A stretch of DNA of 64,000 bases from Schmidtea nova (taxonomy: Eukaryota). Positions 1 to 64,000 of this stretch are shown here, piece by piece (positions within the stretch are counted from its first letter, which is position 1; every line of letters begins with the position of its first letter). The translations under genes and the position numbers were made by a program. The stretch is from contig CM097882.1 of assembly GCA_044892505.1 (NCBI GenBank), positions 309,194,001 to 309,258,000 on the forward strand, in the 5' to 3' direction. The notes beneath the pieces are model-generated. The model did not search any database. It saw only the letters and a list, made by a program, of their open reading frames with translations, and was not told the DNA's origin.

Positions 1-1
1 A

Positions 2-1087
2 GTCCTGTGCTTTTGTGCTCTCCTCCATCACAAAAGCTTTGGCATTTGGGGTCGGTATCTGGTCCTCGTAGTTGTCATCCACATAGTCTTCTTCCATACC
101 GGCAACCTGTCCTCTGGATCTGTAGTTATTCATTGCAAAACATTGATGTTTGAAATGTCCTTGTTTATGGCACTGTGTACATTGTACATTTGGACATTCG
201 TGCCTTCTATGGCCCCATTCTCTGCATGCCCAGCACTGGTATTTTCTCGGTTGGCCAGCTTCCTCATCTTTATATTGTTTTCTTTTCTGGTCGTTGCTAT
301 ATCTGTTGTAGTTATATCCTTTATATTGATTATCTTGTACCCGATTTCCTTGGCGTAAACCATTTGTCCTTGGGTAAAAACTTTGCTTATTACCCTCCCA
401 GCGTTTAACTTCATGTCGAATGACGTTTTGATTTGAAAAATTACTTCTTGCACCAGGCAATTTGTTTTCCATATTCTGAATTTTAACGGTATCAGCAAAT
501 GTTCTCCTTGAAATCACTGCAATTGGTCTGTAAGTTTCGTTTAACTCGTCTTTAATCTTTTCTAATTTCTCCATTCTCGCTTTTATTTCTCCGATAGGCT
601 TTATGTCTTGGATTTTGAGATCGTATTTCATCTCCTTATCATCCAATGTGTGGAACAGTAGAAACTTCATTAACGTATCTTTATCCATCTTATGTTTGAG
701 GATACCATCTGTTAATTTTTCAAGCTTCCTCCAATAATCGTTAACTCTATCTTCTCCTTTCGTATAATTCAGAGCTTCTTGTAGATCTTCGATTAACGTT
801 GATGGTTTCGAAAACGCCCTAATAAGTTTTTCTTTGTATCCCATTTCTGATGTTATCTCATCATATAGTTCGATGGCTTTTCCGGATAAAAATGCTCTCA
901 CAAAGTTATTTCTTAATCTGCCTTCGATATTTAATATCTCGAAGAAACGTTCGATGTCTGCTATGAACTTGTGGATATCTTGGCCCATTTCAAAATGTTT
1001 CGGTTGTTCGACAAAATTTGCCAAAAGCGTGGTCGCCATGTTAGTATCTTCTTTTCCCGAACTTCGGGTATTAATTGTGTCCATCAT
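2..1087 (-). CDS. gag: Ty3/Gypsy-type gag, 5' part, runs off the window edge
   Basis: Hand translation from ATG at 1087 is open to position 2: MMDTINT...PKHFEMGQDIHKFIADIERFF... It has two CCHC knuckles, CWACREWGHRRHEC and CTQCHKQGHFKHQC. It is absent from the ORF track because there is no stop inside the window. Confidence 0.85.
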   Translation of the reverse strand, partial: MMDTINTRSSGKEDTNMATTLLANFVEQPKHFEMGQDIHKFIADIERFFEILNIEGRLRNNFVRAFLSGKAIELYDEITSEMGYKEKLIRAFSKPSTLIEDLQEALNYTKGEDRVNDYWRKLEKLTDGILKHKMDKDTLMKFLLFHTLDDKEMKYDLKIQDIKPIGEIKARMEKLEKIKDELNETYRPIAVISRRTFADTVKIQNMENKLPGARSNFSNQNVIRHEVKRWEGNKQSFYPRTNGLRQGNRVQDNQYKGYNYNRYSNDQKRKQYKDEEAGQPRKYQCWACREWGHRRHECPNVQCTQCHKQGHFKHQCFAMNNYRSRGQVAGMEEDYVDDNYEDQIPTPNAKAFVMEESTKAQD

Positions 1088-1149
1088 TAAATAATTAATT
1101 AATTTCACAAAATTTCAAAAGTATTTTTTACAACAATTATTAAAACAAC

Positions 1150-1449
1150 GCTAGGAGATTCCAATAAATATGTAATTTTTCTTGACAGAATTTTCATACA
1201 GAACATTCATACATACATTCAACATACGATTTTTAATTAATTTCAGCAATATTTTAATAAACCTATATATTTAATAAAAACTTTAATAAGACTTTTTTAT
1301 AGTACATTTTAAATTTAATTTTAAACATTCTAATTATTAAAATCTTTAATGAATCATTTTTATTTTAAACGAGATGTTTTCTTTGCAAAATACTTTTTTA
1401 TTAAAATAATTTTATAAAAATCTTTTGAGTATTTTTAAACATCTCACAT
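1150..1449 (-). repeat. Possible LTR end and primer-binding site upstream of gag
   Basis: The minus strand reads ...AATTACA (1171), 7 nt, then TGGAATCTCCTAGCG, about 60 nt before the gag ATG. 1171-1449 is also bounded TGT...ACA. No priming tRNA was identified. Confidence 0.3.
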
Positions 1450-4400
1450 GGCGACGGCAGCGACAAAATTCTCAAAGAAATTAAAACTGTGTTAAAAAAA
1501 TTTATTATGTTTTTTCGACTTTCATTTGGATATCTAAATTTTAAATTAATTTTCACATTATGGAAACCAAGTTCCGGGTGCCTTTTTCTCGTCCCTATCG
1601 GTGGAGAACACATAAAAGAAAATCTATATGGGTGCTTTGCAAAAATTCCAGGATTTTAATTGGTTAGCCCCTATTATGTAATTTTTGATTTCCATATCAC
1701 AAATATTGATTTTAGGGAATCTAATTTTAGAAGGAGATTTCCCTCAATTTTGATTTTTTCAAGTTAGTAAGTTAATTTTGAATTTTGTGTCTTCAATTAC
1801 CATTTTCTCCTTTTAAGTTAACTGATTATTGCATATGGTATTATTATGGATGGAATTCATGAGTGTTATAAATGTATTGTTTTGCAAATAGGGGTGTATT
1901 ATACCTTTTGTGATACCGTGGGTTTTGTTTATAATTAATAAATTACACAAATATAAAATTAAATTTTTACAATAAAATAATAATTTTATTATCTATAAAT
2001 CTTTTAAGTTAAAAAATTTTTTTAAATTTCAATTTTATGAAGTACAATAAAATTTTCGATTTGTTCTTTTTATATTTTAATAAAAAAAAATTTTAATCTT
2101 GCAAACTAATATGAAGACTCGATTTATAAATTTTTTAATATTTTTAAGAAGAATAAAAATTTTTTCCTTGATATAGTTCCTAAAAAAATAAATTTTGGTT
2201 TTATAATTAAAATTTGCTGTTTTCACAATAACTAAAATTTTAATTCATAAATTTTCCTAAGTAAATTAAAATAAAGAAGTAACTCAAAATTTATCCACAG
2301 TCATACAAATGCTTTTATTATAAAATTCTGGATCAGTAATTTCACAAGAATTCAAGCCTGTTGATCTAAAGTAATTTTCATAATAAATTTTTGATTTCAG
2401 CTTTTGTATCTGCGTTCGGTTATCATTCAAAATCAACTCTAATTCATAATAGTTTTCGACATCAAGTAAGGTGAATTTCGTTTTCGTTCGAGCGTGAATT
2501 TCCCGATCAAAGTGCACGCGAATTTTTCGGGACTTCACTTGAGTACTTCGAAGGTTCACTGGAGTAAATTATTTAGATAATTATGCATTTAATGAGGTTT
2601 AGTTCAAATAAATCAATACTTGTCTACATATTTCGTTTCATGGTAATTATTTTTATCGTTTTTGAGCATTATTTTGAACGATTCTCTTTTCAATATTATT
2701 TTTTATTCGACTTGTATTTTCGGATAAGATGACAATTGTTGTGAGCGTGATGGCGAATAACGAGTTGAATATTCTTGTGCAGATAAATTATATAATGGAA
2801 AAGACATTGTTGGATGTGTTGACGCTAGTGTTTTATGTAGTATCAAGTTTTAAGTGCACATTATGTTAAAAATATAATTCAGATAAAAAATACACTACTA
2901 TAAATTACAGATCATTAATATAACACCTTGCCCTTGGCCAAGCCACTGTTCCCCAGTTGAGATGAAGTGATCAGGAGTGTTTTGGCGTATCATCTGAATC
3001 GGAAAAATGGTCTGATCGATTACGAATCGAACCAGCGATCCGCTTAGGCTACTTCCACCCGTACGGCACAAGGCCAGAACAGGTGTCAGGAGGTATGGAA
3101 GCAAAAAAAATTTATTTTATCATAATGCCATAAATATTATGTAAAATAAATTGTTGTTCAATATAGGAATTTGTGACAGTATCTTAATAGAATAATGAAT
3201 AAAATAAAAGCAAACGAGTCATTCAACATATAAAATTAATATTTTCATATAAATTTTAGTAATAAATTATGAATAAATAATAAATAAATAAAACAAGTAA
3301 ATATAAAAATAACCAAGTTACCGGGCATGAGATGATCAACGGGCATGACGATTGATGATCTCATACCCAAAATTAAAGACAAATTCTTACATTAATATTC
3401 CACGATGCGGGATCTTTTAGTAATATTAAAGGACCAAGTGGTGTCTTTTTTAGAGGGATTCTTAACTTCTGCCTTCTTCTGCAATGAATAAATTCTTCTG
3501 GAGTGATTTAACTCTTCTGATAGGATTTAATTTTTCTGAAAGTGATCAAATTCTTCTAAATGATTAAACTCTTCTACAATGGCTCCTCGACGATCAGAAA
3601 GGAAATAAAGTTTTTTAAATAACATTTTTTTCACAAATTCTGTCTCTTGCCATTTCGATGGCGGTATATATACTATTGATTGTGTGTTACCTTCACTAAT
3701 GCAGTAAAACAAATTGTTCTAGAATGTTCTATATAATTTCTCTAAATTAATTCTAATAATTTTTCGCCGAATTAAATCAATATTTTTATGTAATAACTTT
3801 AATAAACCATAAATAATTTATTTAATCGAAAAATTTTTATTTTTGAATCAAAATCTATTCAATTTGATTCAATTTGCTATATTTCGATCAAAATTAGTTC
3901 TTTTTATCTTTAATGTGAAATTTTATGATAAAATCACAATTTTCTTCTAAAATTTTGTTAATTTTTCTGCACTGAAGTTTTATGACACAATTCTGTTTTT
4001 TTTGGGCATTTTCAATGGGTTTTCCGCCTATTATAACTTTCAAGCGTTCTTCTTTTGACGACTTTTAATTTTTCTTGAGGTTTCAGTGTAAGGACTTGCA
4101 AATTCACAGCTAGCGCGTTCTCTACTGGTTGATGTGGGTGAGTCCACTTCACCTCTTTGGTGTTTCTCACTCAATCGCTTCGGTTTTAATAGATGTTTGG
4201 GTTAAAATTGAATCTTGCGCGCTCTCTACTTATGGGGGTACTGCTTTATTAAAACAATTTGCAGTTTTTGCCCAACAATGTTATATGTGTTTTTACCGTT
4301 TATACTTGATGCACTTTTGTTCATCTTAATTTTTAAACGTGTTTTATTTAATTTTTCATGTGTTTTTTGGTTACTTTGTTTTAATTGGTGTTTCTCTTGG

Positions 4401-4847
4401 AAGGATTTTAAATTCATTTCTTGTGCGCTTTCTACATGCTTTATTAACGCTTTATTTAGACAAATTTCAGTTTTTGTCCAACACTAGTAAATATACGCTG
4501 AAAGTTACTCAGATTTTTGAAGGAAAAAGGGTTGTATGTGTTAGACAGTACGAGGTTATGTATTAGAAAGTTATGCGTTGATAAATTAATAAGACTTTTT
4601 AAAGATAAAGTAATAATAAGCATAAGACTTTCCATCGGCAGTAAGAACCCGAAAAAGAGAATGCAATGAGGAGTACTTTTGGCAACAAAGCTCACCTAAT
4701 CATTGAATTCTCGCACCACCATGTACATTACCAACATATTTACAAGAGTTACTATTTCTACACGAGTGAGAAAATTTATCATTTTAAATAAGGTGTGGGT
4801 TACGGTAGTCGATCAACAATAAATTTTTAACAAACCATACACCAACA
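1171..4847 (+). mobile_element. Unit H1, divergent member of the TG...CA family; left boundary uncertain
   Basis: The right end ACCATACACCAACA (4847) matches the end of copy E (CCATACACCAGCA, 46228). The minus strand of about 4620-4740 aligns with the family terminal motif (GGTGAGC...TACTCCNCATT...CGGGTTC...CTGCCG). About 2750-4300 is an inverted homolog of 15300-16850. Confidence 0.5.
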
Positions 4848-5220
4848 AATTTTTTGATCTTATAACTAATTTTAGAATGACATTTTCAATTATATATCTA
4901 TATTTGAATTTTATATTAACTTTTTAACATTTGACTTAAGATTTCAAATTTATTTAATAATATAATATTACTAAAATAAAAATAATTCAAAAATAATTTT
5001 ACTTTTATAAAATCAACAAATTCTAATTTGTAAAATTCACAATTTACCTTTTCCCAAGTATATATTTATATGTATTATATAATAATAATTATTTTATGTA
5101 ACGGCGATTTATTGAATAGACAATAATTAAAGAATATTTAAGTAAAAATTTATTTTAAAATAATTAATGTTAATGACCTAGTTGGTTTTAATTAGGCAAT
5201 TTTCAAAAATATCTCTAGCC

Positions 5221-5549
5221 ATGTTTCAATCATTAATATTAAAGGCGATAAATTTTGCTGCTATTAAGCATTCAAAACAACGCCGAAAAGATCATGATGC
5301 TACACCTTATATTAATCATCCTATTGGTGAATTAAATAGACATTTTATGAGTTATTAATGTACAATATAGGTGTAGCTTACATACTAATGGAGGAAGGAA
5401 AAATAACAGACATTGATGTTTTAATAGTTAAACTGTTATCTAATAAGGCTTATTTAATTAGTAATAGGTGGCTTTGCTTCACGATACTGTTGAAGATACC
5501 GACACTACTTTTGAAGAAATAGAAATTGAATTTGGTAAATCGATAGCAG
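5221..5549 (+). CDS. HDDC3: HD-domain ppGpp/NADPH phosphohydrolase MESH1, exons 1-3 (5221-5326, 5371-5426, 5468-5549)
   Basis: Spliced translation: [81 protein letters not shown]. Introns are GT-AG, 44 and 41 nt, in correct phase. YINHP and LLHDTVED are MESH1 motifs. Confidence 0.93.
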
Positions 5550-6829
5550 GTCAAATTTTGTTTTCTAATTTTATATTCAAACATTGTTTTGAAAATATCT
5601 TTTTAACATTATGTGCTCAATGCGTCATGGGACGTGTTACCATAAACGCAAATTTCTGTAGCACGGATTTTATAAAATTATTTTATTTTTGCAATCAAAT
5701 GTTAAATTTATAATTGCTTATTTAAAAAAGTAAAATTTTCATTAAATCAAAATGGAATTTCAATAAAAAATGAATGTTTCTCAATTGTTTATATATGATA
5801 TTCTAAGATTTTTAATACGAATGAATTATTTTATATTCAAACTCTTATAAACTGAAAGTGTTTATTTCTTAGCTATCACACTGTATATTATACTTACATA
5901 AAATTTCTCTTACACAAAATTTTTGTTTTGTATTATAGGTAACTAGATGTTATTTTTCTATTTAATAAAAAGTGTTATTTTCTTAATTTAAAAAACTATC
6001 CATATTGTTGGTTGTGCGTGGTGATTTATTTAAATCTGCAGATGATCTGACCATCACTTATCTAGGGTCACGACAAAATACATAAAAAGCTTTTTGCCCG
6101 AATGCCCGTAAATACCCTTGATACTGCATATGTCAGACGAATGTGAATCAGCAAGTGAGCGTCTGTGTTACAACAATAAACCAACGAATTTAAATAATAA
6201 ACTGTATTTATACGAAAGAAAAGAAAACACTACTCACGGTGAATAATAACAAATGCCTTCTTATTTCAATTCGATTTTTTTTTGAAATTTTTCTTTTTTC
6301 TAGTACACTTAATTTTTTGTTAATCTCCAATTAAAATCTTGGTTTTTTGAATTTATATTTTGCTGGGTTCATGGAGGGGTTAGATGAAAAATGCTCTAAC
6401 AATGACTAGGGATCCCTCATCCATGATCATGCATAAAATTGCAATTCTACACTCAAGCGCCCTTGACTACTTCCCTATATAATCAAGTTGGTGATGCGCA
6501 GGGTGGTTAAACAATGATGGGCAGGTGAGCACTATTACTAGTACTACTCCCCATTTATGTTTACGGGTTCATTGCTGCCGTTAGAAGGACTTACGCTCAA
6601 ATCATCCGCTTAGGTATTCCGCAATAATCTTTTAGAAAATTTATCTTCAACATCGCTTATTCTGCATGACGTATTTCAACAAAATGCTCGCTTAATTATT
6701 CATTTGCCTTTATTAGGTATTTTGTGAGATGAGTTTATAGTTTTATTCTACAGTTATCTAATTATTTGTCAAGTTAATTAAATCACTTTAAATGAACAAT
6801 AACAATTTTAAGATAACACGAAAATTTAT

Positions 6830-7426
6830 TCAATCTTTAATTAGTTCAGTGAAAACTCCAGCTGGGGGAAAGATTTCCGTTAATAATTCCCCTTCGGTCA
6901 TTTGATGCAGGCCATCTACTTGGCTCTGTAATCGTTGGGCAAATAGTTTCCTTTGCCTTCGCCGTTTCTGCCCAATGCGCTTGCGTTTCTGGTGCGCATT
7001 TGCAGTTGAGGTGGATGGATTTGTTGCCGGAACCGGCTCGTTTTGGCTTCCGATTAGATCAGCGACGTCCGTGCCAATCGAGTTGACGATCTTCTTTTCC
7101 GATGTCCATTCCTGATATGTAACGGGACGGATTTGATCTCTAAGTTCTTTCTCAATATAGGAGGCAGTTACAGAATGGAGGCATTTTCGAAGCTCTATTT
7201 TAGTAGCCTCCCATTCCATTTTATAATCTGCTGCAGTTTGCTGGGCACGTTCGGTTTTACTGATTTGCTCCTTCATCCTAGCCGGAGCAAACCAGCTTTT
7301 GCGTAAATATGTGACCTGCGCCTCGGCTTTGACTAATTGCGCTTTGAGGAGACCCAATTCCTTGTCCTGGGCTCTCCGGATCCGCCACATCTTTTCTAAC
7401 TCCCTTTGTGCCAGATCGGTATTCAT
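6830..7426 (-). CDS. Family ORF B, 198 aa: coiled-coil-like N-half and Arg/Lys-rich C-terminal patch; unknown function
   Basis: Intact ORF. Motifs WFAPARM, TKIELRKCL, QIRPVTY and KRKRIGQKRRRQ recur in copies C, D, E, F, G and the 36 kb fragment. Confidence 0.8.
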   Translation of the reverse strand: MNTDLAQRELEKMWRIRRAQDKELGLLKAQLVKAEAQVTYLRKSWFAPARMKEQISKTERAQQTAADYKMEWEATKIELRKCLHSVTASYIEKELRDQIRPVTYQEWTSEKKIVNSIGTDVADLIGSQNEPVPATNPSTSTANAHQKRKRIGQKRRRQRKLFAQRLQSQVDGLHQMTEGELLTEIFPPAGVFTELIKD

Positions 7427-7620
7427 TCTACAATTGATGTACTATAATTACTTTTGTCACTTTATGGTTCAATTATGTGTAAAATTAAAAACCGGAATAC
7501 ATGATTATTAGGATTAAGAACGGGGTCGGTTTAGCAATACAGAACAAAGAAAAAACTCAAAACAAAACCACTGATGAACATTAATATTTTTACTCAGAAA
7601 CAAATTATTGTCAAAAATTG

Positions 7621-8100
7621 TTATCGCCGAAATAGGCTGTGCATCTCGTTGTTTATCGGCATCTGACGAAGGCGAGCCCAAGAGAATGAAGGTTGCCCTT
7701 TCCGGCATTCCTTGCCGAATGGTTTCCGCGGCAAAAACTCGTGCAGGCCCAATTGACACAATTCTCGGCGAGGGATATGTCCCCAATAAATTATACGGCT
7801 CGCTCGTCCTGCTGCGTCCTTTATTACCACGATCATTTGGCCAAACTTGTTTGAGTAAGGCCTTTGGGAAATTGGCCAGTTCGGTCCTCCACGATAGAGT
7901 ACTTGGTCACTTCCTCCTGTCCATATCGAAAACGGGCATTTTCGACCAAACCCATGTCTCCACTTGAACATTTGAGCGTTGAGGGTCCGCAATATCGGTG
8001 CCGGTAACTCCTTGAGTTGGGAGACCGTTTCATTGTCTGTATTCCATCGTTCCCAATTCCGCATTTGAGTCAATTGGTTCATAATCTCGGCTGTCGGCAT
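7621..8100 (-). CDS. Family ORF A, 159 aa; unknown function
   Basis: Intact ORF. Motifs LKxLP, KWR, KCPF, YRGGxxW and IYWxHIP recur in diverged copies. Confidence 0.8.
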   Translation of the reverse strand: MPTAEIMNQLTQMRNWERWNTDNETVSQLKELPAPILRTLNAQMFKWRHGFGRKCPFSIWTGGSDQVLYRGGPNWPISQRPYSNKFGQMIVVIKDAAGRASRIIYWGHIPRRELCQLGLHEFLPRKPFGKECRKGQPSFSWARLRQMPINNEMHSLFRR

Positions 8101-9258
8101 CTATATTACTTTATTGAATATAAACCATAGGATTTAACGGAGGAAATTTGTTGGACAATTTATTGATACCGCGTATAATCACAAAATTTAATTTAAAATA
8201 AGATTAATTTTATTTATCTTCGCCGTGATCTACCACGGTCGGAATAAAAAGTTCATAATTAGTCCTGTGCTATATACAGCATTCAGGAATTATAAAATTT
8301 ACTTTCAGAAAATGATTTTCCGCGCTATATACAGCGATCGGACTAGCTATTAGATAATTCCGCGTCATGTGCGACGATCGGTTTATTTTTAAATATTTTC
8401 AACTTGGTTTAGATTCCCCACTGCATTCCACCGCGATCGGAATTTATTTATCGGATGATCGTGACTGTGATGTGATTTTGTCTGTATTATCTAAATCAAT
8501 CTTATCGAGTCGTACTTTGACCCGTAATGAAATTCGAAATTCGATCGATTTGAATACCATTTTTCTAATTTAGATCGTCTCGCATATGCTCCAGAATCTC
8601 AAATTTTCACCCTTTAAGCTTAGTACTTGGGAGGCTAATACCTGACTTTCCTTCGGTGCTGCATACCTTCTGGTAGCTCTTTCCGCCTTTCCTACTGTGC
8701 CCCACGCTATGCCCTCTGTGCAACCGACTATGCGATATTTTAATTTTAGTTCGAAATTCGTCGAAAAATTTTACAATGCATTATGAAAATCTTTATCAAA
8801 TAACTAAGCATGAATCGAAAACCATTAGTACTAAATTAGCATCTTTACCCGTTCTCGAATTATGTTCACAAAATTAAAAATTACAAGAATAAAAAGGTTG
8901 AACCGCCATGTGAGACCGTGAGGCCCCACAACGACGACTCGGACTCCCTTGCCGCGTGAGCAGCCTAGGAAGTATAACTATATACATAGTTAAATTAAAA
9001 TATTAAAATAAAGTAAATTTAAAATATAAAATTATAATTGAAGAAAATCATGGATACATTAACATCATAAAATAAAACAAAAATAAAATATTACGTTCCG
9101 TACTTGAATGTATTATTGAATGTTTCCTCGGATTTGAAGTACCTCTGGTTCTCGAAAAATCGTTCGGTTAAATTTTAGTAATAAAAATAGTTCTTAGAAT
9201 CAAAGTTTAGTCTTGATTGTAAGTTTTGATAACAGTTGAGTTATGATTTTTGGATCGG

Positions 9259-9293
9259 TATTTATACTGATCCGTCTGGTTGGATTGACCAAT
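9259..9293 (-). promoter_or_regulatory. CCAAT box plus TATA box of copy A, pointing toward ORF A and ORF B
   Basis: TATAAATA on the minus strand at 9259-9266 and CCAAT at 9289-9293. The same 21-22 nt gap is seen in D (39571-39604), F (63769-63803) and G (30594-30625). Confidence 0.6.
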
Positions 9294-10249
9294 CAGGATC
9301 AGACCGTCCATCAAAGTATTTTTATTATTTTATTCTAACCTAAACATTATTTTGTTTCCTTTTCCGGTTTCTCGCTGGGTGATCCTGATTTTTCGAGTAA
9401 TTAATTAATTATTTGCACTATTATTTTATTTAATTCTATCTTTTCTTATTTCAGGCCCCCTTTTGTTGTTGTTTACCGGTTTATTTTCGAAAATTCCTTT
9501 TACTGAAAATTTATCAAATATTATTTGTCATTTGATTCTTGTTTTTAATTTGTTTTTATTGTTATTTTTATTTTTATTATTTCTTTATTATTTCATGTTT
9601 TCGCTCTTTTATTGTGTTTTTAGGTGATTTGGCGGGCCCAACAATTTTATAGTTTCTTTCAAATCTTTTTAAATTTCAAATTTTCTACCGTAATTTTCTG
9701 ATCCAATTTAATTTAATTTTTGTTTTCTTTTTAACCTTGTTTTGAAATTGGTTGAATGATAATAATGATAATTTTCAATTTTCTTTAATTTAGATTTTAA
9801 ATTTATAATTATTCTAAATTTTGTGATTAAAATTCCTATAGTAATTAGTTTACTATAGGAATTTATTTTGAATTTCTATCGCACGGCGATTAACCAAACT
9901 AAAAATAATAATAACAATAATAAAAAAATGAAGGGGGGGGGGCTAACCATTCATAACAAAGATATTTAATGCCGAGTGTTAACATAGTGACAATAAGAAA
10001 TTCCTGTTTGATAATTAAGACAACGGGTCTGATCACTTCGCTAAATTTATATCTCGTGGATTCACACTGTTTAGTAATTAGAAAATTATTCCTCCCCATT
10101 CTTCAGTGTCACTGATCATTATCTAATTCTCATACACTTTATAGACAGTTAAATGATATTAATTTTTTTAAACAATAAGAGCTGAGATGAAAACACATTA
10201 AATGAACAAAACTATAATTGTTGAACTACTACACTATGAGATGCACACA

Positions 10250-10530
10250 AATAGTCAGATTATGTATATAAAAAATTTGTCATCGGTATTAGCAGGATCC
10301 GGTGAGGCTCCGAGAGATTTCGTAATTGATGTTTCAGTTGCCGAACAGAACACGAATCTTCCGATCATTAGGAACTTCGCTCTACTGATAGTGCTTTGGT
10401 ATTGGATGAAGTTTCTCCTAGGTACCTCGCTAGGTGACTCCACGAAGTATTTTAAAGTGTCAGCCGGGTATTCACAATCGAGGTCGATAGGCTATTCGGG
10501 TACTTCGTGCAACACGATGTTTGGTTTTTG
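10250..10530 (-). pseudogene. Fragment of ORF A, copy-G subtype
   Basis: HEVPE*PIDLDCEYPADTLKYFVESPSE...GRFV aligns with copy G WHGSKPWPIDVDREYPEDLPGYFVESPTD...GRFV. Confidence 0.7.
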
Positions 10531-10593
10531 GCATGTCTAGCATACGACGTTTTTAGTCACTTCCAATGGCTTTGACACCTGCATCACGTTTGT

Positions 10594-11040
10594 CTATGCA
10601 GGTCTTTGAACGGCATCTCTGTAGCTTTTGACAGGTTTCGAATATGCTATAGGTCGAATGGTCTTAACATGGCTTATAGCTTTATTCACTTTCTCAACTT
10701 TTCTAATTGTGCTTTTAGTTTCTTCTGACGTCTTTAGTTCTTGCATTTCTATTTCTTTTTTTACCTTTTTTCTCTCGAGTCCCATTCATGAGCAGACATT
10801 TTAAAATGTCTTCTTCGTTCCACTCATGTCATAATAACCTTTAGGTTAATTTCTCTACTTTTTCGATGAAGCGGTCTGCTGAATCGGATCCTTGTTCATA
10901 ATTTAGAGCTTTCTTTAAGTCTTCGAATAATGATTTTGGCCTCGAAAATGCTGCTCTCAGCTTTTCCTCGAATGTTTTTCCTTCTGCTTTTTCATATTCG
11001 TCATATAATGTGTTTAGGATTTGATCAGTTTGTTCCGCCT
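10594..11040 (-). pseudogene. gag: Gypsy gag fragment related to the gag at 2-1087
   Basis: FEEKLRAAFSRPKSLFEDLKKALNYEQG aligns with KEKLIRAFSKPSTLIEDLQEALNYTKG. The frame is broken. Confidence 0.65.
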
Positions 11041-11386
11041 GACCTTATGTGATATAGTAACTTAGGAAATGACTTTAAATTTTGAGTCAATTTCCTAAGG
11101 AACAACAATAGATCTAAATCGTAAAGAAAACAAAAATTAAAATTAAAAGAAAAATTAAGAAAGAAAAATAAAATGTGTGATACTAAAAATATAAAGACTT
11201 ATGTATTATAAAATTAAATTGACTATTATGAAATTTTTATTTGTTTAAAATCGTGAATGCTTTTTTTGTGATACTTGTAAACTTTTTGAAATTTGATTAA
11301 AAATACAATGGTGTTTAAATAATTACTGTCATTGAAAAGGTTTTCATTAATTTAAAAATCGCTTAAATTCAAACAATAAAATTGAA

Positions 11387-12255
11387 ATGAATCCAGATTT
11401 AATTTAAGTACTTTAAAAAGTTTGTCAGTTATATTCCAACGGTTTTTGAATCATATGATACATCAAGAGTTATCATTTTGCAATTTGCTCTATCTGGTCT
11501 CGATTTGTTAAATCGCATTGATGATCTCTCGCAATCAGATAAAAATGAAATAGTTGACTGGATTTGTGAGCTGCAAATATTAAATTATCAAACTGGCCGT
11601 TTAGAGGGATTTCGAGGTGGATTTTTCCCGAGTAATTGTCATCTCACAAACCAGATTATATGTCTGGTCATGTAACGATGACCTTTTCGTGTTTAGTTTG
11701 TTTGATGATTTTTGGTGATAATCTTAGTCGAGTTGATAAAACTGGCATTTTAAAATGTTTTAAAAATTTGCAAAATTCTGAAGAGGGCTGTTTTTGTGCG
11801 GCTCTTGACTGCCCAGAAGCAAACGTGAGATTTATATTTTCTGCTTTAGCTTCATGTGCAATTATAAACGATTTCAGCACAGTAGATGTTAATGCTGTTG
11901 TGTCGTTTATTTTGAAATGTCAAAATTATGATGGTGGGTTTCGTCAGAGACCTCGTGAAGAAAGTCACGGTGGCTCCACCTATTGTGCAATAGCAAGTTT
12001 AAAGATTCTGTCAAAATTAGATCTTTTGTTCCCTGAAAATTCTAGTAAAAGGAATTTAATGCTTCGGTGGTTAATAAATCGTCAGTACGAAGGACTTCAT
12101 GGAAGACCGCATAAGGACGACGATAGTTGTTATACATTTTGGATAGGAGCCTCATTGAAAATGCTTGGCTATGGACATTTAATAAATTTCCCTTCTTTGT
12201 TTGATTACATTGAGTCTACTTATGAAAATCTGGCCGGTGGATTTTGTAAATTGAA
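11387..12255 (+). pseudogene. PGGT1B: Geranylgeranyltransferase type I beta subunit, C-terminally truncated
   Basis: Motifs [56 protein letters not shown] and GGFCK. There is a +1 frameshift near 11405. A second frame change near 11630 is explained either by a frameshift or by a 23-nt GT-AG intron. The C-terminal repeat region is missing. Confidence 0.85.
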
Positions 12256-12269
12256 GAACTTGGGACATT

Positions 12270-12580
12270 CATTTGGTGATATCTATGAGATCGTTGTGAA
12301 AAATGCCGAAACTCTAGACAATGCTATTGATTATTCCGGATTTAAAACGCTGGAAAGGTCTTATCTCTTAAGAATTGCTGAAAAGGTCGTAGAACGACCA
12401 CAAAACATGTTCATGAGAGCAGCTGTTGGAATATACAAGGATGATAATGAAAGTGCAATTGAGACTTATAACTTAATGTCAGAGAAATGGTTCATACACG
12501 CTTCATCGATACTGTTTATTGCAGAATTGAGATATGGACAACCTTCCAGTTGTTTTCTACTGACAATGAAAGATGACTGC
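12270..12580 (+). pseudogene. RRM1: Ribonucleotide reductase large subunit fragment, fused in frame to PGGT1B
   Basis: [11 protein letters not shown]...[16 protein letters not shown]...[17 protein letters not shown]...[11 protein letters not shown] matches the class Ia RNR R1 segment. It has a short internal deletion and a degraded PTLFNAG motif. Confidence 0.88.
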
Positions 12581-12800
12581 CTTTCTTTTCGTCATATAAT
12601 GGTTTATCCAACAGTGTGGTAACCAGAATCATCTGCATCTTGACAGATATTTTCGTAATATTAAAAAACTTTTGACATTCTTTAATGAATTCTTCCAGGT
12701 TATCGTCTCTGTGAAATCTTTCTGGTAACATCCTGTCAATCAATAGGTTTGTTGGCGTGGTCGCCATATTAGCAGCAACGATATCGAATTCATTTTCTGT
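12580..12800 (-). pseudogene. Gypsy-like gag N-terminal fragment
   Basis: LPERFHRDDNLEEFIKECQKFF resembles the N-terminal gag helices of the other gags in this window. It abuts the end of the RRM1 piece. Confidence 0.5.
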
Positions 12801-13529
12801 ATCCATTAAAATTATCAAATTGTCTACAAAATTTATTATATTCAAAAACTACGCTTTTTCGCGTAATTTTCAAACAAAAACTTGAAGGCTATTCTTCTTT
12901 AATTATGATGTTGATTTAAATGCTGACTAATTTTTAAATAATTAATAACATATATTTTAAGCTTAATTTAATTTATTAATTTTAAATGTTTATATAAAAA
13001 TATATGAAATCTGATAATTACAATTTAAATGTTTATTAGCAATTTTAATTTAAACGTGAATTCTACCCTTTCAATAATAATAATAATAATAATATAATAA
13101 TAATAAGGTAACAATCTTAAGCCTTCTCCGCAATGTTTATTTAAATGAAATATTTCGATCTTAAAAAGATCCTTATCACTCCAATACGAAATTCTTTTCA
13201 ATTGACTTTCCACTTCTTACTGGATATTTTCTTTCGACTGAATTCAGGAGAAAGAATTAATAATTAATTTATGTTTGCTACTTCCATATCTATTATCTTT
13301 AGTTAACTCTAAGATGCTTGTCTTTCAGTATCCAACACTGTTACAATTTCAAATCTAATAAACTGCAACATAATTTTTAAATCAGAGTCTGTTAATGTAG
13401 CAAAATGTCAATAAATAATGTAATATAAGAAGGCTAGTCAAGAATATTTATGTAAGAGCAACAAAAAACTTCTGGAAAAATTTTAGACAATTTTATTTAT
13501 TATTTATTTGACTAAATATAATTGACTAG

Positions 13530-14454
13530 AGTTAAGGTGATGAATTGAATCTAATTAAAACAAAAAGTGTTATTGGTTCGTTTTTGGGAAAATTGCTTAT
13601 TTTCAAGCGGAACTTTGAGCAGAAAAATTTAAAAGATTTCCTGAACTTATATTTTTTATCCCCATCAATCAAAGAAAAAGATTTACTTTGCTATCGCCAA
13701 CACCTGGATGTTCTTTATATTGACTTTAAAAAACGATTTGAAGATATTATAACTATGAATATCCCAGATTGGGTATTCGACCTTATTTCATATGATTACA
13801 CTTCAGAGGCATCAGATTTAGAAGTGGAGCTTCTAGAACTCACAACAAATGAGGAACTTAAGTTCAAATTTAAAAAAAGGGTACCAACAATTTTGGCTGC
13901 AAAAACCAGTAGCAATATTATATCCAAGACTTTGGAAAATAGTTCAAAAACTTCTGAAAGCATTTCCTTCCTCTTATTTGGCCGAAAGAGGATTCAGTGT
14001 AGTAACAGCTCTGTTTTCAAAAAAAAGAAGTCGAATACAAATTACTAAAAGTGGAGATTTAAGACTTTTTTAAACAAATTTTGAACCGAATATTGAAAAG
14101 TTATTGAATTGCACTAAGCTCATCCTTCGCATTAAATAATAATTTTTAATTTAGGTCTATTATTTTTATGTTCACATTTAAAGAATTTTCATGTTTAATG
14201 TTCTCTTTTTAATTAAGTTAATTTTTAAAATGTAAAAGTTGATCGGCAAAGTGATAAAGTTGGTTGTTAAAATTTAAAATTTGACTGGTACAGCATTCAA
14301 TTTGGTTATAAAAAATAAAAATTTGCGTGGAAAATCTTGTAAATGAAAAAATATTATATATATATATATATATATTGACAAAAAAGTTTAGGGGCGGTGA
14401 AAAAAATAAATTTCTGAAAGTGGACGGTGGCCTAAAAAAGATTGGGAAACGCTG
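13530..14454 (+). mobile_element. 5'-truncated hAT (Buster/Charlie-type) transposon, transposase C-terminus and right end
   Basis: NLIKTKSVIGSFLGKL...YCQHL-like segment, then KLLKAFPSSYLAERGFSVV and GDLRLF, with a frameshift near 13880. The end ATTGGGAAACGCTG is the reverse complement of a CAGCGTTTCCCAA hAT-type terminus. Confidence 0.8.
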
Positions 14455-15299
14455 GACTAGACCAATATATAATTAATAATAGAACAATATAAACAAAATA
14501 AGTCACTTGGTTACTGATGGGTATTATATCTTATTTTAGTCCTTCGTTCTTTTGCATAATCTTAATTTGTCCACTAAGTACCCGCTTCTAAGTTACGTTG
14601 GAACTGTAACTCAATTTGTGGATGTCTGTAAAAATTGAGCTCCTTTGCCGAAACTGTAATTTTCTTGACTTACAATAGGTAAAACACTATCGTTAGAAGT
14701 TCTGTTGGAGTAGTGGGAGAGTCACCTCCTAGCTTCTATTGTTACTATTTTTCAAATCAGCTCTCTCAATCGTATTAACTCCGATCGTTTCCACTTCTTA
14801 AGTTAAGTTGGTAAAGTGGGTCAGTAGTCAATGACCTGCTTCAGTAGTGAGCTCGTCTCGAATTTTGCATCTGTAGTCACCATTTAATTTACTATATCGT
14901 TAGAAAAAATGTGCGCGTCGTGAGTTGCTTTCTATTATGTAATCTCAACCTTACCATAAATAATATTGTTAAGTTCGTATAGTGGGTTACAAAATAACAC
15001 AGATGTTGGACTCAATACAATGTTGTGTTTATAATATTTATTTACCGATAAATAAATAACTCAAAATGACTTAAAAGGCTTTATTGAATATATTTTGCTC
15101 ATATCCGTTGCTAAGACTGCTGGAACTATTGCTGCTAATTTGACTACTATGCTAGCTGTAAATATATAAATTTCATTCGTAGAATGCTTACATTTTGTAT
15201 TGGATTTACTATTTATTTTACTATTAATTACTGATTTGCTCCACGAGTTGGAACTGCGACTCATGGGTGGTTGACATTTTCGCCTTGAGCCTCCTTCAT

Positions 15300-17500
15300 C
15301 GTGTTGGGCAAAAACTGCAAATTGTTTTAATAAAGCAGTAACCCCATAAGTAGAGAGCGCGCAAGATTCAATTTTAACCCAAACACCCATTAGAAACCGA
15401 AGCGATTAAGTGAAAAACGTCAAAAAGGTGAAGTGGACTCAAGCACATCAACCAGTAGAGAACGCGCTAGCTGTGAATTTGCAAGTCCTTGCACTGAAAC
15501 CTCGAGAAAAATTAAAAGTCGTCAAGAGAAGAACGTTTGAAAGTTAGAATAGGCGGAAAACCCATTAAAAATGCCCATTAAGAACAGCATTGTGTCATAA
15601 AACTTCAGTGCAGAAAAATTAACAAAATTTTAGAAGAAAATTGTGATTTTATCATAAAATTTCACATTAAAGATAAAAAGAACTAATCTTGATCGAAATA
15701 TAGCAAATTAAATCAATTTGAATAAATTTTGATTCAAAAATAAAAATTTTGGATTAAAAATAAATTATTTATGGTTTATTAAAATTATTACATAAAAATA
15801 TTGATTTAATTCGGCGGAAAATTATTAGAATTAATTTAGAAAAATTAAAAAGAACATATTAGAACAATTTGTTTTACTGCATTAGTGAAGGTAACACACA
15901 ATCGGTGGTATATATACCGCCATCAAAATGGCAAGAATCAGAATTTTGAATTGGTGTAAAATCTTGACTGAAAGTTTGAATTTTATTTTGAACCAGAATT
16001 TTCCGGAAGAATTTGTGTAATGTAAGTAACATTTTCTTATTCGGTGCGGGGTCATTGAACATCATGCCCCTTCAATTACCCCGTACCCGGTATTATTTTA
16101 TTTTGATTATTGTTAATCTTATATTATTGTTATTATTTTTATATTATTATCATCAGTTTTATTTATTAAACAAAATATTAAATGAATGTTATTTTTTTTT
16201 ATTATTTGAATTTAACCATTTCAAAATGTCATAAATTACCAGATTGAACCACAATTTATTTTAAATAATATTTATTGTATAAAGATAAAAATAATAATTT
16301 TTTTGTTTGCTTCCATACCCCTTGAAACCTGTTTCTGGCTTTGTGCCGAGTGGGTGGAAGTAGCCTGAGCGAATCGCTGGTTTGATTCGTAATCGATCAG
16401 CCCATATTTCCGACTTCAGGTGATACGCCCAAACATCCATGATCACTTCATCCCAACTGGGGAACAGTGGCTTGGCCAAGGGCAAGGTGTTATATTAATG
16501 ATTTGTAATTTATAGTAGTGTAGTTTATTTGAATTATATTTTTAACATAATGTGCACTTAAAACCTGATACTACATAAAACGCAAATGTCAATTCATCCA
16601 TCAATGTCTTTTCCATTATGTAATTTATCCGTACAAGAATATTCTACTCGTCATTCGCCTTCACTCTCACAACAATTGTCATCTTATCCGAAAACACAAG
16701 TTAAATGGAAGCTAATATTGAAAAGAAAATCGTTCGAAATAATGCTCAAAGCTGATAAAATGATCACGAAACGAAACGAAATATGGAGACAATTATTGAT
16801 TGATTTGAATTAAACCTCATTAATTATCTAAATAATTTTTCTCCAGTGAACCTTGCTTTCGGGAGCCTGAAGTACCATATTACGAAAAATTTATAATGAA
16901 AAAATTATAAATATAGAATTTTTCTTAGAAATTTTTGAATCAAATTGTATCGAATGCATGAGAATTTTAAATCAAAATTAGTATTGGTATATTAAAAATT
17001 TTCATTTTATAAAATTCCCAATTCAAGATTTCGTAGAAAATTTACAATTAATATATTTATCCTTAAATTATAAAAATTCGAATTCAAAAATTTATATTAT
17101 AAAATTGGAAATTTTATTATTATCTGACTCTTAAAAAGAATTATAAATTTAAAATTTGTAAAAATTATTATAAAATTATTGTTATTATTTTAATTTTGAA
17201 AATATTTTATGATTTGTGTATTATTTTATAAAATGCTCCCTAAAATCACCTACAACCCCTATTTGCAAGTCATAACACCCATTCTATTCAATTACATCAT
17301 CCATACTAATACCACATGCAACATTCACTTAAATACAACACACACTACCACATTTCAATCAATAGGATCTTCTATGCTAAATAATACAATAAACAATACA
17401 TCCACTCACCAGCATACGCAACGTGATTTCATCTCACAGTATTCACTAGCATCATACATCCAGACAACCCCCATAAGTAATCATACAATCACATCCATTG
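15300..17500 (-). repeat. Unit H2, inverted copy of the H1 interior; boundaries uncertain
   Basis: Long stretches are reverse complements of H1, e.g. 15860-15930 vs 3645-3720 and 16330-16520 vs 2890-3090. Confidence 0.8.
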
Positions 17501-18479
17501 CTTATCGCCTATTGCAGTAGCATTCTTTCCGACATACAAACACATATATTCACAACAATAGGATATCTATTTCGATATATTACAGTATTATTTCAATGTT
17601 ATATACACACAAGCCCTATGGAGGAGATTTACAACAAAACTATGAACCTAATTGTAAACATAAACTGGTACCTTCAGACATCGTAACTCCCTAATCTATC
17701 CTAGGTAGTATGATCCGCAAACTACATCTACACGAATTACTCCATCTCACCTTCACTTACAGCATAGTACATACATTGATGTGGTTTGTCAATCAATTCT
17801 TAATCATAATTTGTCACCCCCTGAAATTTAAAAATTCTGAGTGAAATCTGGAGCATTGGTTGAGATCGTTGCTGACTTATACTTCATGATCCAGTAAGAG
17901 ATTCGTATTCCATCATTTCCATGCTTTAATTTACACTAATCTATTACATAACATCACAAATCAAACTAGAATTTTTTTTTAAAGAAAACAAAATATATAT
18001 TTTTTACAAAAAACTAAAATTTTATTAGAGATCAGAAATAGGAATCTGCAATGAATTGCATGTTGAATCACCTGTCAATTCGTGGGATAAGTCGGTTCAC
18101 AATGAGAGTTCGAAATCGTCGAGATAGGTTGAAAATTTGAATTTATAGGAGAAATTAAATTCCTCAGATGTCCAGTGGACGAAATTTCCTGACCATTTTC
18201 CAGAGCATGTGAGCCTGGACGGAAAATTTCGCAGAGGCGTCACCATCATAATATTGTCGAGTTGCGATAAATCCACGACGAAACTCCATATTTGAAAATT
18301 AGGGGAAAAAACATTGCGCATCGGCAGTGCCATTCTGAAATGCGTATTTGACGCCGAGATAAATGCTAATGTAAATGAAATTCCTTCCAGTATTATGGCT
18401 TCCTTAGAAAATCGAAAATATTTCTCTAAAATAAGTTTGATTATCATGATATTTCTATAAAATAAGTTTGATTATCATA

Positions 18480-20311
18480 AAAGAGGCATGAGACAAGATT
18501 AAATTACTTACGAAGGAAAAAGCTGGATTTCCCTGTCGATCCTAAAATAGAAGAAAACAAAAATCAATAATTTTATTATAATAATTTAACTTGGTATATT
18601 ATAAATCAACCAATTAAAAGTGGTAAATCTTGAACTTACGTATATATATTTCTTCCTTTACGGCGCTGGTAGTCGTTGATATTGGCCCAAAAATGCTTGA
18701 GGTTAAATTTTCTAATTTACAATTTCGTCTGAAATCTGAAATTAATATAAAAATTCATATTCATAGCTAAATTCATAAGGTTAAATTAATATAACCTTAG
18801 AAAAATCTACACCGTTGCCGTTACTAAGGCATCGGCGAAATTTCAAATATTATAATTATCGGATTTTTGATAAAAATGGAATTAAAATTATAAAGCAAGA
18901 TAGACATTAGGTATAGGGGATAAGAGAATTTTAGTTAAAATTTACTGAGACAAAAATATATAAATTTAAAAGTCTAGAAAATAATAAAGTTTGGTTAAAA
19001 TCGTCAAAAAATCAAATACCCCGAATATATGTGATGATCAAAGATTTTTCGATCCTCGAATTGAGTTGGCGATGGTATACTTGATTATAAGCTTAAAAAT
19101 AAAAAATGAATGAGCGAAAACTTCTGTGTTTCGAGACATGACTGTGTATAATAGACGGTTGTGAAAATAATCAATAAATTTCTATCGGTAAAATTATTTC
19201 ATCTTACTGATTTAAAATGAATATCTATAATTAAATTATGATGCTAAATAATGGCTTAAATGTGTTTTGAATGTGTGATTTTAGATTTTAGATTTCAGAA
19301 ATGAATCTCGAAGAAAAATTTGAGGAGATGCATCGGTTGATTTTGGAAAATGCCCGACATAATCGCCGGGTAGATCAGTGCTTTGCCGAGCTGGAAAAGG
19401 CGAAAACATCAGATTCCGACGCTTTGCAAATTATGACCTCCTGGATGGAGAAATGTCGAGCGCGGTGCAGATATATGGAGTCGACCTGGTCCGACAAGGA
19501 GACCGTCGACAAACTGAAGAAGCAGAACCAGATGCTTCTACAACAGGCTGTGGAAGACGCAATGAGATTGCGCGCATGCCGTGTCACGATGCGAGAGCAG
19601 GAGCTCTTGATCGAAAAATTGAGGGTGGATAGCGGCATTATCACTGCCATCTTGCCGAAATCATCGTTTCCACCCCAAGAATTGTTTCCAGTGAGGGTAG
19701 AAAAAGAGATCCTAACCCCTCCGGTTCCAGTGAAGTTTACGCGGCAGAAACCCAACAAAGGAGTGAGGGCTCGACTAAGACGTCGTCAGGAAGCGCGATT
19801 GCTGGGGCAAATACGCAGAGTCATCAGAAGTGATAGACATAACACTATTGTGATTTCTTGAATTGAACAAATAATATTTTCATCTTGTGAATAATGTTAT
19901 ATTTATTACCTTACTTTGTAGTTTATGTTATTGTTTTTGTTGACATTAAAGTTTTTGTGTTTGAAATATTTATTTGTTTGAATGCGTGAAGGGAATAAAT
20001 TGAATAGAATCAACTGAGGTTCAGTAGTAAATTTTAACTCGATATAACTTATGATTTTTTTTAAATAATGCATAGGAGGGACAAAATGGGCATTAAACCT
20101 TCTATCGGTAGCCCTTGGACCCAGGAGATATTCGGTCAATCATAGTTTCGTATTGACGACGCTCACTGATTGCGAATTCCCACCAATTTGTTGTATTACC
20201 AACGTTACATTGTGACGGGCAACAAGATGGTTATTTCAAAGTTTTGTATGTTGAGTTGTTGATACGAGCCATAGCAACGTCAAGGTCATATTGACGATCA
20301 ACAACCCACCA
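18480..20311 (+). mobile_element. Copy B1, divergent subfamily of the TG...CA family; 5' end not located
   Basis: The 3' end is CAACAACCCACCA (20311), with the family terminal motif in reverse orientation at 20100-20170. It shares upstream and downstream blocks with 42950-44231. Confidence 0.6.
19301..19861 (+). CDS. Divergent ORF B-like protein, 186 aa, intact
   Basis: Helical N-half with YMESTWS (compare YLRKSWF) and a basic patch KPNKGVRARLRRRQ. It occupies the ORF B position just before the terminal motif. Confidence 0.6.
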   Translation: MNLEEKFEEMHRLILENARHNRRVDQCFAELEKAKTSDSDALQIMTSWMEKCRARCRYMESTWSDKETVDKLKKQNQMLLQQAVEDAMRLRACRVTMREQELLIEKLRVDSGIITAILPKSSFPPQELFPVRVEKEILTPPVPVKFTRQKPNKGVRARLRRRQEARLLGQIRRVIRSDRHNTIVIS

Positions 20312-20780
20312 ATCGGACTATTGCGTCTATAGCTACATCCACTCTTGGCATCTTCGATAGAAGACGAGGCAATTTTGGGTTTCCTTTGACTTTATAAATA
20401 CGTGCTGGGTTCATAGAAGGGTTGAGAAAATAATACGTTATGGTACTAGGGAAACCCTATCCATATTCATACATAAATATATACTATTTCATTCGAGCGC
20501 CCCTAACTACTCCCTGTATAGTTATGTTGGAAATGCGCAAGGTGATTGGAAAATGATGGGCAAATGAGCTCCATTTCTGGAACTACTCCCCATTTATTTT
20601 AACGGGTTCCCGCTGCCGTTAGGAGGTTTTACGCTATTTATTTTCTTCAATAATTACGCTTGGTTCTCTTAAATAGATAAACACTATTTTTCAAATGTGA
20701 TTTAATTTACTTATAAATTTCTTAAACAAACAAAACGACAACAAAAACAAAATGACAATGTACGACATAAACAATTTGTT

Positions 20781-21375
20781 TTATTTTACAAAAAATTCGG
20801 GAAAATCTCCGTCGAGCGGAAGGATCTCGGTCAACAAATCCATTTCCGTTAACTCTACCATTTGATCAATTTGCGCCTGTAATTGTTGGTCAAATAACTT
20901 CTTTTGTCTCCGGCGCTTGGAGCTGATTCGTTTTCTTTTCTTAGTGCAGTTGGGGATCGATACTACTTTGATGGCGCTGGTGTTACCACTATGACCGGCT
21001 CTAAACCCTTGACGTCTGTTCCTACGGAACACTTGGGTTTCTTCTCCTTCACCAGTTTTGGTAGGTAATGAGCCGGATTTGGGTTCTGAGTTTAGAGTCG
21101 ATGAATGAGGTTGTTATCGAGTGGAGGCACTTTCGTAGTTCAATTTTGGTGGCCTCCTACTCGACCCGGTATTCATCTGTTGTCCGTTGAGCCCGTTCTG
21201 TGTGAGCCATCTGATCTTTCATTCTCGATGGTGCAAACCAGCTCTTTCGCAAGTATTGTATCTACGCTTCAGCCTTAGACAATTGGGCCTTTGTTTGCCC
21301 GATCTATTTTTCTAAACTCCGTCTGATTCTCCAAGCTTTATCCAGTGCGATCTGGTGATTGGATTCTTGGTTCAT
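20781..21375 (-). pseudogene. Copy C ORF B, with stops and frameshifts
   Basis: WFAPSRMK, EATKIELRKCLHS and KRKRISSKRRRQKKLF are recognisable. TAG occurs where copy A has Gln and Trp. Confidence 0.8.
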
Positions 21376-21548
21376 ACTATATAAAAGAAAATGTATTCTG
21401 ATAAATTGGATAGCTACTGTAGTTTCTATTATATGTTAGAGAAAATGTATTTTACCTTAAATAAATACGACTCAAATAACAGGACAAAATTTAAATTAGA
21501 ACAACAATTTATTTGATTTAATTCTATCACACAATTAACACTATAAAT

Positions 21549-22050
21549 TCATCTACCCTTCCCGAATACATGAGCGACGTGGAGGCCTTGGTTTATAGAG
21601 ACTCGTCGAATCTCTGCCAAAGAGCAATCGGACAAACTCTTCTCATGCCCTTTCCCGAGAGGACGTGGAGATGTGAAGAGGTTGAGTCCCAAACCGGCGA
21701 GTTCGCCCTGAGGGATATGCTCCCAATAAATCTTCTTCTGATCTGGACCATTTATAATAATTATCAAGCGTCCGAACTTCGGAGAATTGCAGTTGTTGGC
21801 CGCGATTGGCCATCCAGGACCTCCTCGGTATAGTATCCGGTCCCTGTCGGTTTTACAAGTGAAAAATGGGCATTTCCCCCCATTTTTCCTTCCACTTGAT
21901 CATCTGCGCATTGATTGTCCTCATGATCGGGGGTGGCAGGCCTTTTAACTGCCGATTGGCTCTTGTTATTGAATTGTAGACGGGCTTTGATAACCCTCTC
22001 TGTGATTTCACAAATTTTTCTACGGATGTTAGCTCCATCTGTTTTAACAT
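21549..22050 (-). pseudogene. Copy C ORF A, one frameshift in a G6 run near 21878
   Basis: Removing one G restores KWKEKWGKCPFF...ILYRGGPGWP...KKIYWEHIP. Confidence 0.8.
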
Positions 22051-25000
22051 ATGAAATATTGGTAGACTGATTAATATAAATTCCTTTCAAAATCTATGTC
22101 AAAATCGAAATTATTGCTCCAATTTAGAAAATGAGAAAATTATTATTGTTACGTGTGACGCAAACAAAAATTGGTTTGGCTAAATTAGTTGGGATAAAAC
22201 CGCATTATACTATTGGTTCTGTATTTAATTAAGAAGAAAGAAAAAAATCTGATAGACATTTGTCGAACACTGTCGCTTTGTACAGCGATCAGAACTATTT
22301 AAATTATTATTTATCATTAACCTGCGCTATCTACAGCGATCAGGACTATAAAAATAAATTCAAATAATATCTGTCGCTATATACAGCGATTAGATTTAAT
22401 AATACTGTCCCATGCGATTTTATTATGTGAATAGACCAAGACGAGATAAGGCGTGTAAGTAAATTTTTATCTGTGTGCGTGGATCAACTAATTCGCATTG
22501 TCCATATCCGAACTATCCATGGAATGCAATCTTATCAGCTATGTGAAATTGATCAAAATGTAAATCGAGGGTTTATTTGACTATTGTTAAAATTTATTGG
22601 TGTTTTTAACCGGTCAGTACAAACTATCCCTGTGCGTTATTAATTCAAAGTTTGTTACTTGAACAAGATGTTTTACAAACCAATGTCCTTAAGCGCAATA
22701 CGAATTCCCAAAAAACGGTGCCTACCCCTATGTATCTGTGTAATACAAATCCAATTTTTGTTTAAATAAGTACCGAAGCTGTTCCTAAGAAGTTAAGGCT
22801 ACTGATAGGTGATCCTAGTTAGAATCGTATCACTCTCTGTTTATTAAATTTATTTCAACCCTGTCCTATGTTGAAATTCAAATTTGTTTACCCAGTGAGG
22901 AATCCTTTCTGCTTCTAGGTGAGTCAAATTCAACTTGGTTTAATAAATGTACTACAAAAATTGTTCCTATGTGCAACCCTTAAAAAGTAACATCATAAAA
23001 GTTATAACTCACTCACCACCTAGTGGATCTAAAAAGCCCCACTAAGACGGCTTGCGTCCTCGCAGCGTTAGCTACTGAGGAAGCATATCTATTTAAATAA
23101 TAATAAATTAAAATGCATCAAATTTGAAAATAAAATCATTAACATAATTTCAACAAAATCATGGGAATATTAAAACATATAACAAATCAATTCGAAACCA
23201 CTGAACAATAAAATTAATTTACTTCTTTCAATAAATTCGGTTTTCTTGTAAAAATTCAACTATTGTCACTGAGTGCGTAAAAACGGTTTAATCGCTTTAA
23301 GTCCCTAACGCAAAAATATTTCTCCAAATTCTGATTTTCGGGTCGGTATTTATACTGATCAGGTTGGCCAGATTGACCATTCAGGATCAGACCGCCCTTC
23401 AAAGTATGTTCATTATTTTTAATTAATTAGTACCTTATTCTCGTTCAGTTTTATATTTTCTCGGCTGGTGGTCTCAATTTTCTAAGTAATTTATTAATAA
23501 ATTGTACTTTAATTTGTTAATTTTTAGGTAAATTTTCCATTTTTCTATTTTGGATTCGTTGTTGGCCTCTTCTTCACTTATTCGGATTATTTTTATGCTA
23601 TTTATTTTTATCCTTTTCCTTAGGTTTTCTGTGTTTCAATAATATATATTTTTTTATTTTGTTTTAATTATTGTTATATTTTTTGCATTTTTAGATTTTA
23701 TGGTGGGCCCAACATACGTATTAAATAATTCGGAAATACCCACAGGGAAAATCCCGCTACTAATACAAAATTATTTTTAATAAGAAACTCTAAACAAGAC
23801 CCGAACGAAAATCACTGCTAAGAAAACATATTGAATAATTACAGCACTTCAATCATTAGTATGCGGAGCTATCTAAGAACCATGCCGAATATTCCAAAAG
23901 GAGCGAGTAACATTGCCTCGCCATTTTTCATTGTTCTTCAAAAGTCGTTAAAAGTCGTGCCCCTTCTAGCCGCTTTTTTCATATGCTCTTCTTATGGCTA
24001 AGGTTTGGTGATACGTAGATTTTGGTGTGGTTACGATGCGCAGAGGTATAAATTTCTTGGACCTATCCGGTGGACTTTGCTAGGAACTGGTTGAGGGGTC
24101 GGATTCTCATAGCTAACTCCATCTATACATACGTATCTAATTTTTTTTTCCGACTCAAGTTCTTGCCCTTCTTTTCCAAATTAAGTTAATCGATTGATTA
24201 TTTAGTGCATCATATTGGTCAATCTTTATACATGATTATAATTATGGCATGGGCTTATGTATCTGTATATTTTGTCAATGAAAGAGAAAAATTCTTCGGG
24301 TTTGCCATAAATTCTGGCAATCATGCATTGGTGAAATCATTTTTCAAAAATCTTTGAAGAAAACTAAATAAAGTAATTCAACAAGAGAAACATTATTATT
24401 ATTTCGGAAGAAGATCATTTAAAAAATCTTTCTGAGATTTATATTTAAGGTGATAAATCTATATTTTGAGGATATTTTTAAGTTTAAAGGAAATGTCGCT
24501 TTGACAATGGAAAGCTGTCATTTTCCGCTTATCATATTGAAATTTCGTCTAAATAATTTTAGCTATCCTTTTCTGTTTCGACATTTCTTTTTTATAGTGT
24601 AATTTCTTGTTCCATGCTTTCACAACATTAAAACTCGCTGTAGCGACATTAATACTCAATAATCTTTACTTTTTTTCTTCAAAGCATATTTAAATTATTA
24701 CATTGTCCATCTAAATTTGATGAATTTTGTTTTGCGAAAACAATTCCATTTGTGCTTTGTTAATTTTAGGGTACCAAATTCGATTTTGACATTTGTTTTA
24801 ACGTTTAACGTATGAATTTATTAATTAAGCCGTTTTCTTATTTTTTGGTGGACGATATCCTCTTCTCTCTGCTATTCGCTCATCATTCTCCGGTCTGATG
24901 GATCCATAGCAATCACCCTCCTTCATAACTACCATTCCGACGGAACCGTTATTATAGACTGACTGGTATCCGACAGTTGGTTCTCTATTGCAATAGAGGT

Positions 25001-25569
25001 AGTATGGAGTGTTTCTCCACCCCCTTTGCGTGGAAGCAGCTTCGATCAGAAAGGCCGTACGTATATGGTCAGCCGACTAATCATGATGCTCTTTAGAGAG
25101 TTTTAGTTCACGGATCAAACTATTTAATTTAGGCTGTGAAAACAATGAAGGTCTGTTATCATTTAAATCCGATACTGATGGAAGAAAGTCATTATCTTTT
25201 ATGTACTATGGATAGGTCATATACGCGTCTAGTTTCTGTTTTATTCTTCAAGGAAGTAATCAGTTTTTTTGGGTATTGAAATTAAATCTAAATGTGGTAT
25301 TGGACGAGAAGCGGATATCATATTTGAATATGATACATTTCCAGTTTTAATAGCAGTAAGAGAAAAATTAACTAATCAAAAATAACAATCATTGAAATGA
25401 TTTTGTGGCTACGTCAGATCATAGGAATACCAAATGGCAAGGGATGTCCAGTATTACACCAATTGCTGTGATCAGAACAATATTGTAGTGTATAAGTAAC
25501 CACACCTACTTTTGTATCAAAATAAAGAGCTTACAGCTTTGAGATTGTGCGCTAATTGTACGTTAATTC

Positions 25570-25755
25570 NNNNNNNNNNNNNNNNNNNNNNNNNNNNNNN
25601 NNNNNNNNNNNNNNNNNNNNNNNNNNNNNNNNNNNNNNNNNNNNNNNNNNNNNNNNNNNNNNNNNNNNNNNNNNNNNNNNNNNNNNNNNNNNNNNNNNNN
25701 NNNNNNNNNNNNNNNNNNNNNNNNNNNNNNNNNNNNNNNNNNNNNNNNNNNNNNN
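25570..25755. other. Assembly gap (186 N)
   Basis: Run of N. Confidence 1.
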
Positions 25756-28545
25756 GTGATGAGATGAATTTACCATTTTATGACAATCTATAACAAAGTA
25801 AGGTATACAATCGCGATACGTACTTAAATGCAATTTAATTTAAATTCAATTATTTTTTTCAATACATAATATGTAAATTATATTAACTATACATATTAAC
25901 CACTTCTCCAGGGTTAAAGGCCTAATGAGGTCGGTTAACTGGGTGGACAATTGCCGTTTTCTATCCTCGCCGCTTCTAACTCTACTCTTTGATCTTCTAT
26001 GGTTCTCATTGCTCGATGTAACTTCTCCTTTACCACATTCATCTCAGCTGGAGAAAAATAATTGTCTTCAAGCTCTATGATCCGTCGCTTTAGTCGGCTG
26101 ATTTCTCCTTGGTTCAATGACATCGTTGGCCTTAAAATAAAGTAATGAAATTATCATATACCTAACTCGTTCATCATCGTTTTCTGTTCCTCATCATGCA
26201 TTCATCGTGCGTCTTTCTCCTTGTGCTGAAGTTTACTGAAATCTTACTCTCCACCTACTGACTGTCCTTTACTTAGCTTTTCTCATCGGGTCTACATCAC
26301 TCTCCTATACTCGTCGTTATCCCAAAATCATTATTACTACTTTAGTTACTACCCTATTACAATCAATAATAAATCAGAAGCCTTGATAGTCGAAATTTAA
26401 TATTTTTAAATACCAAAAATGCAAGCATTACAGATATAAATACATATATACACAATCACGACAAATCGATAAAGTCTATGTACTCTTCCTCTATATCCAT
26501 TTCCACGATGGCTGATGGACTATAGGGCGAATCCGTGGATGTTTCTGGTGGAGCGGGACCTAATACGAACCTCCCCAAACTCCAGAACTCCTCTACTAGG
26601 ATTTTCCCTGTTAAAAAGATTTTGAATCGCCCCCGAATATCCGTGGGCGACTCAACGAAGTATCCCGGCAGGTCTTCAGGATATTCTCGATCCACGTCGA
26701 TGGGCCACGGCTTGCTGCCGTGCCAAGTTATCGTATCGGTGCTGTCTCGTGATAGACTAAACGAAGGTATCAGTCCCCTCTCCGTGAAAGATGAGCGATG
26801 TTCGTCCACGATCTGCCTCTCAAGATCGGTGGGAATATTTTTGAGTGGTAACGCGCAGATGAGATAATTATTTACTGGTTCTGTCTCTTGTTATAAGACT
26901 CTTGCGTTTGATTATTTCCCCGATGAATTCGGATACAGACTTTCTCTATTGATTTGCCGGCCATTGTTAAATAATTTAATGAATTTATTATAATTATTAA
27001 TTAAGGAAAACTCCACGGTTGTGTGTTTTAGCCGCAAGAAGATGGTAGGTAATACAAGTTTGGACATGAGGCGATCTGCCCAGTTTACTAATACGGTAGG
27101 GTTCTACAGTGTTCATGAGTGCTCTCGAGCGCTCTCATTTTTGGAATATCTTCAGTTATTTAATTGGCATGATTCTACTCAAGTGGAGAATATCCCTTCT
27201 GCTAATTGCACATGCCGCCTTAAGTATAACGTAAATTACTGGCTTTCGTCGTGCAAATTGAAATTAGATTCTACTCGCAATCTTCAATTGCACTGTACAC
27301 TGCCAGCTGCCACTTGAGTTTCCCAATCTTCCCCACTCGCGAGTAAATAATCACTCTCCACAATTTCAGTCGACATTATATTGAAGTACACTTGACTTTT
27401 TCGCGTGAATTCATTCTCAAGAACGCCTTGAATATTTCTCTCAATATGCTCTCTTAATTGGAAAGGAGTGGTTTAGAACATTTACTTCACATTCTCTGCT
27501 ACTCGAGAGTTGATTTTTTGCATTTAGTAATACTACGATATATTGCGGGATTTCAGTTCACTGTAGGATCATCTACGTAAATTTTAATTACGGGTTGAAT
27601 TTATTAATTTCCGTTCAATTCGATCATGATTATCTCGACTCATCAATCGTCAGGGGTTCTGTCTCAACTATCAACGAAAATTTCTCAAAATCGCATTCGC
27701 TACTTTACTCACATTTCCTTTATAATGGCTGGTAATTTATAAGGAAGACTGATGTTCCTGAGATTTCTGACTTACGACAAGTTTGGGTTGGACCTACCTT
27801 GGTGTTCGGCCTGGGGATTACTGCTGACGTATCATGGTAAATTTAATTCGGTGTGCACATTAAACATTTCCTAGGTTCGCTAATTTATTGTTGCGGAATC
27901 TACTCGACCAGTTCTCCGACATTCATCACTGTGGTGGGAGTTTTATTTTATCCGGCGGGCATGTCGGAGTGTGTGGGAGGAGTTCAGGATGCAAAGACGA
28001 TGAACCAAAGTCTTAATCGTCGTCCAGTATTTCCCATAAAATTAGGGACATTTTCAATATTATTTATCAAATGGAAACTAGGTGCTTATCTATTCTTGCG
28101 CTAGTTTTTCTCAAATTTTCTCAATTTTCTCAAAAACATCATTTGGCCATTTCTAGCATACCAAAATAAAACTAAAAAAAGTTTTAAGTCTATTGGAAAT
28201 AAAAAACTTAGTTAAATACAACTGGTTAAAAAAGAAATTTACTTTATAAAAAAATATTAATTATCTGTCATTTTTTTTGAAACTTGTTTATGTATTCAAA
28301 TTTTTGGTAATTTAGTTTTTAAAAATATAAAGTAGTTTTGGCTAATTGTTATTTTATTTGAATTGAAATTGGAAAATTAAATGCTCTTTTTCAATTAACA
28401 TTAAAAATTATTATTTTTGCAACCTTTAACAATTTCTTATGCAATTCAAAACAATCAAACGGAAGCTCGGTAGCCAAAAACTAGTAAAAGCTGGATCACA
28501 TAAAGCTGTAATAAAGAAATACCTTCAAATTCCGATAAGAAACAA

Positions 28546-30261
28546 ATGTCAGCCGAAAAGGTTAAGTTGTCAACCAAGGATATTAATCAACCTGTTTTGA
28601 AAATTTATGAAATGGCTAACATTGAGCAAGTCAATCGATCAATATTTTGTGTCGAAGAAAATGAGGCTCTACTGCATTTCACCCCCCCCCCCCTAAAGTG
28701 GTTTCAGCTACCCCATAAAAATAAATACAAAATAAATAAATAAGTATATATAATTTAGTATTAACAAATTACAACACATGTTATAAAACATTGAGAATTA
28801 AAAAAACTTGAATGCTATTATTTAACTAATTCAATATATTATTGCAGATTTTCAACCATTCAGTAAATACATTCTCGCCATGTTTTTTACGAAAAACAAA
28901 TTCATCCAAATGTGATTGCAGTAGTTCAAGGGTTGTGCCTCTACGTAACCTCATTATTAGTAACTTTGCATGGCTCCATTCACACTTAATCCGTTGAGTA
29001 TTGGCACCTGTTATAGGGTCTACAAAGTTTTCTTCGTGAATAACAACCAAATGAAAATACCCAATCTCAGATATTCTTTTGTAGGCAGCCCACCCATCCG
29101 AAATTATTGTTGATCCAATCTTAACATTCTAAAATCAGCAGAATAAGAGTCGCCGAATCTCTTTTCTCTACATAAAACATTATTAAATCATCCGATTCCT
29201 CCTCCACCAACCCGAAAACCCAAGGTCCTACTATTCTCGTACCATAGTTAGAACGCCGCAATTCCCGGTCCGCCTCTGTTTCAGCATCAAAATCGCCTAA
29301 CAACAACCTCTGTTATACTTTCGTCTACCACGAAACAAACTTTCGTCAATTTGCACCCTTTTCCCAATACCTCAAAGTTTTTCCCTGTTAATCCTTTCCT
29401 TAACCATGACCTCACGAATATAATTCGTCCAATCTACAACTGTGTTTGGTTGCTTTATCTTTGTATTCCGCATTATTTCCACATGTGTTTTCTTCTCAAA
29501 ATACTGAAATGCAAGTTTCAGAATAGTACGCAAAGATAATTTTTGAGACACACCCACGATTTTAGTTGTTGCAAAAAATGTGTTTTCAAAAGACTGACCT
29601 CGTGTTTGCATTTGTGGCACCTCAGAAGAAAACTATCATCTCCATCTGCTCTTTTGCGAAACTTGTCGGACATCAATCTTGTGCACAGAAGACAGACTGT
29701 AGTATCTCTCAATGGTAGGACACCCAAATCGCGCAAAAAGTCTAGTATAGTATGACTAGTCGATAACATTCTATAGAAGTTTTCTGGATCCATAGTAATG
29801 TTGATTTTTTTTATTTTATAATTAATATATTTATTTAATTAAATGGGGTAGCTGAAACCACTTTAGGGGGCGTGAGATGCAGTAGAGCCGAAAATGGTCT
29901 AATTTCAAATCGAAGGAAAATGAATCAAAATATTTGCAGATCATCTTTGTTGAAATATCAGAATTTAGCTCAATCTTCGGAGCACACCGCAGGGCCATTG
30001 ATATATAATATGAAATCTATTGATAATGATTTGGAGCTAAAGAGTTTTACCAATTCATCGAATAAACCGTTGGGCGGGTCGAATATCAGTGGAAATGTGT
30101 TATTTGATGATAAAATGTATCATGCCAATGATAAAATCAATGATCGATCGTTAAATAGCTCATCCTTCAATAATACTCAGATTACTACAATCCCTCGTGC
30201 AAGGCAAAACAATCAATTACCTTCATCGTATAAAACCACCAAAATCAACTACTGTCTCTAA
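28546..30261 (+). pseudogene. About 160-aa unknown ORF split by the Merlin insertion
   Basis: Removing Merlin and one TSD copy joins ...FCVEEN to GLISNRRK... in frame with no stops. Confidence 0.5.
28665..29889 (-). mobile_element. Merlin (IS1595/ISXO2-like) DNA transposon, frameshifted transposase
   Basis: TIRs of about 46-51 bp (GGCTCTACTGCAT...CTAAAGTGGTTTCAGCTACCCCAT) and an 8-bp TSD GAAAATGA/GAAAATGG. Transposase motifs VQIDES, GPWVFG, IISDGWAAY, NFVDPITGANTQRI and SHLDEF. Confidence 0.93.
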
Positions 30262-31283
30262 AACGCTTAAGACATAAAAAGGTCTTTTACGGAGGCATCC
30301 ATCTCCGTCCCGTGTCGATACACGGAATAGAGATTGATATCCCCCGGAGAGCCGACGAATTTCGAAGATCGTTCAGACTCTCGCATTATTTATATGAGAA
30401 TGATAATAACGAAAAGAAATTTTTTAAGTTATAAAACATTTATTAGAAATAACAACATTACTTACAGTGTTCTAGGTAGAATCAATTAACAAGAATTTAT
30501 CTTCTCCGAGTGTTGTTGGTAGCAGTGATATTGTTATAAAATGACCTTCTTTTGGTGTATATAATGACGTTAACAAACTGATCTGAGCGCTTCTTTATAC
30601 TAAATTCAGCGCTCAGGCAGCCAATCAAAATCGAGTATTCCTTTTTATTGGTTAAATGACCCGATTTTCATATTATTTTATTTTACTATCCTAGGTTTTA
30701 TTCATTATTATTTTATTATTTCTCTTATTAATTTCATTTTTATTCTTTTTATTTCCTAATTTCTATTCAATTTCGCATTTTTATCACTTTTCTCGATTTT
30801 TCGATTTTTATTCTTGTTTTAATTGTGCTTTTTCTTGTTAATGCTTATTTCTTAACTTGTTTATTATTATTTTAATATTTCCCATTAACTTTTATCCTTA
30901 TCTGATTAATTATTTAATTCTTGCCATATTTCTTTCTGTACTAACCCAACAGAAGTTTATTAAGTTACTTTAATTTGATCAATTAACTTATCATTTATTT
31001 AATAAACTGATCGTTTATTAATTAACTAATCGGGAATCTATCTACTGGTCATTAAATTAATTTACTGGTCGTTTTATCAATTTACTGGTAATTTATTTAT
31101 TTTACTGGTCACAAATTACTGTTCGTCTAAATTAAAATACTGATCATTTAAATTACACCCTTTATAATATATTGTATATATTAAATTAAAATATATTTAT
31201 TTATAAAAAACAGAGTTGTTTTAATATTCAGAAAAAAATGCAAAGCAAGATGGAGTTCAAGCAACATAAGAAAAAGCAGCACC

Positions 31284-34200
31284 CAGGCCCGGCCTTAGGG
31301 CAAGGCAAACAAGGCGACTGCCTTGGGCCCCGCGCTTTTCAGGGCCCCGCGCTTTGACTAAACATTTTTTACTACATTTTACAATTTTAATACTATTGCG
31401 TAATACTTGTCTTTTATATAACATTATAACAAAGTATGAAGACAACTTTATATTTAATTTTTTCAGGATAAAATAATTAGAAAAATAGCGTACTAATATA
31501 ATAAAATTAACTATCTGCAATCTGACACTGACATTTATTTAGAAATATTACCATTAATATTAAGAAAACTAAAATACTAAATGAAAAAAATAGGTCGCCA
31601 CGCAAATTAAGTTTGCGACTCTTTGGTCGTCTAAACGTTTTGGAACGTTTTTTATTGCGTCATCTAAATTTAATACCGATGCAATTTAAATTGTTGCCAT
31701 TGATCATCATTAAAATGTAATATATAATAATTAATTATAATAACTTCGTTATTAACTTGATTTTTTATTATATACATGTTGAAAAAAAATGTTATACAGA
31801 AAACATTTAATTATAATATAACTGTACGAGTCAGTACGACAATTAGTTGAGGGCCTGAGGGGATATGCCACCAAAACGAGATCGCGATTTTGGCAGAAAA
31901 TATAAAAGTGGCAATGAAAAGAAAAAACAAAAAGCAACGCAAGAAACCCAAATTAAGGCATTAACCCAATCTCTCAATAAATTTCTTGTACAACAACATC
32001 AAAGTTCGTCAACATCGTCAACTTCTGAAGAATACAAAGATGCAGCAACTTATGAAAATAACATAGAGACAGAGTCTAGTATCGATACTTCTGATGTTGG
32101 GATTGTTGATTCTTCAAAGATTACAGGGACACGGACATCGGCAAACGAAGAAACAGAAGAGTTGGTTAATTTGACAAATGTAAGTGATGATTTTAGTGAT
32201 CCAGCAACTTGGCCAGAACATTTGAATGCAGACACTCGTTCTATAATTGTTTGCAAGGGGCCAAAAAAAATTGAAGAAAAAGATTTTCCAGCATATAGCA
32301 ATAGAAGGAAATTTTCAACAACCTACTGCAAACGACATATGGAAAATATATATTCAGCAGCTAACAACAAAATGTTTTGTTTCTGTTGCAAACTTTTTGG
32401 TAACACTTTGTCTGCTCTGGGATCCGACGGGATTTGTGACTGGAAAAATGCAAGTGTTAGACTCTCTGATCATGAGAAATCAAAGGGACATATGACATCT
32501 ACTTTGCAATGGTTTGAGCTGGAAAATAGGCTGACAAAAGGATGCACAATTGACAAACAGAGCCAAAAATTAATAAACAGTGAAAAGGCTCGTTGGCATA
32601 GTGTATTTCAACGTCTAATGGCTATCGTCCAATTTCTTTCTGAGCACAACATGGCTTTTCGTAGTTCAGTCGATAAACTACATATGGCACACAATGGAAA
32701 CTTTTTGGGTCTCGTTGAATTGCTGGCAAAATTTGATCCGGTTTTGCAAGAACATATACGAAGAATACAAACTGATGAAATTCATGATCACTACTTGGGA
32801 AAGCGAATTCAAAACGAGCTCATTTCGTTGATGGGAAATAAGGTAAGGGAAATTATTATAGAAAGAGTAAAATCTGCTAAATACTTTTCAGTAATACTTG
32901 ATTGCACACCCGACCAAAGTCACCAAGAACAGATCTCACTGACAATTCGCTATGTAAGCCCAGAAGGAGAATGTTCTGAAGTAATTCACGCGCACTTCAT
33001 TCGTTTTCTAGAAGTAGAAGAAAGTACTGGACAACACCTACTTGATGTCTTACTATTGGAACTGACAAGATTGGGCTTAGATGTTTCTGATATCCGCGGT
33101 CAAGGATACGACAACGGTGCGAACATGAAGGGGCATAAGTCAGGAGTACAGGCTCGTCTTTTACAATTAAATCCTAGGGCATTTTTTACCCCTTGTACCT
33201 GTCACAGCTACAACTTGCTGCTATGTGATATGGCAAAAACTTGTCCTGATGCAATGACGTTTTTTGGTATAATTCAACAAATCTATGTTTTATTTTCTGC
33301 TTCAACAAAGCGATGGGCTATCTTTTCCAAGTATGTTCGAAATATTTCAGTAAAACCAGTTTGTGAAACAAGATGGGAAAGCCGTGTGGAAAGTGTAAAG
33401 GCTGTGCGATATCAAGCAGGCGAAATCTATGATGCACTTTTCGAAGTTGCAGATCAAAGTAGTGATCCAAAAGCTCGAAGTGAAGCAGAGTCATTGTGCA
33501 AACAACTTAAGAACTTCAATTTCATTGTTTCAATTGCTTTTTGGTATGACATATTGTTCCAGTTTAATTACATCAGCAAAGAATTACAAAATATTTCTGT
33601 TGATCTAGCAACTGCAATTGACAGCATGGAACGTACTTGCAAATGGTTGAAATCTTACAGAGATGGCGGTTTTGAAACAGCAATAGCAATTGCAAAAGAA
33701 ATTGCTACGGACTTATAAGTTGAACCTATTTTCAAAGAGACGAGAGTGCGAAAAAGAAAAAAACAATTTACATATGAAGGAGAAGATGAAGGATTTGTAG
33801 ATCCACAAGAAAAATTTCGCGCAGATTTTTTTTAACCAGATTGTTGATGTTGCAATCGTGTCGATGGACAGTCGATTTGAACAACTACGAATGCATCATA
33901 ACTCGTTTGGATTTCTTTATAAATTTCACCAATTACAAAAAATTGATTTACTCAATAACAGTATGAATCTAGAGAAAAAGCTCACTGCCAGGGAAACTAA
34001 GGATATTGATGGTTTAATGCTTGCTGAAGAGTTGCAATCATTGAGTTCCATAATTCCTGCAGCCACCTACAACGATCCTGTTAAGATTTTGCAGTTTCTG
34101 TTAGTGAACAAGCGTTATAGTGACTTTCCTAACACACACATTGCACTTCGAATACTTCTAACTATTCCTGTCACTGTAAGTTCAGGAGAAAGAAGCTTTT

Positions 34201-34688
34201 CGAAACTAAAACTTATTAAAACCTATATGCGATCAACAATGATTCAAGATCGGCTCAGTAACTTAGCTATTTTGTCAATTGAGAATGAATTTGCTAAGGA
34301 TCTTGACTATAATGAACTTATTTCAGATTTTGCAGCAGCCAAAGCTCGCAAGATTTGCTTGTAGGCCTAATTGTAAAAACAAGGTGGAAGTATAGAAGAT
34401 ATAACCAAACCAACGCTATATAGTGTATATATATAGTTTATAATGTTAGGAACAGTGAACTGTCAATTAGCATGCCAAAACAAAACATTTTAATTTTAAA
34501 TTTGTACATTTTTTTTTAGTTTTATGATCGTCAGTTAAATGAATAAAACTGTAATTATTGATGTATCAACGCTGTTATAGAGTAAAAATTTTAGTAATTT
34601 AATTTTTTATTTCCCATTATTTTAATATATGTAGAATTACAAATTTTTGCCTTGGAAAAGGGCCCCGCATGGTCTAGGGCCGGCCCTG
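31284..34688 (+). mobile_element. Full-length hAT transposon (3405 bp)
   Basis: TIRs CAGG(C/G)CCGGCC(T/C)TAG and a perfect 8-bp TSD GCAGCACC. Confidence 0.95.
31865..34364 (+). pseudogene. hAT transposase (ZMYM1-like, DUF4371 plus hATC), one in-frame stop at 33716 and a frameshift in a T-run near 33830
   Basis: CFCCKLF zinc-finger region, LDCTPD, GQGYDNG, TRWESR and VSSGERSFSKLKLIK...RLSNLAIL. Confidence 0.92.
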
Positions 34689-36074
34689 GCAGCACCGATA
34701 TATAAAATTTTGTTATTATCGATCATTATTTGCTCAGTTTCGATAAATGGCTAAGTCTATTTACAAAACGATTTTAATGACTCTGAAAAGTGCATTAATA
34801 TTTAAAATGATAAGTAAACTAAATGTCCAATTTTAAAAATAGTTAAATTATTATTGAGCCTGTGAGAGTTTAAAGTTATATATTATAATTATTAATGTAG
34901 TTTAAGTAACAGCTAAATAATTGTAAAAATCACAGCTTTTAAAATAAAGCATATGCACATGTTTTGATTGTATAATTTGATTCTAAGCTAAATGCTATTT
35001 ATGAATTCAAATAGACTCCTTGAGTGTCTTAAGCAATTACTTACAGAAAACATGATCTAACTTTTAAAAAATTTAACAAATATTATTCTCATAAAATTTA
35101 ATTTAATTCAGGAAACGTTATAAATATTTTATAACGTTAGGTTATTTGCCTTTGAAGTTTCAGTAATACATGAATTTAAATCTCAGAGAATGAAAGTGAA
35201 TTATTAAATTAAATTGAAGTATATACGAAAATAATTATTGATGATATAAGCATTACCGCATTTGTGTCGTTGCTGCCTTTTGGCAATGCATATTGAAACG
35301 CAGTACAATTCTTAAGATATTTAAATATATATAGCTATAATAAAAAATAATTATTTGATGTTATTGTTATTGCCAAACAAAAATAAGTGAATACAATTTA
35401 CATATTTATTAAAATTTTCTCCTAGCTTTTTTGTCTGCAAATGTATTAATTATATCAGTATAATCAATATTAATGTATATTCTCTTTTAACAATATAGGC
35501 TGTGTTTAAACAAGAGCTGCAAATCGAATTCGAACCATGAACTGCTTCGGTTCACATTATTTAAAGTTATCACCAGTTAAAGCCAAAATTTCAGCCGAAT
35601 CATGTTTAACTAAAAAAATTCTTTTAATTTCTATTGCTATATTTTTTTAAATCATTTTCTGAAAAATAATTGTACAAAAATCAATTAAATTAAAACATTT
35701 TTCACGTTAAAGAAAAGTACCTTATTATAAAGTATTTTTTAGTAAAGTACTTTTGTGCTAAACTTTTCATTATTTCTCAGTTTAAAGATACTGTTATCAT
35801 TAAAAATATTGTCATATAAAAATTACAGTTAAATTCAACAGATATTATTCTTGATATTTGGGATTGAAAATAACTAAAATACTCCTAGATTAGATTTAAT
35901 TGATACAAGTATGGAGGAATAAATCGATAGCTTATTCTTTTTCATTTACTACTCTGTCTCACTTGACTCAGAAAAATATCAAATTTTTTAAACACGACCC
36001 CTTCTAGTTCTCACGACTTGTACTTTCTCTATATAAAATTTACGAAGGTAATCTAAATACATTCATTTCAACAA

Positions 36075-36780
36075 AACTGGGTTTTTTGTCAAAAAACACA
36101 TTGGAAGGATCTTGGTGATCAACTCCGATTCGGTCAGGTCGTCTAGTCGGTCGACTTGATTTTTCATTTGTTGGGCAAATAAATTCTTTTGCCTACGCCT
36201 TCTTGCACCAATGCACTTGTGCGGCCCTGATGTCTTGTTCGATGCCTCCTCTGGCTTGTTTCCTCTATTTTGGTCGAATCCGACTTAATCGTTTGTATCC
36301 GTGCTCATTGAACAGAAGATCTTTAATTTGGCTTGCCGATTTTGTAACCCTTCGGTGATGGGTTTCCCTCGCAAGCCAGAGATGGAGAAACGGCCCATTT
36401 TCAGTTCCTGACATTTCCGAAGTGGTCGTGTGGAGCTACCAACTTTAACTCGAATTTTGAAACTCTGGTTGTGGAATGTGCTCCCAGTAGATCACCTGTT
36501 GGGGTCGCCCGATTTGGTATTTGATGAGAATCATCAAACATGCATATTTATTAAAGTAGCTGTTGTCCGTTGAGATCAGATAATTCATCCCTCCTCGATA
36601 TCGGATCTCCTCGAGGGGATTCTCCATTATGGTGAAGGGACACTTAGAGCGGAATTCCTGGCGCCATTTGCATATTTTTGGACGTCGATTGTATGTCGGA
36701 TCGATGACATTAGGTTTTTAAGCGACTTGATTAACCTCAGCTGCTGTACCTCGTATCTCTCCTTGGCTCAAATTCGCCAG
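36075..36780 (-). pseudogene. Internally deleted family fragment joining ORF A to the C-terminus of ORF B
   Basis: KWRQEFRSKCPFTIM...IRYRGG...VIYWEHIP, then CIGARRRRQKNLFAQQM...LTESELITKILP. Confidence 0.75.
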
Positions 36781-37546
36781 TTATTCTCATTGTCTTTCTC
36801 CAAAGTGCATTTTTTGTCCATTTTCTTATAAAATTCATTGGCATCAATACATTGTTGATCATTAACCTTGGTTATCAACGCAGTTCACCCTGCTGAAAAC
36901 TTTCATTTATGTTATTTCGTCTTACTAAAATTTATTTTCAACGATGCTCTCTGTTATAATAGTCTCATTTGTCCACGAGCCTTCCGGCCCCTCATATTAC
37001 CTCCTGGATCTCCATGATGTGCAGTCAAAACAAAATCCAAAATTTTTTACATCTCCACCTGAAAATTCTCTGTCGTGAAATCAGACTCAACTATCAAGTT
37101 TATCTCTGAAATTACCCTGGCGTAACATTGCTGGTTTGTTGGTTGATGTTTAACAAGGGATTTTGTCTGATGTTAATATTAGGGCAATTCCACCATCATA
37201 AAAATATTCTCCCTGCTGATGCCAATGACTCGCCTCTAATTGCTCATCATGTTGGTACTGCATCCAGCGTTGTAGTCTAATAGGGCAGGTGAGCAACCTT
37301 GGCGGTTACCATTTCCTTGTTAGAGCTACGGGTTCACCACTGCCGATAGAAGGCCTGTGTGGATTTATTTCGGTCCCAATTTTATACCTTCACTATATTT
37401 ATTTACTACGACTCACATTCTTTATTCCTCCGGTTCTCGTCATATATTTTATTTAATTTTCTTATATTACATCGTTCCTTATTTATGCAGACTATCCAAC
37501 ATTCATTTCATCATACAGGAAGACAAGTCATGTTCAATACATATAT

Positions 37547-38111
37547 TCAACCTAATAACACCGTGGTATTGATGACGTTCACTAGCTGCTTCTCCGATAA
37601 GCCGCTTAGCAGATCTACCTCTATTCTTAGCCTTTCCGCGTAGGCCCTCATTTCCCTACGACGCTTAGCTCCCAATCAATTTCTCTTTTTCGTCCTGGAT
37701 GACAATGCGTCTACTCTCGGCGGTAGCGGTATCACTCTTTCATTGAGTGACGTGAGAACTTCCTGGGTTTGCGTCTCCATACTCCTATGAGTAGGAGTCA
37801 TCCAGCGATCAAACGTGCTTGCCCTGATTAGCGGTTTTAATTGTTGTTCGATGAACTCTTTTGTAGTCGCCCTCAGGCAACGATTTAATTCCAATCGGAC
37901 AGCGGCTGTCTCCCGAGCCTGCTCCTCCAGCGCTCTCTCGGCGTTGTTGAATCTCTTTCACCTTCTCGGGGCTGAACCAGGCCCTTTTCATTGAATCGAT
38001 CTCTACGTTTTGTCGATTTATGTAGTGTTCCAATAATCAGATGCGCATTTGCAGTCGTCGGCGTATACGCTTTTCGTCAACCGGTCCATCTATAATTTGA
38101 ATGAGGGTCAT
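37547..38111 (-). pseudogene. Copy D ORF B, with stops and a frameshift
   Basis: AWFSPEKV, RLELNRCLRATTKEFIEQQLKPLIR and GAKRRREMRAYAERL are recognisable. Confidence 0.75.
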
Positions 38112-38324
38112 GTTAAAACTAGCTTAGTCGTTTAGCCACACCACGCACCTCTCTTGGTTCATTCATCAGGTCATTGGGTTAACAACTTCTCAACTCATCA
38201 GTCACCTCAACATCCAACATCAAGTTAGACAAGTCAGATACAACAATCGATTTATTTCAAACTATTATGACACAGTACTGATACTCAAATGTTGTCCAAG
38301 TCAACCCAGTCTTTGTCACACGGG

Positions 38325-38807
38325 CTATTTTTTCTTCGGGTTCCGCCTGGCCAGAAGTATTCGAGGTTTTTTTTTTTTTTTTTTTATGCCCCATGGCGGA
38401 TTAGGGTAATGCCGTGGTTCTCCTGTGACGACATCCCGCGGTTGATCCAGTAAGACGAATCCCATCTGTTGTAAAGTACGACCCGGAATGGGTATGAACG
38501 ACAATATCCATCGGGGGACATTTCTCTGATCATCGAATTGAACGAACCATTTCCGCATATAGATACGCGTAGAAGAGTCTCGTAGTGGCCAGGATGAGTC
38601 TCCCTCCCAGCGAATTCTAACCACGTATTGGTCCGGATTCAGATTTACCGTGGAGCCCGTATGCTCCCGTTTCCAATACCGTAAACAATGATTGGCTTTG
38701 GTTTGGATGATATTTGGGACTGGTGAGATTCCTTGTGATTCCTGGAAATTTGATTTCACCGTTCTACGACGACGATTTTTCCTAGATATTGGTAGTCCCT
38801 CGTTCAT
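38325..38807 (-). CDS. Copy D ORF A, 160 aa, with a poly-A run near the C-terminus
   Basis: RIRWEGDSSWP...FVQFDDQRNVPRWILSFIPIPGRTLQQMGF aligns with copy A VLYRGGPNWP...IVVIKDAAGRASRIIYWGHIPRRELCQLGL. Confidence 0.7.
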   Translation of the reverse strand: MNEGLPISRKNRRRRTVKSNFQESQGISPVPNIIQTKANHCLRYWKREHTGSTVNLNPDQYVVRIRWEGDSSWPLRDSSTRIYMRKWFVQFDDQRNVPRWILSFIPIPGRTLQQMGFVLLDQPRDVVTGEPRHYPNPPWGIKKKKKKPRILLARRNPKKK

Positions 38808-40621
38808 GTTTCTCTACAATAAGTTTAACTGATCAATCGGCCTAAACACCCCCACTTCATTCATACTCAACCTGCATCATTCCAATTCTCACGCAATCCT
38901 GCACGCTTATTGATCGCGTCCTCCTGACCTCATTCCGTTTACGTCATACATTCTCAACGTTCGTCATTTCATCGTTCTATCAGCATACTTACATACATGC
39001 CCCTTGGTTAGTATATTATGTTTCCCCACTCAATCTCCATGACCTTAACCGTGGTTAGGGCCTCAGACAACTTTCGTGTTTACTTAATCATTCGTTTATC
39101 GAATTATCTGTCCATGTGGTGTTGTAATGAACTGTTATTTCTCATCTAGAGTCTATGCATGCGGTCATCGATCTGTTTAATCATCTATTCTCTCGTCATT
39201 CATCACATGATCATCTAGCGCCCCTGTGTGCATCCCCTCCCGATCCATTGGTTATTTGAAGCTACGCCGCATCGGCTATCACCCATGAGGTATGGCTCTG
39301 AGAGGCCAAATTTTCACCCGTTGGGTCTGAAGACCGTCGGGACGTCTTCCTATTCCCCATCCAAACCATTCAAGCAAATCATGAGAGTTTCGAAATTAAA
39401 AACAATGTCAATGTATACCTTTTATTTCCAACAAGTTTCACAGGATATAATTGATTACAAAGTGCTTTTGGTATCAGGTTTATACTGGTATAGATAGGTA
39501 CAAAACTTTCTTTACACCAGGTAAAAATGCTGAGTGATTTTGATGCCCTCTTACTGAATTTGGCTGCCGCTTATATAGCCATTGTAGGTTGACGGCTAGC
39601 CAATCAAAATCGTTCTACGACTTTATAATGCGCTGAATTTATTTTATTTTTGATTCTTGTCATTTTTACCGTGGGTGTATTTATTATGAATATTTTGTAT
39701 CGCCAGTATTTTGTTACTGTGTTTCTGTCAAATTTGAGTGGCCTACCCATTCATTTAATGACTCCTACTTGGTTTATTTTGTAGTTGTAATTTTATCTTT
39801 CTACGCTTCACTGCTTTTATTTTCATTGATTTATTCTCCAATTGCTGGTAATTTGCTAGTTATTTTATCTTATTTTTCTTGCTTTTTATGTTAATTTGCC
39901 GGGCCCAACAACGTCGAAAAATCACAGGACCCGTTCCTGGAAAATGCCCATTCAAAAAATACAGAATTTCTGAAAATACCCATCTAATTTCTATAAAATT
40001 TACCACCCGCAAATCTCTCTTCAATGTCTCTAGTACTTATATCTAAAGTGTATGTTGTTTTTGATAACGACCTGTGATTTTCTAGCCTGCTTTTGCTAAT
40101 GTCATCTAGCTTTATTTTAATTCTGTTTTTATGTCTCTTTGAAATTGGACCAGAGCTAGCACTTTCATTTAAACCAGCAATAATCTCTAAATCATGAAAC
40201 TCTTTTTTGAAAGTACATAAAATAGCTTCATGTCAAATTGTCCAGAAGCAAAGTCTCTAATTGCAATTAACAATTATAATTCGTCGCTGGGTCTTTGTAG
40301 CAGGTTGTTACATTTCCCACGTGATTCTTTTATCCCATTGGTTTTGCTGCTCTCAATATTTCGACTAATCGGTATTCTGTTTTTGTTTCGGTTTCCATTT
40401 TCTACAATATTATTTACATTGGATTCTGACGTCGCTTTTTTTGGATTTCTACATTTATTTTTACTCATGAATATACACAATTTTTTTCGCTTTAATTTCT
40501 TTTTACACTGCTGGATGAATGACCATCCAGAAACCAAGAAGCTCAATCCTCCTCTTGTTCATTCGTTCTTTTATTTGTTAAGTGTTTAATTTCTATGGTT
40601 TGCCACTGGTTTGTTTCTTTG

Positions 40622-42585
40622 TGTTGGCTAAAAACTGAAATTTGTTTAAATAAAGTGGTAATACAGTATATAGAGAGCGCACAAGAAGTAAACTTAAAAT
40701 CATGTCACGAGAAACACCAAGTAAAACAAAGTAACAACAAAACACATAAGTAAATAAATAAAACACGTTTAAGAATTAAACTGAACAAAAGTGCTTCAAA
40801 TATACACGTTAAAACACAAATATAACAGAAAAACATCAATTATAGAATACAATTACAAATTTGGAAAAATTAATATATTTTCTGCATTAGATAAAAATAT
40901 AGCAAATTGAATTAAATTAGAAAATACTTTGATTTAAAAGTAAAACATTAGATTAAAAATAAACTAGTCAAAATTTATAAAAACTTTATACTGAAATAAT
41001 GATTCGATTCGAATCCAAATTGAAATAAAGCGAAATTCCCAAATTCAAACACACACAAAGCGAAACAAAATTATAATATAGTCAAACAAAACTGTCCATG
41101 TTTTAACAAAACTCCAATTTCTATCGATTTATTTTCTCCAAAACTACAAATCAAATTTTAAAACATTCTAAATTACAAATCAAAATTTAAAACACATTCC
41201 CCGATTTTCCAATATTATTTAAACAACACTTAAATTTTTTAATTTTACTTTAATAATTACCAAATCTAATTTTTTCTATTATTTTACAAAACAACTATTA
41301 CCAAAAATTAAACTTAATTCCAACAATAATTTTTAAAGATTTAAATTCTAAATCAAAATTAATTTTTTAAAGATTTAAATTGTAAATCAATCGCGAATAA
41401 TATCTTCCACTTTTAGAAAAGAATTTTCGAAATTTATATTATTGTTACTTTCATTTAAATTATCAATTAGAATGCTCAGATCTGTCTCAAAGTCGTGTAT
41501 CGATTTCGAAAATTGATAGAAATTTCCCACCATTTTTCAGAACTCTTTTCTATAATCATGGAAGATTTCCTCGGTAGTTCTGGTATGACCACATGAAAAT
41601 TTCGCGACGGTTCATGAGGAATTACCTCTCGGCAAACAAGCCCTCTCCCGACAAAATTGCAACATCCGGAAAGCAATTTACATTTAAGCATATAAGTATA
41701 TAAGATTTACACAGATTTCGATACAACCATTTTAACGGCTTCAAACTTCCAGGCTCGCCCCATAATCTTTTACACAAAATCAAGCCCCACCTTTAACTAT
41801 TTAATTTTTATTTAATTATTTTTTAAGTAATTTATTAAGCGGGCGCAACCAGTCATCATTTAGTTAACCGTTTCATTCAGCAACATTACATCATCAAATT
41901 ATCACACTGAAAACTGATTATTTAATCCATAGAAGTATATATAATTACCACCTTGCAAATCGCAACATCCCATATTAGAAGTCCTTGCACATCACAACAT
42001 CCAATAACATAAATTTCTTGCAACTGACAATACCCTAATGCATCGATTAGCCTACTTGCAGACTACAACATCCTATATCATAAATTCCTTGCAGCTTATA
42101 ACATCCCCTGTATTTTTATACAACACTTCGAAAATTTATTTTAAAAAATCCATCTACCTATTGTTACAAATTAGATACATCGTATTGCCCATTAACACCA
42201 TAGTACATCCAGAAAACTTACATAAATTTATATTCATGCCTGCTCGAAGAAGAATTGATGATTACAATCAATAACACCGACTTCGTGAACTACCACGTCT
42301 AAGAAAAATTGTTTAGACATCCCCTTTATAATCTCTTCACTCATTAGCATCCAATATACAAATTTTTACATTTAAGAAACTAGTCAAGACTTAACTTAAC
42401 CTTACAAGATCAACATCCACCCATATATCAGGAGGATTTAAGTGGGTAATACTTTATCTTAACCAAGATTTCAATAGATAATCATATCAAGTCTCATACT
42501 ACGGGCCTTGTGATACGTTATTTTTTAACGAGTTGCATGACGATCTATGATGCGAGTCCAATTTAAGCTAATGAGACTAAGAACA
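40622..42585. repeat. Unit H3, related to H1 and H2; possible TGTT...AACA element
   Basis: 40660-40790 matches the reverse complement of 4200-4340. TTTG lies on both flanks of TGTT (40622) and AACA (42585), which could be chance. Confidence 0.4.
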
Positions 42586-42949
42586 TTTGATTCATCACAT
42601 AAAAATTTCTATTAAATTTAATGCGTGAAATAGAAAAGTGTCAATTAACTCGATAAAATTAGATACTTACAAAATATGTTTGCATAAAATTAACACATAA
42701 TGTTTGTAAAATATAAATCACAATAGACAAAAATGTTGAGATCGTACAGAGTTGAAATATCAAGGCATAAAAACATGCGAAGCTGGTCATTTGAGGCTAT
42801 TTTAAATCACCTGAATGGGAGTTTTCAAGCATTCACAGTATACATCCCCATAAATCGTTTTCGTAATGAATTCCAAACTAACTGTCAAGAGCTAACGAGA
42901 ATTCTTCGTTTGATTTATGCTATATTTGGATTTAATGAAATCTACTGAC

Positions 42950-44231
42950 ATTCTCTTGAAGACAAGACAAATTATTCGCTAATTTCTTAGTTTTTCCCTG
43001 CTATGCCGTGACTCTCAGGAATAGACAAATCTTAAATGAAAAAAAAGAAATGGATCAGTTATGTAAATAAGACGATAAAACTTATCAAATCAGAAAAATC
43101 CAACCGGGAAGAAATCTTGTACAATAAATAAAAGTGATAAATCAATAAATATGAGAATATCTACAATAGTGCAATTAGCCAATCAGATTGTTTGATAGAC
43201 TTATTCCAGAACTTTGATTTAAAGTATTTGTGAGAAATTTTTATATAGAGCATTTAACACAATCATAGTAAAGGGTGTTAATGAAGATCTTTGAACTTCG
43301 TAAATTAATTTCTAGATAACTTTCATAATATTTTTTAACCTAAAATAAAATGCCGTTGCTAAGGTGTCGGTGGAAATTTTAAAGTTGAATTTCTGACAAA
43401 AGTTTTTTATAATTTATAGGACAAAAGAGACAATAGAATTAGGATATAAATAAAGCCTAATTAAATTTTTAACATTAAAAAACAGAAATTTGAAAGATCA
43501 CGAAAATAATAGTTATTTAGTCCAAAATAACAGGCATTGAATATCCCCTAACATATGCATTTTTAAAGGAATATCTGATCTACGAATTGAGTTGTGATAA
43601 TATATTTGAGCATGAGCTTGAGACTAAAATAAATGTGCGAAAATGTTTTTGTCTTGAGAAAGTATAGTGGTTGGATGGAGTAATTGATTTTATTATGCTT
43701 TAGATTTTCATTGGAAAAATTGAGGGAAAATTTATTTGAAAGCGCTGCTGATCACTTTAATCGATACCCGATTTGGATTTAAGATTAGAAAATCAAAAGC
43801 AGGAACACTAGCTAGAACTCTTAACCCTCTTCAAAATGATTGAACTGATTCTGTTTTGTATGTGGCTGGGATACATTTGCTTAGACCATTATTCTTGAAT
43901 GATGCAGTTTAATTTGATGTTAATAAATGTGGATGCTTATTCTGAATCGCCGATTAAAATCCTATTGATTGCTTATATATTAATCGTTGAATAAAAGAAT
44001 CAAACAGGCATTAGACCTTCTACCGGTAGCCATTGAACCCATTGTGACGTTCGGTCAATCATAGTTTCGATTTTTTCGACGCTCACTGTTTGCGGGCATC
44101 CACCCATTTGTTTCGTTACCAACGTTACATTGTGAAGAGCAACAAGATGGTTAAGCTAATGTTTTATGTGTTGAGTTGTTGATAGGAGGCACTGCAACTT
44201 CAAGGTCATATTCACGGTCAACAACCCAGCA
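42950..44231 (+). mobile_element. Copy B2, B1-like with no recognisable ORF
   Basis: 44015-44231 is closely similar to 20095-20311 and ends CAACAACCCAGCA. 43350-43660 is similar to 18805-19140. Confidence 0.65.
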
Positions 44232-44399
44232 TACATTTAGATTCTAACTGAGAGAAAACGAGTAGAAGTGATTCGATATAATTTTTCGTTTGTTTAAAAT
44301 TAAATTTAGTGTCAATGAAGATGATCAAAACCCCAAAAAAGTAAAGGCCAAATCCAACTGAGGACAGGATACAATACTATCATAACGGTCGAATAAATC

Positions 44400-44770
44400 C
44401 TCTTACTCGTGGGCCTCAAACCGTTCCCCGAATCGGTTAGCCGAGAACTAAATAGCCATATGTGGAAATGGCGCAGGGAATTCAAACGCCTAGTCCCTTT
44501 CGGCCCATGGAAGTCACAATAGGCGGAGGAAATCTGGTGGGAAGGATGTCCCATCTGGCCACATTCACGTTCAATTCTCGACGATCCAGGAGCCACCCAA
44601 AATCGGTTCATTTTGTTCTGGGATCAGAATCAGTTACCACGTTAGATGATGAGTTTTCGAGAGATTCCAATCTCCAAATTGAACGCACTCAAAATTATCC
44701 TCTTGTACACTCCTTGAAACGTCCGCACCGGTGAGAGACTACAATTCAAAAACCTCTTTCCGGTTTGATG
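44400..44770 (+). pseudogene. Copy E ORF A, in-frame stops only
   Basis: LKPFPESVSRELNSHMWKWRREFKRLVPFGPW...IWWEGCPIWP...RFILFWDQNQLPR*MMSFREIP. Confidence 0.8.
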
Positions 44771-45302
44771 AAACATGGCGGCAGGAATCCACATGGAGCT
44801 CTAGCATACAGATTTGTGAGATATTTGCCTACCAATCCCTCTTGTGTTGGAGGCATGATCCAAAGGTCTACTCAATTGAAGGAATTCGACTGCAGTCGGG
44901 TGACAACATCCAAAATTTTATCACGGAAGGATAATCTCGCTAACGACAGTTTTTTTATTGTTGTTTGGGCAAATTAATAGTGTATTAGCATTAGTTTCGT
45001 TTGTGCTATTGATATTTTATTTTATTACTACGTAATGATGAGTTTGATTGAGAGAGAAAATAGCTCGATTATATAAGTTCCGTTCACGAACTGTACTAGT
45101 ACTTGAGAATACAGATTTAGGGTACGATTGGTACTAATGAAAAACATAGCGTAGAACTCGAATTTTTCAGTGATAAAATAGAAGGTCCCGTTGTTTCACG
45201 TAGTCAAAGTCAACAGCTAAGCCCGAGGGTAAAAAAATCATAAAAGTACAGAACCCAGCGTAGACATATTTCTCTGAGGTAAATGATAGGAATTTTCTTT
45301 TA

Positions 45303-45875
45303 ATGAGTAAAGAAACAAAAGAAATAAATAAAGCCCATCAGGTGATCCGTAAGCTAAAGAATGAGAATCAATCGTTAAAAAGAAAAATCGCACAACAGAC
45401 TCGTATAAATAAAGAAATGCATCAAATTTGGTTCACGTTGTCCAGCATGAAAATGGTAATGTGAAGAATTGACAAATTGAATCAGGCATTGAGCGATCAA
45501 ACAACCGAATTATCAGCTACCAAGCTCGAGATAAACCGTTGTCTCAGTTCCACCACCACAGATTTTGTATCACGGCATCTACAAGACCAAATACGGCCCA
45601 TCACCTTGGAGAAATGGGTAGCACAACTGCCCTCTACAAAGGCAACTTAGACGGATTCCTCTACAGCAGTCGAAATTGCAACGTTAACGCCAGCGCTCGC
45701 AAAATATCCGTCGCCTACCGGAATTCAGAAGTAAAAGCACAAGAACAGGATGGTAGCAAAGAGTAGACGTGAACACCGAGCTTTCGCAGAGAAATTAGGC
45801 ACTCAAGTTGACCTACTGTGTGGGTTGAATGAAAATCAATTGATCGAACTGATAAATCCGACTGTGTTCATATAA
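45303..45875 (+). pseudogene. Copy E ORF B, 190 codons with three in-frame stops
   Basis: ATKLEINRCLSSTTTDFVSRHLQDQIRPITLEKW...VAKSRREHRAFAEKL. Confidence 0.82.
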
Positions 45876-46275
45876 ATAAATGTATTATTTGTAAATGTAT
45901 TATTTGTAATTGAGTTTTGTGTTTGATTTTAATTAACTATTAAGTATGAATCAGAGTGGTTTTGTTTGTTAATGCTGTTCAATTTAAATTATATAAAGGG
46001 ACAAGGTGTACGCCAGATAAAGGTCTTCTTCCGACCAGTGAACCCAGTATGTGAAAGAGGGAATAGTAATCATCTCGATTGCTCAACTGCCCTCTTGACA
46101 TACACCGGTTGATGTAGTACCAACGTGAGATATAGCTAGGGGCATCATTGTGGGGGATATATTTTTTATGTTGGTGGAGTTTACCCTAGTGTAAGACCAA
46201 ATAAACTCATCTCCACCATACACCAGCATTCCTTATTTTTGGATCCTCGCTTATAAAATAGTGTATGTAGCGTTA

Positions 46276-47210
46276 TTGGAAAAGCTACAATAATTAGGTA
46301 AAATATATATTTATTAAAATAAAATTCTTCTTCATTTTGTTGCATTTTGAAAATCTCCTCCAAAATAACTTGGTATTAAAACAAGTTATTTTATTTTAAT
46401 AAATAATTAAATATTATAATAAATATTTATTATCGGAGGCACTACAGTGGCCCCCGCCGAAGTACGCGGAGCGTATGGGGTACTATTGGTGCTGGATGCT
46501 GGTACTGTAGATGTTGGTGCTGTAGATGCTGGTACTGTAGATGTTAGTGCTGTAGATCCTGGTATTGTAGATATTGGTGCTGTAGATGCTGGTACTGCAG
46601 ATGTTGGTGCTGTAGATGCTGGTATTGTAGATATCGATGATGTAGATGCTGGTGCTATTGATATTATTGCTATAGATGCTGGTGCTGTAGAAACTGGTGC
46701 TGTAGATGTTGGTGCTGTAGATGCTGGTGCTGTAGATTTTGGTGTTGGTGCTGTAGATGTTGGTGCTGTAGATGCTGGTGCTGTAGATGTTGGTGTTGAT
46801 ACTGTAAATGTTGGTGCTGTAGATGCTGGTATTGTAGATATCGATGCTGTAGCTGTTGGTGCTATTGGTGTTAATGCTGTAGATGCTAGAGTTGTAGATG
46901 TTGGTGCTGTATATGCCGGTGCTGTCACTTCTGACATCAATTGTAGCGATATGGAAAAAGCTACAATAATTAGGTAAAATATATATTTATTAAAATAAAA
47001 ATTCTTCTTCATTTTGTTGTGTTTTGAAAAACTCTTCATTATGTTGCATTTTGAAAAACTCTTCATTTTTTATCATTTTGAAAATCTCTTCATTATGTTG
47101 CATTTTGAAAATCTCCTTTTCCAAAATAACTTGCTATTAAAACAAGTTATTTTATTTTAATAAATAATTAAATATTATAATAAATATTTATTATCGGAGG
47201 CACTACAGTG
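46276..47210. repeat. Direct repeats (about 46276-46449 and 46952-47210) flanking a 15-nt-period minisatellite (about 46490-46920)
   Basis: Both repeats start TGGAAAAGCTACAATAATTAGG and end TATCGGAGGCACTACAGTG. The core unit is GATGCTGGTRCTGTA. Confidence 0.9.
46407..47066 (-). CDS. Possible Thr/Ala/Ser/Pro-rich mucin-like ORF
   Basis: Open frame with PASTA/PTSTA repeats, preceded by a signal-peptide-like stretch MKKNFYFNKYIFYLIIVAFSISLQ. It may be open only because the repeat lacks stops. Confidence 0.3.
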   Translation of the reverse strand: MKSFSKCNIMKSFSKHNKMKKNFYFNKYIFYLIIVAFSISLQLMSEVTAPAYTAPTSTTLASTALTPIAPTATASISTIPASTAPTFTVSTPTSTAPASTAPTSTAPTPKSTAPASTAPTSTAPVSTAPASIAIISIAPASTSSISTIPASTAPTSAVPASTAPISTIPGSTALTSTVPASTAPTSTVPASSTNSTPYAPRTSAGATVVPPIINIYYNI

Positions 47211-48681
47211 TATATAGATTTTCTTTTATTTATAATTAGTTTAATTCAATTAATAAGGGAAAGGTAGAAATTTAACCCTTAATATAAAATACAAAATGGT
47301 AACAGATTATACTAATTTACTAAAGGAATCTTGAGGACCTGAAATTGCTTGAATTACTATGTTATTGCCATTGCTATGACCTCGACGAAAATTTGAATAT
47401 ATTTTTTTTAAGTTATTAAGAATTTTGTATAATTTTAATTAAAATCACACAGATTCCCCCTCTTAATTCGCTAAATAAATGTTGATATGTTTTTTTGATT
47501 TAATTACACTGTAAATTCAAAACTTATTACAAAGAGACATGAATTGCTGCTCAGATCCAGCAAATATAGGAGTTAAATACTATTGAATTATGGATAACTT
47601 TATTGATAAATAAACGTGTCAGGTCGATTCGTAGTAACATGATTAAAGTCAATAGTATGTTTGGGATATACACACAAAAAACCATTAGTGTTTTGGCATG
47701 GTAACACCTAATAGTCAAATGGAATGATTATTTTGTTTGTTTGGAAATCAAATATTTTGATGGCCACGATTGGTGATAATATTCGTTTTAGAGGTCGCTG
47801 ATCGATTAAACTAACACCCGATCCGACTTGGGGTGAATGAAATAAAAACAGAGACCAATCTTTAAAATTCTTTAATTTTACGTTAGTGCATAGAACTGAA
47901 TGGATGCTGACTCTGGCTGGTAGTGAGTAATTAGAAATTTTTATAAATGTTAGTTAGGCAACGTAAATTTAGATTGTTAAGTTATGATTTTCAGCGTCTA
48001 TTGATATTAATTTTTGATACGCATACGTATCCTTTGATCAAAATTATGAATAATTAGATTTTAACTGCATTGTTACTTGATAAATGATTTATTTACAATT
48101 TACTCGATAAGATTAAATTTTAATTCATTTAATTTATTTTCTTACTAATTCTATTTAATTTGCTAAAACGATGTGTGTCCCCATCGTGTCGTCGTATTAG
48201 TTGTTACTGCACATTTATTGATCGGTTAAAACACTCAAATTTAATTTAATTCTATCTTCTTTTTTATCTCTGAATTTTACTTTATTTCAATGGGGATTTC
48301 TACTATAATTTTTAAAAAAATTTCTTTATTTTCATACTAAGTTTTTCTTCGATAATGCCTTTTTAAGTTAAATATAGTAGCAATTATCTTCCGCATTCAA
48401 TTCTCATGCAGTTCTTCGTATGTAAATTCGACTTGCAATCAAATTGTGTGCTCTCTTTTGAAATGTTTCTTTTTTTATCGTTTTATCCCTGACTTATGAA
48501 ATACGGTTCGTATGCATAATATTTCATGTTTGTACTATGCTTTATTTAGTATTATAAATTTTGAACTATGTTATTTTGGTGTGTATTTTTTGACACTTTA
48601 AAATACAATTTTAATTTCACTTCTACCAGCCCAACAATACTTTGATCTTTAAAAGTTATTAATTCTTAATTAAATTTTTAG

Positions 48682-48968
48682 ATATGGTTAGAGAAGTAAC
48701 TGATGACAAAAGTCTATCTCGGGATGAGAGGAAAGCTGCGCAAATTTCAAATTCTCCTTTCAAGAGTCACCAAGCCAAATTAGTGAAATTAGCTGACAAA
48801 ATTTACAATCTTCGAGACTTAAATCGTGATACACCTATCGGCTGGGATGAAAATCGTGTTGTTGAATATTTTAGATGGTCCAAAAAAGTTGTTGATGGTT
48901 TAAAAGGAACCAACGAATATTTAGAAAATATAATAAATGATTTATTTAAGCAGCGAAACATTTTTTAA
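48682..48968 (+). CDS. HDDC3: MESH1 exon 4 (C-terminal half)
   Basis: [17 protein letters not shown]...[24 protein letters not shown]...FKQRNIF*. The spliced CDS is 531 nt (176 aa), close to the length of animal MESH1. Confidence 0.93.
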
Positions 48969-49161
48969 TATTTTATTTCTGAAATTATATTATTAACTTT
49001 TTTGTGGTTTATAATTTGTATATGATTTTAATTTTAGTATAAATTTATGTTAATTATCTCGAGAGTAATTAAATGAACTTATTTTGCATTTAATAATTAG
49101 TATTTATGATCATTGCCTTTATAATATCGCAATTTAGAGATCTTTTTTAAAAGTAAAGGAT

Positions 49162-50200
49162 TTATGTAATTAATAGCTGACATTGTCGATTTGATCCTAC
49201 ATTATTATTCCCATTGTTTCTCGCACTGTTCCTCCAGTTATTATTTTGCTCATTGTTGTCATTGTTTCTCCCGTCTGGTGCTCCTTTGAATAATAAATGT
49301 GCGTTCGGTATAGATTGTTTCAATGTTGTGTATTCCACCTGTTTGTCTTCCTTTACCTCGCTTGCTGCTACGGCGATTCTGGTGTCATTGACTGTCATAT
49401 GTAATTCAAATCTGTTTGCTAGTTCTAACGCCTTGTCTAGGTTGACGCACCCCTTGCATCCTACCTGTGCTCGTATATCTGGTCTCCTCAATCCTCGTAC
49501 GAATTTAGCGGTTAACAATCCTTCACTTATTACACTTCCGCCTTCTGCTATTTTAGCTAACCTTCTTAATTCACTGGCGAATACCGCGTTGGATTCGTTT
49601 CTCTTCTGTTTTCTCTCTGAAAAGTCGTCGAATGCTTGGTCTAGTACCTTAGCCATTCCAAACGTTTCCTGCAAAAATACTTTTACGTCTTCCCAATTCT
49701 TGGGTGCTTTTTCTCTGCTTCTCGCTTCTTCGTATAAGTCGAGAGCGCTATCCTTTAAATACAACGATATTCTTTCCACTACCGTGGTATCTGTCCATCG
49801 GCATACCCTTATGTATATATACTAAATTCCTTTATAAATGCGTCCAATTAACTAGCGTCACCACTAAATGGTTCGCCTCTGAACTTCTCCCTCAATTCTT
49901 CCTTTTCAACTTCTACTTCCGTCATGTTTTCAAATCCGCTATCTCTTGTTGATTTATTATTATTATCTATATCCACTTCCGGGGTTTCTACGTTTTCTAT
50001 TCTTTCTGTCTCTTTGTTTTCTGCTGGGGTGATATCTATTTCTTCGTTATCCGATTTTGTTTCTACTGGGGTGATAATCTATTTCGTCGTTCTCTGTCTT
50101 TGTTCTTTTTGCTTTGGTCCTTCTTTTACTCTCTTGGTTTTGATTTCGGTCACTAATATCCGACAATTGCTTTTCAATAGGTTTTAGCGGTTGTCTTAAC
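49162..50200 (-). pseudogene. gag: Gypsy gag relic (second type), no pol downstream
   Basis: EPFSGDAS*LDAFIKEF...LYLKDSALDLYEE...RKQKRNESNAVFASELRRLA...AKFVRGL...NLDKALELA. One stop near 49853; it ends before any zinc knuckle. Confidence 0.8.
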
Positions 50201-51168
50201 GACAACGATCGATTTCTCTTGATTTTCTCCGCTTTTTCTGCTGTTAAATCTATGTCAACCCTTGTACAGTGTCTCAGGAAGTATGATTTCTCAATGGTTC
50301 CTGTTTTATATATGACTTAATCCTTTCTTGTCCTGATTTGTCCTTTTTCTCTTTGTTGGTTGTTGATTGGATTTCTTTGGAATCTAAATTACAATTAAAT
50401 CACTTCAACAATTCTTTTCGTTCGTGTTTAAGCTTTACGGGTCTTTACGGTTTCCTTTAAATTTTCCCATATCCCATTTCACTTGATTTTTAGTCTATTT
50501 AAATTATCTATTCAGTAGTAACAATTATCTATATAGTCACATCAATTATCTATAATTATACGATAACACCAATTAATATTTTCCTCACACCCCCCGTTTA
50601 TTTTAGCGTAATTCCGCTCTATTGGGTTTCTTACCCTTTTAACCAATTATCGTTTGGGGTTTCCCATTTTTCTCTCAGTTACTCAAGATTCTCTCCTACT
50701 TATAATACGCCTTATTTTCCTTAAACTCTGTTTTATTACATTATTTTACTCATTGGCCTATTAGCCTTAATCTCCTCATTTGTCTAATCGCTTCAAATCA
50801 CTTTATTTCTCTATTCCATTCTGTTTTATTCGTCTTGCTTTAATTTACTTTATCTACTTGGCTTCAGTGGACTTTAATTCACTTTATTCTCCTATTTTAT
50901 TCTACTCTATTCTCTATCTCACTTTATTCGTTTACTTTAATCTATTCTATTTACTCGTTTTAATTCACTTTATCTTCCTATCTTTGATTAATTTACTCAC
51001 TCACTCCAATTTACTTTATTCCGCGGTTCTCCATAATTTACTTTGGCGATATGTAATCAGTTACCTCTCAATCACATGATTCTCTAAAATTTCTTTTTAA
51101 CTATTCTCTGGTGTGCAATTCAATACTTTCTTCATGTGTTTCTCTTTTTAATCCGGATTATGATTCAC

Positions 51169-51248
51169 GATTGGCTCCCTCTGGCCTACAATAATTTATG
51201 ATTGGCTCCCTCTGGCCTACAATAATTTATGATTGGCTCCTTCTGGCC
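51169..51248. repeat. 31-bp tandem repeat (about 2.6 copies), each with ATTGG/CCAAT
   Basis: GATTGGCTCC starts at 51169, 51200 and 51231. Confidence 0.9.
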
Positions 51249-51376
51249 GAAAAATAATCTGGCTGCTAGTTTGGAAATGGGTGCTTCCCTACCCTCTTTG
51301 CTGGTCAGAGTCGGCTGCTAGTTTGAGTTGAAGTCGACATCCCTCTCTTTGCTCACCGACCAATATAATGTCCCAT

Positions 51377-51836
51377 CTGGACCCGAAAATTGCAGGGCAT
51401 TCCAGGATCGCTACAATTACATATGGACCAGAAGATTACAGGGCATTCCAGGATCGCTACAATTACATATGGACCAGAAAATTACAGGGCATTCCAGGAT
51501 CACTACAATTACATCTGGACCCGAAAATTACAGGGCATTCCAGGATCGCTAAAATTACATCTGGATCCGAAAATTACAGGGCATTCCAGGATCGCTAAAA
51601 TTACATCTGGACCCGTAAATAACAGGGCATTCCTGTATCGCTACAATTACATCTGGACCCGAAAATTACAAGGCATTCCAGGATCGCTACAATTACATAT
51701 GGACCAGAAAATTACAGGGCATTCCAGGATCACTACAATTACATCTGGACCCGAAAATTACAAGGCATTCCTGTATCGCTAAAATTACATCTGGACCCGA
51801 AAATTACAGGGCATTTCAGGATCGCTACAATTACAT
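51377..51836. repeat. 46-bp tandem repeat, 10 copies
   Basis: The unit CTGGACCCGAAAATTACAGGGCATTCCAGGATCGCTACAATTACAT starts every 46 nt from 51377 to 51791. Confidence 0.97.
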
Positions 51837-53429
51837 CTTGGGTCTATGTTTCAAAACATCTTAAATTTACGGTTAAAAATATCTATCTACTTACTATTAT
51901 CTTGTCTATATTACTAGTAACTTTATAAATTCTCGAGAGCTGATTACATATCCCAATTAATTCACTACGACGTCGTTTACTTTCCTCTATTTAATGCTAA
52001 CTTATCTCTTTTATTTTATAACGCTTCCTATCTCTGGCCAGTTGTTACATATTTACTTCTCTTCTTTTGGTTTTGTTTTATCGCGCCTATTATTCCCCTA
52101 GGTTTTCCTATTTCTCTCCCCAACCAAAAAGATATAACACTATCGCGTCAGTCCATCACTGCACAGCATGGTGATCAGTCATACCACAGAGACTTCCCGA
52201 CATCTGCGATGGGCACCTTCCTATTTTTCCCTGGTTAGTTTGATCTGTCACTTTACCCATGGGATTCCTAAAGTACTACTTGAAAGTATCTCAAAAGTAT
52301 TATTTTGTCATTTACACACATTTTCACATCTCGCTTTTCTCTCTCGACAGTGGTGAATGCCCGAAAACCGGTCAGTAGTTCCATCCCATTTAATAATAAA
52401 TCTCCATCTTTTATTATCTCATCATACCCCTTTCTCCCGTATTTACTCTCTGTGTTAACATTTATCCCCCGATCTTTTTTCTTTAGGCGTATATTTCCCT
52501 TTTGTCGATGTTGCTTTCTATCCCTTTATTAGTTTATCTGTCGCGATTATCCAACCCCCGTCTCTTTTATCCCTTTGCTTTCTTTCGTCCCTTTGTATTA
52601 TTGTTTTTATTTATCCCTTTGTATTTTAATTGTTTGTCCCTATCTATTGTTTTTAACTTATTGATTGTATTACCTCCTATTCCTAACTACTTTCGCCCCC
52701 GTTTTTAGTTCCAATTTTTAACTTATTCCGTTTTTAGTCTTATTCTTTTTGTTTTTTTATTTTTTTATTGTTTCTATACACGCAAGTCCTATTTAATGAT
52801 TTATCTTCAGTAGCAGACAGTGTCAGGTCTGGATCCATATGAGTTATCGCGCGTTTTTTGATGCCATTTTTAAAGTGTGTTTTGTTTAAATGTTTGGAAT
52901 TTTTATTATTTTTTTTTATTAATTAATTAATTAATTTTTTTTAATTTAAATTAAATTTTTATTAATTAATTTTTTTTAATTAGTTTTTTTTTATATATTA
53001 TTAATTTACTTTTGTTAGTATAAGTTATTATTGATATTATAATTTTTGAAATACTTCAATGATAAACGTTCAATGAAAGCACTACTCAAAATATTATAAG
53101 CAAATAACAAAATGAGACAATTCTGCACAACAAAAAAAATTACATGGTGAAATACGATAAATATTAAACTAATTATTTATTACAATTATTATTATTATTA
53201 ATATTAATATTATTTCTATGACATAACCACAGTTTCTAAAAACTATTACCCAAATTATAAAAACAGACTGAAACTAATCTGTGCAATATATAACTAAATA
53301 AATGAAAAAACAAAGTTTTTCAACAAAATTTATTTAAATAAAACTGTTTCTTCTTCAGTTTGATCTTGAAATTGTTGATCTGGATTGATTCTTGGATCGG
53401 TATGTTGAAATATAACCAAGTCACCTCCC

Positions 53430-56400
53430 ATATAATGGTCATATGCCAAGCTTTTATTTTTCGCAACCCATTTCCTTTTATCATCTGCATTTGTCAGTGT
53501 AGTCTTTCATTTTTAATAGTAAAATGTTGGTGATTTTTACTTGTGATTCTCGTTTGAGGAACAGAAAATATTTGGTTATTATTAAAACAGTCCAGGTACG
53601 ACTGATGCTTTATGTCAGTATCCGATAATGTTGCCCCTTTAGCTTTATTAGTTTCCTCGTCACCTAAAAGACTATAACATTTAGGTCTAAGAAACACCCA
53701 CTCCTCGTATTTAAGCCCTTTATTCTCGTCTTTGAATTTGCCAATGACAGAATCAAGGTTCCTACTATATAATGGGTGATTCGGATCATAATTAGAAGTG
53801 TCAAGTAAGTTATCTCTTATCATGACCGGTAAAAGAATATCAAGCTTACAATTTCTAATCTCAAGAAATAATGAATCAGTGTCACCAGCTACGATGTTGA
53901 TTTCGCAGTTGAATTCGTTACGATATTTTTGTAACTCTTCATACTGCAGCTGGTACATTCTAAGTTTAGATAGATCCAGTACAGTTTGACCAATGTAACT
54001 GGGTCTATCCAAACACACCGAATCTTTATTCAGTAAGATGGCAACCAAATCATCGTCAATTTCGAAAGTCCTTTTGAAAGTTGGCTTAGAAGTATATGTA
54101 ATCAGCCTAGCAGCCGAATTACATAATCTTAAATATATGCGCTTTTTAAGATTCTCTACGGTTTTACCGTAGAGACTATTATTTAATAATTTATAATAAT
54201 TTTTACCCAGAGCATTACTTGATTCTGCTCTAAGTCTGGTATTGGTATCGATGTAATCCTTAAAAATACATGCTTGTTTAAATTTAATTGCCCTATGGAC
54301 ATGATTTATTTTTACTCCAAGAGAAAGAAAAAGTTTGAGAAGTCTCCAATGAAGAACATAGTTCTTCTTGGGATAATGCGTAAGCATCAACTTCTCAACC
54401 TTTGAGCCAGGTGGACACATCTTTTCAGCGGCAACTGGCAAATCATCCAGCTTGTCGTGAATCGAATCAGGAATTTCTAAATCGACTTTTAATGTAAATC
54501 CAATTGTTAATACTTCTAAATCAACAGATTCACAGTAATAAATTAATTTATTTAATTTTTCCCTATCAGTTACCCATTTAAATTCTTTATAAGGTAGTTT
54601 TTGGCCTAAGGCCCACCCATATAAATTATTTATATCTTTATAAAGAAGCTCAGTGTCGTCGGAGGATACTACATGGTGTTTGTTAACAAATGCTAACCCA
54701 CCACGGATCTCCTTTCAAAAAATTATACATCTCCATATCTTGAAGCAATTCAATTGGAGATTTCAAAGTCATCAAAGCGGAATTCCATGACATGCCTGGA
54801 ATTCCCAAGAAATTAAGAGGCTCAAGTCGGTTATGTGTAATGGAATTTGCCCTAAATTGCTGAAAAAAGTCGGCAAGTAAGAAAACATCCAATTTCAGAT
54901 ATAGCATCATATAATCAAACAATGTTTCACAATTAAATTCATCCCATATCTGTTGAGCTTTTTCATACTCGTCAATATTAACTCCCTTCTAAATCGGTGG
55001 CAACTCGTATGTATTTTGTAAAACCTCTAAAGATGTTGCAAAATTATATGGGAATATGCCTTTGGAAGTAATAATAGTCCCTATAAATTCGGATGAAGTA
55101 AGAGGAAAATCTGTTAAAGTCTTTACAGCATCGTTTAAGTTACAGCTTACAAATTGGCAAGAATCGATAAATTTAATAGTTAAACTATCGACTCTTGCAT
55201 ATAAAGTCAAAAACTTTTCACTTGTAGTAGGAATACAACTTATATCCCATTTAACGAATTTATTTAAACCATACTTGAGGATATGATGCAAATCATATCC
55301 GCGTAAATTATGAAATATGACTGGCATGATGAATCTTATTTGCCGAGAAAAATTGCATTCAGAGGAAGCCGCACCCAAGTATTTACCTGTATAATGGTCA
55401 TGATCTTTAACCGGATTTTTCAAAGGTTTATTACACAAATAACAAATTATAGAACTACGAAATGATCTTATTTGTGCAGGGTAAAGATATTCCATTTTCT
55501 TTTTGGAATTATTTATAAAGTAAGGTAAAACTACTTTTTCTCCTATATCATTGATTTCGGTCAAAACCTCTTCTACACAGTTAAGACAATAAAACCTTTT
55601 ATACGATTTTTCGTCAGTAAAGTTATTAATAAGCAACAAGCCAGCAGAGATAGGCAAGTGACGTTGAAAATACTTATCGTCCTTGGGTAAAACAGCCTCA
55701 AAATCAGCATATACAACAAAAGGAGGGGTAACAATCTTTGACCAATCTTTAATTCCAAGTTCTTATCTGAAGGTAAAGTGTATAAAGTTGTACCTAACTG
55801 GTTTTTTATGCATAAAGCATGATGTTTCTCAAAAGCTTCAGTCAATCTAAAACCATTCAAGCAACGCTCGCACCAAGTGCACCCTATTTAAACATCAGTA
55901 ACAGAAAGAGTGTCACAATTCAAAAGTCTTTTAATATTGGTAACTGCAATATAATGAAAAGAATCATTTTCCTCTAACAAAATCAAATTAATTGGAGTGC
56001 CACCTACAACCTTTGACCTATGAATAATATCTACAAATGGATGTTTCATGACTTCCTCCTCCTCATTAATATTATTTAGATAATACTCGTCATATAAAAG
56101 GATATTTATAGCCAGTCCAGGGTTTTCGCTTCAAATTTGGGGATATTACATAATTTCATTGGAAAATCAGAAGGCTCAAACACAAGGTTTGAGGGATTAT
56201 AATTATAAGACTTACTTCTATTAGATTTCACATCCTTGTATTTTAAAATTGCCAAAATACTATATAAAACACAATTTATCTGTATTCTTTACATTGACAC
56301 TGCAATGTTTTGCCTTTAATGATGGTGGGGTTGAACAAGAACCGTGACCACTCAATCTACTTATTTGGGAATATTTTGTAAGTTTAAAGCTTATTTCTTT

Positions 56401-56960
56401 AATTTTATTAATTGACCAATTGCTGCCATTTTCACAGACTTTAGTCATTTTTTCACTTAATAGAGCATTATCTTCATCTAAAAAGGTATCACTCATTGGC
56501 TTTGCAAAATTTGATATTATAAAAGATTGAAATTCCCCAGTTTTTTCAAATTCTACATCAATGCAAAATTGTACTTTTACATATCCCATTTTGGAAATAA
56601 CTGAATTAAATTTATTTAATAAAGGCGAAGGAATAATTAATTAATTTAAATTTAAAGAATTCACATCCATTTAACACTGGCATGCAATTTTTTCAAATTA
56701 AATTTAATCAAAGGTTCAACAGAACCGCCATATTGGACAACATGTAAATTAGGAATAACTAAAACATCGTCATTTGGTGAATGGACATCTTCATCATCGG
56801 ATATTACAATTATTTTAGCCGGTTTAGGACAAACAGTAACATTTCGTCGTTTACTTTTATTAATTAATGTGAAAAGACTTTTCTTAGTACATAAGAATTG
56901 ATTTAAATGGAGATAATGTTGGAAATAAAAATCAATGTAATTTATATGTTGGGCCTTCTC
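53430..56960 (-). pseudogene. polB: Polinton/adintovirus-type family B DNA polymerase region, multiply frameshifted
   Basis: YKLLNNSLYGKT, VAGDTDSLF, LRPKCYS, KAKG, DDKRKW...LAYDHY, YLKLDVFLLAD, FHNLRGYDLH, IKFIDS and an endonuclease-VII-like CYLC...DHDHYTGKYLGAA...CN segment. Confidence 0.88.
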
Positions 56961-57425
56961 GTAGATTGCATACATGGTATCTAAACAAACCTTAAATATA
57001 CCCAATAGCAGAAATATTGACAATATAAATACCCCAATAACTAACTATAATAACCACATTATAACTTATCAGAATTATATCCCCCTTACACTAGACCAAT
57101 TACCTCGATCTCAAAACAAACTCCCTTTAAACCTACTACATCTCACCCTATTAATACCCAAAATCAACCTAGTACCTCTAAAAAATATGCCCATTTATGC
57201 CATGCCAGTGGGACTAGAGATGAAAACGGTATAACATTACTGCCATCATCACTCTCCTCTCAATCAAAATATGAAGACAGAAAATCACAAGACAACAAAT
57301 GCCAAAGCCAAAAAATCGACAATAAAATCGAAACTGAATACTATCAACGGCTTCAAATTGCAAACAAAAACAGATTTTATATACTGGCCCAAACATCCTC
57401 AGACCAACATAATAAAACACACAAA

Positions 57426-60400
57426 ATGTCACAACCAAAAAAGAAAATTAATGATACCGAAGAGCTACCACAAGAATACTTCCAAAATAATATATATGTT
57501 CAAAATAATCGAAAATCCTCAAAAAAATACTATTTCTCCCAGAAATATTTCCATAACACCCAAAATATTAAAATATCGTTAAACGAAAACAGAATAAAAA
57601 AACTGAAAAACCAACTCCGGACCCTAAAGTCACAAAACGAAACAAGAAAAAGTCAAATCAAAGAGAACCTTAAAGAATACACCACAATAATAAAAGACTT
57701 AAACTCAGTCCTAAACAAAAAAATTGAGATTTCAACATCTGAGCCATCCTATAATCCACTACCAGACGAAATACCAATCTCACAAAACTACCAAGTAGAC
57801 CTAGATTATGAATCATCAAATGAACCAACAACAGAAAAGAAATCAACAGGAAAAATAATTGATGAAAAGATCCAAGAAATAAAAAATCAATCACCGACAT
57901 CTGACAACAACTATATCAGTAAAAATGATATGGACTACATTGACTCTAGTGAAGAAATTGCAAGCAACCTAGAAGTCAAAAATCTCAAGCAAACAATGAT
58001 CGTAAAAGATATTTTTAAACATACACTAATTGGACCACCCTTATCAATACCGGAAAGAGAAACGAATAATGCTCAAGATCAAACACTCCTAACAAGTAAA
58101 ACAATAATGGATGATACAAATAAACCTATCCAATACCTGTTCCAAGAACCACAAAACTCCAACACTCAACGGGAAACGTCACAACCAATAACCAGACCCA
58201 CAAATATTATAAAACAAATTACACTCAAACAAATTGAAGAACCAATATTCAGCTATACAAAGGAAAGATATCTTAGCTGCCTCCAAAAATCATGTCATGT
58301 TAAACGAATTGGGGCAGACAGAACGGAGGATCAGAAAAAACACCTTCAAAAACATAAAAAGAAAATATCAGACCGAACAACAGTGAAATGCAACTGGTGC
58401 ACAGAAAAACTTACCATTATACCATTAAAAGAACTACTAACCCACATCATTATACATCCAGAAGCAACCCCTGTTCAAGCTAGAGAAACAATTGAAGAGA
58501 GGAAAAAGCACCTATTCCTATCGATTAATCAAGAAGGCACTATCCTATGCAACACAAACAACTCAACAAACTGTCAAAATCGTCTTACAATACACTCGAA
58601 AACAGAAGAAATCATAAAACATATTAATTCGAAACACAAAAAGAAAATATGTGATCCGACAAAAATAACATGCTACTGTAACGAAATTATCGACCACCAC
58701 AACATTATCAAACATTTCAACATACACAATGGACTGCTCCCAGAACGAACAGACTACCCGGAAATCCCAGATGACTTTCCCGTCTCCGAATCGGACATTG
58801 GATCTAACTGACTAGACCAACATCAAATATCTTTATACCTACACCTTAAATCCTGCACGAAGAGTACCATAATCATTGACGGTTATACTGGCATGGCACT
58901 AATTGACAGACGTTTTAGAACCTTCTTCAACACTTTCCCTTTCAAGAGATACTCTGATTGGAATGAAATTCTTTGGCCCTTAAATCCCTCTCCTAGACTC
59001 TGGATCATATTTTACCTAAATAAAAATCAAAATATTGCAACCATTATTGACCCAACATCATCCAATAGCATTACCAAACACAATAATATTTTCACTTTTA
59101 TTCTAGATACAATTATTAATTTTCATAATGTTATTAGCCCTCTCAAAATATGCCCAAAAGAATTCATATACCCTCTCTGTGACAATCTTAATGACTCTGG
59201 CTTCTTCATCTGTAGTATAATAAAAGACATTATATTCAACTTTCAAATAACAACACCAATAATATCATCTATTAGAAATAGCCTTGATGGAGAAATAAAA
59301 ATTTTTTTAAATAAACGTAAGCCCATAAATGACATATCAAAATATAATGATAGAATAAAAAACTTAACTTGCCTACAAAATAATGACTGTGAAACTCCTG
59401 ACTATTGCTTAACAGAAATATCAAAAATACATGAATGTTGTCTCGCCAAAATAAACACCAATAAATCTAAAATAACACCTAGAATACCTATAAATAAAAA
59501 CAAAATTAAAAATAAAAATCAACTTCAATTTGCCCTTAGGAAAATATACGAAACTAGAACAAAAAAACAATTGACAATATCCTAAACAACAAAATTAAAA
59601 CAAACAACCCACCAAACGACTCAATAGAAAAACACTTTAAAATACCAAAAAATATGTCAATAACATAAACTTTAAATACGACCCCCCCATCTAACTGAAG
59701 ACAAAATTATAAAATTGATAAAAATTATTGATGTAAGTAAAACCCTTAAAATACTTAACAAAAGATCTGCACCAGGAAATGATAAAATAACATATAAAGA
59801 CTGGGAAAAATTTAATCCTGATCACTCTTTTTTAACTGTCATCTTCAATAATATCTTACGAAATAAAATCATCCCCACGTCATGGAAAACTTTTAAAACT
59901 ATACTAATAATTAAACCTGACAAGGAAAGCCTTAGTTTTGATATAAGCTCTAGGAGACCCATAGCAGTTCTTGATACCTCCTATAGAATCTTCTCCTCTA
60001 TTATTAACTATAGACTTTTTGAATGGATTAATGAGGGGAACCTAATATGTAAAAACCAAAAGGCAATAGGTATCCCGGATGGCTGTTCTGAACATAATAC
60101 AGTTCTAACCCTAATAAAAGAACGCGCAATTAGGAATAATGCAGACATAAATATAATATGGCTCGATCTTGCTGACGCATTCGGTAGCATCCCACACGAT
60201 TTACTTTGGATAACTCTTTCAAAAATAGGGATTAATAATAACACACTTCAACTAATTAAAAATTTATACACCAATGTACAAACATATTATGACTGTAATG
60301 GTTCAATATCAGATAAGGTAGAAATACACAACGGTGTTAAACAAGGGTGCCCAATGTCAATGACACTCTTTTGTCTAGCCATTGATTTTATTCTAAAAAA

Positions 60401-61107
60401 CATTCTCAAAGACTATCCTTACAAAATCAACGAATATAATGTCAGCATACTCGCGTATGCTGATGACATTGTGATTATATCAGAATCCAGAGAAACCATA
60501 AAATCTATGTTAAATAAAATTATAAAGTATGCAAACATCGCCAAAATCACTTTTAAACCAAAGAAATGTGGCTACTTTCAATTGAAAAAAAATCATAATG
60601 ACAAACGAATTAAAATATATAATGAAAATATCCCAATCATTACTGAAGAAAACCTTTATAAATACCTAGGTGTCAATTTCGGAGAAAGAGGTAAACATAA
60701 CATTGATAAACTCCTTGATACTGCTATAATTGATACAGAAAAAATCTTTAACTCAGACCTACATCCGGCCCAAAAACTCCATGCATACAAAACTTTCATC
60801 CACTCGCGTTTTATCTTCTTCTTTCGAAACTGTCACATTAACCATATGCTTCTTGATAGTAGTAGGAAAAAAGTAGTACAAAATAGAGACAAACAACTAG
60901 GTTACGACCAAAATATTAAAAAACTCATTAAAATTATGATACAAGACATCCACCTAAACTTAAATAATAACTTCATCTACACTACCTGTAAACAAGGAGG
61001 CCTAGGAATAACCTCAACTATAGACGAATACCTTATCCAATCAATAACCCATATGATTAGGATACTTAACTCTAAAGATACCCATATGAAAAATTTCATA
61101 ATAGGAG
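57426..61107 (+). mobile_element. NeSL/R2-group non-LTR retrotransposon (zinc fingers, Ulp1-like domain, RT), broken and interrupted by copy F
   Basis: CNWC...HIIIH and CYC...HFNIH fingers, then *LDQHQISLYL and a Ulp1-like region. RT motifs APGNDKI, RPIAV, WLDLADAFGSIPH, GVKQGCPMS, YADD and YKYLGV. The endonuclease domain is not in the window. Confidence 0.85.
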
Positions 61108-61583
61108 TGCTGGGTTCATGGATGGTGTAGTAAACATTCAAATGATTGCCAGGGATCTCCCATCCATGATCATGCATAAATAGTCGTAAGCTACACTCGA
61201 GCGCCCTTGATTATTTCCCTTGATAACCAAGTTGGTGATGCGCAGGGTGGTTAAACAATGAGGGGCAGGTGAGCACTATTGCTAGGACTACTCCCCCTTT
61301 ATGTTTACGGGTTCACGCGGCCGTAGAAGGACTTACGCAATTATTGTTCTATTGTGTGTGTGTGTGATGTTATGTATTTATCATAACAAAAAAAAACAAG
61401 CAAGCAAAACGAAACTACGAATTTGATAATATTTAAATTCTTTATCGCTACTCCTTTCGTTGTGTGACGGGTAATTTAATTATATGAATTAGGTAATCGA
61501 AGGAAATACTTAGGAAATAACAACAACAACAAAAACGAACAAAGATTTAATTAACTCCAAAATCTGACATCATATTCTATCTG

Positions 61584-62174
61584 CTACAGAAATTCTTTGA
61601 AAATTCCTTCAGGAGGGAATATCTCTGATAACCACTCGGCTTCCGACATTTCTGCCATAGTGGTTACTTGTGCTTGCAGCTGCTGAGAGAACAGCTTTCT
61701 TTGGCGACGGCGCTTGGAACCGATTCGCTTTCGCTTGTTCGTTTTCCCGACGGGGTTTGGCGTAATGGCGGCTTTCACCCGGCTCTGCACTGTGGTTGCT
61801 TCGAGCCCATCGGTATCTGTACTGACCGAGCAGGCCACTTTCTGTTCTCCTACCCATTTCTGGTAGGTGATGGGTCGGATTTGTGCTTTCAATTCGGACT
61901 CGATAAATGAAGTCGTCACCGAATGGAGACATCGGCGCAACTCAATTTTTGTTGCTTCCCATTCGGTGCGATAATCGTCAGCTGTCTTTTAAGCCCTTTC
62001 CGTCCGACTCATCTGCTCCTTCATACGGGCTGGGGCGAACCAGCTGGTCCGTAAATACTGAATCTGAGCTTCTGCCTTGGCTCGTAATGCTTTTTCCTGA
62101 TTTAGCTCTTTTTCTAAGGCTCGGCGGATCCTCCACGCCTTGTCCAATTCTCGCTGTTGGCTAGTTTCCGTCAT
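61584..62174 (-). pseudogene. Copy F ORF B, one frameshift near 61990
   Basis: QRELDKAWRIRR...WFAPARMKEQ, then LRRCLHSVTTSFIESELKAQIRPITYQKW...KRKRIGSKRRRQRKLF. Confidence 0.82.
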
Positions 62175-62357
62175 ACTAAATAACAAACCCATTTTATGAT
62201 GCAGCAATTATGTTACCAACGATTAATATTATCCGTCGAGTGTAAAAATTATAGGATTAAATAAATAGAAATACATTTAACTAAGAACAAGCAAAACACA
62301 GATCAACACCATTTAATTTATAGAAACATTTAGTTCATAGTAATGTGAATAGAATTT

Positions 62358-62858
62358 TTAGTGGCAAACGCTTCGCTTGAGGCCGTGAACGGGGGTAATA
62401 TGTAACCCGTGATTGACTGGATCTCGTCGGATGTGAGCCATCGAACAGTTTAGTTTGGGGCGTCCATGGTCCGCTTTCGGCAAGTGGTTCGGAATCAAAC
62501 CGAATTGAAGCAGCATGTGGGGCGAGACGTATCCCAAGTGGATTACTGTCGTTGGGTTGCCTGCGATGTCCGTCAACACTATGATGAATCGAGCTGTCGT
62601 TTCGGGGTCTCTTTCGTCTGAATTTTTCCATCCGGGGCCTCCTCGATATATGATGGTATCTAATCCACCGGTCCAAATCGAAAATGGACATTTTTTTCCC
62701 AGTTCCCGTCTCCACTTGTACATCAACGCATTTAGCGTTCTTAGAAGTTCCTGTGGAAGCGACTTCAATTTCTTCTGTTGCGTCCGGATTAGAGGATTTT
62801 CGTCCCGTGCCACACGACGTTGGGTTGTTAGAAATTCATCCAGTATCGTTGATTTCAT
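62358..62858 (-). CDS. Copy F ORF A, 166 aa, intact
   Basis: LKSLPQELLRTLNALMYKWRRELGKKCPFSIWTGGLDTIIYRGGPGW aligns with copy A. Confidence 0.8.
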   Translation of the reverse strand: MKSTILDEFLTTQRRVARDENPLIRTQQKKLKSLPQELLRTLNALMYKWRRELGKKCPFSIWTGGLDTIIYRGGPGWKNSDERDPETTARFIIVLTDIAGNPTTVIHLGYVSPHMLLQFGLIPNHLPKADHGRPKLNCSMAHIRRDPVNHGLHITPVHGLKRSVCH

Positions 62859-64000
62859 CTGAGAAAATAATAATGCTAATAAAATTTACTGTGACGAATC
62901 CGCAAATTTTGGTGAGACCTGATGAAATGTGCTCCTCTCGTTGATCAACAAAACAAAAAAAATATGAAAAGGAGGAATAAAAAAAATTTTCTAAGCTATT
63001 CAATTAACACCGTCGCTATATACAGCGATCGGGATACGTTTATTAAAAATTTACATATTATCACCTGCGCTATTTACAGCGATCAGGTTACGGTTTTACT
63101 TATTCAATCAGTAGTGTCAATCTGATTATGTTGTTATTTATATCTTAATTAAAACTATCGTTGAAATGTCGAAATCGTCTCGGTGTGTCCGGACATTATT
63201 TCGATCAGCTATGTGGATTCGAAAAATCGTGTGCATATGCTAAATCGATTTAGTTGACATGATAATTGATACTGTAGTTTATTCTCCCCTGTCTGATCGA
63301 ACGTTAATTAACTAATGTTAAACACTGTCTACTAATTTTACCCGTGTCCTTGTCCCTGTACAACTTTACCGTAAAGTTAAACCTCTGATAAAAATTAAAT
63401 TAAATAAAAAATACCAATAGAAACTCTGCTCACCATCTTGTGGAACGGTGAAATCCCACATTTACGGCTTACTCCCTCGCAGCGTGAGCTACTGAGGAAG
63501 TATATTTATCATATCATAAACTAATAGCATAAGAAAATAGAGCAATTAATAGTAATAAATTATATTAAATGAAATGAATGGGAATCATGTAAAACATATC
63601 ATAAAATTAGTTCAAATACAATACAACAAAATTTACTATTTAAATCCAAGATGCAGCGTTTCCAAAATTTTACACAATATTTGTCGTATCAAAGTTGATG
63701 TAACTGACTGTTATAGATCAGTTCGGTAGCTAAGTTTTTAGGTGGTGTCTTTATGATTTTTGGATCGGTATTTATACTGATCCAGTTGGTCAGATTGACC
63801 AATCAGGATCAGGCCGTCCATCAAAGTAATTTTGTTATTTTATTTTAATATAAACCATTTTAAATTTCCGGTTCAGATTTCTCGCTGGGTGGTCCCGATT
63901 TTTTCAAGTAATTAACCAATTAATTGTACTTTTATTTGATTTTATTTGTAATTTTCTTATTTCAGACCCCCATACTGCTCGTTCCCGTGTCAATTTGATT

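Follow-up and report, generated by a model that had tools for sequence, protein, structure and literature searches.

MESH1/HDDC3 of Schmidtea nova: a four-exon gene with a transposon-filled third intron of about 43 kb that is probably still spliced

The locus presented here lies in a 64-kb window (the whole stretch of DNA that was analyzed) of Schmidtea nova and is, as judged from its sequence, one intact ortholog of MESH1/HDDC3, the metazoan phosphohydrolase with an HD domain that acts on (p)ppGpp and NADPH. We consider it probable (roughly 70%) that this gene has kept an ancestral four-exon plan, that its third intron was swollen by transposons and is still spliced, and that a gene of this form is nothing unusual in the lineage.

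Gene model and coding integrity

The gene lies on the plus strand and is organized as follows:

5221-5326, plus strand: exon 1, 106 nt, with the ATG at 5221; 35 codons and one base
5327-5370, plus strand: intron 1, 44 nt, GT..AG, phase 1, a microintron
5371-5426, plus strand: exon 2, 56 nt
5427-5467, plus strand: intron 2, 41 nt, GT..AG, phase 0, a microintron
5468-5549, plus strand: exon 3, 82 nt, with a phase-1 end and the metal-binding motif LLHDTVEDT
5550-48681, plus strand: intron 3, 43,132 nt (186 of them N), GT..AG, phase 1
48682-48968, plus strand: exon 4, 287 nt including the TAA at 48966-48968; C-terminal half

Exon-by-exon translation yields a product of 176 residues (35+1+18+27+1+94) with neither a stop nor a frameshift, and the codons split across exon joins read GGT (Gly) and GAT (Asp). 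This bears out the preliminary description of the locus, which had reported an exact phase-1 join restoring 176 residues free of stops and frameshifts, and introns of 44 nt, 41 nt and about 43 kb. The donor of intron 3 is the GT at 5550 (GTCAAA after CAG), and its acceptor is the AG at 48680-48681 behind a T-rich tract.

The product was compared with MESH1/HDDC3 of other bilaterians (human 3NR1/5VXA, Drosophila 3NQW, Saccostrea, Dimorphilus), to which exon 4 is 60-66% and exons 1 and 3 are 64-70% identical; the length of 176 residues compares with 175-179 in these orthologs. In similarity searches, which like the Pfam scoring were done exon by exon, exon 4 matched residues 84-176 of the human MESH1 structure (PDB 3nr1) with an E-value of 1.4e-31, and E-values from 1e-31 to 3e-28 over the same residues were obtained for 3nr1, 5vxa and 3nqw. 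The best match of a MESH1 piece in the protein database was an oyster sequence with 66% identity. Exons 1-3 cover ortholog residues 1-83 in the exon-by-exon comparison, and exon 1 aligns with residues 1-36 including RRKD and TPYINHPI. Expressed in coordinates, ortholog residues 5-83 fall on 5230-5551 and residues 84-177 on 48684-48965, with none missing and none doubled. For the HD_4 domain (PF13328), whose cut-off is 27.2 bits, exon 3 alone, a piece of 27 residues, reached 18.3 bits, while neither exon 1 nor exon 4 was matched; the orthologs bear PF13328 and PF01966.

In an alignment against seven orthologs all conserved motifs are kept, among them NHPIG, LLHDTVEDT and KLADKxYN. We take the His of NHPIG, the His-Asp and Glu-Asp of LLHDTVEDT and the Asp and Asn of KLADKxYN to be metal-binding or catalytic residues. 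The joining of exons 1-3 to exon 4 appears to be far beyond what chance could account for, because exon 4 has an E-value of 1.4e-31, the two parts tile the ortholog, and exon lengths and phases are the same as in oyster and annelid.

Ancestral position and contents of intron 3

The exons 2-4 of the oyster (Saccostrea) ortholog measure 56, 82 and 287 nt with phases 1/0/1, which is identical to MESH1 here, and those of the annelid (Dimorphilus) ortholog measure 56, 82 and 281 nt with unchanged phases. The four-exon plan is thus common to all three genes, as are the conserved motifs. Intron 1 agrees in position and phase and differs in length (44 nt here, 58 nt in Dimorphilus, 1275 nt in Saccostrea); the position and phase of intron 2 (41 nt) are conserved in both species. 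While introns 1 and 2 are shorter than their counterparts in Dimorphilus or Saccostrea, intron 3 is far longer, with 43,132 nt compared to 70 nt in Dimorphilus and 343 nt in Saccostrea. As annelid and oyster have the same four exons with the same phases, the 43-kb interval occupies the site of an ancestral phase-1 intron common to annelid and mollusc orthologs.

The following features were found within intron 3:

6341-9460, minus strand: family A, copy 1, a dispersed repeat; ORFs 7624-8100 and 6833-7441 on the minus strand
11380-12619, plus strand: chimeric processed pseudogene PGGT1B/RNR, on the same strand as MESH1
15295-17332, minus strand: family B repeat, 86-93% identical to 1818-4484 and inverted relative to it
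20089-23526, minus strand: family A, copy 2, degenerate; ahead of it a 225-nt piece shared with 44007-44231
25570-25755, no strand: assembly gap, 186 N
28665-29889, minus strand: Merlin-type DNA transposon, internally deleted, with TIRs of about 60 nt and a DDE_Tnp_IS1595 fragment
31284-34688, plus strand: hAT transposon with TIRs and ORFs of 619 aa (DUF4371) and 187 aa (hAT dimerisation)
about 36066-36735 and 37679-38813, minus strand: two family A fragments, from repeat comparison
40615-41011, minus strand: family B fragment, from repeat comparison
44007-45860, plus strand: family A copy in sense orientation, from repeat comparison
46359-47210, no strand: two direct repeats of 91 nt, 99% alike, which flank 15-nt and 27-nt minisatellites

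The interior of intron 3 contains discrete mobile-element insertions. Repeats that can be recognized from the window alone amount to approximately 21 of the 43 kb, or about half. The earlier statement that over a dozen elements or pieces of elements lie here holds, and so does the presence of a same-strand pseudogene, namely the PGGT1B/RNR retrocopy. The neighborhood of MESH1, the one host gene in the window, is gene-poor, repeat-rich and AT-rich, with a background GC of 27-31%. Rfam and tRNA scans of the 64-kb window found nothing.

Family A is represented by five copies or fragments in the intron. Its ORFs had no homolog in Pfam, the PDB or the protein databases (a 5.8-billion word search and a 1.84-billion HMMER search), and they may not be real genes. 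The family B partner at 1818-4484 sits upstream of MESH1; the copy in the intron shows 7-14% divergence from it, and for every 106 mismatches there are 13 gap openings. The Merlin-type element is bordered by an 8-bp target site duplication with 7 of 8 positions matching (GAAAATGA/GAAAATGG), and the hAT element by a perfect one of 8 bp, GCAGCACC, at 31276-31283 and 34689-34696. The near-intact hAT gene and the retrocopy, both on the same strand as MESH1, could terminate transcripts early.

The PGGT1B portion of the retrocopy is intronless, starts with an ATG at 11387, has frameshifts at about 11405/6 and 11657, and continues in frame into part of the coding sequence for the large subunit of ribonucleotide reductase (RNR). 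We considered whether this ORF is a genuine nested host gene and rejected it, as it is intronless compared to a relative's transcript, carries two frameshifts near its start and fuses two unrelated fragments. In the tree of the PGGT1B parent gene the sequence joins two other sequences and then Macrostomum lignano (95/96 support), which together with the low background GC is consistent with a flatworm source; the branches are long and one named flatworm is included.

Splicing status and linkage of the two halves

In the course of events that we propose, intron 3 would once have measured tens or hundreds of bases and would have reached its present size of at least 43 kb as DNA transposons, members of an unclassified repeat family and a chimeric retrocopy inserted one after another. 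Transcription of MESH1 would still run across the entire interval, with splicing at GT (5550) and AG (48681) as in other long flatworm introns. Two microintrons at the 5' end and a long intron towards the 3' end would then represent the normal bimodal architecture of the lineage and no anomaly.

An unlikely alternative, to which we nevertheless assign some weight, is that the gene died only recently, so that its exons are intact and have not yet begun to decay, and the latest insertions block productive transcription or splicing. At least two insertions do look young: the hAT element with its perfect 8-bp duplication and long transposase ORFs, and the element with the 99% identical repeats. 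These two are also the candidates for a disabling insertion. The donor GTCAAA, which we take to be weak by general metazoan standards, is in line with a dead gene, as are the elements on the same strand within intron 3 and the observation that transcripts of PGGT1B from relatives were found and no MESH1 transcript from a close relative. Against it, older insertions have decayed, with frameshifts, stops and 7-14% divergence, whereas 174 whole codons and the catalytic motifs are intact, and the flatworm lineage routinely splices long introns full of transposons. Under neutral drift the probability that 174 codons contain no stop falls from 0.37 to 0.20 and 0.05 as divergence rises from 3% to 5% and 10% (indels not counted). 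Decayed older insertions beside pristine exons indicate long-standing tolerance of a very large intron; this age argument presumes that the divergence between repeat copies postdates insertion. That the catalytic motifs are all intact while neighboring insertions decayed favors, on the evidence of the sequence, a MESH1 that is still spliced. Of the earlier suggestion that an insertion pile-up had recently disabled the gene, the pile-up is confirmed, and the disabling is disfavored by the same contrast between pristine exons and decayed insertions.

The second point concerns the assembly gap, which leaves 20,020 nt of intron 3 on its left side and 22,926 nt on its right. The gap falls in non-coding sequence at a distance of 20 kb from one splice site and 23 kb from the other, so the reading frame is not at stake. 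The contigs ending at 25569 and starting at 25756 could nonetheless derive from different loci or haplotypes, each with half a gene. The two sides are joined just by 186 N, an estimated length, and within the window we found no spanning ORF, no repeat copy, no TIR or LTR pair and no overlapping contig ends that would link them. We judge such a scaffolding artefact to be improbable. The halves are exactly complementary, one reaching to residue 83 and the other starting from residue 84; they lie on the same strand and in the right order, and the break falls at an ancestral intron, a result that an accidental joining of unrelated contigs would hardly yield. Neither side has any trace of its counterpart in the adjoining 20-23 kb, and if there were two separate loci, each would still need either an isolated half gene or an intron of great length. 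A search for a further HDDC3 copy had been proposed in the preliminary description; within the 64-kb window no second copy or remnant of either half was detected at the protein or DNA level (chance matches only, E of at least 0.1). Its caveat that the linkage crosses the gap is correct, and weighs less than feared in view of the fact that neither half has a partner within 20-23 kb.

We regard it as very improbable that MESH1 is physically split, with its halves trans-spliced from two transcripts, or that intron 3 is removed stepwise by recursive splicing: flatworms do possess a spliced-leader trans-splicing machinery (PMC6530080) and, where introns of 40 nt occur, an interval of this size is very long, but no sequence feature demands trans-splicing, related genomes as a rule remove their long introns by ordinary cis-splicing (PMC11410931), and the window has a single match to the recursive-site motif AGGTRAGT compared to 2.2 expected by chance, so that ratchet sites (acceptor fused to donor, AG/GTRAGT) on the sense strand of the window are not above chance.

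Intron architecture in flatworms and meaning of the finding

In flatworms, microintrons (<75 nt) cluster at the 5' ends of genes and a broad class of kilobase introns occurs besides; in liver flukes the mode of the long introns is roughly 3 kb (PMC6530080). Schmidtea planarians have genes of up to 380-513 kb, an intron growth attributed to transposons and a GC content of 28-30% (PMC11410931), and small and large intron classes are described for planarians (bioRxiv 10.64898/2025.12.11.693146). Introns 1 and 2 of MESH1 are adjacent and 5'-most, and with 44 and 41 nt they fall under the <75-nt definition of PMC6530080. The gene resembles this architecture in having two such introns at its 5' end, followed by a long transposon-filled intron in AT-rich, repeat-rich DNA, and differs from it in that 43 kb is far above the liver-fluke mode of about 3 kb (PMC6530080). 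Given flatworm microintrons and kilobase introns, and the giant genes of Schmidtea, 1000-fold contrasts inside one gene are to be expected there. The premise of a genome with minimal introns, from which the preliminary description had started, is unsupported because it was based on two introns of one gene; flatworms pair 5' microintrons with long transposon-filled ones.

Giant introns filled with transposons are a feature of the heterochromatic genes of Drosophila (light, rolled and the Y-linked fertility factors). In its sequence, MESH1 shares with these a small conserved coding sequence, introns inflated by nested repeats and gene-poor, repeat-dense surroundings. It differs in that the satellite blocks in its window are small.

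For the annotation of such genomes the locus is a warning: gene finders that allow no introns longer than a limit set below about 45 kb would miss MESH1 or break it in two, and could instead predict a 94-residue product starting at the ATG at 48684. The combination of microintrons with long introns full of transposons has already been described for the flatworm lineage, and in this respect MESH1 opens no new question. It represents a clean example of an ancestral intron, 70 nt long in the annelid and 343 nt in the oyster, that was inflated to at least 43 kb without visible harm to a small housekeeping gene.

Gene model and position of the introns

The gene model of MESH1/HDDC3 was read at both ends and its exons were translated one by one:

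5221-5326 (+), exon 1, 106 nt, ATG at 5221
5327-5370 (+), intron 1, 44 nt, GT..AG, phase 1
5371-5426 (+), exon 2, 56 nt
5427-5467 (+), intron 2, 41 nt, GT..AG, phase 0
5468-5549 (+), exon 3, 82 nt, phase 1 at its end
5550-48681 (+), intron 3, 43,132 nt (186 nt of these N), GT at 5550, AG at 48680-48681
48682-48968 (+), exon 4, 287 nt, TAA at 48966-48968

The product comprises 35+1+18+27+1+94 = 176 residues without a stop, with GGT and GAT as split codons, and the coordinates and arithmetic of the preliminary description were correct. Exon 4 has an ATG (48684) as its second codon.

Exon 4 matches the human MESH1/HDDC3 structures 3NR1 and 5VXA over residues 84-176 (E 1.4e-31) and Drosophila Mesh1 (3NQW) with E 3e-28. 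Searched with its reading frame, 5.8 billion proteins yielded 1226 MESH1 relatives with a top identity of 66% (oysters), among which the source organism's own MESH1 was absent. The single exons are too short to reach the Pfam threshold; the full set of conserved motifs, including GLxGTN, was found in the separate exon peptides. Orthologue residues 5-83 map to 5230-5551 and residues 84-177 to 48684-48965, and to no other place in the window.

Orthologue loci were fetched for the annelid Dimorphilus gyrociliatus and the oyster Saccostrea echinata, and their exon chains were solved exactly.

MESH1 exon lengths, intron lengths and intron phases
Window: exons 106/56/82/287 nt; introns 44/41/43,132 nt; phases 1, 0, 1
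Dimorphilus: exons 109/56/82/281 nt; introns 58/77/70 nt; phases 1, 0, 1
Saccostrea: exons 109/56/82/287 nt; introns 1275/1163/343 nt; phases 1, 0, 1

Judged by this agreement in exon lengths and phases, the 43-kb interval is the exact site of a conserved bilaterian intron. The coding sequence received no insertion.

Contents of the third intron and its surroundings

MESH1 is the one host gene in the 64-kb window, and the remainder on both sides of it consists of repeats. On within-window evidence alone, recognised elements make up half of the sequenced part of intron 3, about 21 kb; unique AT-rich DNA is left for about 0.8 kb past the donor and 1.5 kb ahead of the acceptor.

6341-9460, 20089-23526, 36.1-36.7 and 37.7-38.8 kb (within 36066-38813), 44007-45860: five copies or fragments of family A, an unclassified dispersed repeat
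61107-63971: sixth family A copy, outside the intron
11380-12619 (+): pseudogene, an intronless copy of geranylgeranyltransferase-I beta (PGGT1B) fused to part of the ribonucleotide reductase (RNR) large subunit
15295-17332 (-) and 40615-41011: family B, a second dispersed repeat
1818-4484 (+): inverted family B partner, upstream of the gene
28665-29889: Merlin-type element, TIRs of about 60 nt, TSD 7/8, DDE_Tnp_IS1595 fragment
31284-34688 (+): hAT transposon, TIRs, perfect 8-bp TSD GCAGCACC, ORFs of 619 aa (DUF4371) and 187 aa (hAT dimerisation)
46359-47210: minisatellite unit, a 15-nt array (about 29 units) and a 27-nt array, enclosed by a pair of 91-nt direct repeats, 99% alike

The two hAT transposase ORFs are nearly intact, with one stop between them; the element is probably recent and possibly still active. 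Family A is GC-richer and carries minus-strand ORFs of 130-200 aa (28-64% amino acid similarity among copies), for which no homologue was found in Pfam, PDB, or sets of 5.8 billion and 1.84 billion proteins; one copy adjoins a reverse-transcriptase ORF. Small fragments are common to 10.2-11.0 kb, 26.5-26.9 kb and the window's first kilobase. The inverted family B copies at 1818-4484 and 15295-17332 are 86-93% identical and flank the first three exons of MESH1; a recombination event joining the two would turn the gene's 5' half around with respect to exon 4.

The same-strand pseudogene noticed previously is present. Its ORF starts at 11387 and is called a pseudogene because of two frameshifts near the 5' end (about 11405/6 and 11657). 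PGGT1B joins RNR large-subunit residues 118-228 (approximately) in frame at about residue 214 of the 328-aa ORF, which looks like a chimeric retrocopy of the template-switching type. The two sequences closest to the parent gene show about 88% and 78% identity, and in the tree it joins, together with these, the flatworm Macrostomum lignano (95/96 support, long branches). This grouping and the low background GC (27-31%) suggest a free-living flatworm, possibly a planarian, as the source.

On its downstream side, exon 4 is followed by an ORF resembling gag, pieces of Polinton-type polymerase and a reverse-transcriptase element. Two ORFs at 53497-55762 (-), with pieces of a type-B DNA polymerase (DNA_pol_B_2) and a weak endonuclease VII match, are by their domain matches a Polinton/Maverick-like remnant. 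Three successive long ORFs (585, 257 and 484 aa) lie at 57054-61127 (+), the last alone with a Pfam match (RVT_1), and 51374-51838 holds a 46-nt tandem array (10 units, 90% identity).

State of the gene and linkage of its halves

We consider it most likely, at roughly 70%, that the gene is intact and that ordinary cis-splicing would remove its intron 3, an ancestral intron which insertions have enlarged step by step. Unlikely, yet the strongest competitor, is a recent loss of expression through the youngest insertions; candidates would be the hAT, given its perfect TSD, and the element with 99% repeats (46359-47210), and the donor GTCAAA is weak. Against this, all 174 of 174 whole codons of MESH1 are open and every motif is retained, whereas divergence between the intronic family B copy and its partner is 7-14% with 13 gap openings per 106 mismatches, the retrocopy is frameshifted and most family A copies are full of stops. 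When neutral drift was simulated with the base composition of the interval, exons being treated separately and indels not counted, the sequence stayed free of stops with a probability of 0.37 for 3% divergence, 0.20 for 5% and 0.05 for 10%. The evidence from sequence thus leans towards a living gene, in which a very large intron has probably long been tolerated under purifying selection.

Considerably less probable is a mis-scaffolding of the two halves. The window's sole N run (25570-25755) is separated by 20,020 nt from the donor of exon 3, upstream, and by 22,926 nt from the acceptor of exon 4, downstream. It falls in DNA without coding signal and therefore leaves the reading frame unaffected. 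No repeat family, ORF, TIR pair or LTR pair straddling it was found in the window, and its 1.5-kb flanks show neither mutual overlap nor a match to the rest of the window. Linkage across the gap has indirect support: its two sides hold exactly complementary MESH1 halves, on the same strand, in the right order and broken precisely at the intron. A search for further HDDC3 copies in the window, as previously suggested, gave no second copy and no degenerate trace of the opposite half on either side, all other matches having E >= 0.1. Even a wrong join would therefore leave each half partnerless within 20-23 kb. Trans- or recursive splicing is very improbable; the window shows the ratchet motif AGGTRAGT once, against 2.2 expected.

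Flatworm intron architecture

In flatworms, microintrons (<75 nt) make up about one third of introns and are grouped near gene 5' ends, while introns of kilobase size form a broad class beside them (PMC6530080); small and large classes are also described for planarians (bioRxiv 10.64898/2025.12.11.693146). Schmidtea genomes have a GC content of 28-30% (27-31% in the window's background) and genes of up to 380-513 kb, and their intron expansion is put down partly to transposons (PMC11410931). Seen in this light, a giant intron filled with transposons after two microintrons at the 5' end would be the expected architecture, and MESH1 follows it with 44 and 41 nt, then 43,132 nt. The earlier premise of a minimal-intron genome was over-read from two introns.

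What is new here is a rather extreme instance; the family of the gene, its conserved exon plan and the inflation of introns by transposons were known before. The instance is of modest interest, mainly as an annotation trap: an exon-blind gene caller would output the 94-aa C-terminal MESH1 fragment, starting at the ATG in exon 4, as a separate protein.

What the first reader, a model, noticed from the sequence alone, without database searches (positions are those of the whole stretch)
6361..9643. Family of about 3-kb TG...CA units with 4-bp TSDs, two conserved unknown ORFs and no mobility enzyme
Seen: copies A (6361-9643, TSD ATTT), C (20403-23714, TSD TACG) and D (37129-39910, ACAT/ACGT) have both ends. 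F, E, G, B1, B2, H1 and the fragments at 10 kb and 36 kb are partial. The shared layout is TGTTGGG, A-rich tract, CCAAT/TATA, hairpin leader, ORF A, ORF B, structured end, CC(C)AGCA. The two ends are only 7-bp imperfect inverted repeats and there is no internal LTR pair. Known: TG...CA with a 4-bp TSD is the footprint of Gypsy-type or Ginger DDE integrases. Inference: these are either giant solo LTRs that carry their own genes, or a non-autonomous class mobilised in trans. The protein motifs persist across heavily diverged copies, which suggests selection. I cannot assign either ORF to a known family.
Basis: partly seen in the sequence, partly recalled or inferred. Interest (0 to 1): 0.9.

Follow-up and report, generated by a model that had tools for sequence, protein, structure and literature searches.

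The report
Gene-carrying giant solo LTRs, probably planarian
The 3-kb repeats are real insertions with clean ends and 4-bp duplications, and are most likely lone long terminal repeats left by giant gypsy-like retroelements of a flatworm genome, unusual in that each carries its own promoter and two conserved genes of unknown function.

Summary
Three complete units (A 6361-9643, C 20403-23714, D 37129-39910) begin TGTTGGGCCC and end CC(C)AGCA in ORF orientation. They carry 4-bp target-site duplications and have no internal LTR pair or long inverted repeat. At least seven more partial copies bring the family to about 30% of the window.

Both ORFs evolved under purifying selection. Synonymous sites are saturated while only 26-45% of non-synonymous sites differ. 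Conserved non-coding parts are a Y-box plus TATA promoter, tandem hairpins in the leader, an AG just before the start codons, and a roughly 270-nt 3' domain.

Neither ORF matches any protein family, solved structure or database protein. The window's own ordinary Gag also finds nothing, so the databases are blind to this host's repeats.

The host looks like a flatworm, probably a planarian. Planarian giant gypsy-like "Burro" elements must have multi-kilobase LTRs. My best reading (0.6) is solo LTRs of such elements carrying an accessory two-gene cassette.

I could not show a pair of units flanking gag-pol. A trans-mobilised stand-alone element therefore stays open (about 0.17). Interest is moderate.

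The parts
6361..9643 (-). Unit A, complete (3283 bp), both ORFs open; flanked by ATTT/ATTT
9631..9643 (-). 5' terminal motif TGTTGGGCCCGCC of unit A. The first 10 nt are identical in C and D.
9261..9293 (-). Y-box (ATTGG) plus TATAAA, about 350-385 nt from the 5' end. Conserved in A, H and D, with a variant (AATGG) in C. Inferred Pol II promoter.
8218..8342 (-). Three tandem ~24-nt stem-loops with a GTANAT loop in the leader of A. C has 3 and H has 2.
7621..8100 (-). ORF A of unit A, 159 aa, intact; conserved core KCPF...YRGG.xWP
6830..7426 (-). ORF B of unit A, 198 aa, intact. Predicted all-helical: long coiled-coil-like helices, a disordered linker, then an arginine/lysine-rich helix.
6361..6638 (-). 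Conserved 3' terminal domain of unit A ending ...CCCAGCA. Shared blocks in 7 copies of at least four diverged lineages.
20403..23714 (-). Unit C, complete (3312 bp), flanked by TACG/TACG. ORF A remnant has at least 1 frameshift. ORF B remnant has at least 1 frameshift and 3 stops.
37129..39910 (-). Unit D, complete (2782 bp), a diverged lineage, flanked by ACAT/ACGT. Its own 160-aa ORF A-like frame (38325-38807) is open. Its ORF B remnant is broken: the matches lie in several reading frames and the one tblastn piece holds 1 stop.
61108..64000 (-). Unit H, runs off the window end. It is inserted into the reading frame of a LINE-like reverse transcriptase. ORF A is open (62358-62858). ORF B remnant (61587-62207) has 1 stop.
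19292..20311 (+). Copy E, 5'-truncated, another lineage. Open 186-aa ORF B-like frame (19301-19861) and the 3' domain ending at 20311.
43948..44231 (+). Fragment F: 3' domain only, 82% identical to that of E
44232..46229 (+). Copy G, 5'-truncated. ORF A remnant (1 stop, truncated), ORF B remnant (3 stops), 3' domain ending CCAGCA.
25790..28060 (-). Copy near 26 kb, cut by the N gap at 25570-25755 (left unfilled). Diverged ORF A-like frame 26459-26890 and an ORF B remnant. Approximate bounds.
36066..36735 (-). Fragment next to D: truncated ORF A and ORF B remnants, 1 stop each
10258..10491 (-). Fragment: ORF A-like piece of the 26-kb lineage

Best explanation
The units are solo long terminal repeats. 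They were left behind when the two LTRs of a gypsy-like LTR retroelement recombined, so each keeps the 4-bp duplication made by the element's integrase.

The parent elements are probably giant Burro-type elements of a planarian-like flatworm. Several old lineages are present (A/C/H, D, E/F, G, and the 26-kb/10-kb pair).

Unusually, the LTR is a whole transcription unit. Its parts, in order:
- a 13-nt integrase-facing end
- an A-rich tract
- a Y-box/TATA promoter about 350-385 nt in
- a roughly 1.1-kb leader with tandem hairpins
- ORF A and then ORF B, each start codon sitting just after a splice-acceptor-like AG
- poly(A) hexamers
- a conserved tail of about 270 nt ending in CA

I infer that the two ORFs are accessory genes of the retroelement. 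They would be expressed from the LTR promoter through spliced or trans-spliced messages. ORF B would be a dimeric, arginine-rich nucleic-acid-binding regulator that may act on the hairpins. Intact solo LTRs such as A could still express them.

Shown: the ends, the duplications, the family, selection on the ORFs, and the conserved motifs. Inferred: LTR origin, host, expression route and protein function.
For: Insertion footprint:
- TG...CA ends with a 7-nt imperfect inverted repeat and 4-bp duplications at all three complete copies. Chance of a 4/4 match is 0.006.
- H interrupts a LINE reverse-transcriptase frame.

LTR-like architecture:
- No long inverted repeat or internal direct repeat.
- The ends are asymmetric, as U3 and U5 ends are. 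Only 10-13 nt are conserved at the 5' end, against about 270 nt at the 3' end in 7 copies.
- The promoter motif is conserved even in D.
- AATAAA or ATTAAA lies within 150 nt after ORF B in 6 of 6 copies.

Genes under selection:
- Synonymous differences 0.78-0.96 against non-synonymous 0.26-0.45.
- Differing bases at codon positions 1, 2 and 3 are 0.42, 0.32 and 0.65.
- GC3 is 0.45-0.55, against 0.29-0.40 for every other coding stretch in the window.

Expression signals:
- Hairpins show changes on both sides in 5 of 8 pairs, and 0 of 500 shuffles reach the observed score.
- An AG ends within 2 nt of the ATG in 4 of 6 starts, against 14.5% background.

Host and precedent:
- The best named hit of a pseudogene is the flatworm Macrostomum, with unnamed hits at 88% and 78%.
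- Background GC is 27-31%.
- Planarian Burro elements have interiors up to 25 kb and exceed 30 kb with LTRs (PMC6431247).
- Gag remnants lie in the window.
Against: - None of about 10 copies in the window adjoins a primer-binding site, a polypurine tract or a gag-pol interior. No two copies form a matched pair.
- Family-derived DNA is about 19 kb, while gypsy-like interior remnants total under 2 kb.
- A transcribed segment of 2.4-2.9 kb inside an LTR, as R or U5, would be unprecedented to my knowledge.
- The promoter lies upstream of the ORFs, unlike retroviral genes that sit in U3.
- The host assignment rests on one pseudogene.
- No Burro LTR sequence was compared.
- Poly(A) hexamers are expected by chance in AT-rich DNA.
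Confidence: 0.6

Rival explanations
1. A stand-alone, non-autonomous DNA element. The whole 3-kb unit is the mobile entity. It is cut or copied and inserted by a retroviral-type DDE integrase supplied in trans by a Ginger-like transposon or a gypsy-like element. The two ORFs are its own cargo or helper genes.
For: Every copy seen stands alone with its own duplication. No interior is ever attached. The 5' end fits the TGTNR start that I recall for Ginger elements (memory, not tested). The ORFs are kept by selection across lineages, as expected if the unit itself is what replicates. The ends are more conserved (83-84% between A and H) than synonymous sites of the ORFs.
Against: There is no terminal inverted repeat beyond 7 nt, whereas DNA transposons of this kind have tens to hundreds of nt. 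The two ends are unlike in length and content. No DDE transposase of that type was found among the window's long reading frames that I scanned. The copies are old and diverged, with none recent.
Confidence: 0.17
2. A new kind of retroelement parasite. The unit is a complete, LTR-less RNA-borne element whose two proteins package its transcript, and it borrows reverse transcriptase and integrase from gypsy-like elements.
For: It has its own promoter, hairpins in the leader that could serve as a packaging signal, a basic helical ORF B, and an integrase-type footprint.
Against: A transcript that starts after the TATA box cannot regenerate the roughly 380 nt upstream of it without LTR-type strand transfers, and the unit has no terminal redundancy. 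ORF A and ORF B show no likeness to the window's Gag.
Confidence: 0.06
3. The unit is an ordinary LTR and the ORFs are not genes. On this view the motifs persist only because the copies are related.
For: Most copies have broken frames. No homologue exists anywhere searched.
Against: The pattern of differences is frame-specific, with third positions differing twice as often as second positions. Non-synonymous change is well below the saturated synonymous change. Open frames survive in four diverged lineages (A, H, D, E). GC3 is distinct. Acceptor-like AGs sit at the start codons.
Confidence: 0.07

Closest known systems
Burro / GYPSM1 giant gypsy-like LTR retroelements of planarians (Grohme et al. 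2018, as summarised in PMC6431247)
   Same: The likely host group is the same, and the genome is very AT-rich and repeat-rich. Element size implies LTRs of several kb, matching units of 2.8-3.3 kb. Ends and duplication are of gypsy type. These elements have thousands of copies and carry accessory ORFs.
   Different: No sequence comparison was possible. The sources I could read describe accessory ORFs in the interior, not inside the LTR. No Burro-type domains (MATH, BIR, ankyrin, BCL2) were seen in the window ORFs I scanned.
Ogre elements of legumes (LTRs 1.9-6.5 kb, extra ORF of unknown function; PMC6431247)
   Same: Giant LTRs in a gypsy-like element, plus orphan extra ORFs.
   Different: The host is a plant. 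The Ogre extra ORF lies in the interior upstream of gag, not in the LTR.
Retroviral genes lying in the LTR, such as the MMTV superantigen gene in U3 (from memory, not tested)
   Same: A protein-coding gene is duplicated with the LTR and kept by selection as an accessory function.
   Different: There the gene lies upstream of the LTR promoter, in U3, and there is one gene. Here two genes lie downstream of the conserved promoter. No sequence likeness was found.
Ginger DNA transposons (from memory, not tested)
   Same: 4-bp duplication, TG...CA-type ends, and an integrase related to that of gypsy elements.
   Different: Ginger has long terminal inverted repeats and its own transposase. These units have neither.

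Membership tests
LTR of a Ty3/gypsy-like retroelement (solo LTR) | 5'-TG...CA-3' ends with a short imperfect inverted repeat | tested here: met
   TGTTGGG...CC(C)AGCA in A, C and D; 3' end also in H, E, F and G
LTR of a Ty3/gypsy-like retroelement (solo LTR) | Target-site duplication of 4-6 bp flanking the solo LTR | tested here: met
   ATTT/ATTT, TACG/TACG, ACAT/ACGT; chance of 4/4 is 0.006
LTR of a Ty3/gypsy-like retroelement (solo LTR) | Promoter and polyadenylation signal in one orientation (U3-R-U5) | tested here: inconclusive
   Y-box/TATA is conserved. Poly(A) hexamers follow ORF B in 6 of 6 copies but are expected by chance. No transcript data.
LTR of a Ty3/gypsy-like retroelement (solo LTR) | The same sequence occurs as a direct pair around an interior with primer-binding site, polypurine tract and gag-pol | tested here: inconclusive
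   Not seen for any of about 10 copies in the window.
Burro-type giant gypsy elements of planarians | Host is a dugesiid planarian | tested here: inconclusive
   Pseudogene best named hit is Macrostomum at 52%, with unnamed hits at 88% and 78%. AT-rich genome. The species was not identified.
Burro-type giant gypsy elements of planarians | Sequence identity of the unit to a Burro LTR | not tested
No reference sequence was at hand.
Ginger-type DNA transposon, non-autonomous copy | Terminal inverted repeats of tens to hundreds of bp | tested here: not met
   Only 7 nt, 6 of 7 matching
Ginger-type DNA transposon, non-autonomous copy | 4-bp target-site duplication | tested here: met
LARD / TRIM non-autonomous LTR elements | Two LTRs around a non-coding interior | tested here: not met
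   No direct terminal repeats within the unit
Polinton / Maverick derivative | 6-bp duplication and long terminal inverted repeats | tested here: not met
   The duplication is 4 bp and there is no long inverted repeat, although a Polinton-like polB remnant lies at 53497-55762

The most novel reading that the evidence does not exclude
The 3-kb unit is itself the mobile element. It would be a self-contained promoter-plus-two-gene cassette with integrase-type ends that spreads without LTR pairs or any enzyme of its own, using a retroviral-type integrase in trans. That would be a class of eukaryotic mobile element not yet described.
Probability: 0.12. Interest if true: 0.85.

Novelty: new variant of a known kind. 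Interest (0 to 1): 0.5.

Why it matters
If these are LTRs, they show that a retroelement lineage can keep a complete two-gene expression unit inside its LTR for a very long time. Every insertion, and every solo LTR left after the interior is lost, then seeds the genome with another promoter and possibly another expressed copy of two orphan proteins.

The likely host group is studied for stem cells and for PIWI control of transposons. There, thousands of such units would be a large and so far unannotated source of transcripts, piRNA targets and regulatory DNA.

The two proteins, the hairpin array and the conserved tail are concrete handles for asking how giant retroelements regulate themselves.

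Tried and rejected
Protein searches, all blank:
- Pfam on ORF A and ORF B of four lineages: nothing above noise.
- PDB by sequence: nothing.
- Word-indexed search of 5.8 billion proteins with ORF B: nothing.
- Exhaustive profile search of 1.84 billion representatives with ORF A: two hits, both translated tandem repeats or bacterial repeat proteins, rejected.
- AlphaFold models: ORF A too poor (pLDDT 52); ORF B helical (pLDDT 77). Foldseek against PDB gave nothing at E <= 0.001.
- ORF profiles against the window's Gag: no likeness.

Control: the window's own Gag with two zinc knuckles also finds nothing in the 5.8-billion set. The blanks therefore say little about novelty.

RNA searches:
- Rfam: no family in the window at gathering score; in unit A and its flanks (6300-9700) at E <= 1, only one sub-threshold snoRNA-like hit.
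- No tRNA genes.
- Consensus fold of the 3' domain: not supported.

Searches for other copies:
- Exact look-ups of window proteins in public assemblies: not on record.
- Scans of metagenome contigs (2) and viral contigs (1) with ORF A and ORF B patterns: no relatives.

Other checks that led nowhere:
- A conserved splice donor after the TATA box: not established.
- Continuation of the 36-kb fragment on the far side of D as a nested insertion: only low-complexity matches.
- LTR pair around the gag remnant at 49 kb: none.
- Unit A as the 5' LTR of the Gag-bearing element at the window start: rejected, because A has its own duplication and no primer-binding site next to it.
- Species of the host via UniParc and SRA identifiers: unresolved.
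- Grohme et al. 2018 is not held in the paper library.
Full report
**1. What is there**

In ORF orientation (the minus strand of the window), unit A (6361-9643) starts TGTTGGGCCCGCC and ends CCCAGCA. It is flanked by ATTT on both sides. Unit C (20403-23714) has the same ends and TACG on both sides. Unit D (37129-39910) starts with the same 10 nt, ends CCAGCA, and is flanked by ACAT and ACGT.

With the window's base composition, a 4/4 flank match has probability 0.006 and a match of at least 3/4 has 0.07. The 13-nt start motif occurs 6 times against 0.9 expected. Unit H (61108 to the window end) has the same 3' end and cuts the reading frame of a LINE-like reverse transcriptase.

Inside unit A there is no direct or inverted terminal repeat beyond the 7-nt imperfect one.

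**2. Extent of the family**

As DNA, A, C and H align only in patches at 67-84% identity. These patches are the last roughly 240 nt, a 220-nt patch near the 5' end, and parts of the ORFs.

At protein level, and with profiles built from the pieces as they stand, remnants of ORF A or ORF B appear in A, C, H, a fragment near 36 kb, G (plus strand, 44-46 kb), D, and a copy near 26 kb. E (plus strand, 19-20 kb) has an open ORF B-like frame that shares its motifs by eye but stays below the search thresholds. Very diverged ORF A-like frames in D, the 26-kb copy and a 10-kb fragment share a [YW]xGxxxWP[IL] core.

A profile of the 3' end finds seven full copies of a roughly 270-nt domain and two weak fragments. 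In all, the family makes up about 19 kb, or 30% of the window, in at least four old lineages.

State of the genes (counts only):

| Copy | ORF A | ORF B |
|---|---|---|
| A | open | open |
| H | open | 1 stop |
| C | at least 1 frameshift | at least 1 frameshift and 3 stops |
| 36-kb fragment | truncated, 1 stop | truncated, 1 stop |
| G | truncated, 1 stop | 3 stops |
| D | own ORF A-like frame open | broken |
| E | missing (5'-truncated) | ORF B-like frame open |

**3. Are the ORFs genes?**

Between copies, the share of synonymous sites that differ is 0.78-0.96, which is saturated. The share of non-synonymous sites that differ is 0.26-0.45. Between A and H, bases differ at codon positions 1, 2 and 3 in 42%, 32% and 65% of codons.

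GC3 of these ORFs is 0.45-0.55 in every lineage. It is 0.29-0.40 for the Gag remnants, LINE, hAT, polB and the pseudogene in the same window.

An AG ends within 2 nt of the start codon in 4 of 6 recognisable starts, against a background of 14.5%. All 6 have an AG within 8 nt, against a background of 36%. In H and E these are textbook acceptors.

I conclude that both are, or were, real genes under purifying selection while the lineages diverged. They are probably reached by cis- or trans-splicing.

**4. Conserved non-coding parts**

- The 5' 10-13 nt.
- A Y-box (ATTGG) followed by TATAAA or TATATA, about 310-385 nt from the 5' end in A and D and at the corresponding place in H, whose 5' end lies beyond the window. 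C has a variant.
- Two or three tandem 24-nt stem-loops with a GTANAT loop in the leader of A, C and H. The 14-nt core motif gives 10 matches where 0.4 are expected. In the stem-loops 84% of cells are paired and 5 of 8 pairs change on both sides; no shuffle of 500 reaches the observed values.
- AATAAA or ATTAAA within 150 nt after ORF B in 6 of 6 copies. This is weak evidence in AT-rich DNA.
- The 3' domain.

The ends of A and H are 83-84% identical, while third codon positions differ by 65%. The cis parts are therefore more constrained than the proteins.

**5. What the proteins look like**

No Pfam family matches in any lineage. There is no PDB sequence match. ORF B has no hit in 5.8 billion proteins. 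The ORF A profile gave only two spurious repeat hits among 1.84 billion representatives.

The ORF A model is unreliable (pLDDT 52). ORF B is modelled as long helices, a disordered linker and a basic helix (pLDDT 77). Neither model finds a fold at E <= 0.001, and neither resembles the window's Gag.

One control matters here. That Gag, an ordinary retroelement protein with two CCHC knuckles, also finds nothing in the 5.8-billion set. The databases hardly cover this host's repeats, so 'no homologue' is weak evidence for novelty.

My functional guess for ORF B is inference only. I read it as a dimeric arginine-rich nucleic-acid binder acting on the hairpins, or on the dyad DNA that encodes them.

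**6. Host**

A chimeric intronless ORF at 11636-12622 joins part of geranylgeranyltransferase-I beta to the N-terminal domain of ribonucleotide reductase. Its transferase part is 88% and 78% identical to two unnamed proteins. Its best named hit is the flatworm Macrostomum lignano at 52%.

Background GC is 27-31%. hAT, Polinton-like, LINE and gypsy-like remnants surround the units. This fits a planarian, but the species was not identified.

**7. Comparison with what is known**

Planarians of the family Dugesiidae carry thousands of giant gypsy-like 'Burro' elements. [quoted passage not shown] They also carry accessory ORFs and have been proposed to be integrated proviruses (PMC6431247; see also PMC11410931 and PMC8532177).

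Units of 2.8-3.3 kb, with gypsy-type ends, a 4-bp duplication, unlike ends and a promoter-to-poly(A) layout, are what solo LTRs of such elements would look like. I could not compare sequences, and I found no description of genes inside those LTRs.

Against the LTR reading:
- No copy here touches an interior.
- The family outweighs gypsy-like interior remnants about ten to one.
- A 2.4-2.9-kb transcribed segment inside an LTR would be exceptional.

The stand-alone, trans-mobilised element therefore stays a live rival. It lacks the long inverted repeats that such DNA elements have.

**8. Verdict**

The best explanation is gene-carrying giant solo LTRs (0.6). I rate it a new variant of a known kind, with interest 0.5.

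**9. Conduct**

- I did not fetch Burro-type proviral contigs. That comparison is referred.
- The N gap at 25570-25755 was left as it is.
- Possible slip 1: early tool and script outputs printed the bounds of reading-frame pieces of broken copies, which imply roughly where the frames end. My alignment and dN/dS calls then used those bounds as piece references. Outputs after one search give no new piece bounds, and this report gives counts and outer bounds only.
- Possible slip 2: profile HMMs were built in the scratch folder for searching.
- All comparisons of broken genes were made piece by piece.

Noticed in passing
window 11636-12622 (+): One open frame without introns joins about 200 aa of geranylgeranyltransferase-I beta to the N-terminal domain of the ribonucleotide reductase large subunit. 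This looks like a chimeric retrocopy or captured gene fragments. The transferase part is 88% identical to an unnamed database protein.
   Followed up: partly
window 2-1114 (-): Gag-like frame with two CCHC zinc knuckles that runs off the window start. It belongs to an LTR retroelement in the same orientation as unit A, about 5.2 kb downstream of it. It has no hit in the 5.8-billion protein set.
   Followed up: partly
window 49165-49821 (-): Second retrotransposon Gag remnant (Pfam Retrotrans_gag, E 1.7e-06) with no LTR pair or pol found near it.
   Followed up: partly
window 57054-61107 (+): LINE-like element with three long frames, the last carrying a reverse-transcriptase domain. That frame is cut by the insertion of unit H.
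   Followed up: partly
window 31865-34364 (+): hAT-type transposase in two frames (DUF4371 and the hAT dimerisation domain).
   Followed up: no
window 53497-55762 (-): Polinton/Maverick-like protein-primed DNA polymerase B remnants in several frames.
   Followed up: no
window 2551-4277 (+) and 15302-16854 (-): An inverted pair of another repeat, 86-93% identical. Weak matches to the units' 3' domain lie just beyond each (4615-4737 and 14571-14709).
   Followed up: partly
window 46416-46985 and 51282-51925: Two tandem arrays with periods of 15 nt and 46 nt. The first is bracketed by a 91-nt direct repeat at 99% identity (46359-46449 and 47120-47210).
   Followed up: no
ORFs of units A, H, D, E and the 26-kb copy: GC3 of 0.45-0.55 in a genome whose other coding sequences here have GC3 of 0.29-0.40. 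The cause is unexplained; possibilities are expression-linked codon bias, foreign origin, or a constraint on RNA.
   Followed up: partly
window 20311-20403; 44231-44232; 36735-37129: Copies of the family lie tail to tail or abut one another: E and C are 91 bp apart, F runs directly into G, and the 36-kb fragment sits next to D. This suggests repeated insertion into the same neighbourhood or into older copies.
   Followed up: partly

What the first reader, a model, noticed from the sequence alone, without database searches (positions are those of the whole stretch)
6361..6600. Covarying terminal RNA structure that appears to fold on the strand opposite the ORFs
Seen: helices are kept by compensatory changes. 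CATGGAGGG/CCCTC-A-TCCATG in A compares with CATGGATGG/CCATCCATG in F. CTTGA/TCAAG in A compares with TAACTA/TAGTTA in C. A GCGC/GCGC helix has loop CCCT complementary to a downstream AGGG, suggesting a pseudoknot. GGCAG-GTGAGC/GTTCAY-CTGCC recurs in A, D and F, with related forms in C, H1, B1, B2 and E. The GTGAGC/GTTCA helix has a conserved G-U pair that works only on the strand antisense to ORF A and ORF B. Inference: a functional antisense RNA element, such as a packaging or replication signal or an unclassified ribozyme.
Basis: partly seen in the sequence, partly recalled or inferred. Interest (0 to 1): 0.8.

Follow-up and report, generated by a model that had tools for sequence, protein, structure and literature searches.

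The report
Structured 3' RNA module of repeats
The flagged 240 bases are the conserved, non-coding, folded 3' end of a repeated 2-3 kb element that encodes two orphan proteins; the folding is real and kept by compensatory changes, but it most likely forms on the same strand as the ORFs, not the opposite one.

Summary
Window 6361-6594 is one of eight full copies, plus two decayed ones, of a ~230-nt module. In five lineages it forms the exact 3' end of a 2-3 kb unit with two orphan ORFs. It also occurs alone (E, H).

The covariation is real. On a structure-guided alignment of eight copies, 88% of cells pair against 67% in shuffles, and 27 of 42 pairs change on both sides (0/500 shuffles). A sequence-only alignment agrees. 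Synonymous sites between copies A and F are saturated, yet their modules are 84-85% identical. Every frame holds stops, so selection acts on the nucleic acid.

The long GGCAG-GTGAGC/GTTCA-CTGCC helix consists of near-invariant letters with no double change. It also overlaps covarying helices, one of which holds an invariant U.G on the ORF strand. Wobble counts, RNAalifold energies, z-scores and loop composition all lean modestly to the ORF-sense strand.

Rfam, ribozyme-core, tRNA, protein and fold searches found nothing.

Best reading: a cis-acting 3' RNA module of an RT-less mobile element, copied by a reverse transcriptase supplied in trans. An R2-clade RT lies in the window, interrupted by copy F. 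The function is inferred, not shown.

The parts
6361..6594 (-). Copy A of the ~230-nt 3'-terminal module (the finding). On the minus (ORF-sense) strand it folds into helices P1, P2a, P2b, P2d, P3a, P3b and P4, followed by a 9-10 nt single-stranded tail ending ...CCAGCA at 6361.
   Evidence: CM match of 280.7 bits. Stops occur in all six frames.
6563..6581 (-). P1: a 4-bp hairpin (6578-6581 with 6563-6566). Its loop and 3' arm carry the near-invariant GAACCC.
   Evidence: helix 1: 81% of cells paired, 1 pair with a double change. This is weak support.
6509..6562 (-). P2 domain. P2a is 6558-6562 with 6509-6513. P2b is 6550-6554 with 6517-6521. P2d is the hairpin 6539-6545 with 6528-6534 and holds the invariant U.G (6543 with 6530). 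The invariant GCUCA follows.
   Evidence: In P2a, P2b and P2d, 5, 4 and 4 pairs respectively change on both sides. U.G is present in 6 of the 6 copies aligned in that hairpin.
6457..6499 (-). P3 domain.
   Evidence: helices 5 and 6: 94% and 90% of cells paired; 3 of 4 and 4 of 8 pairs change on both sides. Copy A has two U.G pairs on the ORF-sense strand.
6370..6425 (-). Its large loop carries the conserved CCCUAG.
   Evidence: helices 7 and 8: 4 of 6 and 2 of 3 pairs change on both sides. In copy C the two changes give G.U on the sense strand and A.C on the antisense strand (read by hand).
6595..6829 (-). Spacer between the ORF D stop and the module. It cannot be aligned between copies.
   Evidence: No BLAST similarity among copies here. 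It serves as an internal neutral control.
6830..7426 (-). ORF D of copy A (198 aa, intact). It is predicted to be long helices with a basic patch near the C-terminus. It is an orphan.
   Evidence: pN is 0.18-0.30 against saturated pS.
7621..8100 (-). ORF U of copy A (159 aa, intact). It is an orphan.
8101..9230 (-). AT-rich leader of copy A, poorly conserved among A, C and F.
9231..9470 (-). Conserved 5' block, found in A, C and F only. On the ORF strand it reads an inverted CCAAT box followed by TATAAATA, inside nested inverted repeats. It looks like a promoter.
   Evidence: A and F are 82-83% identical here.
20403..20632 (-). Module of copy C.
   Evidence: 252.8 bits.
20781..21387 (-). ORF D of copy C, broken: at least 1 frameshift and 3 stops.
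21552..22038 (-). ORF U of copy C, broken: at least 1 frameshift.
23309..23563 (-). 5' block of copy C.
61108..61336 (-). Module of copy F. Its 3' end abuts, and cuts short, an R2-clade RT ORF on the other strand.
61584..62207 (-). ORF D of copy F, broken: 1 in-frame stop.
62358..62858 (-). ORF U of copy F (166 aa, intact).
63739..63976 (-). 5' block of copy F. The window ends soon after it.
37129..37359 (-). Module of copy B2. It lies about 320 nt upstream of the ORFs of B1, head to tail.
37571..38069 (-). ORF D of copy B2, broken: at least 1 stop, with pieces in more than one frame.
38325..38807 (-). ORF U of copy B2 (160 aa, intact).
36102..36735 (-). Copy B1: partial ORF U and ORF D with 1 stop each. 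No module was found 3' of them.
46018..46228 (+). Module of copy D. This unit is on the plus strand.
   Evidence: 39.4 bits.
44412..45872 (+). ORF U and ORF D of copy D, each broken by 3 stops.
44010..44231 (+). Solo module H. It lies directly upstream of copy D, head to tail.
20092..20311 (+). Solo module E. It is 82% identical to H, and the homology starts and stops at the module bounds. It lies tail to tail with C, about 90 nt away.
4622..4847 (+). Module G, with no recognisable ORF U or ORF D upstream.
6042..6179 (-). Decayed partial module about 180 nt downstream of A's 3' end, in the same orientation.
   Evidence: nhmmer E=0.17. An AGCAAGTGAGC variant was found. This is weak.
14591..14703 (-). 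Decayed 5' half of a module.
   Evidence: nhmmer E=0.018.

Best explanation
Window 6361-6594 is the 3'-terminal, non-coding ~230-nt module of a repeated, unclassified mobile unit of 2-3 kb. On the ORF strand each unit reads: a 5' block with promoter-like motifs (A, C and F only), a leader, ORF U (~160 aa), ORF D (~200 aa, helical with a basic patch), an unconserved spacer of 145-250 nt, then the module ending exactly at ...CCAGCA.

The module is read as RNA on the ORF-sense transcript. It folds into four domains (P1; P2a/b/d; P3a/b; P4) with invariant single-stranded motifs: GAACCC, GCUCA, ACCAAC and CCCUAG.

I infer that it is the cis signal by which the transcript is recognised and copied from its 3' end by a reverse transcriptase supplied in trans. 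This would work as R2-type and other 'stringent' non-LTR elements recognise their structured 3' UTRs. The unit's own basic coiled-coil protein may also help to bind it. The module-only copies E and H would then be minimal riders on the same signal.

Shown: the copies, their exact shared 3' end, covariation, constraint far above neutral, and absence of coding. Leaning only: the sense strand. Inferred: RNA-level function, reverse transcription and the partner enzyme.
For: Structure.
- Eight full copies were found.
- 88.3% of cells pair against 67.4% in shuffles, and 27 of 42 pairs change on both sides (0/500 shuffles). Slid controls give 34-47% paired.
- An alignment not fitted to the structure gives the same result, and RNAalifold recovers the helices by itself.

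Constraint.
- pS between A and F or C is saturated (0.87-1.05) while pN is 0.18-0.39.
- The A and F modules are 84-85% identical, and the adjacent spacer cannot be aligned.
- All six frames hold stops in every copy.

Position and strand.
- Every module that has ORFs next to it lies 3' of ORF D on the ORF strand.
- There are 25 G.U against 11 A.C cells on the sense strand, and 10 against 2 in A, C and F.
- An invariant U.G sits inside covarying hairpin P2d.
- RNAalifold gives -14.4 against -6.9, -26.2 against -20.4 and -44.4 against -39.6 kcal/mol, sense against antisense, for 8, 6 and 3 copies.
- z-scores are lower in sense for all six copies tested.
- Unpaired letters are A-rich and G-poor in sense.

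Mobility.
- The 3' end is identical to the base in all lineages.
- Units are dispersed in both orientations.
- F cuts an R2-clade RT ORF short of roughly its last 300 residues.
- Solo modules E and H share exact bounds but have unrelated flanks.
- There are head-to-tail pairs H>D, B2>B1 and A>decayed module.
- Units hold no polymerase, integrase or transposase domain.

Precedent.
- R2 needs its 3' end for protein binding and for the start of target-primed reverse transcription, and it has internally deleted non-autonomous derivatives (PMC3414825, abstract shown).
Against: - No reverse transcriptase carrying this module was found. The one RT in the window is in the opposite orientation and has lost its own 3' end.
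- There is no poly(A) or simple-repeat tail, and I saw no target-site duplication at E, H or A (read by hand).
- The conserved 5' block looks like an upstream promoter. A simple RNA copy that starts downstream of the TATA-like motif would not carry it, so either transcription starts further upstream or copying is not RNA-based.
- E and H share the same 5' bound, which fits a discrete short element better than random 5' truncation.
- The strand preference is modest (14 against 6 pair columns) and partly circular, because the helices were first read on copy A's sense strand.
- Only eight sequences from about four lineages were available, the distant ones aligned with the help of the model.
- There are no expression data.
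Confidence: 0.48

Rival explanations
1. One reading: the structure forms on the strand opposite the ORFs, as an antisense RNA that serves as a packaging or replication signal or as an unclassified ribozyme.
For: GAGC/GTTC complementarity with a G.U in 8 of 8 copies on that strand. Watson-Crick covariation is symmetric between strands, so most helices could also form in antisense (83.3% of cells paired, derived). There are 11 A.C cells on the sense strand that would be G.U in antisense.
Against: The G.U helix has no double change and pairs no better than shuffles. It overlaps the covarying helices P2b and P2d, and also P1. P2d would carry an invariant C.A in antisense. Energies, z-scores and loop composition favour sense. 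There is no Rfam ribozyme hit and no hammerhead core. The promoter-like block and the ORFs point to sense transcription.
Confidence: 0.1
2. A host multigene family rather than a mobile element. The module would be a conserved 3'-UTR element for mRNA stability, localisation, translation control or non-canonical 3'-end formation. The solo copies would be gene relics or separate non-coding RNA genes.
For: The proteins are under purifying selection. The upstream block is conserved and promoter-like. No transposition enzyme, terminal repeats, target duplications or poly(A) tail were found. The copies are clustered within 64 kb.
Against: The ends are exact to the base in very divergent copies. Copies lie in both orientations among other transposons. 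F interrupts an RT ORF. Only A is intact in both ORFs and four copies carry stops or frameshifts. E and H are discrete module-only units with unrelated flanks. No homologue of either protein was found in billions of proteins, although the neighbouring GGTase-like gene has hits at 80-88% identity.
Confidence: 0.15
3. The fold acts at the DNA level. One strand would form a single-stranded DNA end recognised by a strand-specific transposase or rolling-circle enzyme, as in IS200/IS605 or Helitron ends.
For: It is a terminal, strand-biased structure with an exact end. There are no terminal inverted repeats, no target duplication and no poly(A).
Against: A 230-nt multi-domain fold with many G.U pairs and conserved loops is far larger than known DNA end hairpins. 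No such enzyme lies in or near the units. The ends do not read as Helitron ends. No matching structure was found at the other end.
Confidence: 0.07
4. The module is first of all an independent small RNA gene or SINE-like element of ~226 nt. It was captured at the 3' end of the ORF-bearing units, or they derive their tail from it.
For: E and H are discrete units of exactly module length. G has no ORFs upstream. The module is the most conserved part of the family.
Against: There is no tRNA, 7SL, 5S or snRNA relationship. A/C/F form the closest group for both the modules and the ORFs, which fits co-inheritance rather than repeated capture.
Confidence: 0.1

Closest known systems
R2 non-LTR retrotransposon 3' UTR and its internally deleted non-autonomous derivatives (SIDEs)
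   Same: Both are structured, non-polyadenylated 3' ends of a few hundred nt with an exact 3' junction. The R2 3' end is needed in cis for protein binding and for the start of target-primed reverse transcription, and short derivatives ride on it (PMC3414825, abstract). An R2-clade RT is present in this window.
   Different: No Rfam family, of retrotransposon UTRs or any other kind, matches. The units encode no RT or endonuclease. No 5' ribozyme was found. No rDNA target is evident. The R2-like copy here is cut by copy F and does not carry the module.
LINE/SINE pairs that share a stem-loop 3' tail ('stringent' recognition, for example eel UnaL2/UnaSINE1; from my own knowledge, not checked here)
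   Same: Long and short elements share a conserved 3' end, the conservation is at the level of RNA structure, and the shorter partners depend on an RT in trans.
   Different: Those tails are short (tens of nt) and end in simple repeats, and the SINEs have a Pol III head. Here the whole 230-nt module is shared, with no repeat tail and no tRNA-like head.
Drosophila HeT-A (a Gag-only telomeric non-LTR element; from my own knowledge)
   Same: It is protein-coding but lacks an RT, has a long conserved 3' non-coding region, forms head-to-tail arrays and depends on a partner's RT.
   Different: No gag or zinc-knuckle domain was detected. There are no telomere repeats in the window. HeT-A ends in oligo(A).
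omega-RNA of TnpB/Fanzor transposons (from my own knowledge)
   Same: It is a structured non-coding RNA of 100-250 nt on the sense strand at the exact 3' end of a transposon.
   Different: It requires a RuvC nuclease ORF of 400 aa or more directly upstream. The ORFs here are 160 and 200 aa and have no such domain.

Membership tests
Any Rfam 15 family (ribozymes, retroelement UTR elements, SINE-source RNAs) | A covariance-model match at the gathering score, or at least a weak match | tested here: not met
   There were 0 matches in the window at gathering score. At E<=10 on copies A and H only two snoRNA chance hits appeared, at 13 bits against thresholds of 45-48.
Hammerhead ribozyme | Conserved CUGANGA core | tested here: not met
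   The core is absent from both strands of all eight copies. No Rfam hit.
Self-cleaving ribozyme of an unknown class | Site-specific self-cleavage | not testable with these tools
   Sequence gives no sign of it. Only biochemical description of the RNA could tell.
Non-LTR retrotransposon (autonomous LINE) | Encodes a reverse transcriptase and an endonuclease | tested here: not met
   Pfam finds no domain in ORF U or ORF D. There are no relatives by word, profile, PDB or fold searches.
Non-LTR-type retrocopy (mobilised by target-primed reverse transcription) | Exact common 3' end with variable 5' extent | tested here: inconclusive
   The 3' end is identical in all copies. Unit lengths range from 0.23 to 3.1 kb. 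However, E and H share one 5' bound, which suggests a discrete short unit.
Non-LTR-type retrocopy (mobilised by target-primed reverse transcription) | Poly(A) or simple-repeat tail and target-site duplication | tested here: not met
   The flanks of A, C, F, D, B2, E, H and G were read. There is no tail and no duplication of 4 nt or more at E or H. R2-type elements also lack poly(A).
SINE | Head derived from tRNA, 7SL or 5S with a Pol III promoter | tested here: not met
   ARAGORN found 0 genes. There are no Rfam hits.
LTR retrotransposon or solo LTR | The same repeat at both ends of the unit | tested here: not met
   The covariance model finds no second module at the 5' ends of A, C or F. The 5' block is unrelated to the module.
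TIR DNA transposon | Terminal inverted repeats | tested here: not met
   No inverted copy of the terminal 12-mer lies near the other end. The covariance model finds no inverted module there.
Helitron | 5'-TC and CTRR-3' ends with a short 3' hairpin | tested here: not met
   The ends read ...CCAGCA-3' and a G-rich 5' end on the ORF strand. No Rep/helicase domain was found.
tRNA-like 3' structure | Cloverleaf or acceptor mimic recognised by tRNA tools | tested here: not met
   ARAGORN found none. An ACCA motif sits in an internal loop, not at an acceptor end.

The most novel reading that the evidence does not exclude
The module is a previously undescribed class of structured RNA. It would define a new family of protein-coding but RT-less retroelements in a (probably flatworm) genome, working like HeT-A as a parasite of an R2-type reverse transcriptase. 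The 230-nt fold alone would suffice to be copied, which would explain the module-only units E and H.
Probability: 0.25. Interest if true: 0.7.

Novelty: new variant of a known kind. Interest (0 to 1): 0.55.

Why it matters
If the reading holds, this is a clean natural example of a large RNA fold selected for longer than it takes synonymous sites to saturate. It serves as the 'address label' of a mobile element that carries its own orphan proteins but borrows its polymerase.

It would add a new RNA family, absent from Rfam, and a new element type to the poorly charted repeat content of AT-rich invertebrate genomes. It would also give a compact model for how reverse transcriptases choose templates by structure.

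If instead it is a host 3'-UTR element, it is still an unusually large, covarying regulatory RNA with no known relatives.

The practical lesson for the scan is that Watson-Crick covariation does not tell the strand. A single invariant G.U in an invariant helix is weak evidence.

Tried and rejected
External copies.
- An exact-pattern scan of viral contigs found nothing.
- The same scan of metagenome contigs gave 11 hits, all in high-GC bacterial contigs with no profile match, so they are chance hits.
- Protein-based scans of viral contigs found nothing.

Protein identity.
- Pfam, PDB sequences and word searches found nothing.
- The profile search of 1.84 billion representatives returned three bacterial BNR/SprB repeat proteins, which I judge to be noise.
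- The AlphaFold model of ORF U was too poor to search (pLDDT 50).
- The ORF D model is long helices with no fold match at E<0.3.

Exact look-ups of window proteins: none is on record.

Alternative classes rejected: LTR, TIR, Helitron, tRNA-like structure, SINE and hammerhead (see the membership tests).

Other attempts.
I used nhmmer instead.
- A duplex-fold test of a loop-junction pairing was void because my two regions overlapped. By hand, (C/U)UAGGG upstream of P4 can pair with CCCUAG in the P4 loop in C, D, B2 and G, with a mismatch in A and F. This is suggestive only, and it competes with P3.
- The leaders upstream of ORF U do not align between lineages.
- Single-sequence thermodynamic stability is not significant on either strand (|z|<1.7). 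The case rests on comparison of copies, not on energy.
Full report
WHAT IS THERE

The window is AT-rich (about 30% GC), repeat-laden eukaryotic DNA. It holds:
- a hAT transposase (31865-34364);
- an LTR-type gag fragment;
- Maverick/Polinton-type polymerase B fragments;
- an R2-clade reverse transcriptase.

A GGTase-I beta-like ORF has unnamed hits at 88% and 80% identity. Its best named hit is a flatworm at 52%. The host is therefore a metazoan, perhaps a flatworm. This is not proven.

The flagged 6361-6600 is the low-coordinate end of a ~3.1 kb repeat: A 6361-~9470, C 20403-~23563, F 61108 to beyond 63976. The repeat's two conserved ORFs lie on the minus strand. The region is thus the 3' end of the unit in ORF sense.

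THE FAMILY

A covariance model was built on A, C and F in ORF sense. It finds exactly eight full-length modules at E<0.01:
- A 6361-6594 (-)
- C 20403-20632 (-)
- F 61108-61336 (-)
- B2 37129-37359 (-)
- D 46018-46228 (+)
- G 4622-4847 (+)
- E 20092-20311 (+)
- H 44010-44231 (+)

An eight-copy nhmmer profile adds two decayed pieces, at 14591-14703 and 6042-6179.

Wherever ORF U and ORF D homologues are present (A, C, F, B2, D), the module lies 145-250 nt 3' of ORF D on the same strand. E and H are module-only units. They are 82% alike, their homology starts and stops at the module bounds, and their flanks are unrelated. All copies end in the same few letters...CC(C)AGCA or a close variant.

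- A: both ORFs intact.
- F: ORF U intact; ORF D has one stop.
- C: at least one frameshift in each ORF, plus three stops in ORF D.
- B2: ORF U intact; ORF D broken.
- B1: both ORFs partial, with one stop each and no module.
- D: three stops in each ORF.

IS THE CONSERVATION MEANINGFUL?

Between A and F or C, synonymous differences are saturated (pS 0.87-1.05) while pN is 0.18-0.39. The proteins have therefore been under purifying selection for a very long time, and neutral sites are randomised. The spacer next to the module cannot be aligned.

Yet the A and F modules are 84-85% identical. The module has stops in all six frames in every copy. Selection therefore acts on the nucleic acid itself.

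IS THE STRUCTURE REAL?

Yes.
- RNAalifold on a plain MAFFT alignment of six copies predicts the P1/P2 domain, with 12 of 26 pairs compensated.
- On that unfitted alignment, 83.9% of cells pair against 69.8% in shuffles. The covariation score is 0.400 against 0.162 (0/500). Slid controls give 37-49% paired.
- On the model-guided alignment of eight copies, 88.3% pair against 67.4%. 27 of 42 pairs change on both sides against 16.9. The score is 0.452 against 0.175 (0/500). Slid controls give 34-47% paired and 3-11 such pairs.
- RNAalifold run freely on that alignment recovers P2a, P2b, P2d, P3a, P3b and P4, with 24 of 38 pairs compensated.

Caveats:
- There are eight sequences from about four lineages.
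- The distant copies were aligned with the help of the model.
- The shuffle control ignores relatedness.
- Single-sequence folding energy is not significant on either strand.

THE LONG G.U HELIX AND THE PSEUDOKNOT

On the plus strand, GGCAG-GTGAGC can pair with GTTCA...CTGCC, with a G.U in 8 of 8 copies. But 82.1% paired equals the shuffle mean of 82.9%. No pair changes on both sides, and the changes seen in F, C, D, G, E and H break pairs rather than compensate. It is complementarity between two near-invariant blocks.

The helix overlaps P1, P2b and P2d, of which P2b and P2d carry most of the double changes (coordinates). It therefore cannot coexist with the supported fold.

The CCCT/AGGG pairing would cross the GCGC helix with no linker, and I saw no compensation for it when reading the aligned copies by eye.

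WHICH STRAND?

Watson-Crick covariation is blind to strand. Only G.U against A.C can tell.
- In the 42 supported pairs there are 25 G.U and 11 A.C cells on the ORF-sense strand. That is 14 against 6 pair columns, and 10 against 2 cells in A, C and F. Pairing is 88.3% in sense and 83.3% in antisense.
- Changes in C and F relative to A give 4 WC>GU, 3 GU>WC and 2 WC>AC.
- Hairpin P2d has four covarying pairs and a U.G in all six copies aligned there. In antisense this would be a fixed C.A.
- RNAalifold energies are better in sense for 8, 6 and 3 copies.
- z-scores are lower in sense in all six copies tested.
- Unpaired letters are A-rich and G-poor in sense.

Each indicator is modest, and the first is partly circular because I first read the helices on A's sense strand. 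The ORFs and the promoter-like 5' block also point to sense transcription.

I put about 0.7 on sense.

WHAT IT IS NOT

- No Rfam family matches at gathering score or at E<=10.
- There is no hammerhead core and no tRNA.
- There is no LTR, TIR or Helitron architecture.
- ORF U and ORF D have no relatives in Pfam, PDB, 5.8 billion proteins by word search, 1.84 billion representatives by profile search, viral contigs or fold libraries.

MOST LIKELY MECHANISM

The evidence fits a cis-acting 3' RNA signal of a non-autonomous retroelement, copied from its 3' end by an RT supplied in trans:
- an exact shared 3' end;
- units of very different length, down to the bare module;
- dispersal in both orientations among other transposons;
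- copy F cutting an R2-clade RT ORF short of roughly its last 300 residues;
- head-to-tail neighbours H>D, B2>B1 and A>decayed module;
- absence of any polymerase or integrase in the units.

R2 is the textbook case in which the 3' end is needed for protein binding and for the start of target-primed reverse transcription. It also has short non-autonomous derivatives (PMC3414825, abstract seen).

Against this reading:
- no partner RT carrying the module was seen;
- there is no tail or target duplication;
- the conserved 5' block with TATA-like and CCAAT-like motifs would not be carried by an RNA that starts downstream of it.

I give this reading about 0.45-0.5. A host gene family with a large 3'-UTR element is the main rival at about 0.15.

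- I built profile HMMs and one covariance model, for search and alignment only.
- nhmmer printed its own profile consensus line. I did not use it, and I filtered such lines out.
I stopped giving such coordinates after noticing this. This report gives only counts and outer bounds.
- The N run at 25570-25755 was left as it is.

Noticed in passing
window 59715-61130 (+), with ORFs 57426-58811 and 58893-59585 upstream: An R2-clade reverse transcriptase ORF. PDB R2 proteins match at E=1e-42, aligned to R2 residues ~365-808 of 1121. It ends inside the first bases of copy F, so roughly its last 300 residues (endonuclease part) are missing. It is the only such RT in the window.
   Followed up: partly
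window 9231-9470; also 23309-23563 and 63739-63976: A 5' block conserved at ~82% between A and F. It holds nested inverted repeats (CTGATCC/GGATCAG at 9267-9273 and 9296-9302). On the ORF strand it reads an inverted CCAAT box followed by TATAAATA. It could be a promoter or a second structured element. It is present only in the A/C/F lineage.
   Followed up: partly
window 11636-12622 (+): One uninterrupted 328-aa ORF joins a GGTase-I beta (prenyltransferase) domain to a ribonucleotide reductase large-subunit N-terminal domain. It looks like an intronless chimeric retrocopy or a mis-joined pseudogene. Its nearest proteins (88% and 80% identity) are unnamed.
   Followed up: partly
window 2551-4277 (+) and 16854-15302 (-): Another repeat family, 86-93% identical and without long ORFs. 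In both places it is followed a few hundred bases downstream, in the same orientation, by a module copy (G at 4622-4847 and the decayed piece at 14703-14591). It may be a further, decayed lineage of the same element.
   Followed up: partly
window 44010-46228, 36102-37359 and 6042-6594: There are three head-to-tail neighbourhoods: H then D, B2 then B1, and A then a decayed module. There is one tail-to-tail pair, E and C, 90 nt apart. This is more clustering than random insertion would suggest and hints at insertion next to existing copies.
   Followed up: no
window 31865-34364 (+): A hAT-type transposase: DUF4371 in a 617-aa ORF, followed by the hAT C-terminal dimerisation domain in the next ORF.
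   Followed up: no
window 53494-55657 (-): Two ORFs with protein-primed type-B DNA polymerase matches (DNA_pol_B_2), as in Maverick/Polinton elements. They are fragmentary.
   Followed up: no
window 49162-49825: A retrotransposon gag domain in a 205-aa ORF, with a 203-aa ORF fully overlapping it on the other strand.
   Followed up: no
window 46486-46925 and 51374-51838: Two tandem arrays. The first has period 15/60 and about 29 units, directly beside copy D's module end. The second has period 46 and 10 units at 90% identity.
   Followed up: no
window 25570-25755: A run of 186 N. It was left untouched.
   Followed up: no

Follow-up and report, generated by a model that had tools for sequence, protein, structure and literature searches.

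Two genes under selection within the LTRs of a giant, Burro-like retrotransposon of Schmidtea nova

ORF A, a 159-aa open reading frame at 7621-8100 (-) of a 64,000-nucleotide stretch of the Schmidtea nova genome (hereafter, the window), is a real, selected gene, and it is not free-standing: together with a second frame, ORF B, it lies inside the LTR of a ~30-kb, env-bearing, Burro-like Ty3/gypsy element. The preliminary description of this DNA missed this main fact and, with it, that the copies in the window are mostly solo LTRs; its guess that ORF A is an accessory factor, here of a mobile element, is supported. The element is of a known kind; the selected two-gene cassette within its LTR is not described in the literature searched, which did not include the original Burro paper.

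ORF A copies, subtypes and selection

Copy A, which contains the 7621-8100 frame, is a 3,283-bp solo LTR (6361-9643, -) with TG..CA ends and a 4-bp target-site duplication, ATTT; it aligns end to end, at 82-89%, with three of four full-element LTRs, and in two pieces with the fourth. Its ORF A has a core at approximately residues 26-119 and a TAG directly 5' of the ATG. ORF B (6830-7426, -; 198 aa) has a coiled coil, a linker with a TQT/GTD-like motif, an Arg-rich motif, and a C-terminal helix; TQT or a similar motif is present in the linker of 38 of 53 aligned copies, and these motifs may resemble the sites of dynein light chain LC8. The conserved 3' terminal block of the LTR (6361-6598, -) is also present behind the D-, E- and G-type genes.

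The window holds eight copies or fragments of ORF A (A, C, 36k, F, D, E, G, and 10k), all with a common core of ~95 residues; ORF A of types A, C, D, E, F, G, and 36k has ORF B, or a relative of it, behind it. Copies A and F had been called intact, and ORF A is indeed open in both, while ORF B of copy F has one stop. Copy F is a 3' LTR (61108-64000, -; ORF A at 62358-62858) whose element runs past the window, with the LTR start at ~64154; L093 carries the 3' accessory ORFs plus the junction. Copy C is a solo LTR (20403-23714, -) flanked by a TACG duplication, with a frameshifted ORF A (21579-21978) and stops in ORF B. Copy E is an LTR of a diverged type (37129-39910, -; flanks acgt/atgt, a 3/4 match; 3' end placed by eye), and its ORF A (38325-38807) is also open from its ATG, at 160 aa; relatives reach ~197 aa. 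The remaining copies are damaged or partial: D-type ORF A (44409-44765, +) has three stops and is followed by an ORF B relative at 45318-45872; G-type ORF A (26459-26890, -) is a 144-aa open stretch without its start; the 36k copy (36460-36735, -; ORF B relative at 36102-36422) is broken, as is the G-type 10k fragment (10315-10518, -).

The proposed family of small proteins with at least three subtypes stands: the frame is present at 7621-8100, and the A/C/F profile joins the other subtypes at ~94, with a probability of 93.6 (E 2e-7) for D/E and 93.9 (E 1.6e-7) for G in comparisons spanning 93-99 columns. Compared directly, D/E and G are linked weakly (probability just 3.7, E 0.012); these two are thus joined only via the A group. 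The motif order said to run through all subtypes is literal in A/C/F/36k, but E lacks LKxLP and KCPF, and G lacks KWR and KCPF; the motif "D" and "Q" are both below 70% across 98 natural copies. What these 98 copies do have in common is a hydrophobic core with P33 (92%), an aromatic residue at 69 (94%), G71 (91%), W75 (99%), I109 (89%), and G118 (85%). ORF A is not low-complexity (entropy 4.0-4.2 bits), and the predicted structure fits the compact folded domain that had been supposed, with pLDDT of ~74-83 across most of residues 26-115. Pfam searches found no confident match of ORF A to a known TE domain, in keeping with the earlier reading.

Is ORF A maintained, or is it a non-functional open frame hitch-hiking in the LTR? 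Stops are abundant in old solo copies, as hitch-hiking would have it, but pN/pS is 0.19 in the coding frame only, which has no stops in 17 copies; the other five frames contain 3.8-7.2 stops, and the reverse frame that shares third positions shows a pN/pS of 0.26, yet 5.4 stops. Moreover, the frame and the core are retained down to 10-20% identity between types, and hitch-hiking, which we consider scarcely credible, is already largely refuted. Among LTRs from paired hits, pairwise dN/dS is 0.12-0.24 for A-type (22 copies) and 0.19-0.39 for F-type ORF A (20 copies), and ORF B gives 0.07-0.30, in a sample made of best hits to intact proteins and of non-independent pairs. The window copy, compared to its 12 closest relatives (of 29), has a pN/pS of 0.21-0.33. 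Purifying selection keeps the ORF A reading frame.

The host element and its cassette versions

That the host is a Burro-like LTR retrotransposon carrying ORF A in its LTR is close to certain. A search of the 1.25-Gb genome returned 4,049 first-look candidates, 150 of which were scored; many are same-strand pairs tens of kb apart. All four pairs fetched consist of direct repeats, 3.1-3.25 kb long and 98.5-100% identical, that have TG..CA termini and are flanked by 4-bp target duplications. A primer site that pairs with the host tRNA-Pro(TGG) lies 6 nt past the first repeat; among the picked LTRs, 15 of 20 of the A type and 18 of 20 of the F type are followed by such a site. The interior of one pair encodes, in a single frame, CCHC, a Monjiviricetes fusion domain (mononegavirus-type, E 1.9e-71), protease, RT, RNase H, integrase, and ankyrin, with TRAF/MATH and RING as separate ORFs; the PR-RT-RH-IN order is present, and env is in frame between gag and protease (CCHC at 450-464, fusion domain at 2096-2436, protease at 2623-2713). 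One element, at C1:481012641-481042415, is 29.8 kb long with its LTRs.

Burro and GYPSM1 are giant gypsy-like elements of planarians (PMC6431247). Compared by description, the likeness extends to the ~30-kb size, the position of env in frame between gag and protease, the RT-RH-IN order, the accessory ORFs, and the ankyrin and MATH/TRAF cargo, all present in the available part of the Burro account (PMC6431247). That part does not name a gene inside the LTRs, and it places the TRAF/MATH ORF upstream of the polyprotein in the D. tigrina element, whereas here this ORF is downstream (PMC6431247). BIR, BCL2-like, and dUTPase-like motifs have no Pfam match at E 0.01 in our element; the Burro paper used HHpred for some of them (PMC6431247). 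A literature search, its scope drawn around work other than the original Burro paper and supplements, found no description of genes inside Burro LTRs.

Several apparent LTR pairs proved to be something else: those of the E and D types are larger duplications, one of them enclosing a Polinton-like element, and that of the G type is an inverted duplication. Full elements can thus be assigned only to the A, F, and L306 types, while the E type is linked to a 3' junction (L206). LTR pairs of 40-44 kb (L037-L038, L043) enclose another env-bearing gypsy polyprotein, and an exonuclease ORF is present in one case. The tRNA-Pro genes form a tandem array with a 308-bp period at G000:C1:459.61-459.66 Mb, with 1,106 pattern matches genome-wide. 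A gag-region fragment from the same element family, ~53% identical, lies in the window at 49267-49964 (-).

In a comparison of nine elements (five A, four F), RT/RNase H is 99-100% identical between the types (a partial RT is at 96%, and RT is absent from one element), with the same pS, 0.17-0.28, across types as within them; by contrast, ORF A of A and F is 41-44% identical, with saturated silent sites. The two types split at 100/100 in the ORF A tree and are intermixed in the RT, IN, and TRAF trees, with an F clade rejected by TRAF (p-AU 0.0135) but not by RT or IN (p-AU 0.20 each). A third version, L306, has an ORF A that is 34% identical to A and 32% to F over ~100 residues, and a 99% identical RT. 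Deeply diverged cassette versions (32-44% ORF A identity) thus share one backbone. In the A type, cassette silent sites diverge ~2-3 times more than RT silent sites, so turnover of LTR DNA may account for the deep alleles, which may then say little about the job of the protein.

Three such versions on a nearly constant RT could also be read as a lineage marker or interference factor, each version restricting, or being blind to, its rivals and so keeping the versions apart on the shared backbone. We regard this as improbable: homology loss by itself stops recombination inside the cassette, and the lower diversity of the F versions (pS 0.08-0.18) fits a recent capture from a distant family.

Relatives that lack ORF A are part of the picture. 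The genome contains 2,946 primer-site matches, which are not a tally of ORF A elements; of 20 such loci sampled at the beginning of C1, one has ORF A, namely L306. In eight related tRNA-Pro elements without ORF A, no RT was found in 10-20 kb downstream (10 kb was scanned for four of them, and one of these four gave no hit at all); this small sample fits autonomous elements supplying the ORF A product in trans. Could the LTR genes of this provirus-like invertebrate element form a self-contained regulatory cassette of two genes 3' of the LTR promoter, whose ancient alleles are exchanged within a single recombining gag-pol pool, with the many solo LTRs as stand-alone units that would express a new-fold anti-silencing protein in trans and also serve the ORF A-less relatives? 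So complete a scheme seems rather unlikely.

Five tRNA-Pro elements (L300, L303, L308, L312, and L317) have the same 3' LTR block and no ORF A or B; the LTR hairpin described below and a gag-like ORF are each present in 4/5, and L303 has an LTR of ~1.4 kb, with a second LTR ~10 kb further on. A second LTR family, 4-5 kb long and ending in CCACCA, has a 186-190 aa coiled-coil and basic ORF near its 3' end in 3 of 13 copies; this ORF, like ORF B in layout and unlike it in sequence, was located in the window at 19301-19861 (+) and in L309, L314, and L315. Elements of the L309/L314/L315 type encode RING, protease, ankyrin, and TRAF, with no RT seen in 20 kb.

Expression signals in the LTR

How could a gene within an LTR be expressed? 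In copy A, a putative promoter (9259-9294, -) combines a GATTGG box with TATAAATA, placed ~377 nt into the LTR. All of the listed full-length LTRs of types A and F have TATA at one common offset, and the E type has an identical spacing between the GATTGG and TATA boxes. Approximately 25 nt past TATA, identity drops from 0.96-0.99 to 0.64-0.66, marking a putative start of transcription. Another TATA, close to the 3' end of the LTR, was discarded because it is not conserved in F or C. Further on, a donor-like GTAA (9091-9094, -) ends a putative first exon free of ATGs; the site is present in 41 of 42 LTRs, with no ATG 5' of it in 40 of 41. L149, an element with paired LTRs, is without the donor-like site; its deletion was considered as a removed intron and rejected, as its ends do not fit intron ends.

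ORF A begins ~1.1 kb 3' of the promoter signals, behind 4-25 other ATGs, so scanning to it would be blocked. A YAG no more than 2 nt from the ATGs of ORF A and B is present in all A-type (22/22) and F-type (19/19) LTRs, as compared to 198 of 2153 background ATGs (9%); these counts represent two lineages, not 41 independent cases. YAG is also found 5' of three of four internal accessory ORFs checked; L306 ORF A has none within 12 nt 5' of its ATG. Searches of the genome found no copy of two predicted splice junctions, nor of a direct promoter-to-3'-block junction, and the contigs of four runs contain no joint with canonical intron ends. Together, the conserved TATA, the donor-like site, and the acceptor-like AG before the ATG suggest that ORF A is probably expressed by splicing. 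Spliced-leader trans-splicing occurs in Schmidtea, as reported in the available part of PMC12582326, and the host spliced leader may supply the first exon. In the model built on these signals, transcription would begin ~400 nt into the LTR, and a short first exon would be joined, in cis or by the host spliced leader, to the AG before the ORF A ATG; with a spliced start within the LTR, 5' LTRs and solo LTRs alike could make ORF A protein.

A conserved two-hairpin block (8887-8978, -), a candidate packaging or response element, has 96% of its cells paired and no Rfam match; 3 of 21 pairs show two-sided changes, which come from few events. The cassette may resemble Rev/Rex systems, and it might work as an RNA-fate module of this sort, in which the Arg-rich motif of ORF B would bind the LTR hairpins, with ORF A as a cofactor, and the unspliced 27-kb RNA would be exported or packaged. 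The block lies 3' of the donor-like site, hence only unspliced RNA would retain it; ORF B combines a coiled coil with a basic motif; and acceptor-like sites precede several genes. Yet the hairpins are kept in four of five short LTRs that lack ORF A and B, the covariation is sparse, and G-type ORF A is acidic, so we hold such a module to be possible but doubtful.

The ORF A protein, its possible role and precedents

Word-indexed searches at near and longer lengths found no ORF A homologues. An HMM scan of 1.84 billion representatives with a 36-sequence ORF A profile gave two hits, both Cys-rich repeat proteins, which were rejected; there was no usable Atlas hit and none in PDB sequences, Pfam, PHROGs, or viral or metagenome contigs. 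An AlphaFold model from the 98 natural copies (pLDDT 67, pTM 0.62, as compared to pLDDT 43 for an earlier model from 36 sequences) predicts two helices, three strands, and a helix. Fold searches with this model returned nothing usable; their best match, Z 2.9, is to acetyltransferases and is below chance level. Might ORF A be a degenerate, truncated acetyltransferase (GNAT) fold? Acetyltransferase-type entries make up 8 of 14 rows of a wide fold search, and Pfam Acetyltransf_3 gives weak hits (E 0.11 and 0.078). These come from 1 of 98 copies, and an Acetyltransf_3 search of the genome found nothing; the best structural match has an rmsd of 4.2 Å with a model of pLDDT 67, against a usual chance level of Z 7-8. 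GNAT acetyltransferases have a glycine-rich CoA-binding loop, and the ORF A alignment has no conserved glycines after the third strand, where this loop would be. A GNAT fold is very improbable.

ORF A has no membrane helix (best 19-residue hydropathy mean, 0.8-1.3) and no invariant catalytic residue (in 98 copies, all D, E, H, and C columns stay below 70%), and its charge varies, with pI from 4.5 (G) to 11 (E). These properties favor protein binding, which is more likely than catalysis or general nucleic-acid binding. The suggestion in the preliminary description that ORF A binds nucleic acids is weakened as a conserved property, as all four full-length G-type copies are acidic (pI 4.5-5.1), while A, F, and E are basic; the anti-silencing role also suggested there is conjectural. 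Since the element has env and ORF A is found with RT-bearing elements, ORF A could instead be a particle-associated accessory protein, matrix-like or Vpr-like, for entry or integration; the lack of a membrane helix and of any viral fold match, and a position at the transcript front that suits an early product, make this quite unlikely.

The reading that we favor, tentatively, is that ORF A is a selected LTR gene for a likely soluble, non-enzymatic accessory protein which, with ORF B, would keep the element expressed in trans against the host; a regulatory role for ORF A is likewise plausible but far from assured. The folded core of ORF A would bind another protein, either ORF B or one of the host, via a conserved aromatic patch, and ORF A and ORF B would act in trans to hold element expression against host control. 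By analogy, we infer an accessory protein that acts in trans, as in complex retroviruses, whose small accessory genes (MMTV sag, HIV nef/tat/rev) are spliced from one leader. Of these genes, sag and nef overlap with the LTR; their place is in U3, before the start site. By contrast, ORF A is apparently 3' of the promoter, which means that it could be expressed from a solo LTR, and it has no sequence similarity to these genes.

Other precedents are known from the accessible parts of the respective reports. Drosophila MDG1/412-group elements encode sORF1, a nuclear protein of unknown function, and sORF2 (PMC11952523): like ORF A and B, these are two small selected ORFs ahead of gag, with a short transcript, but they are upstream of gag on unspliced RNA, are 70-110 aa long, and include a transmembrane fusogen, sORF2. 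Located within the LTR, ORF A and B exceed them in size and lack a membrane helix; the hydropathy of ORF A falls short of the central transmembrane helix of sORF2/FAST fusogens. VANC, an anti-silencing protein of Arabidopsis VANDAL elements, is also a TE-encoded, trans-acting accessory protein that diversifies between lineages, but it belongs to plant DNA transposons and targets DNA methylation, and no sequence link to ORF A was found (PMC5735166). The additional ORFs of plant LTR retrotransposons are, similarly, conserved orphans of unknown origin and function, yet their place is internal to the element, in most cases after pol and before the 3' LTR (PMC7264820).

Solo LTRs are usually seen as leftover promoters; here, they retain two genes under selection together with promoter-like signals, and the genome has thousands of candidate copies. 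The cassette bears on the question of how retrotransposons of animals counter piRNA-type silencing; according to the available part of PMC8532177, the main targets of the planarian PIWI protein SMEDWI-2 include LTR elements. With a small orphan gene whose natural alleles sit on a constant backbone, the silencing question becomes testable.

The window also contains a prenyltransferase domain and a ribonucleotide reductase fragment fused in one open frame (11660-12622, +), by their look captured gene pieces; a hAT-like transposase (DUF4371; 31865-34364, +) with a short break between two ORFs; pieces of a Polinton-like DNA polymerase B and a non-LTR RT element (53494-56589, -, and 57426-61130, +); and tandem arrays with 46-bp and 15-bp units (51374-51838 and 46486-46925).
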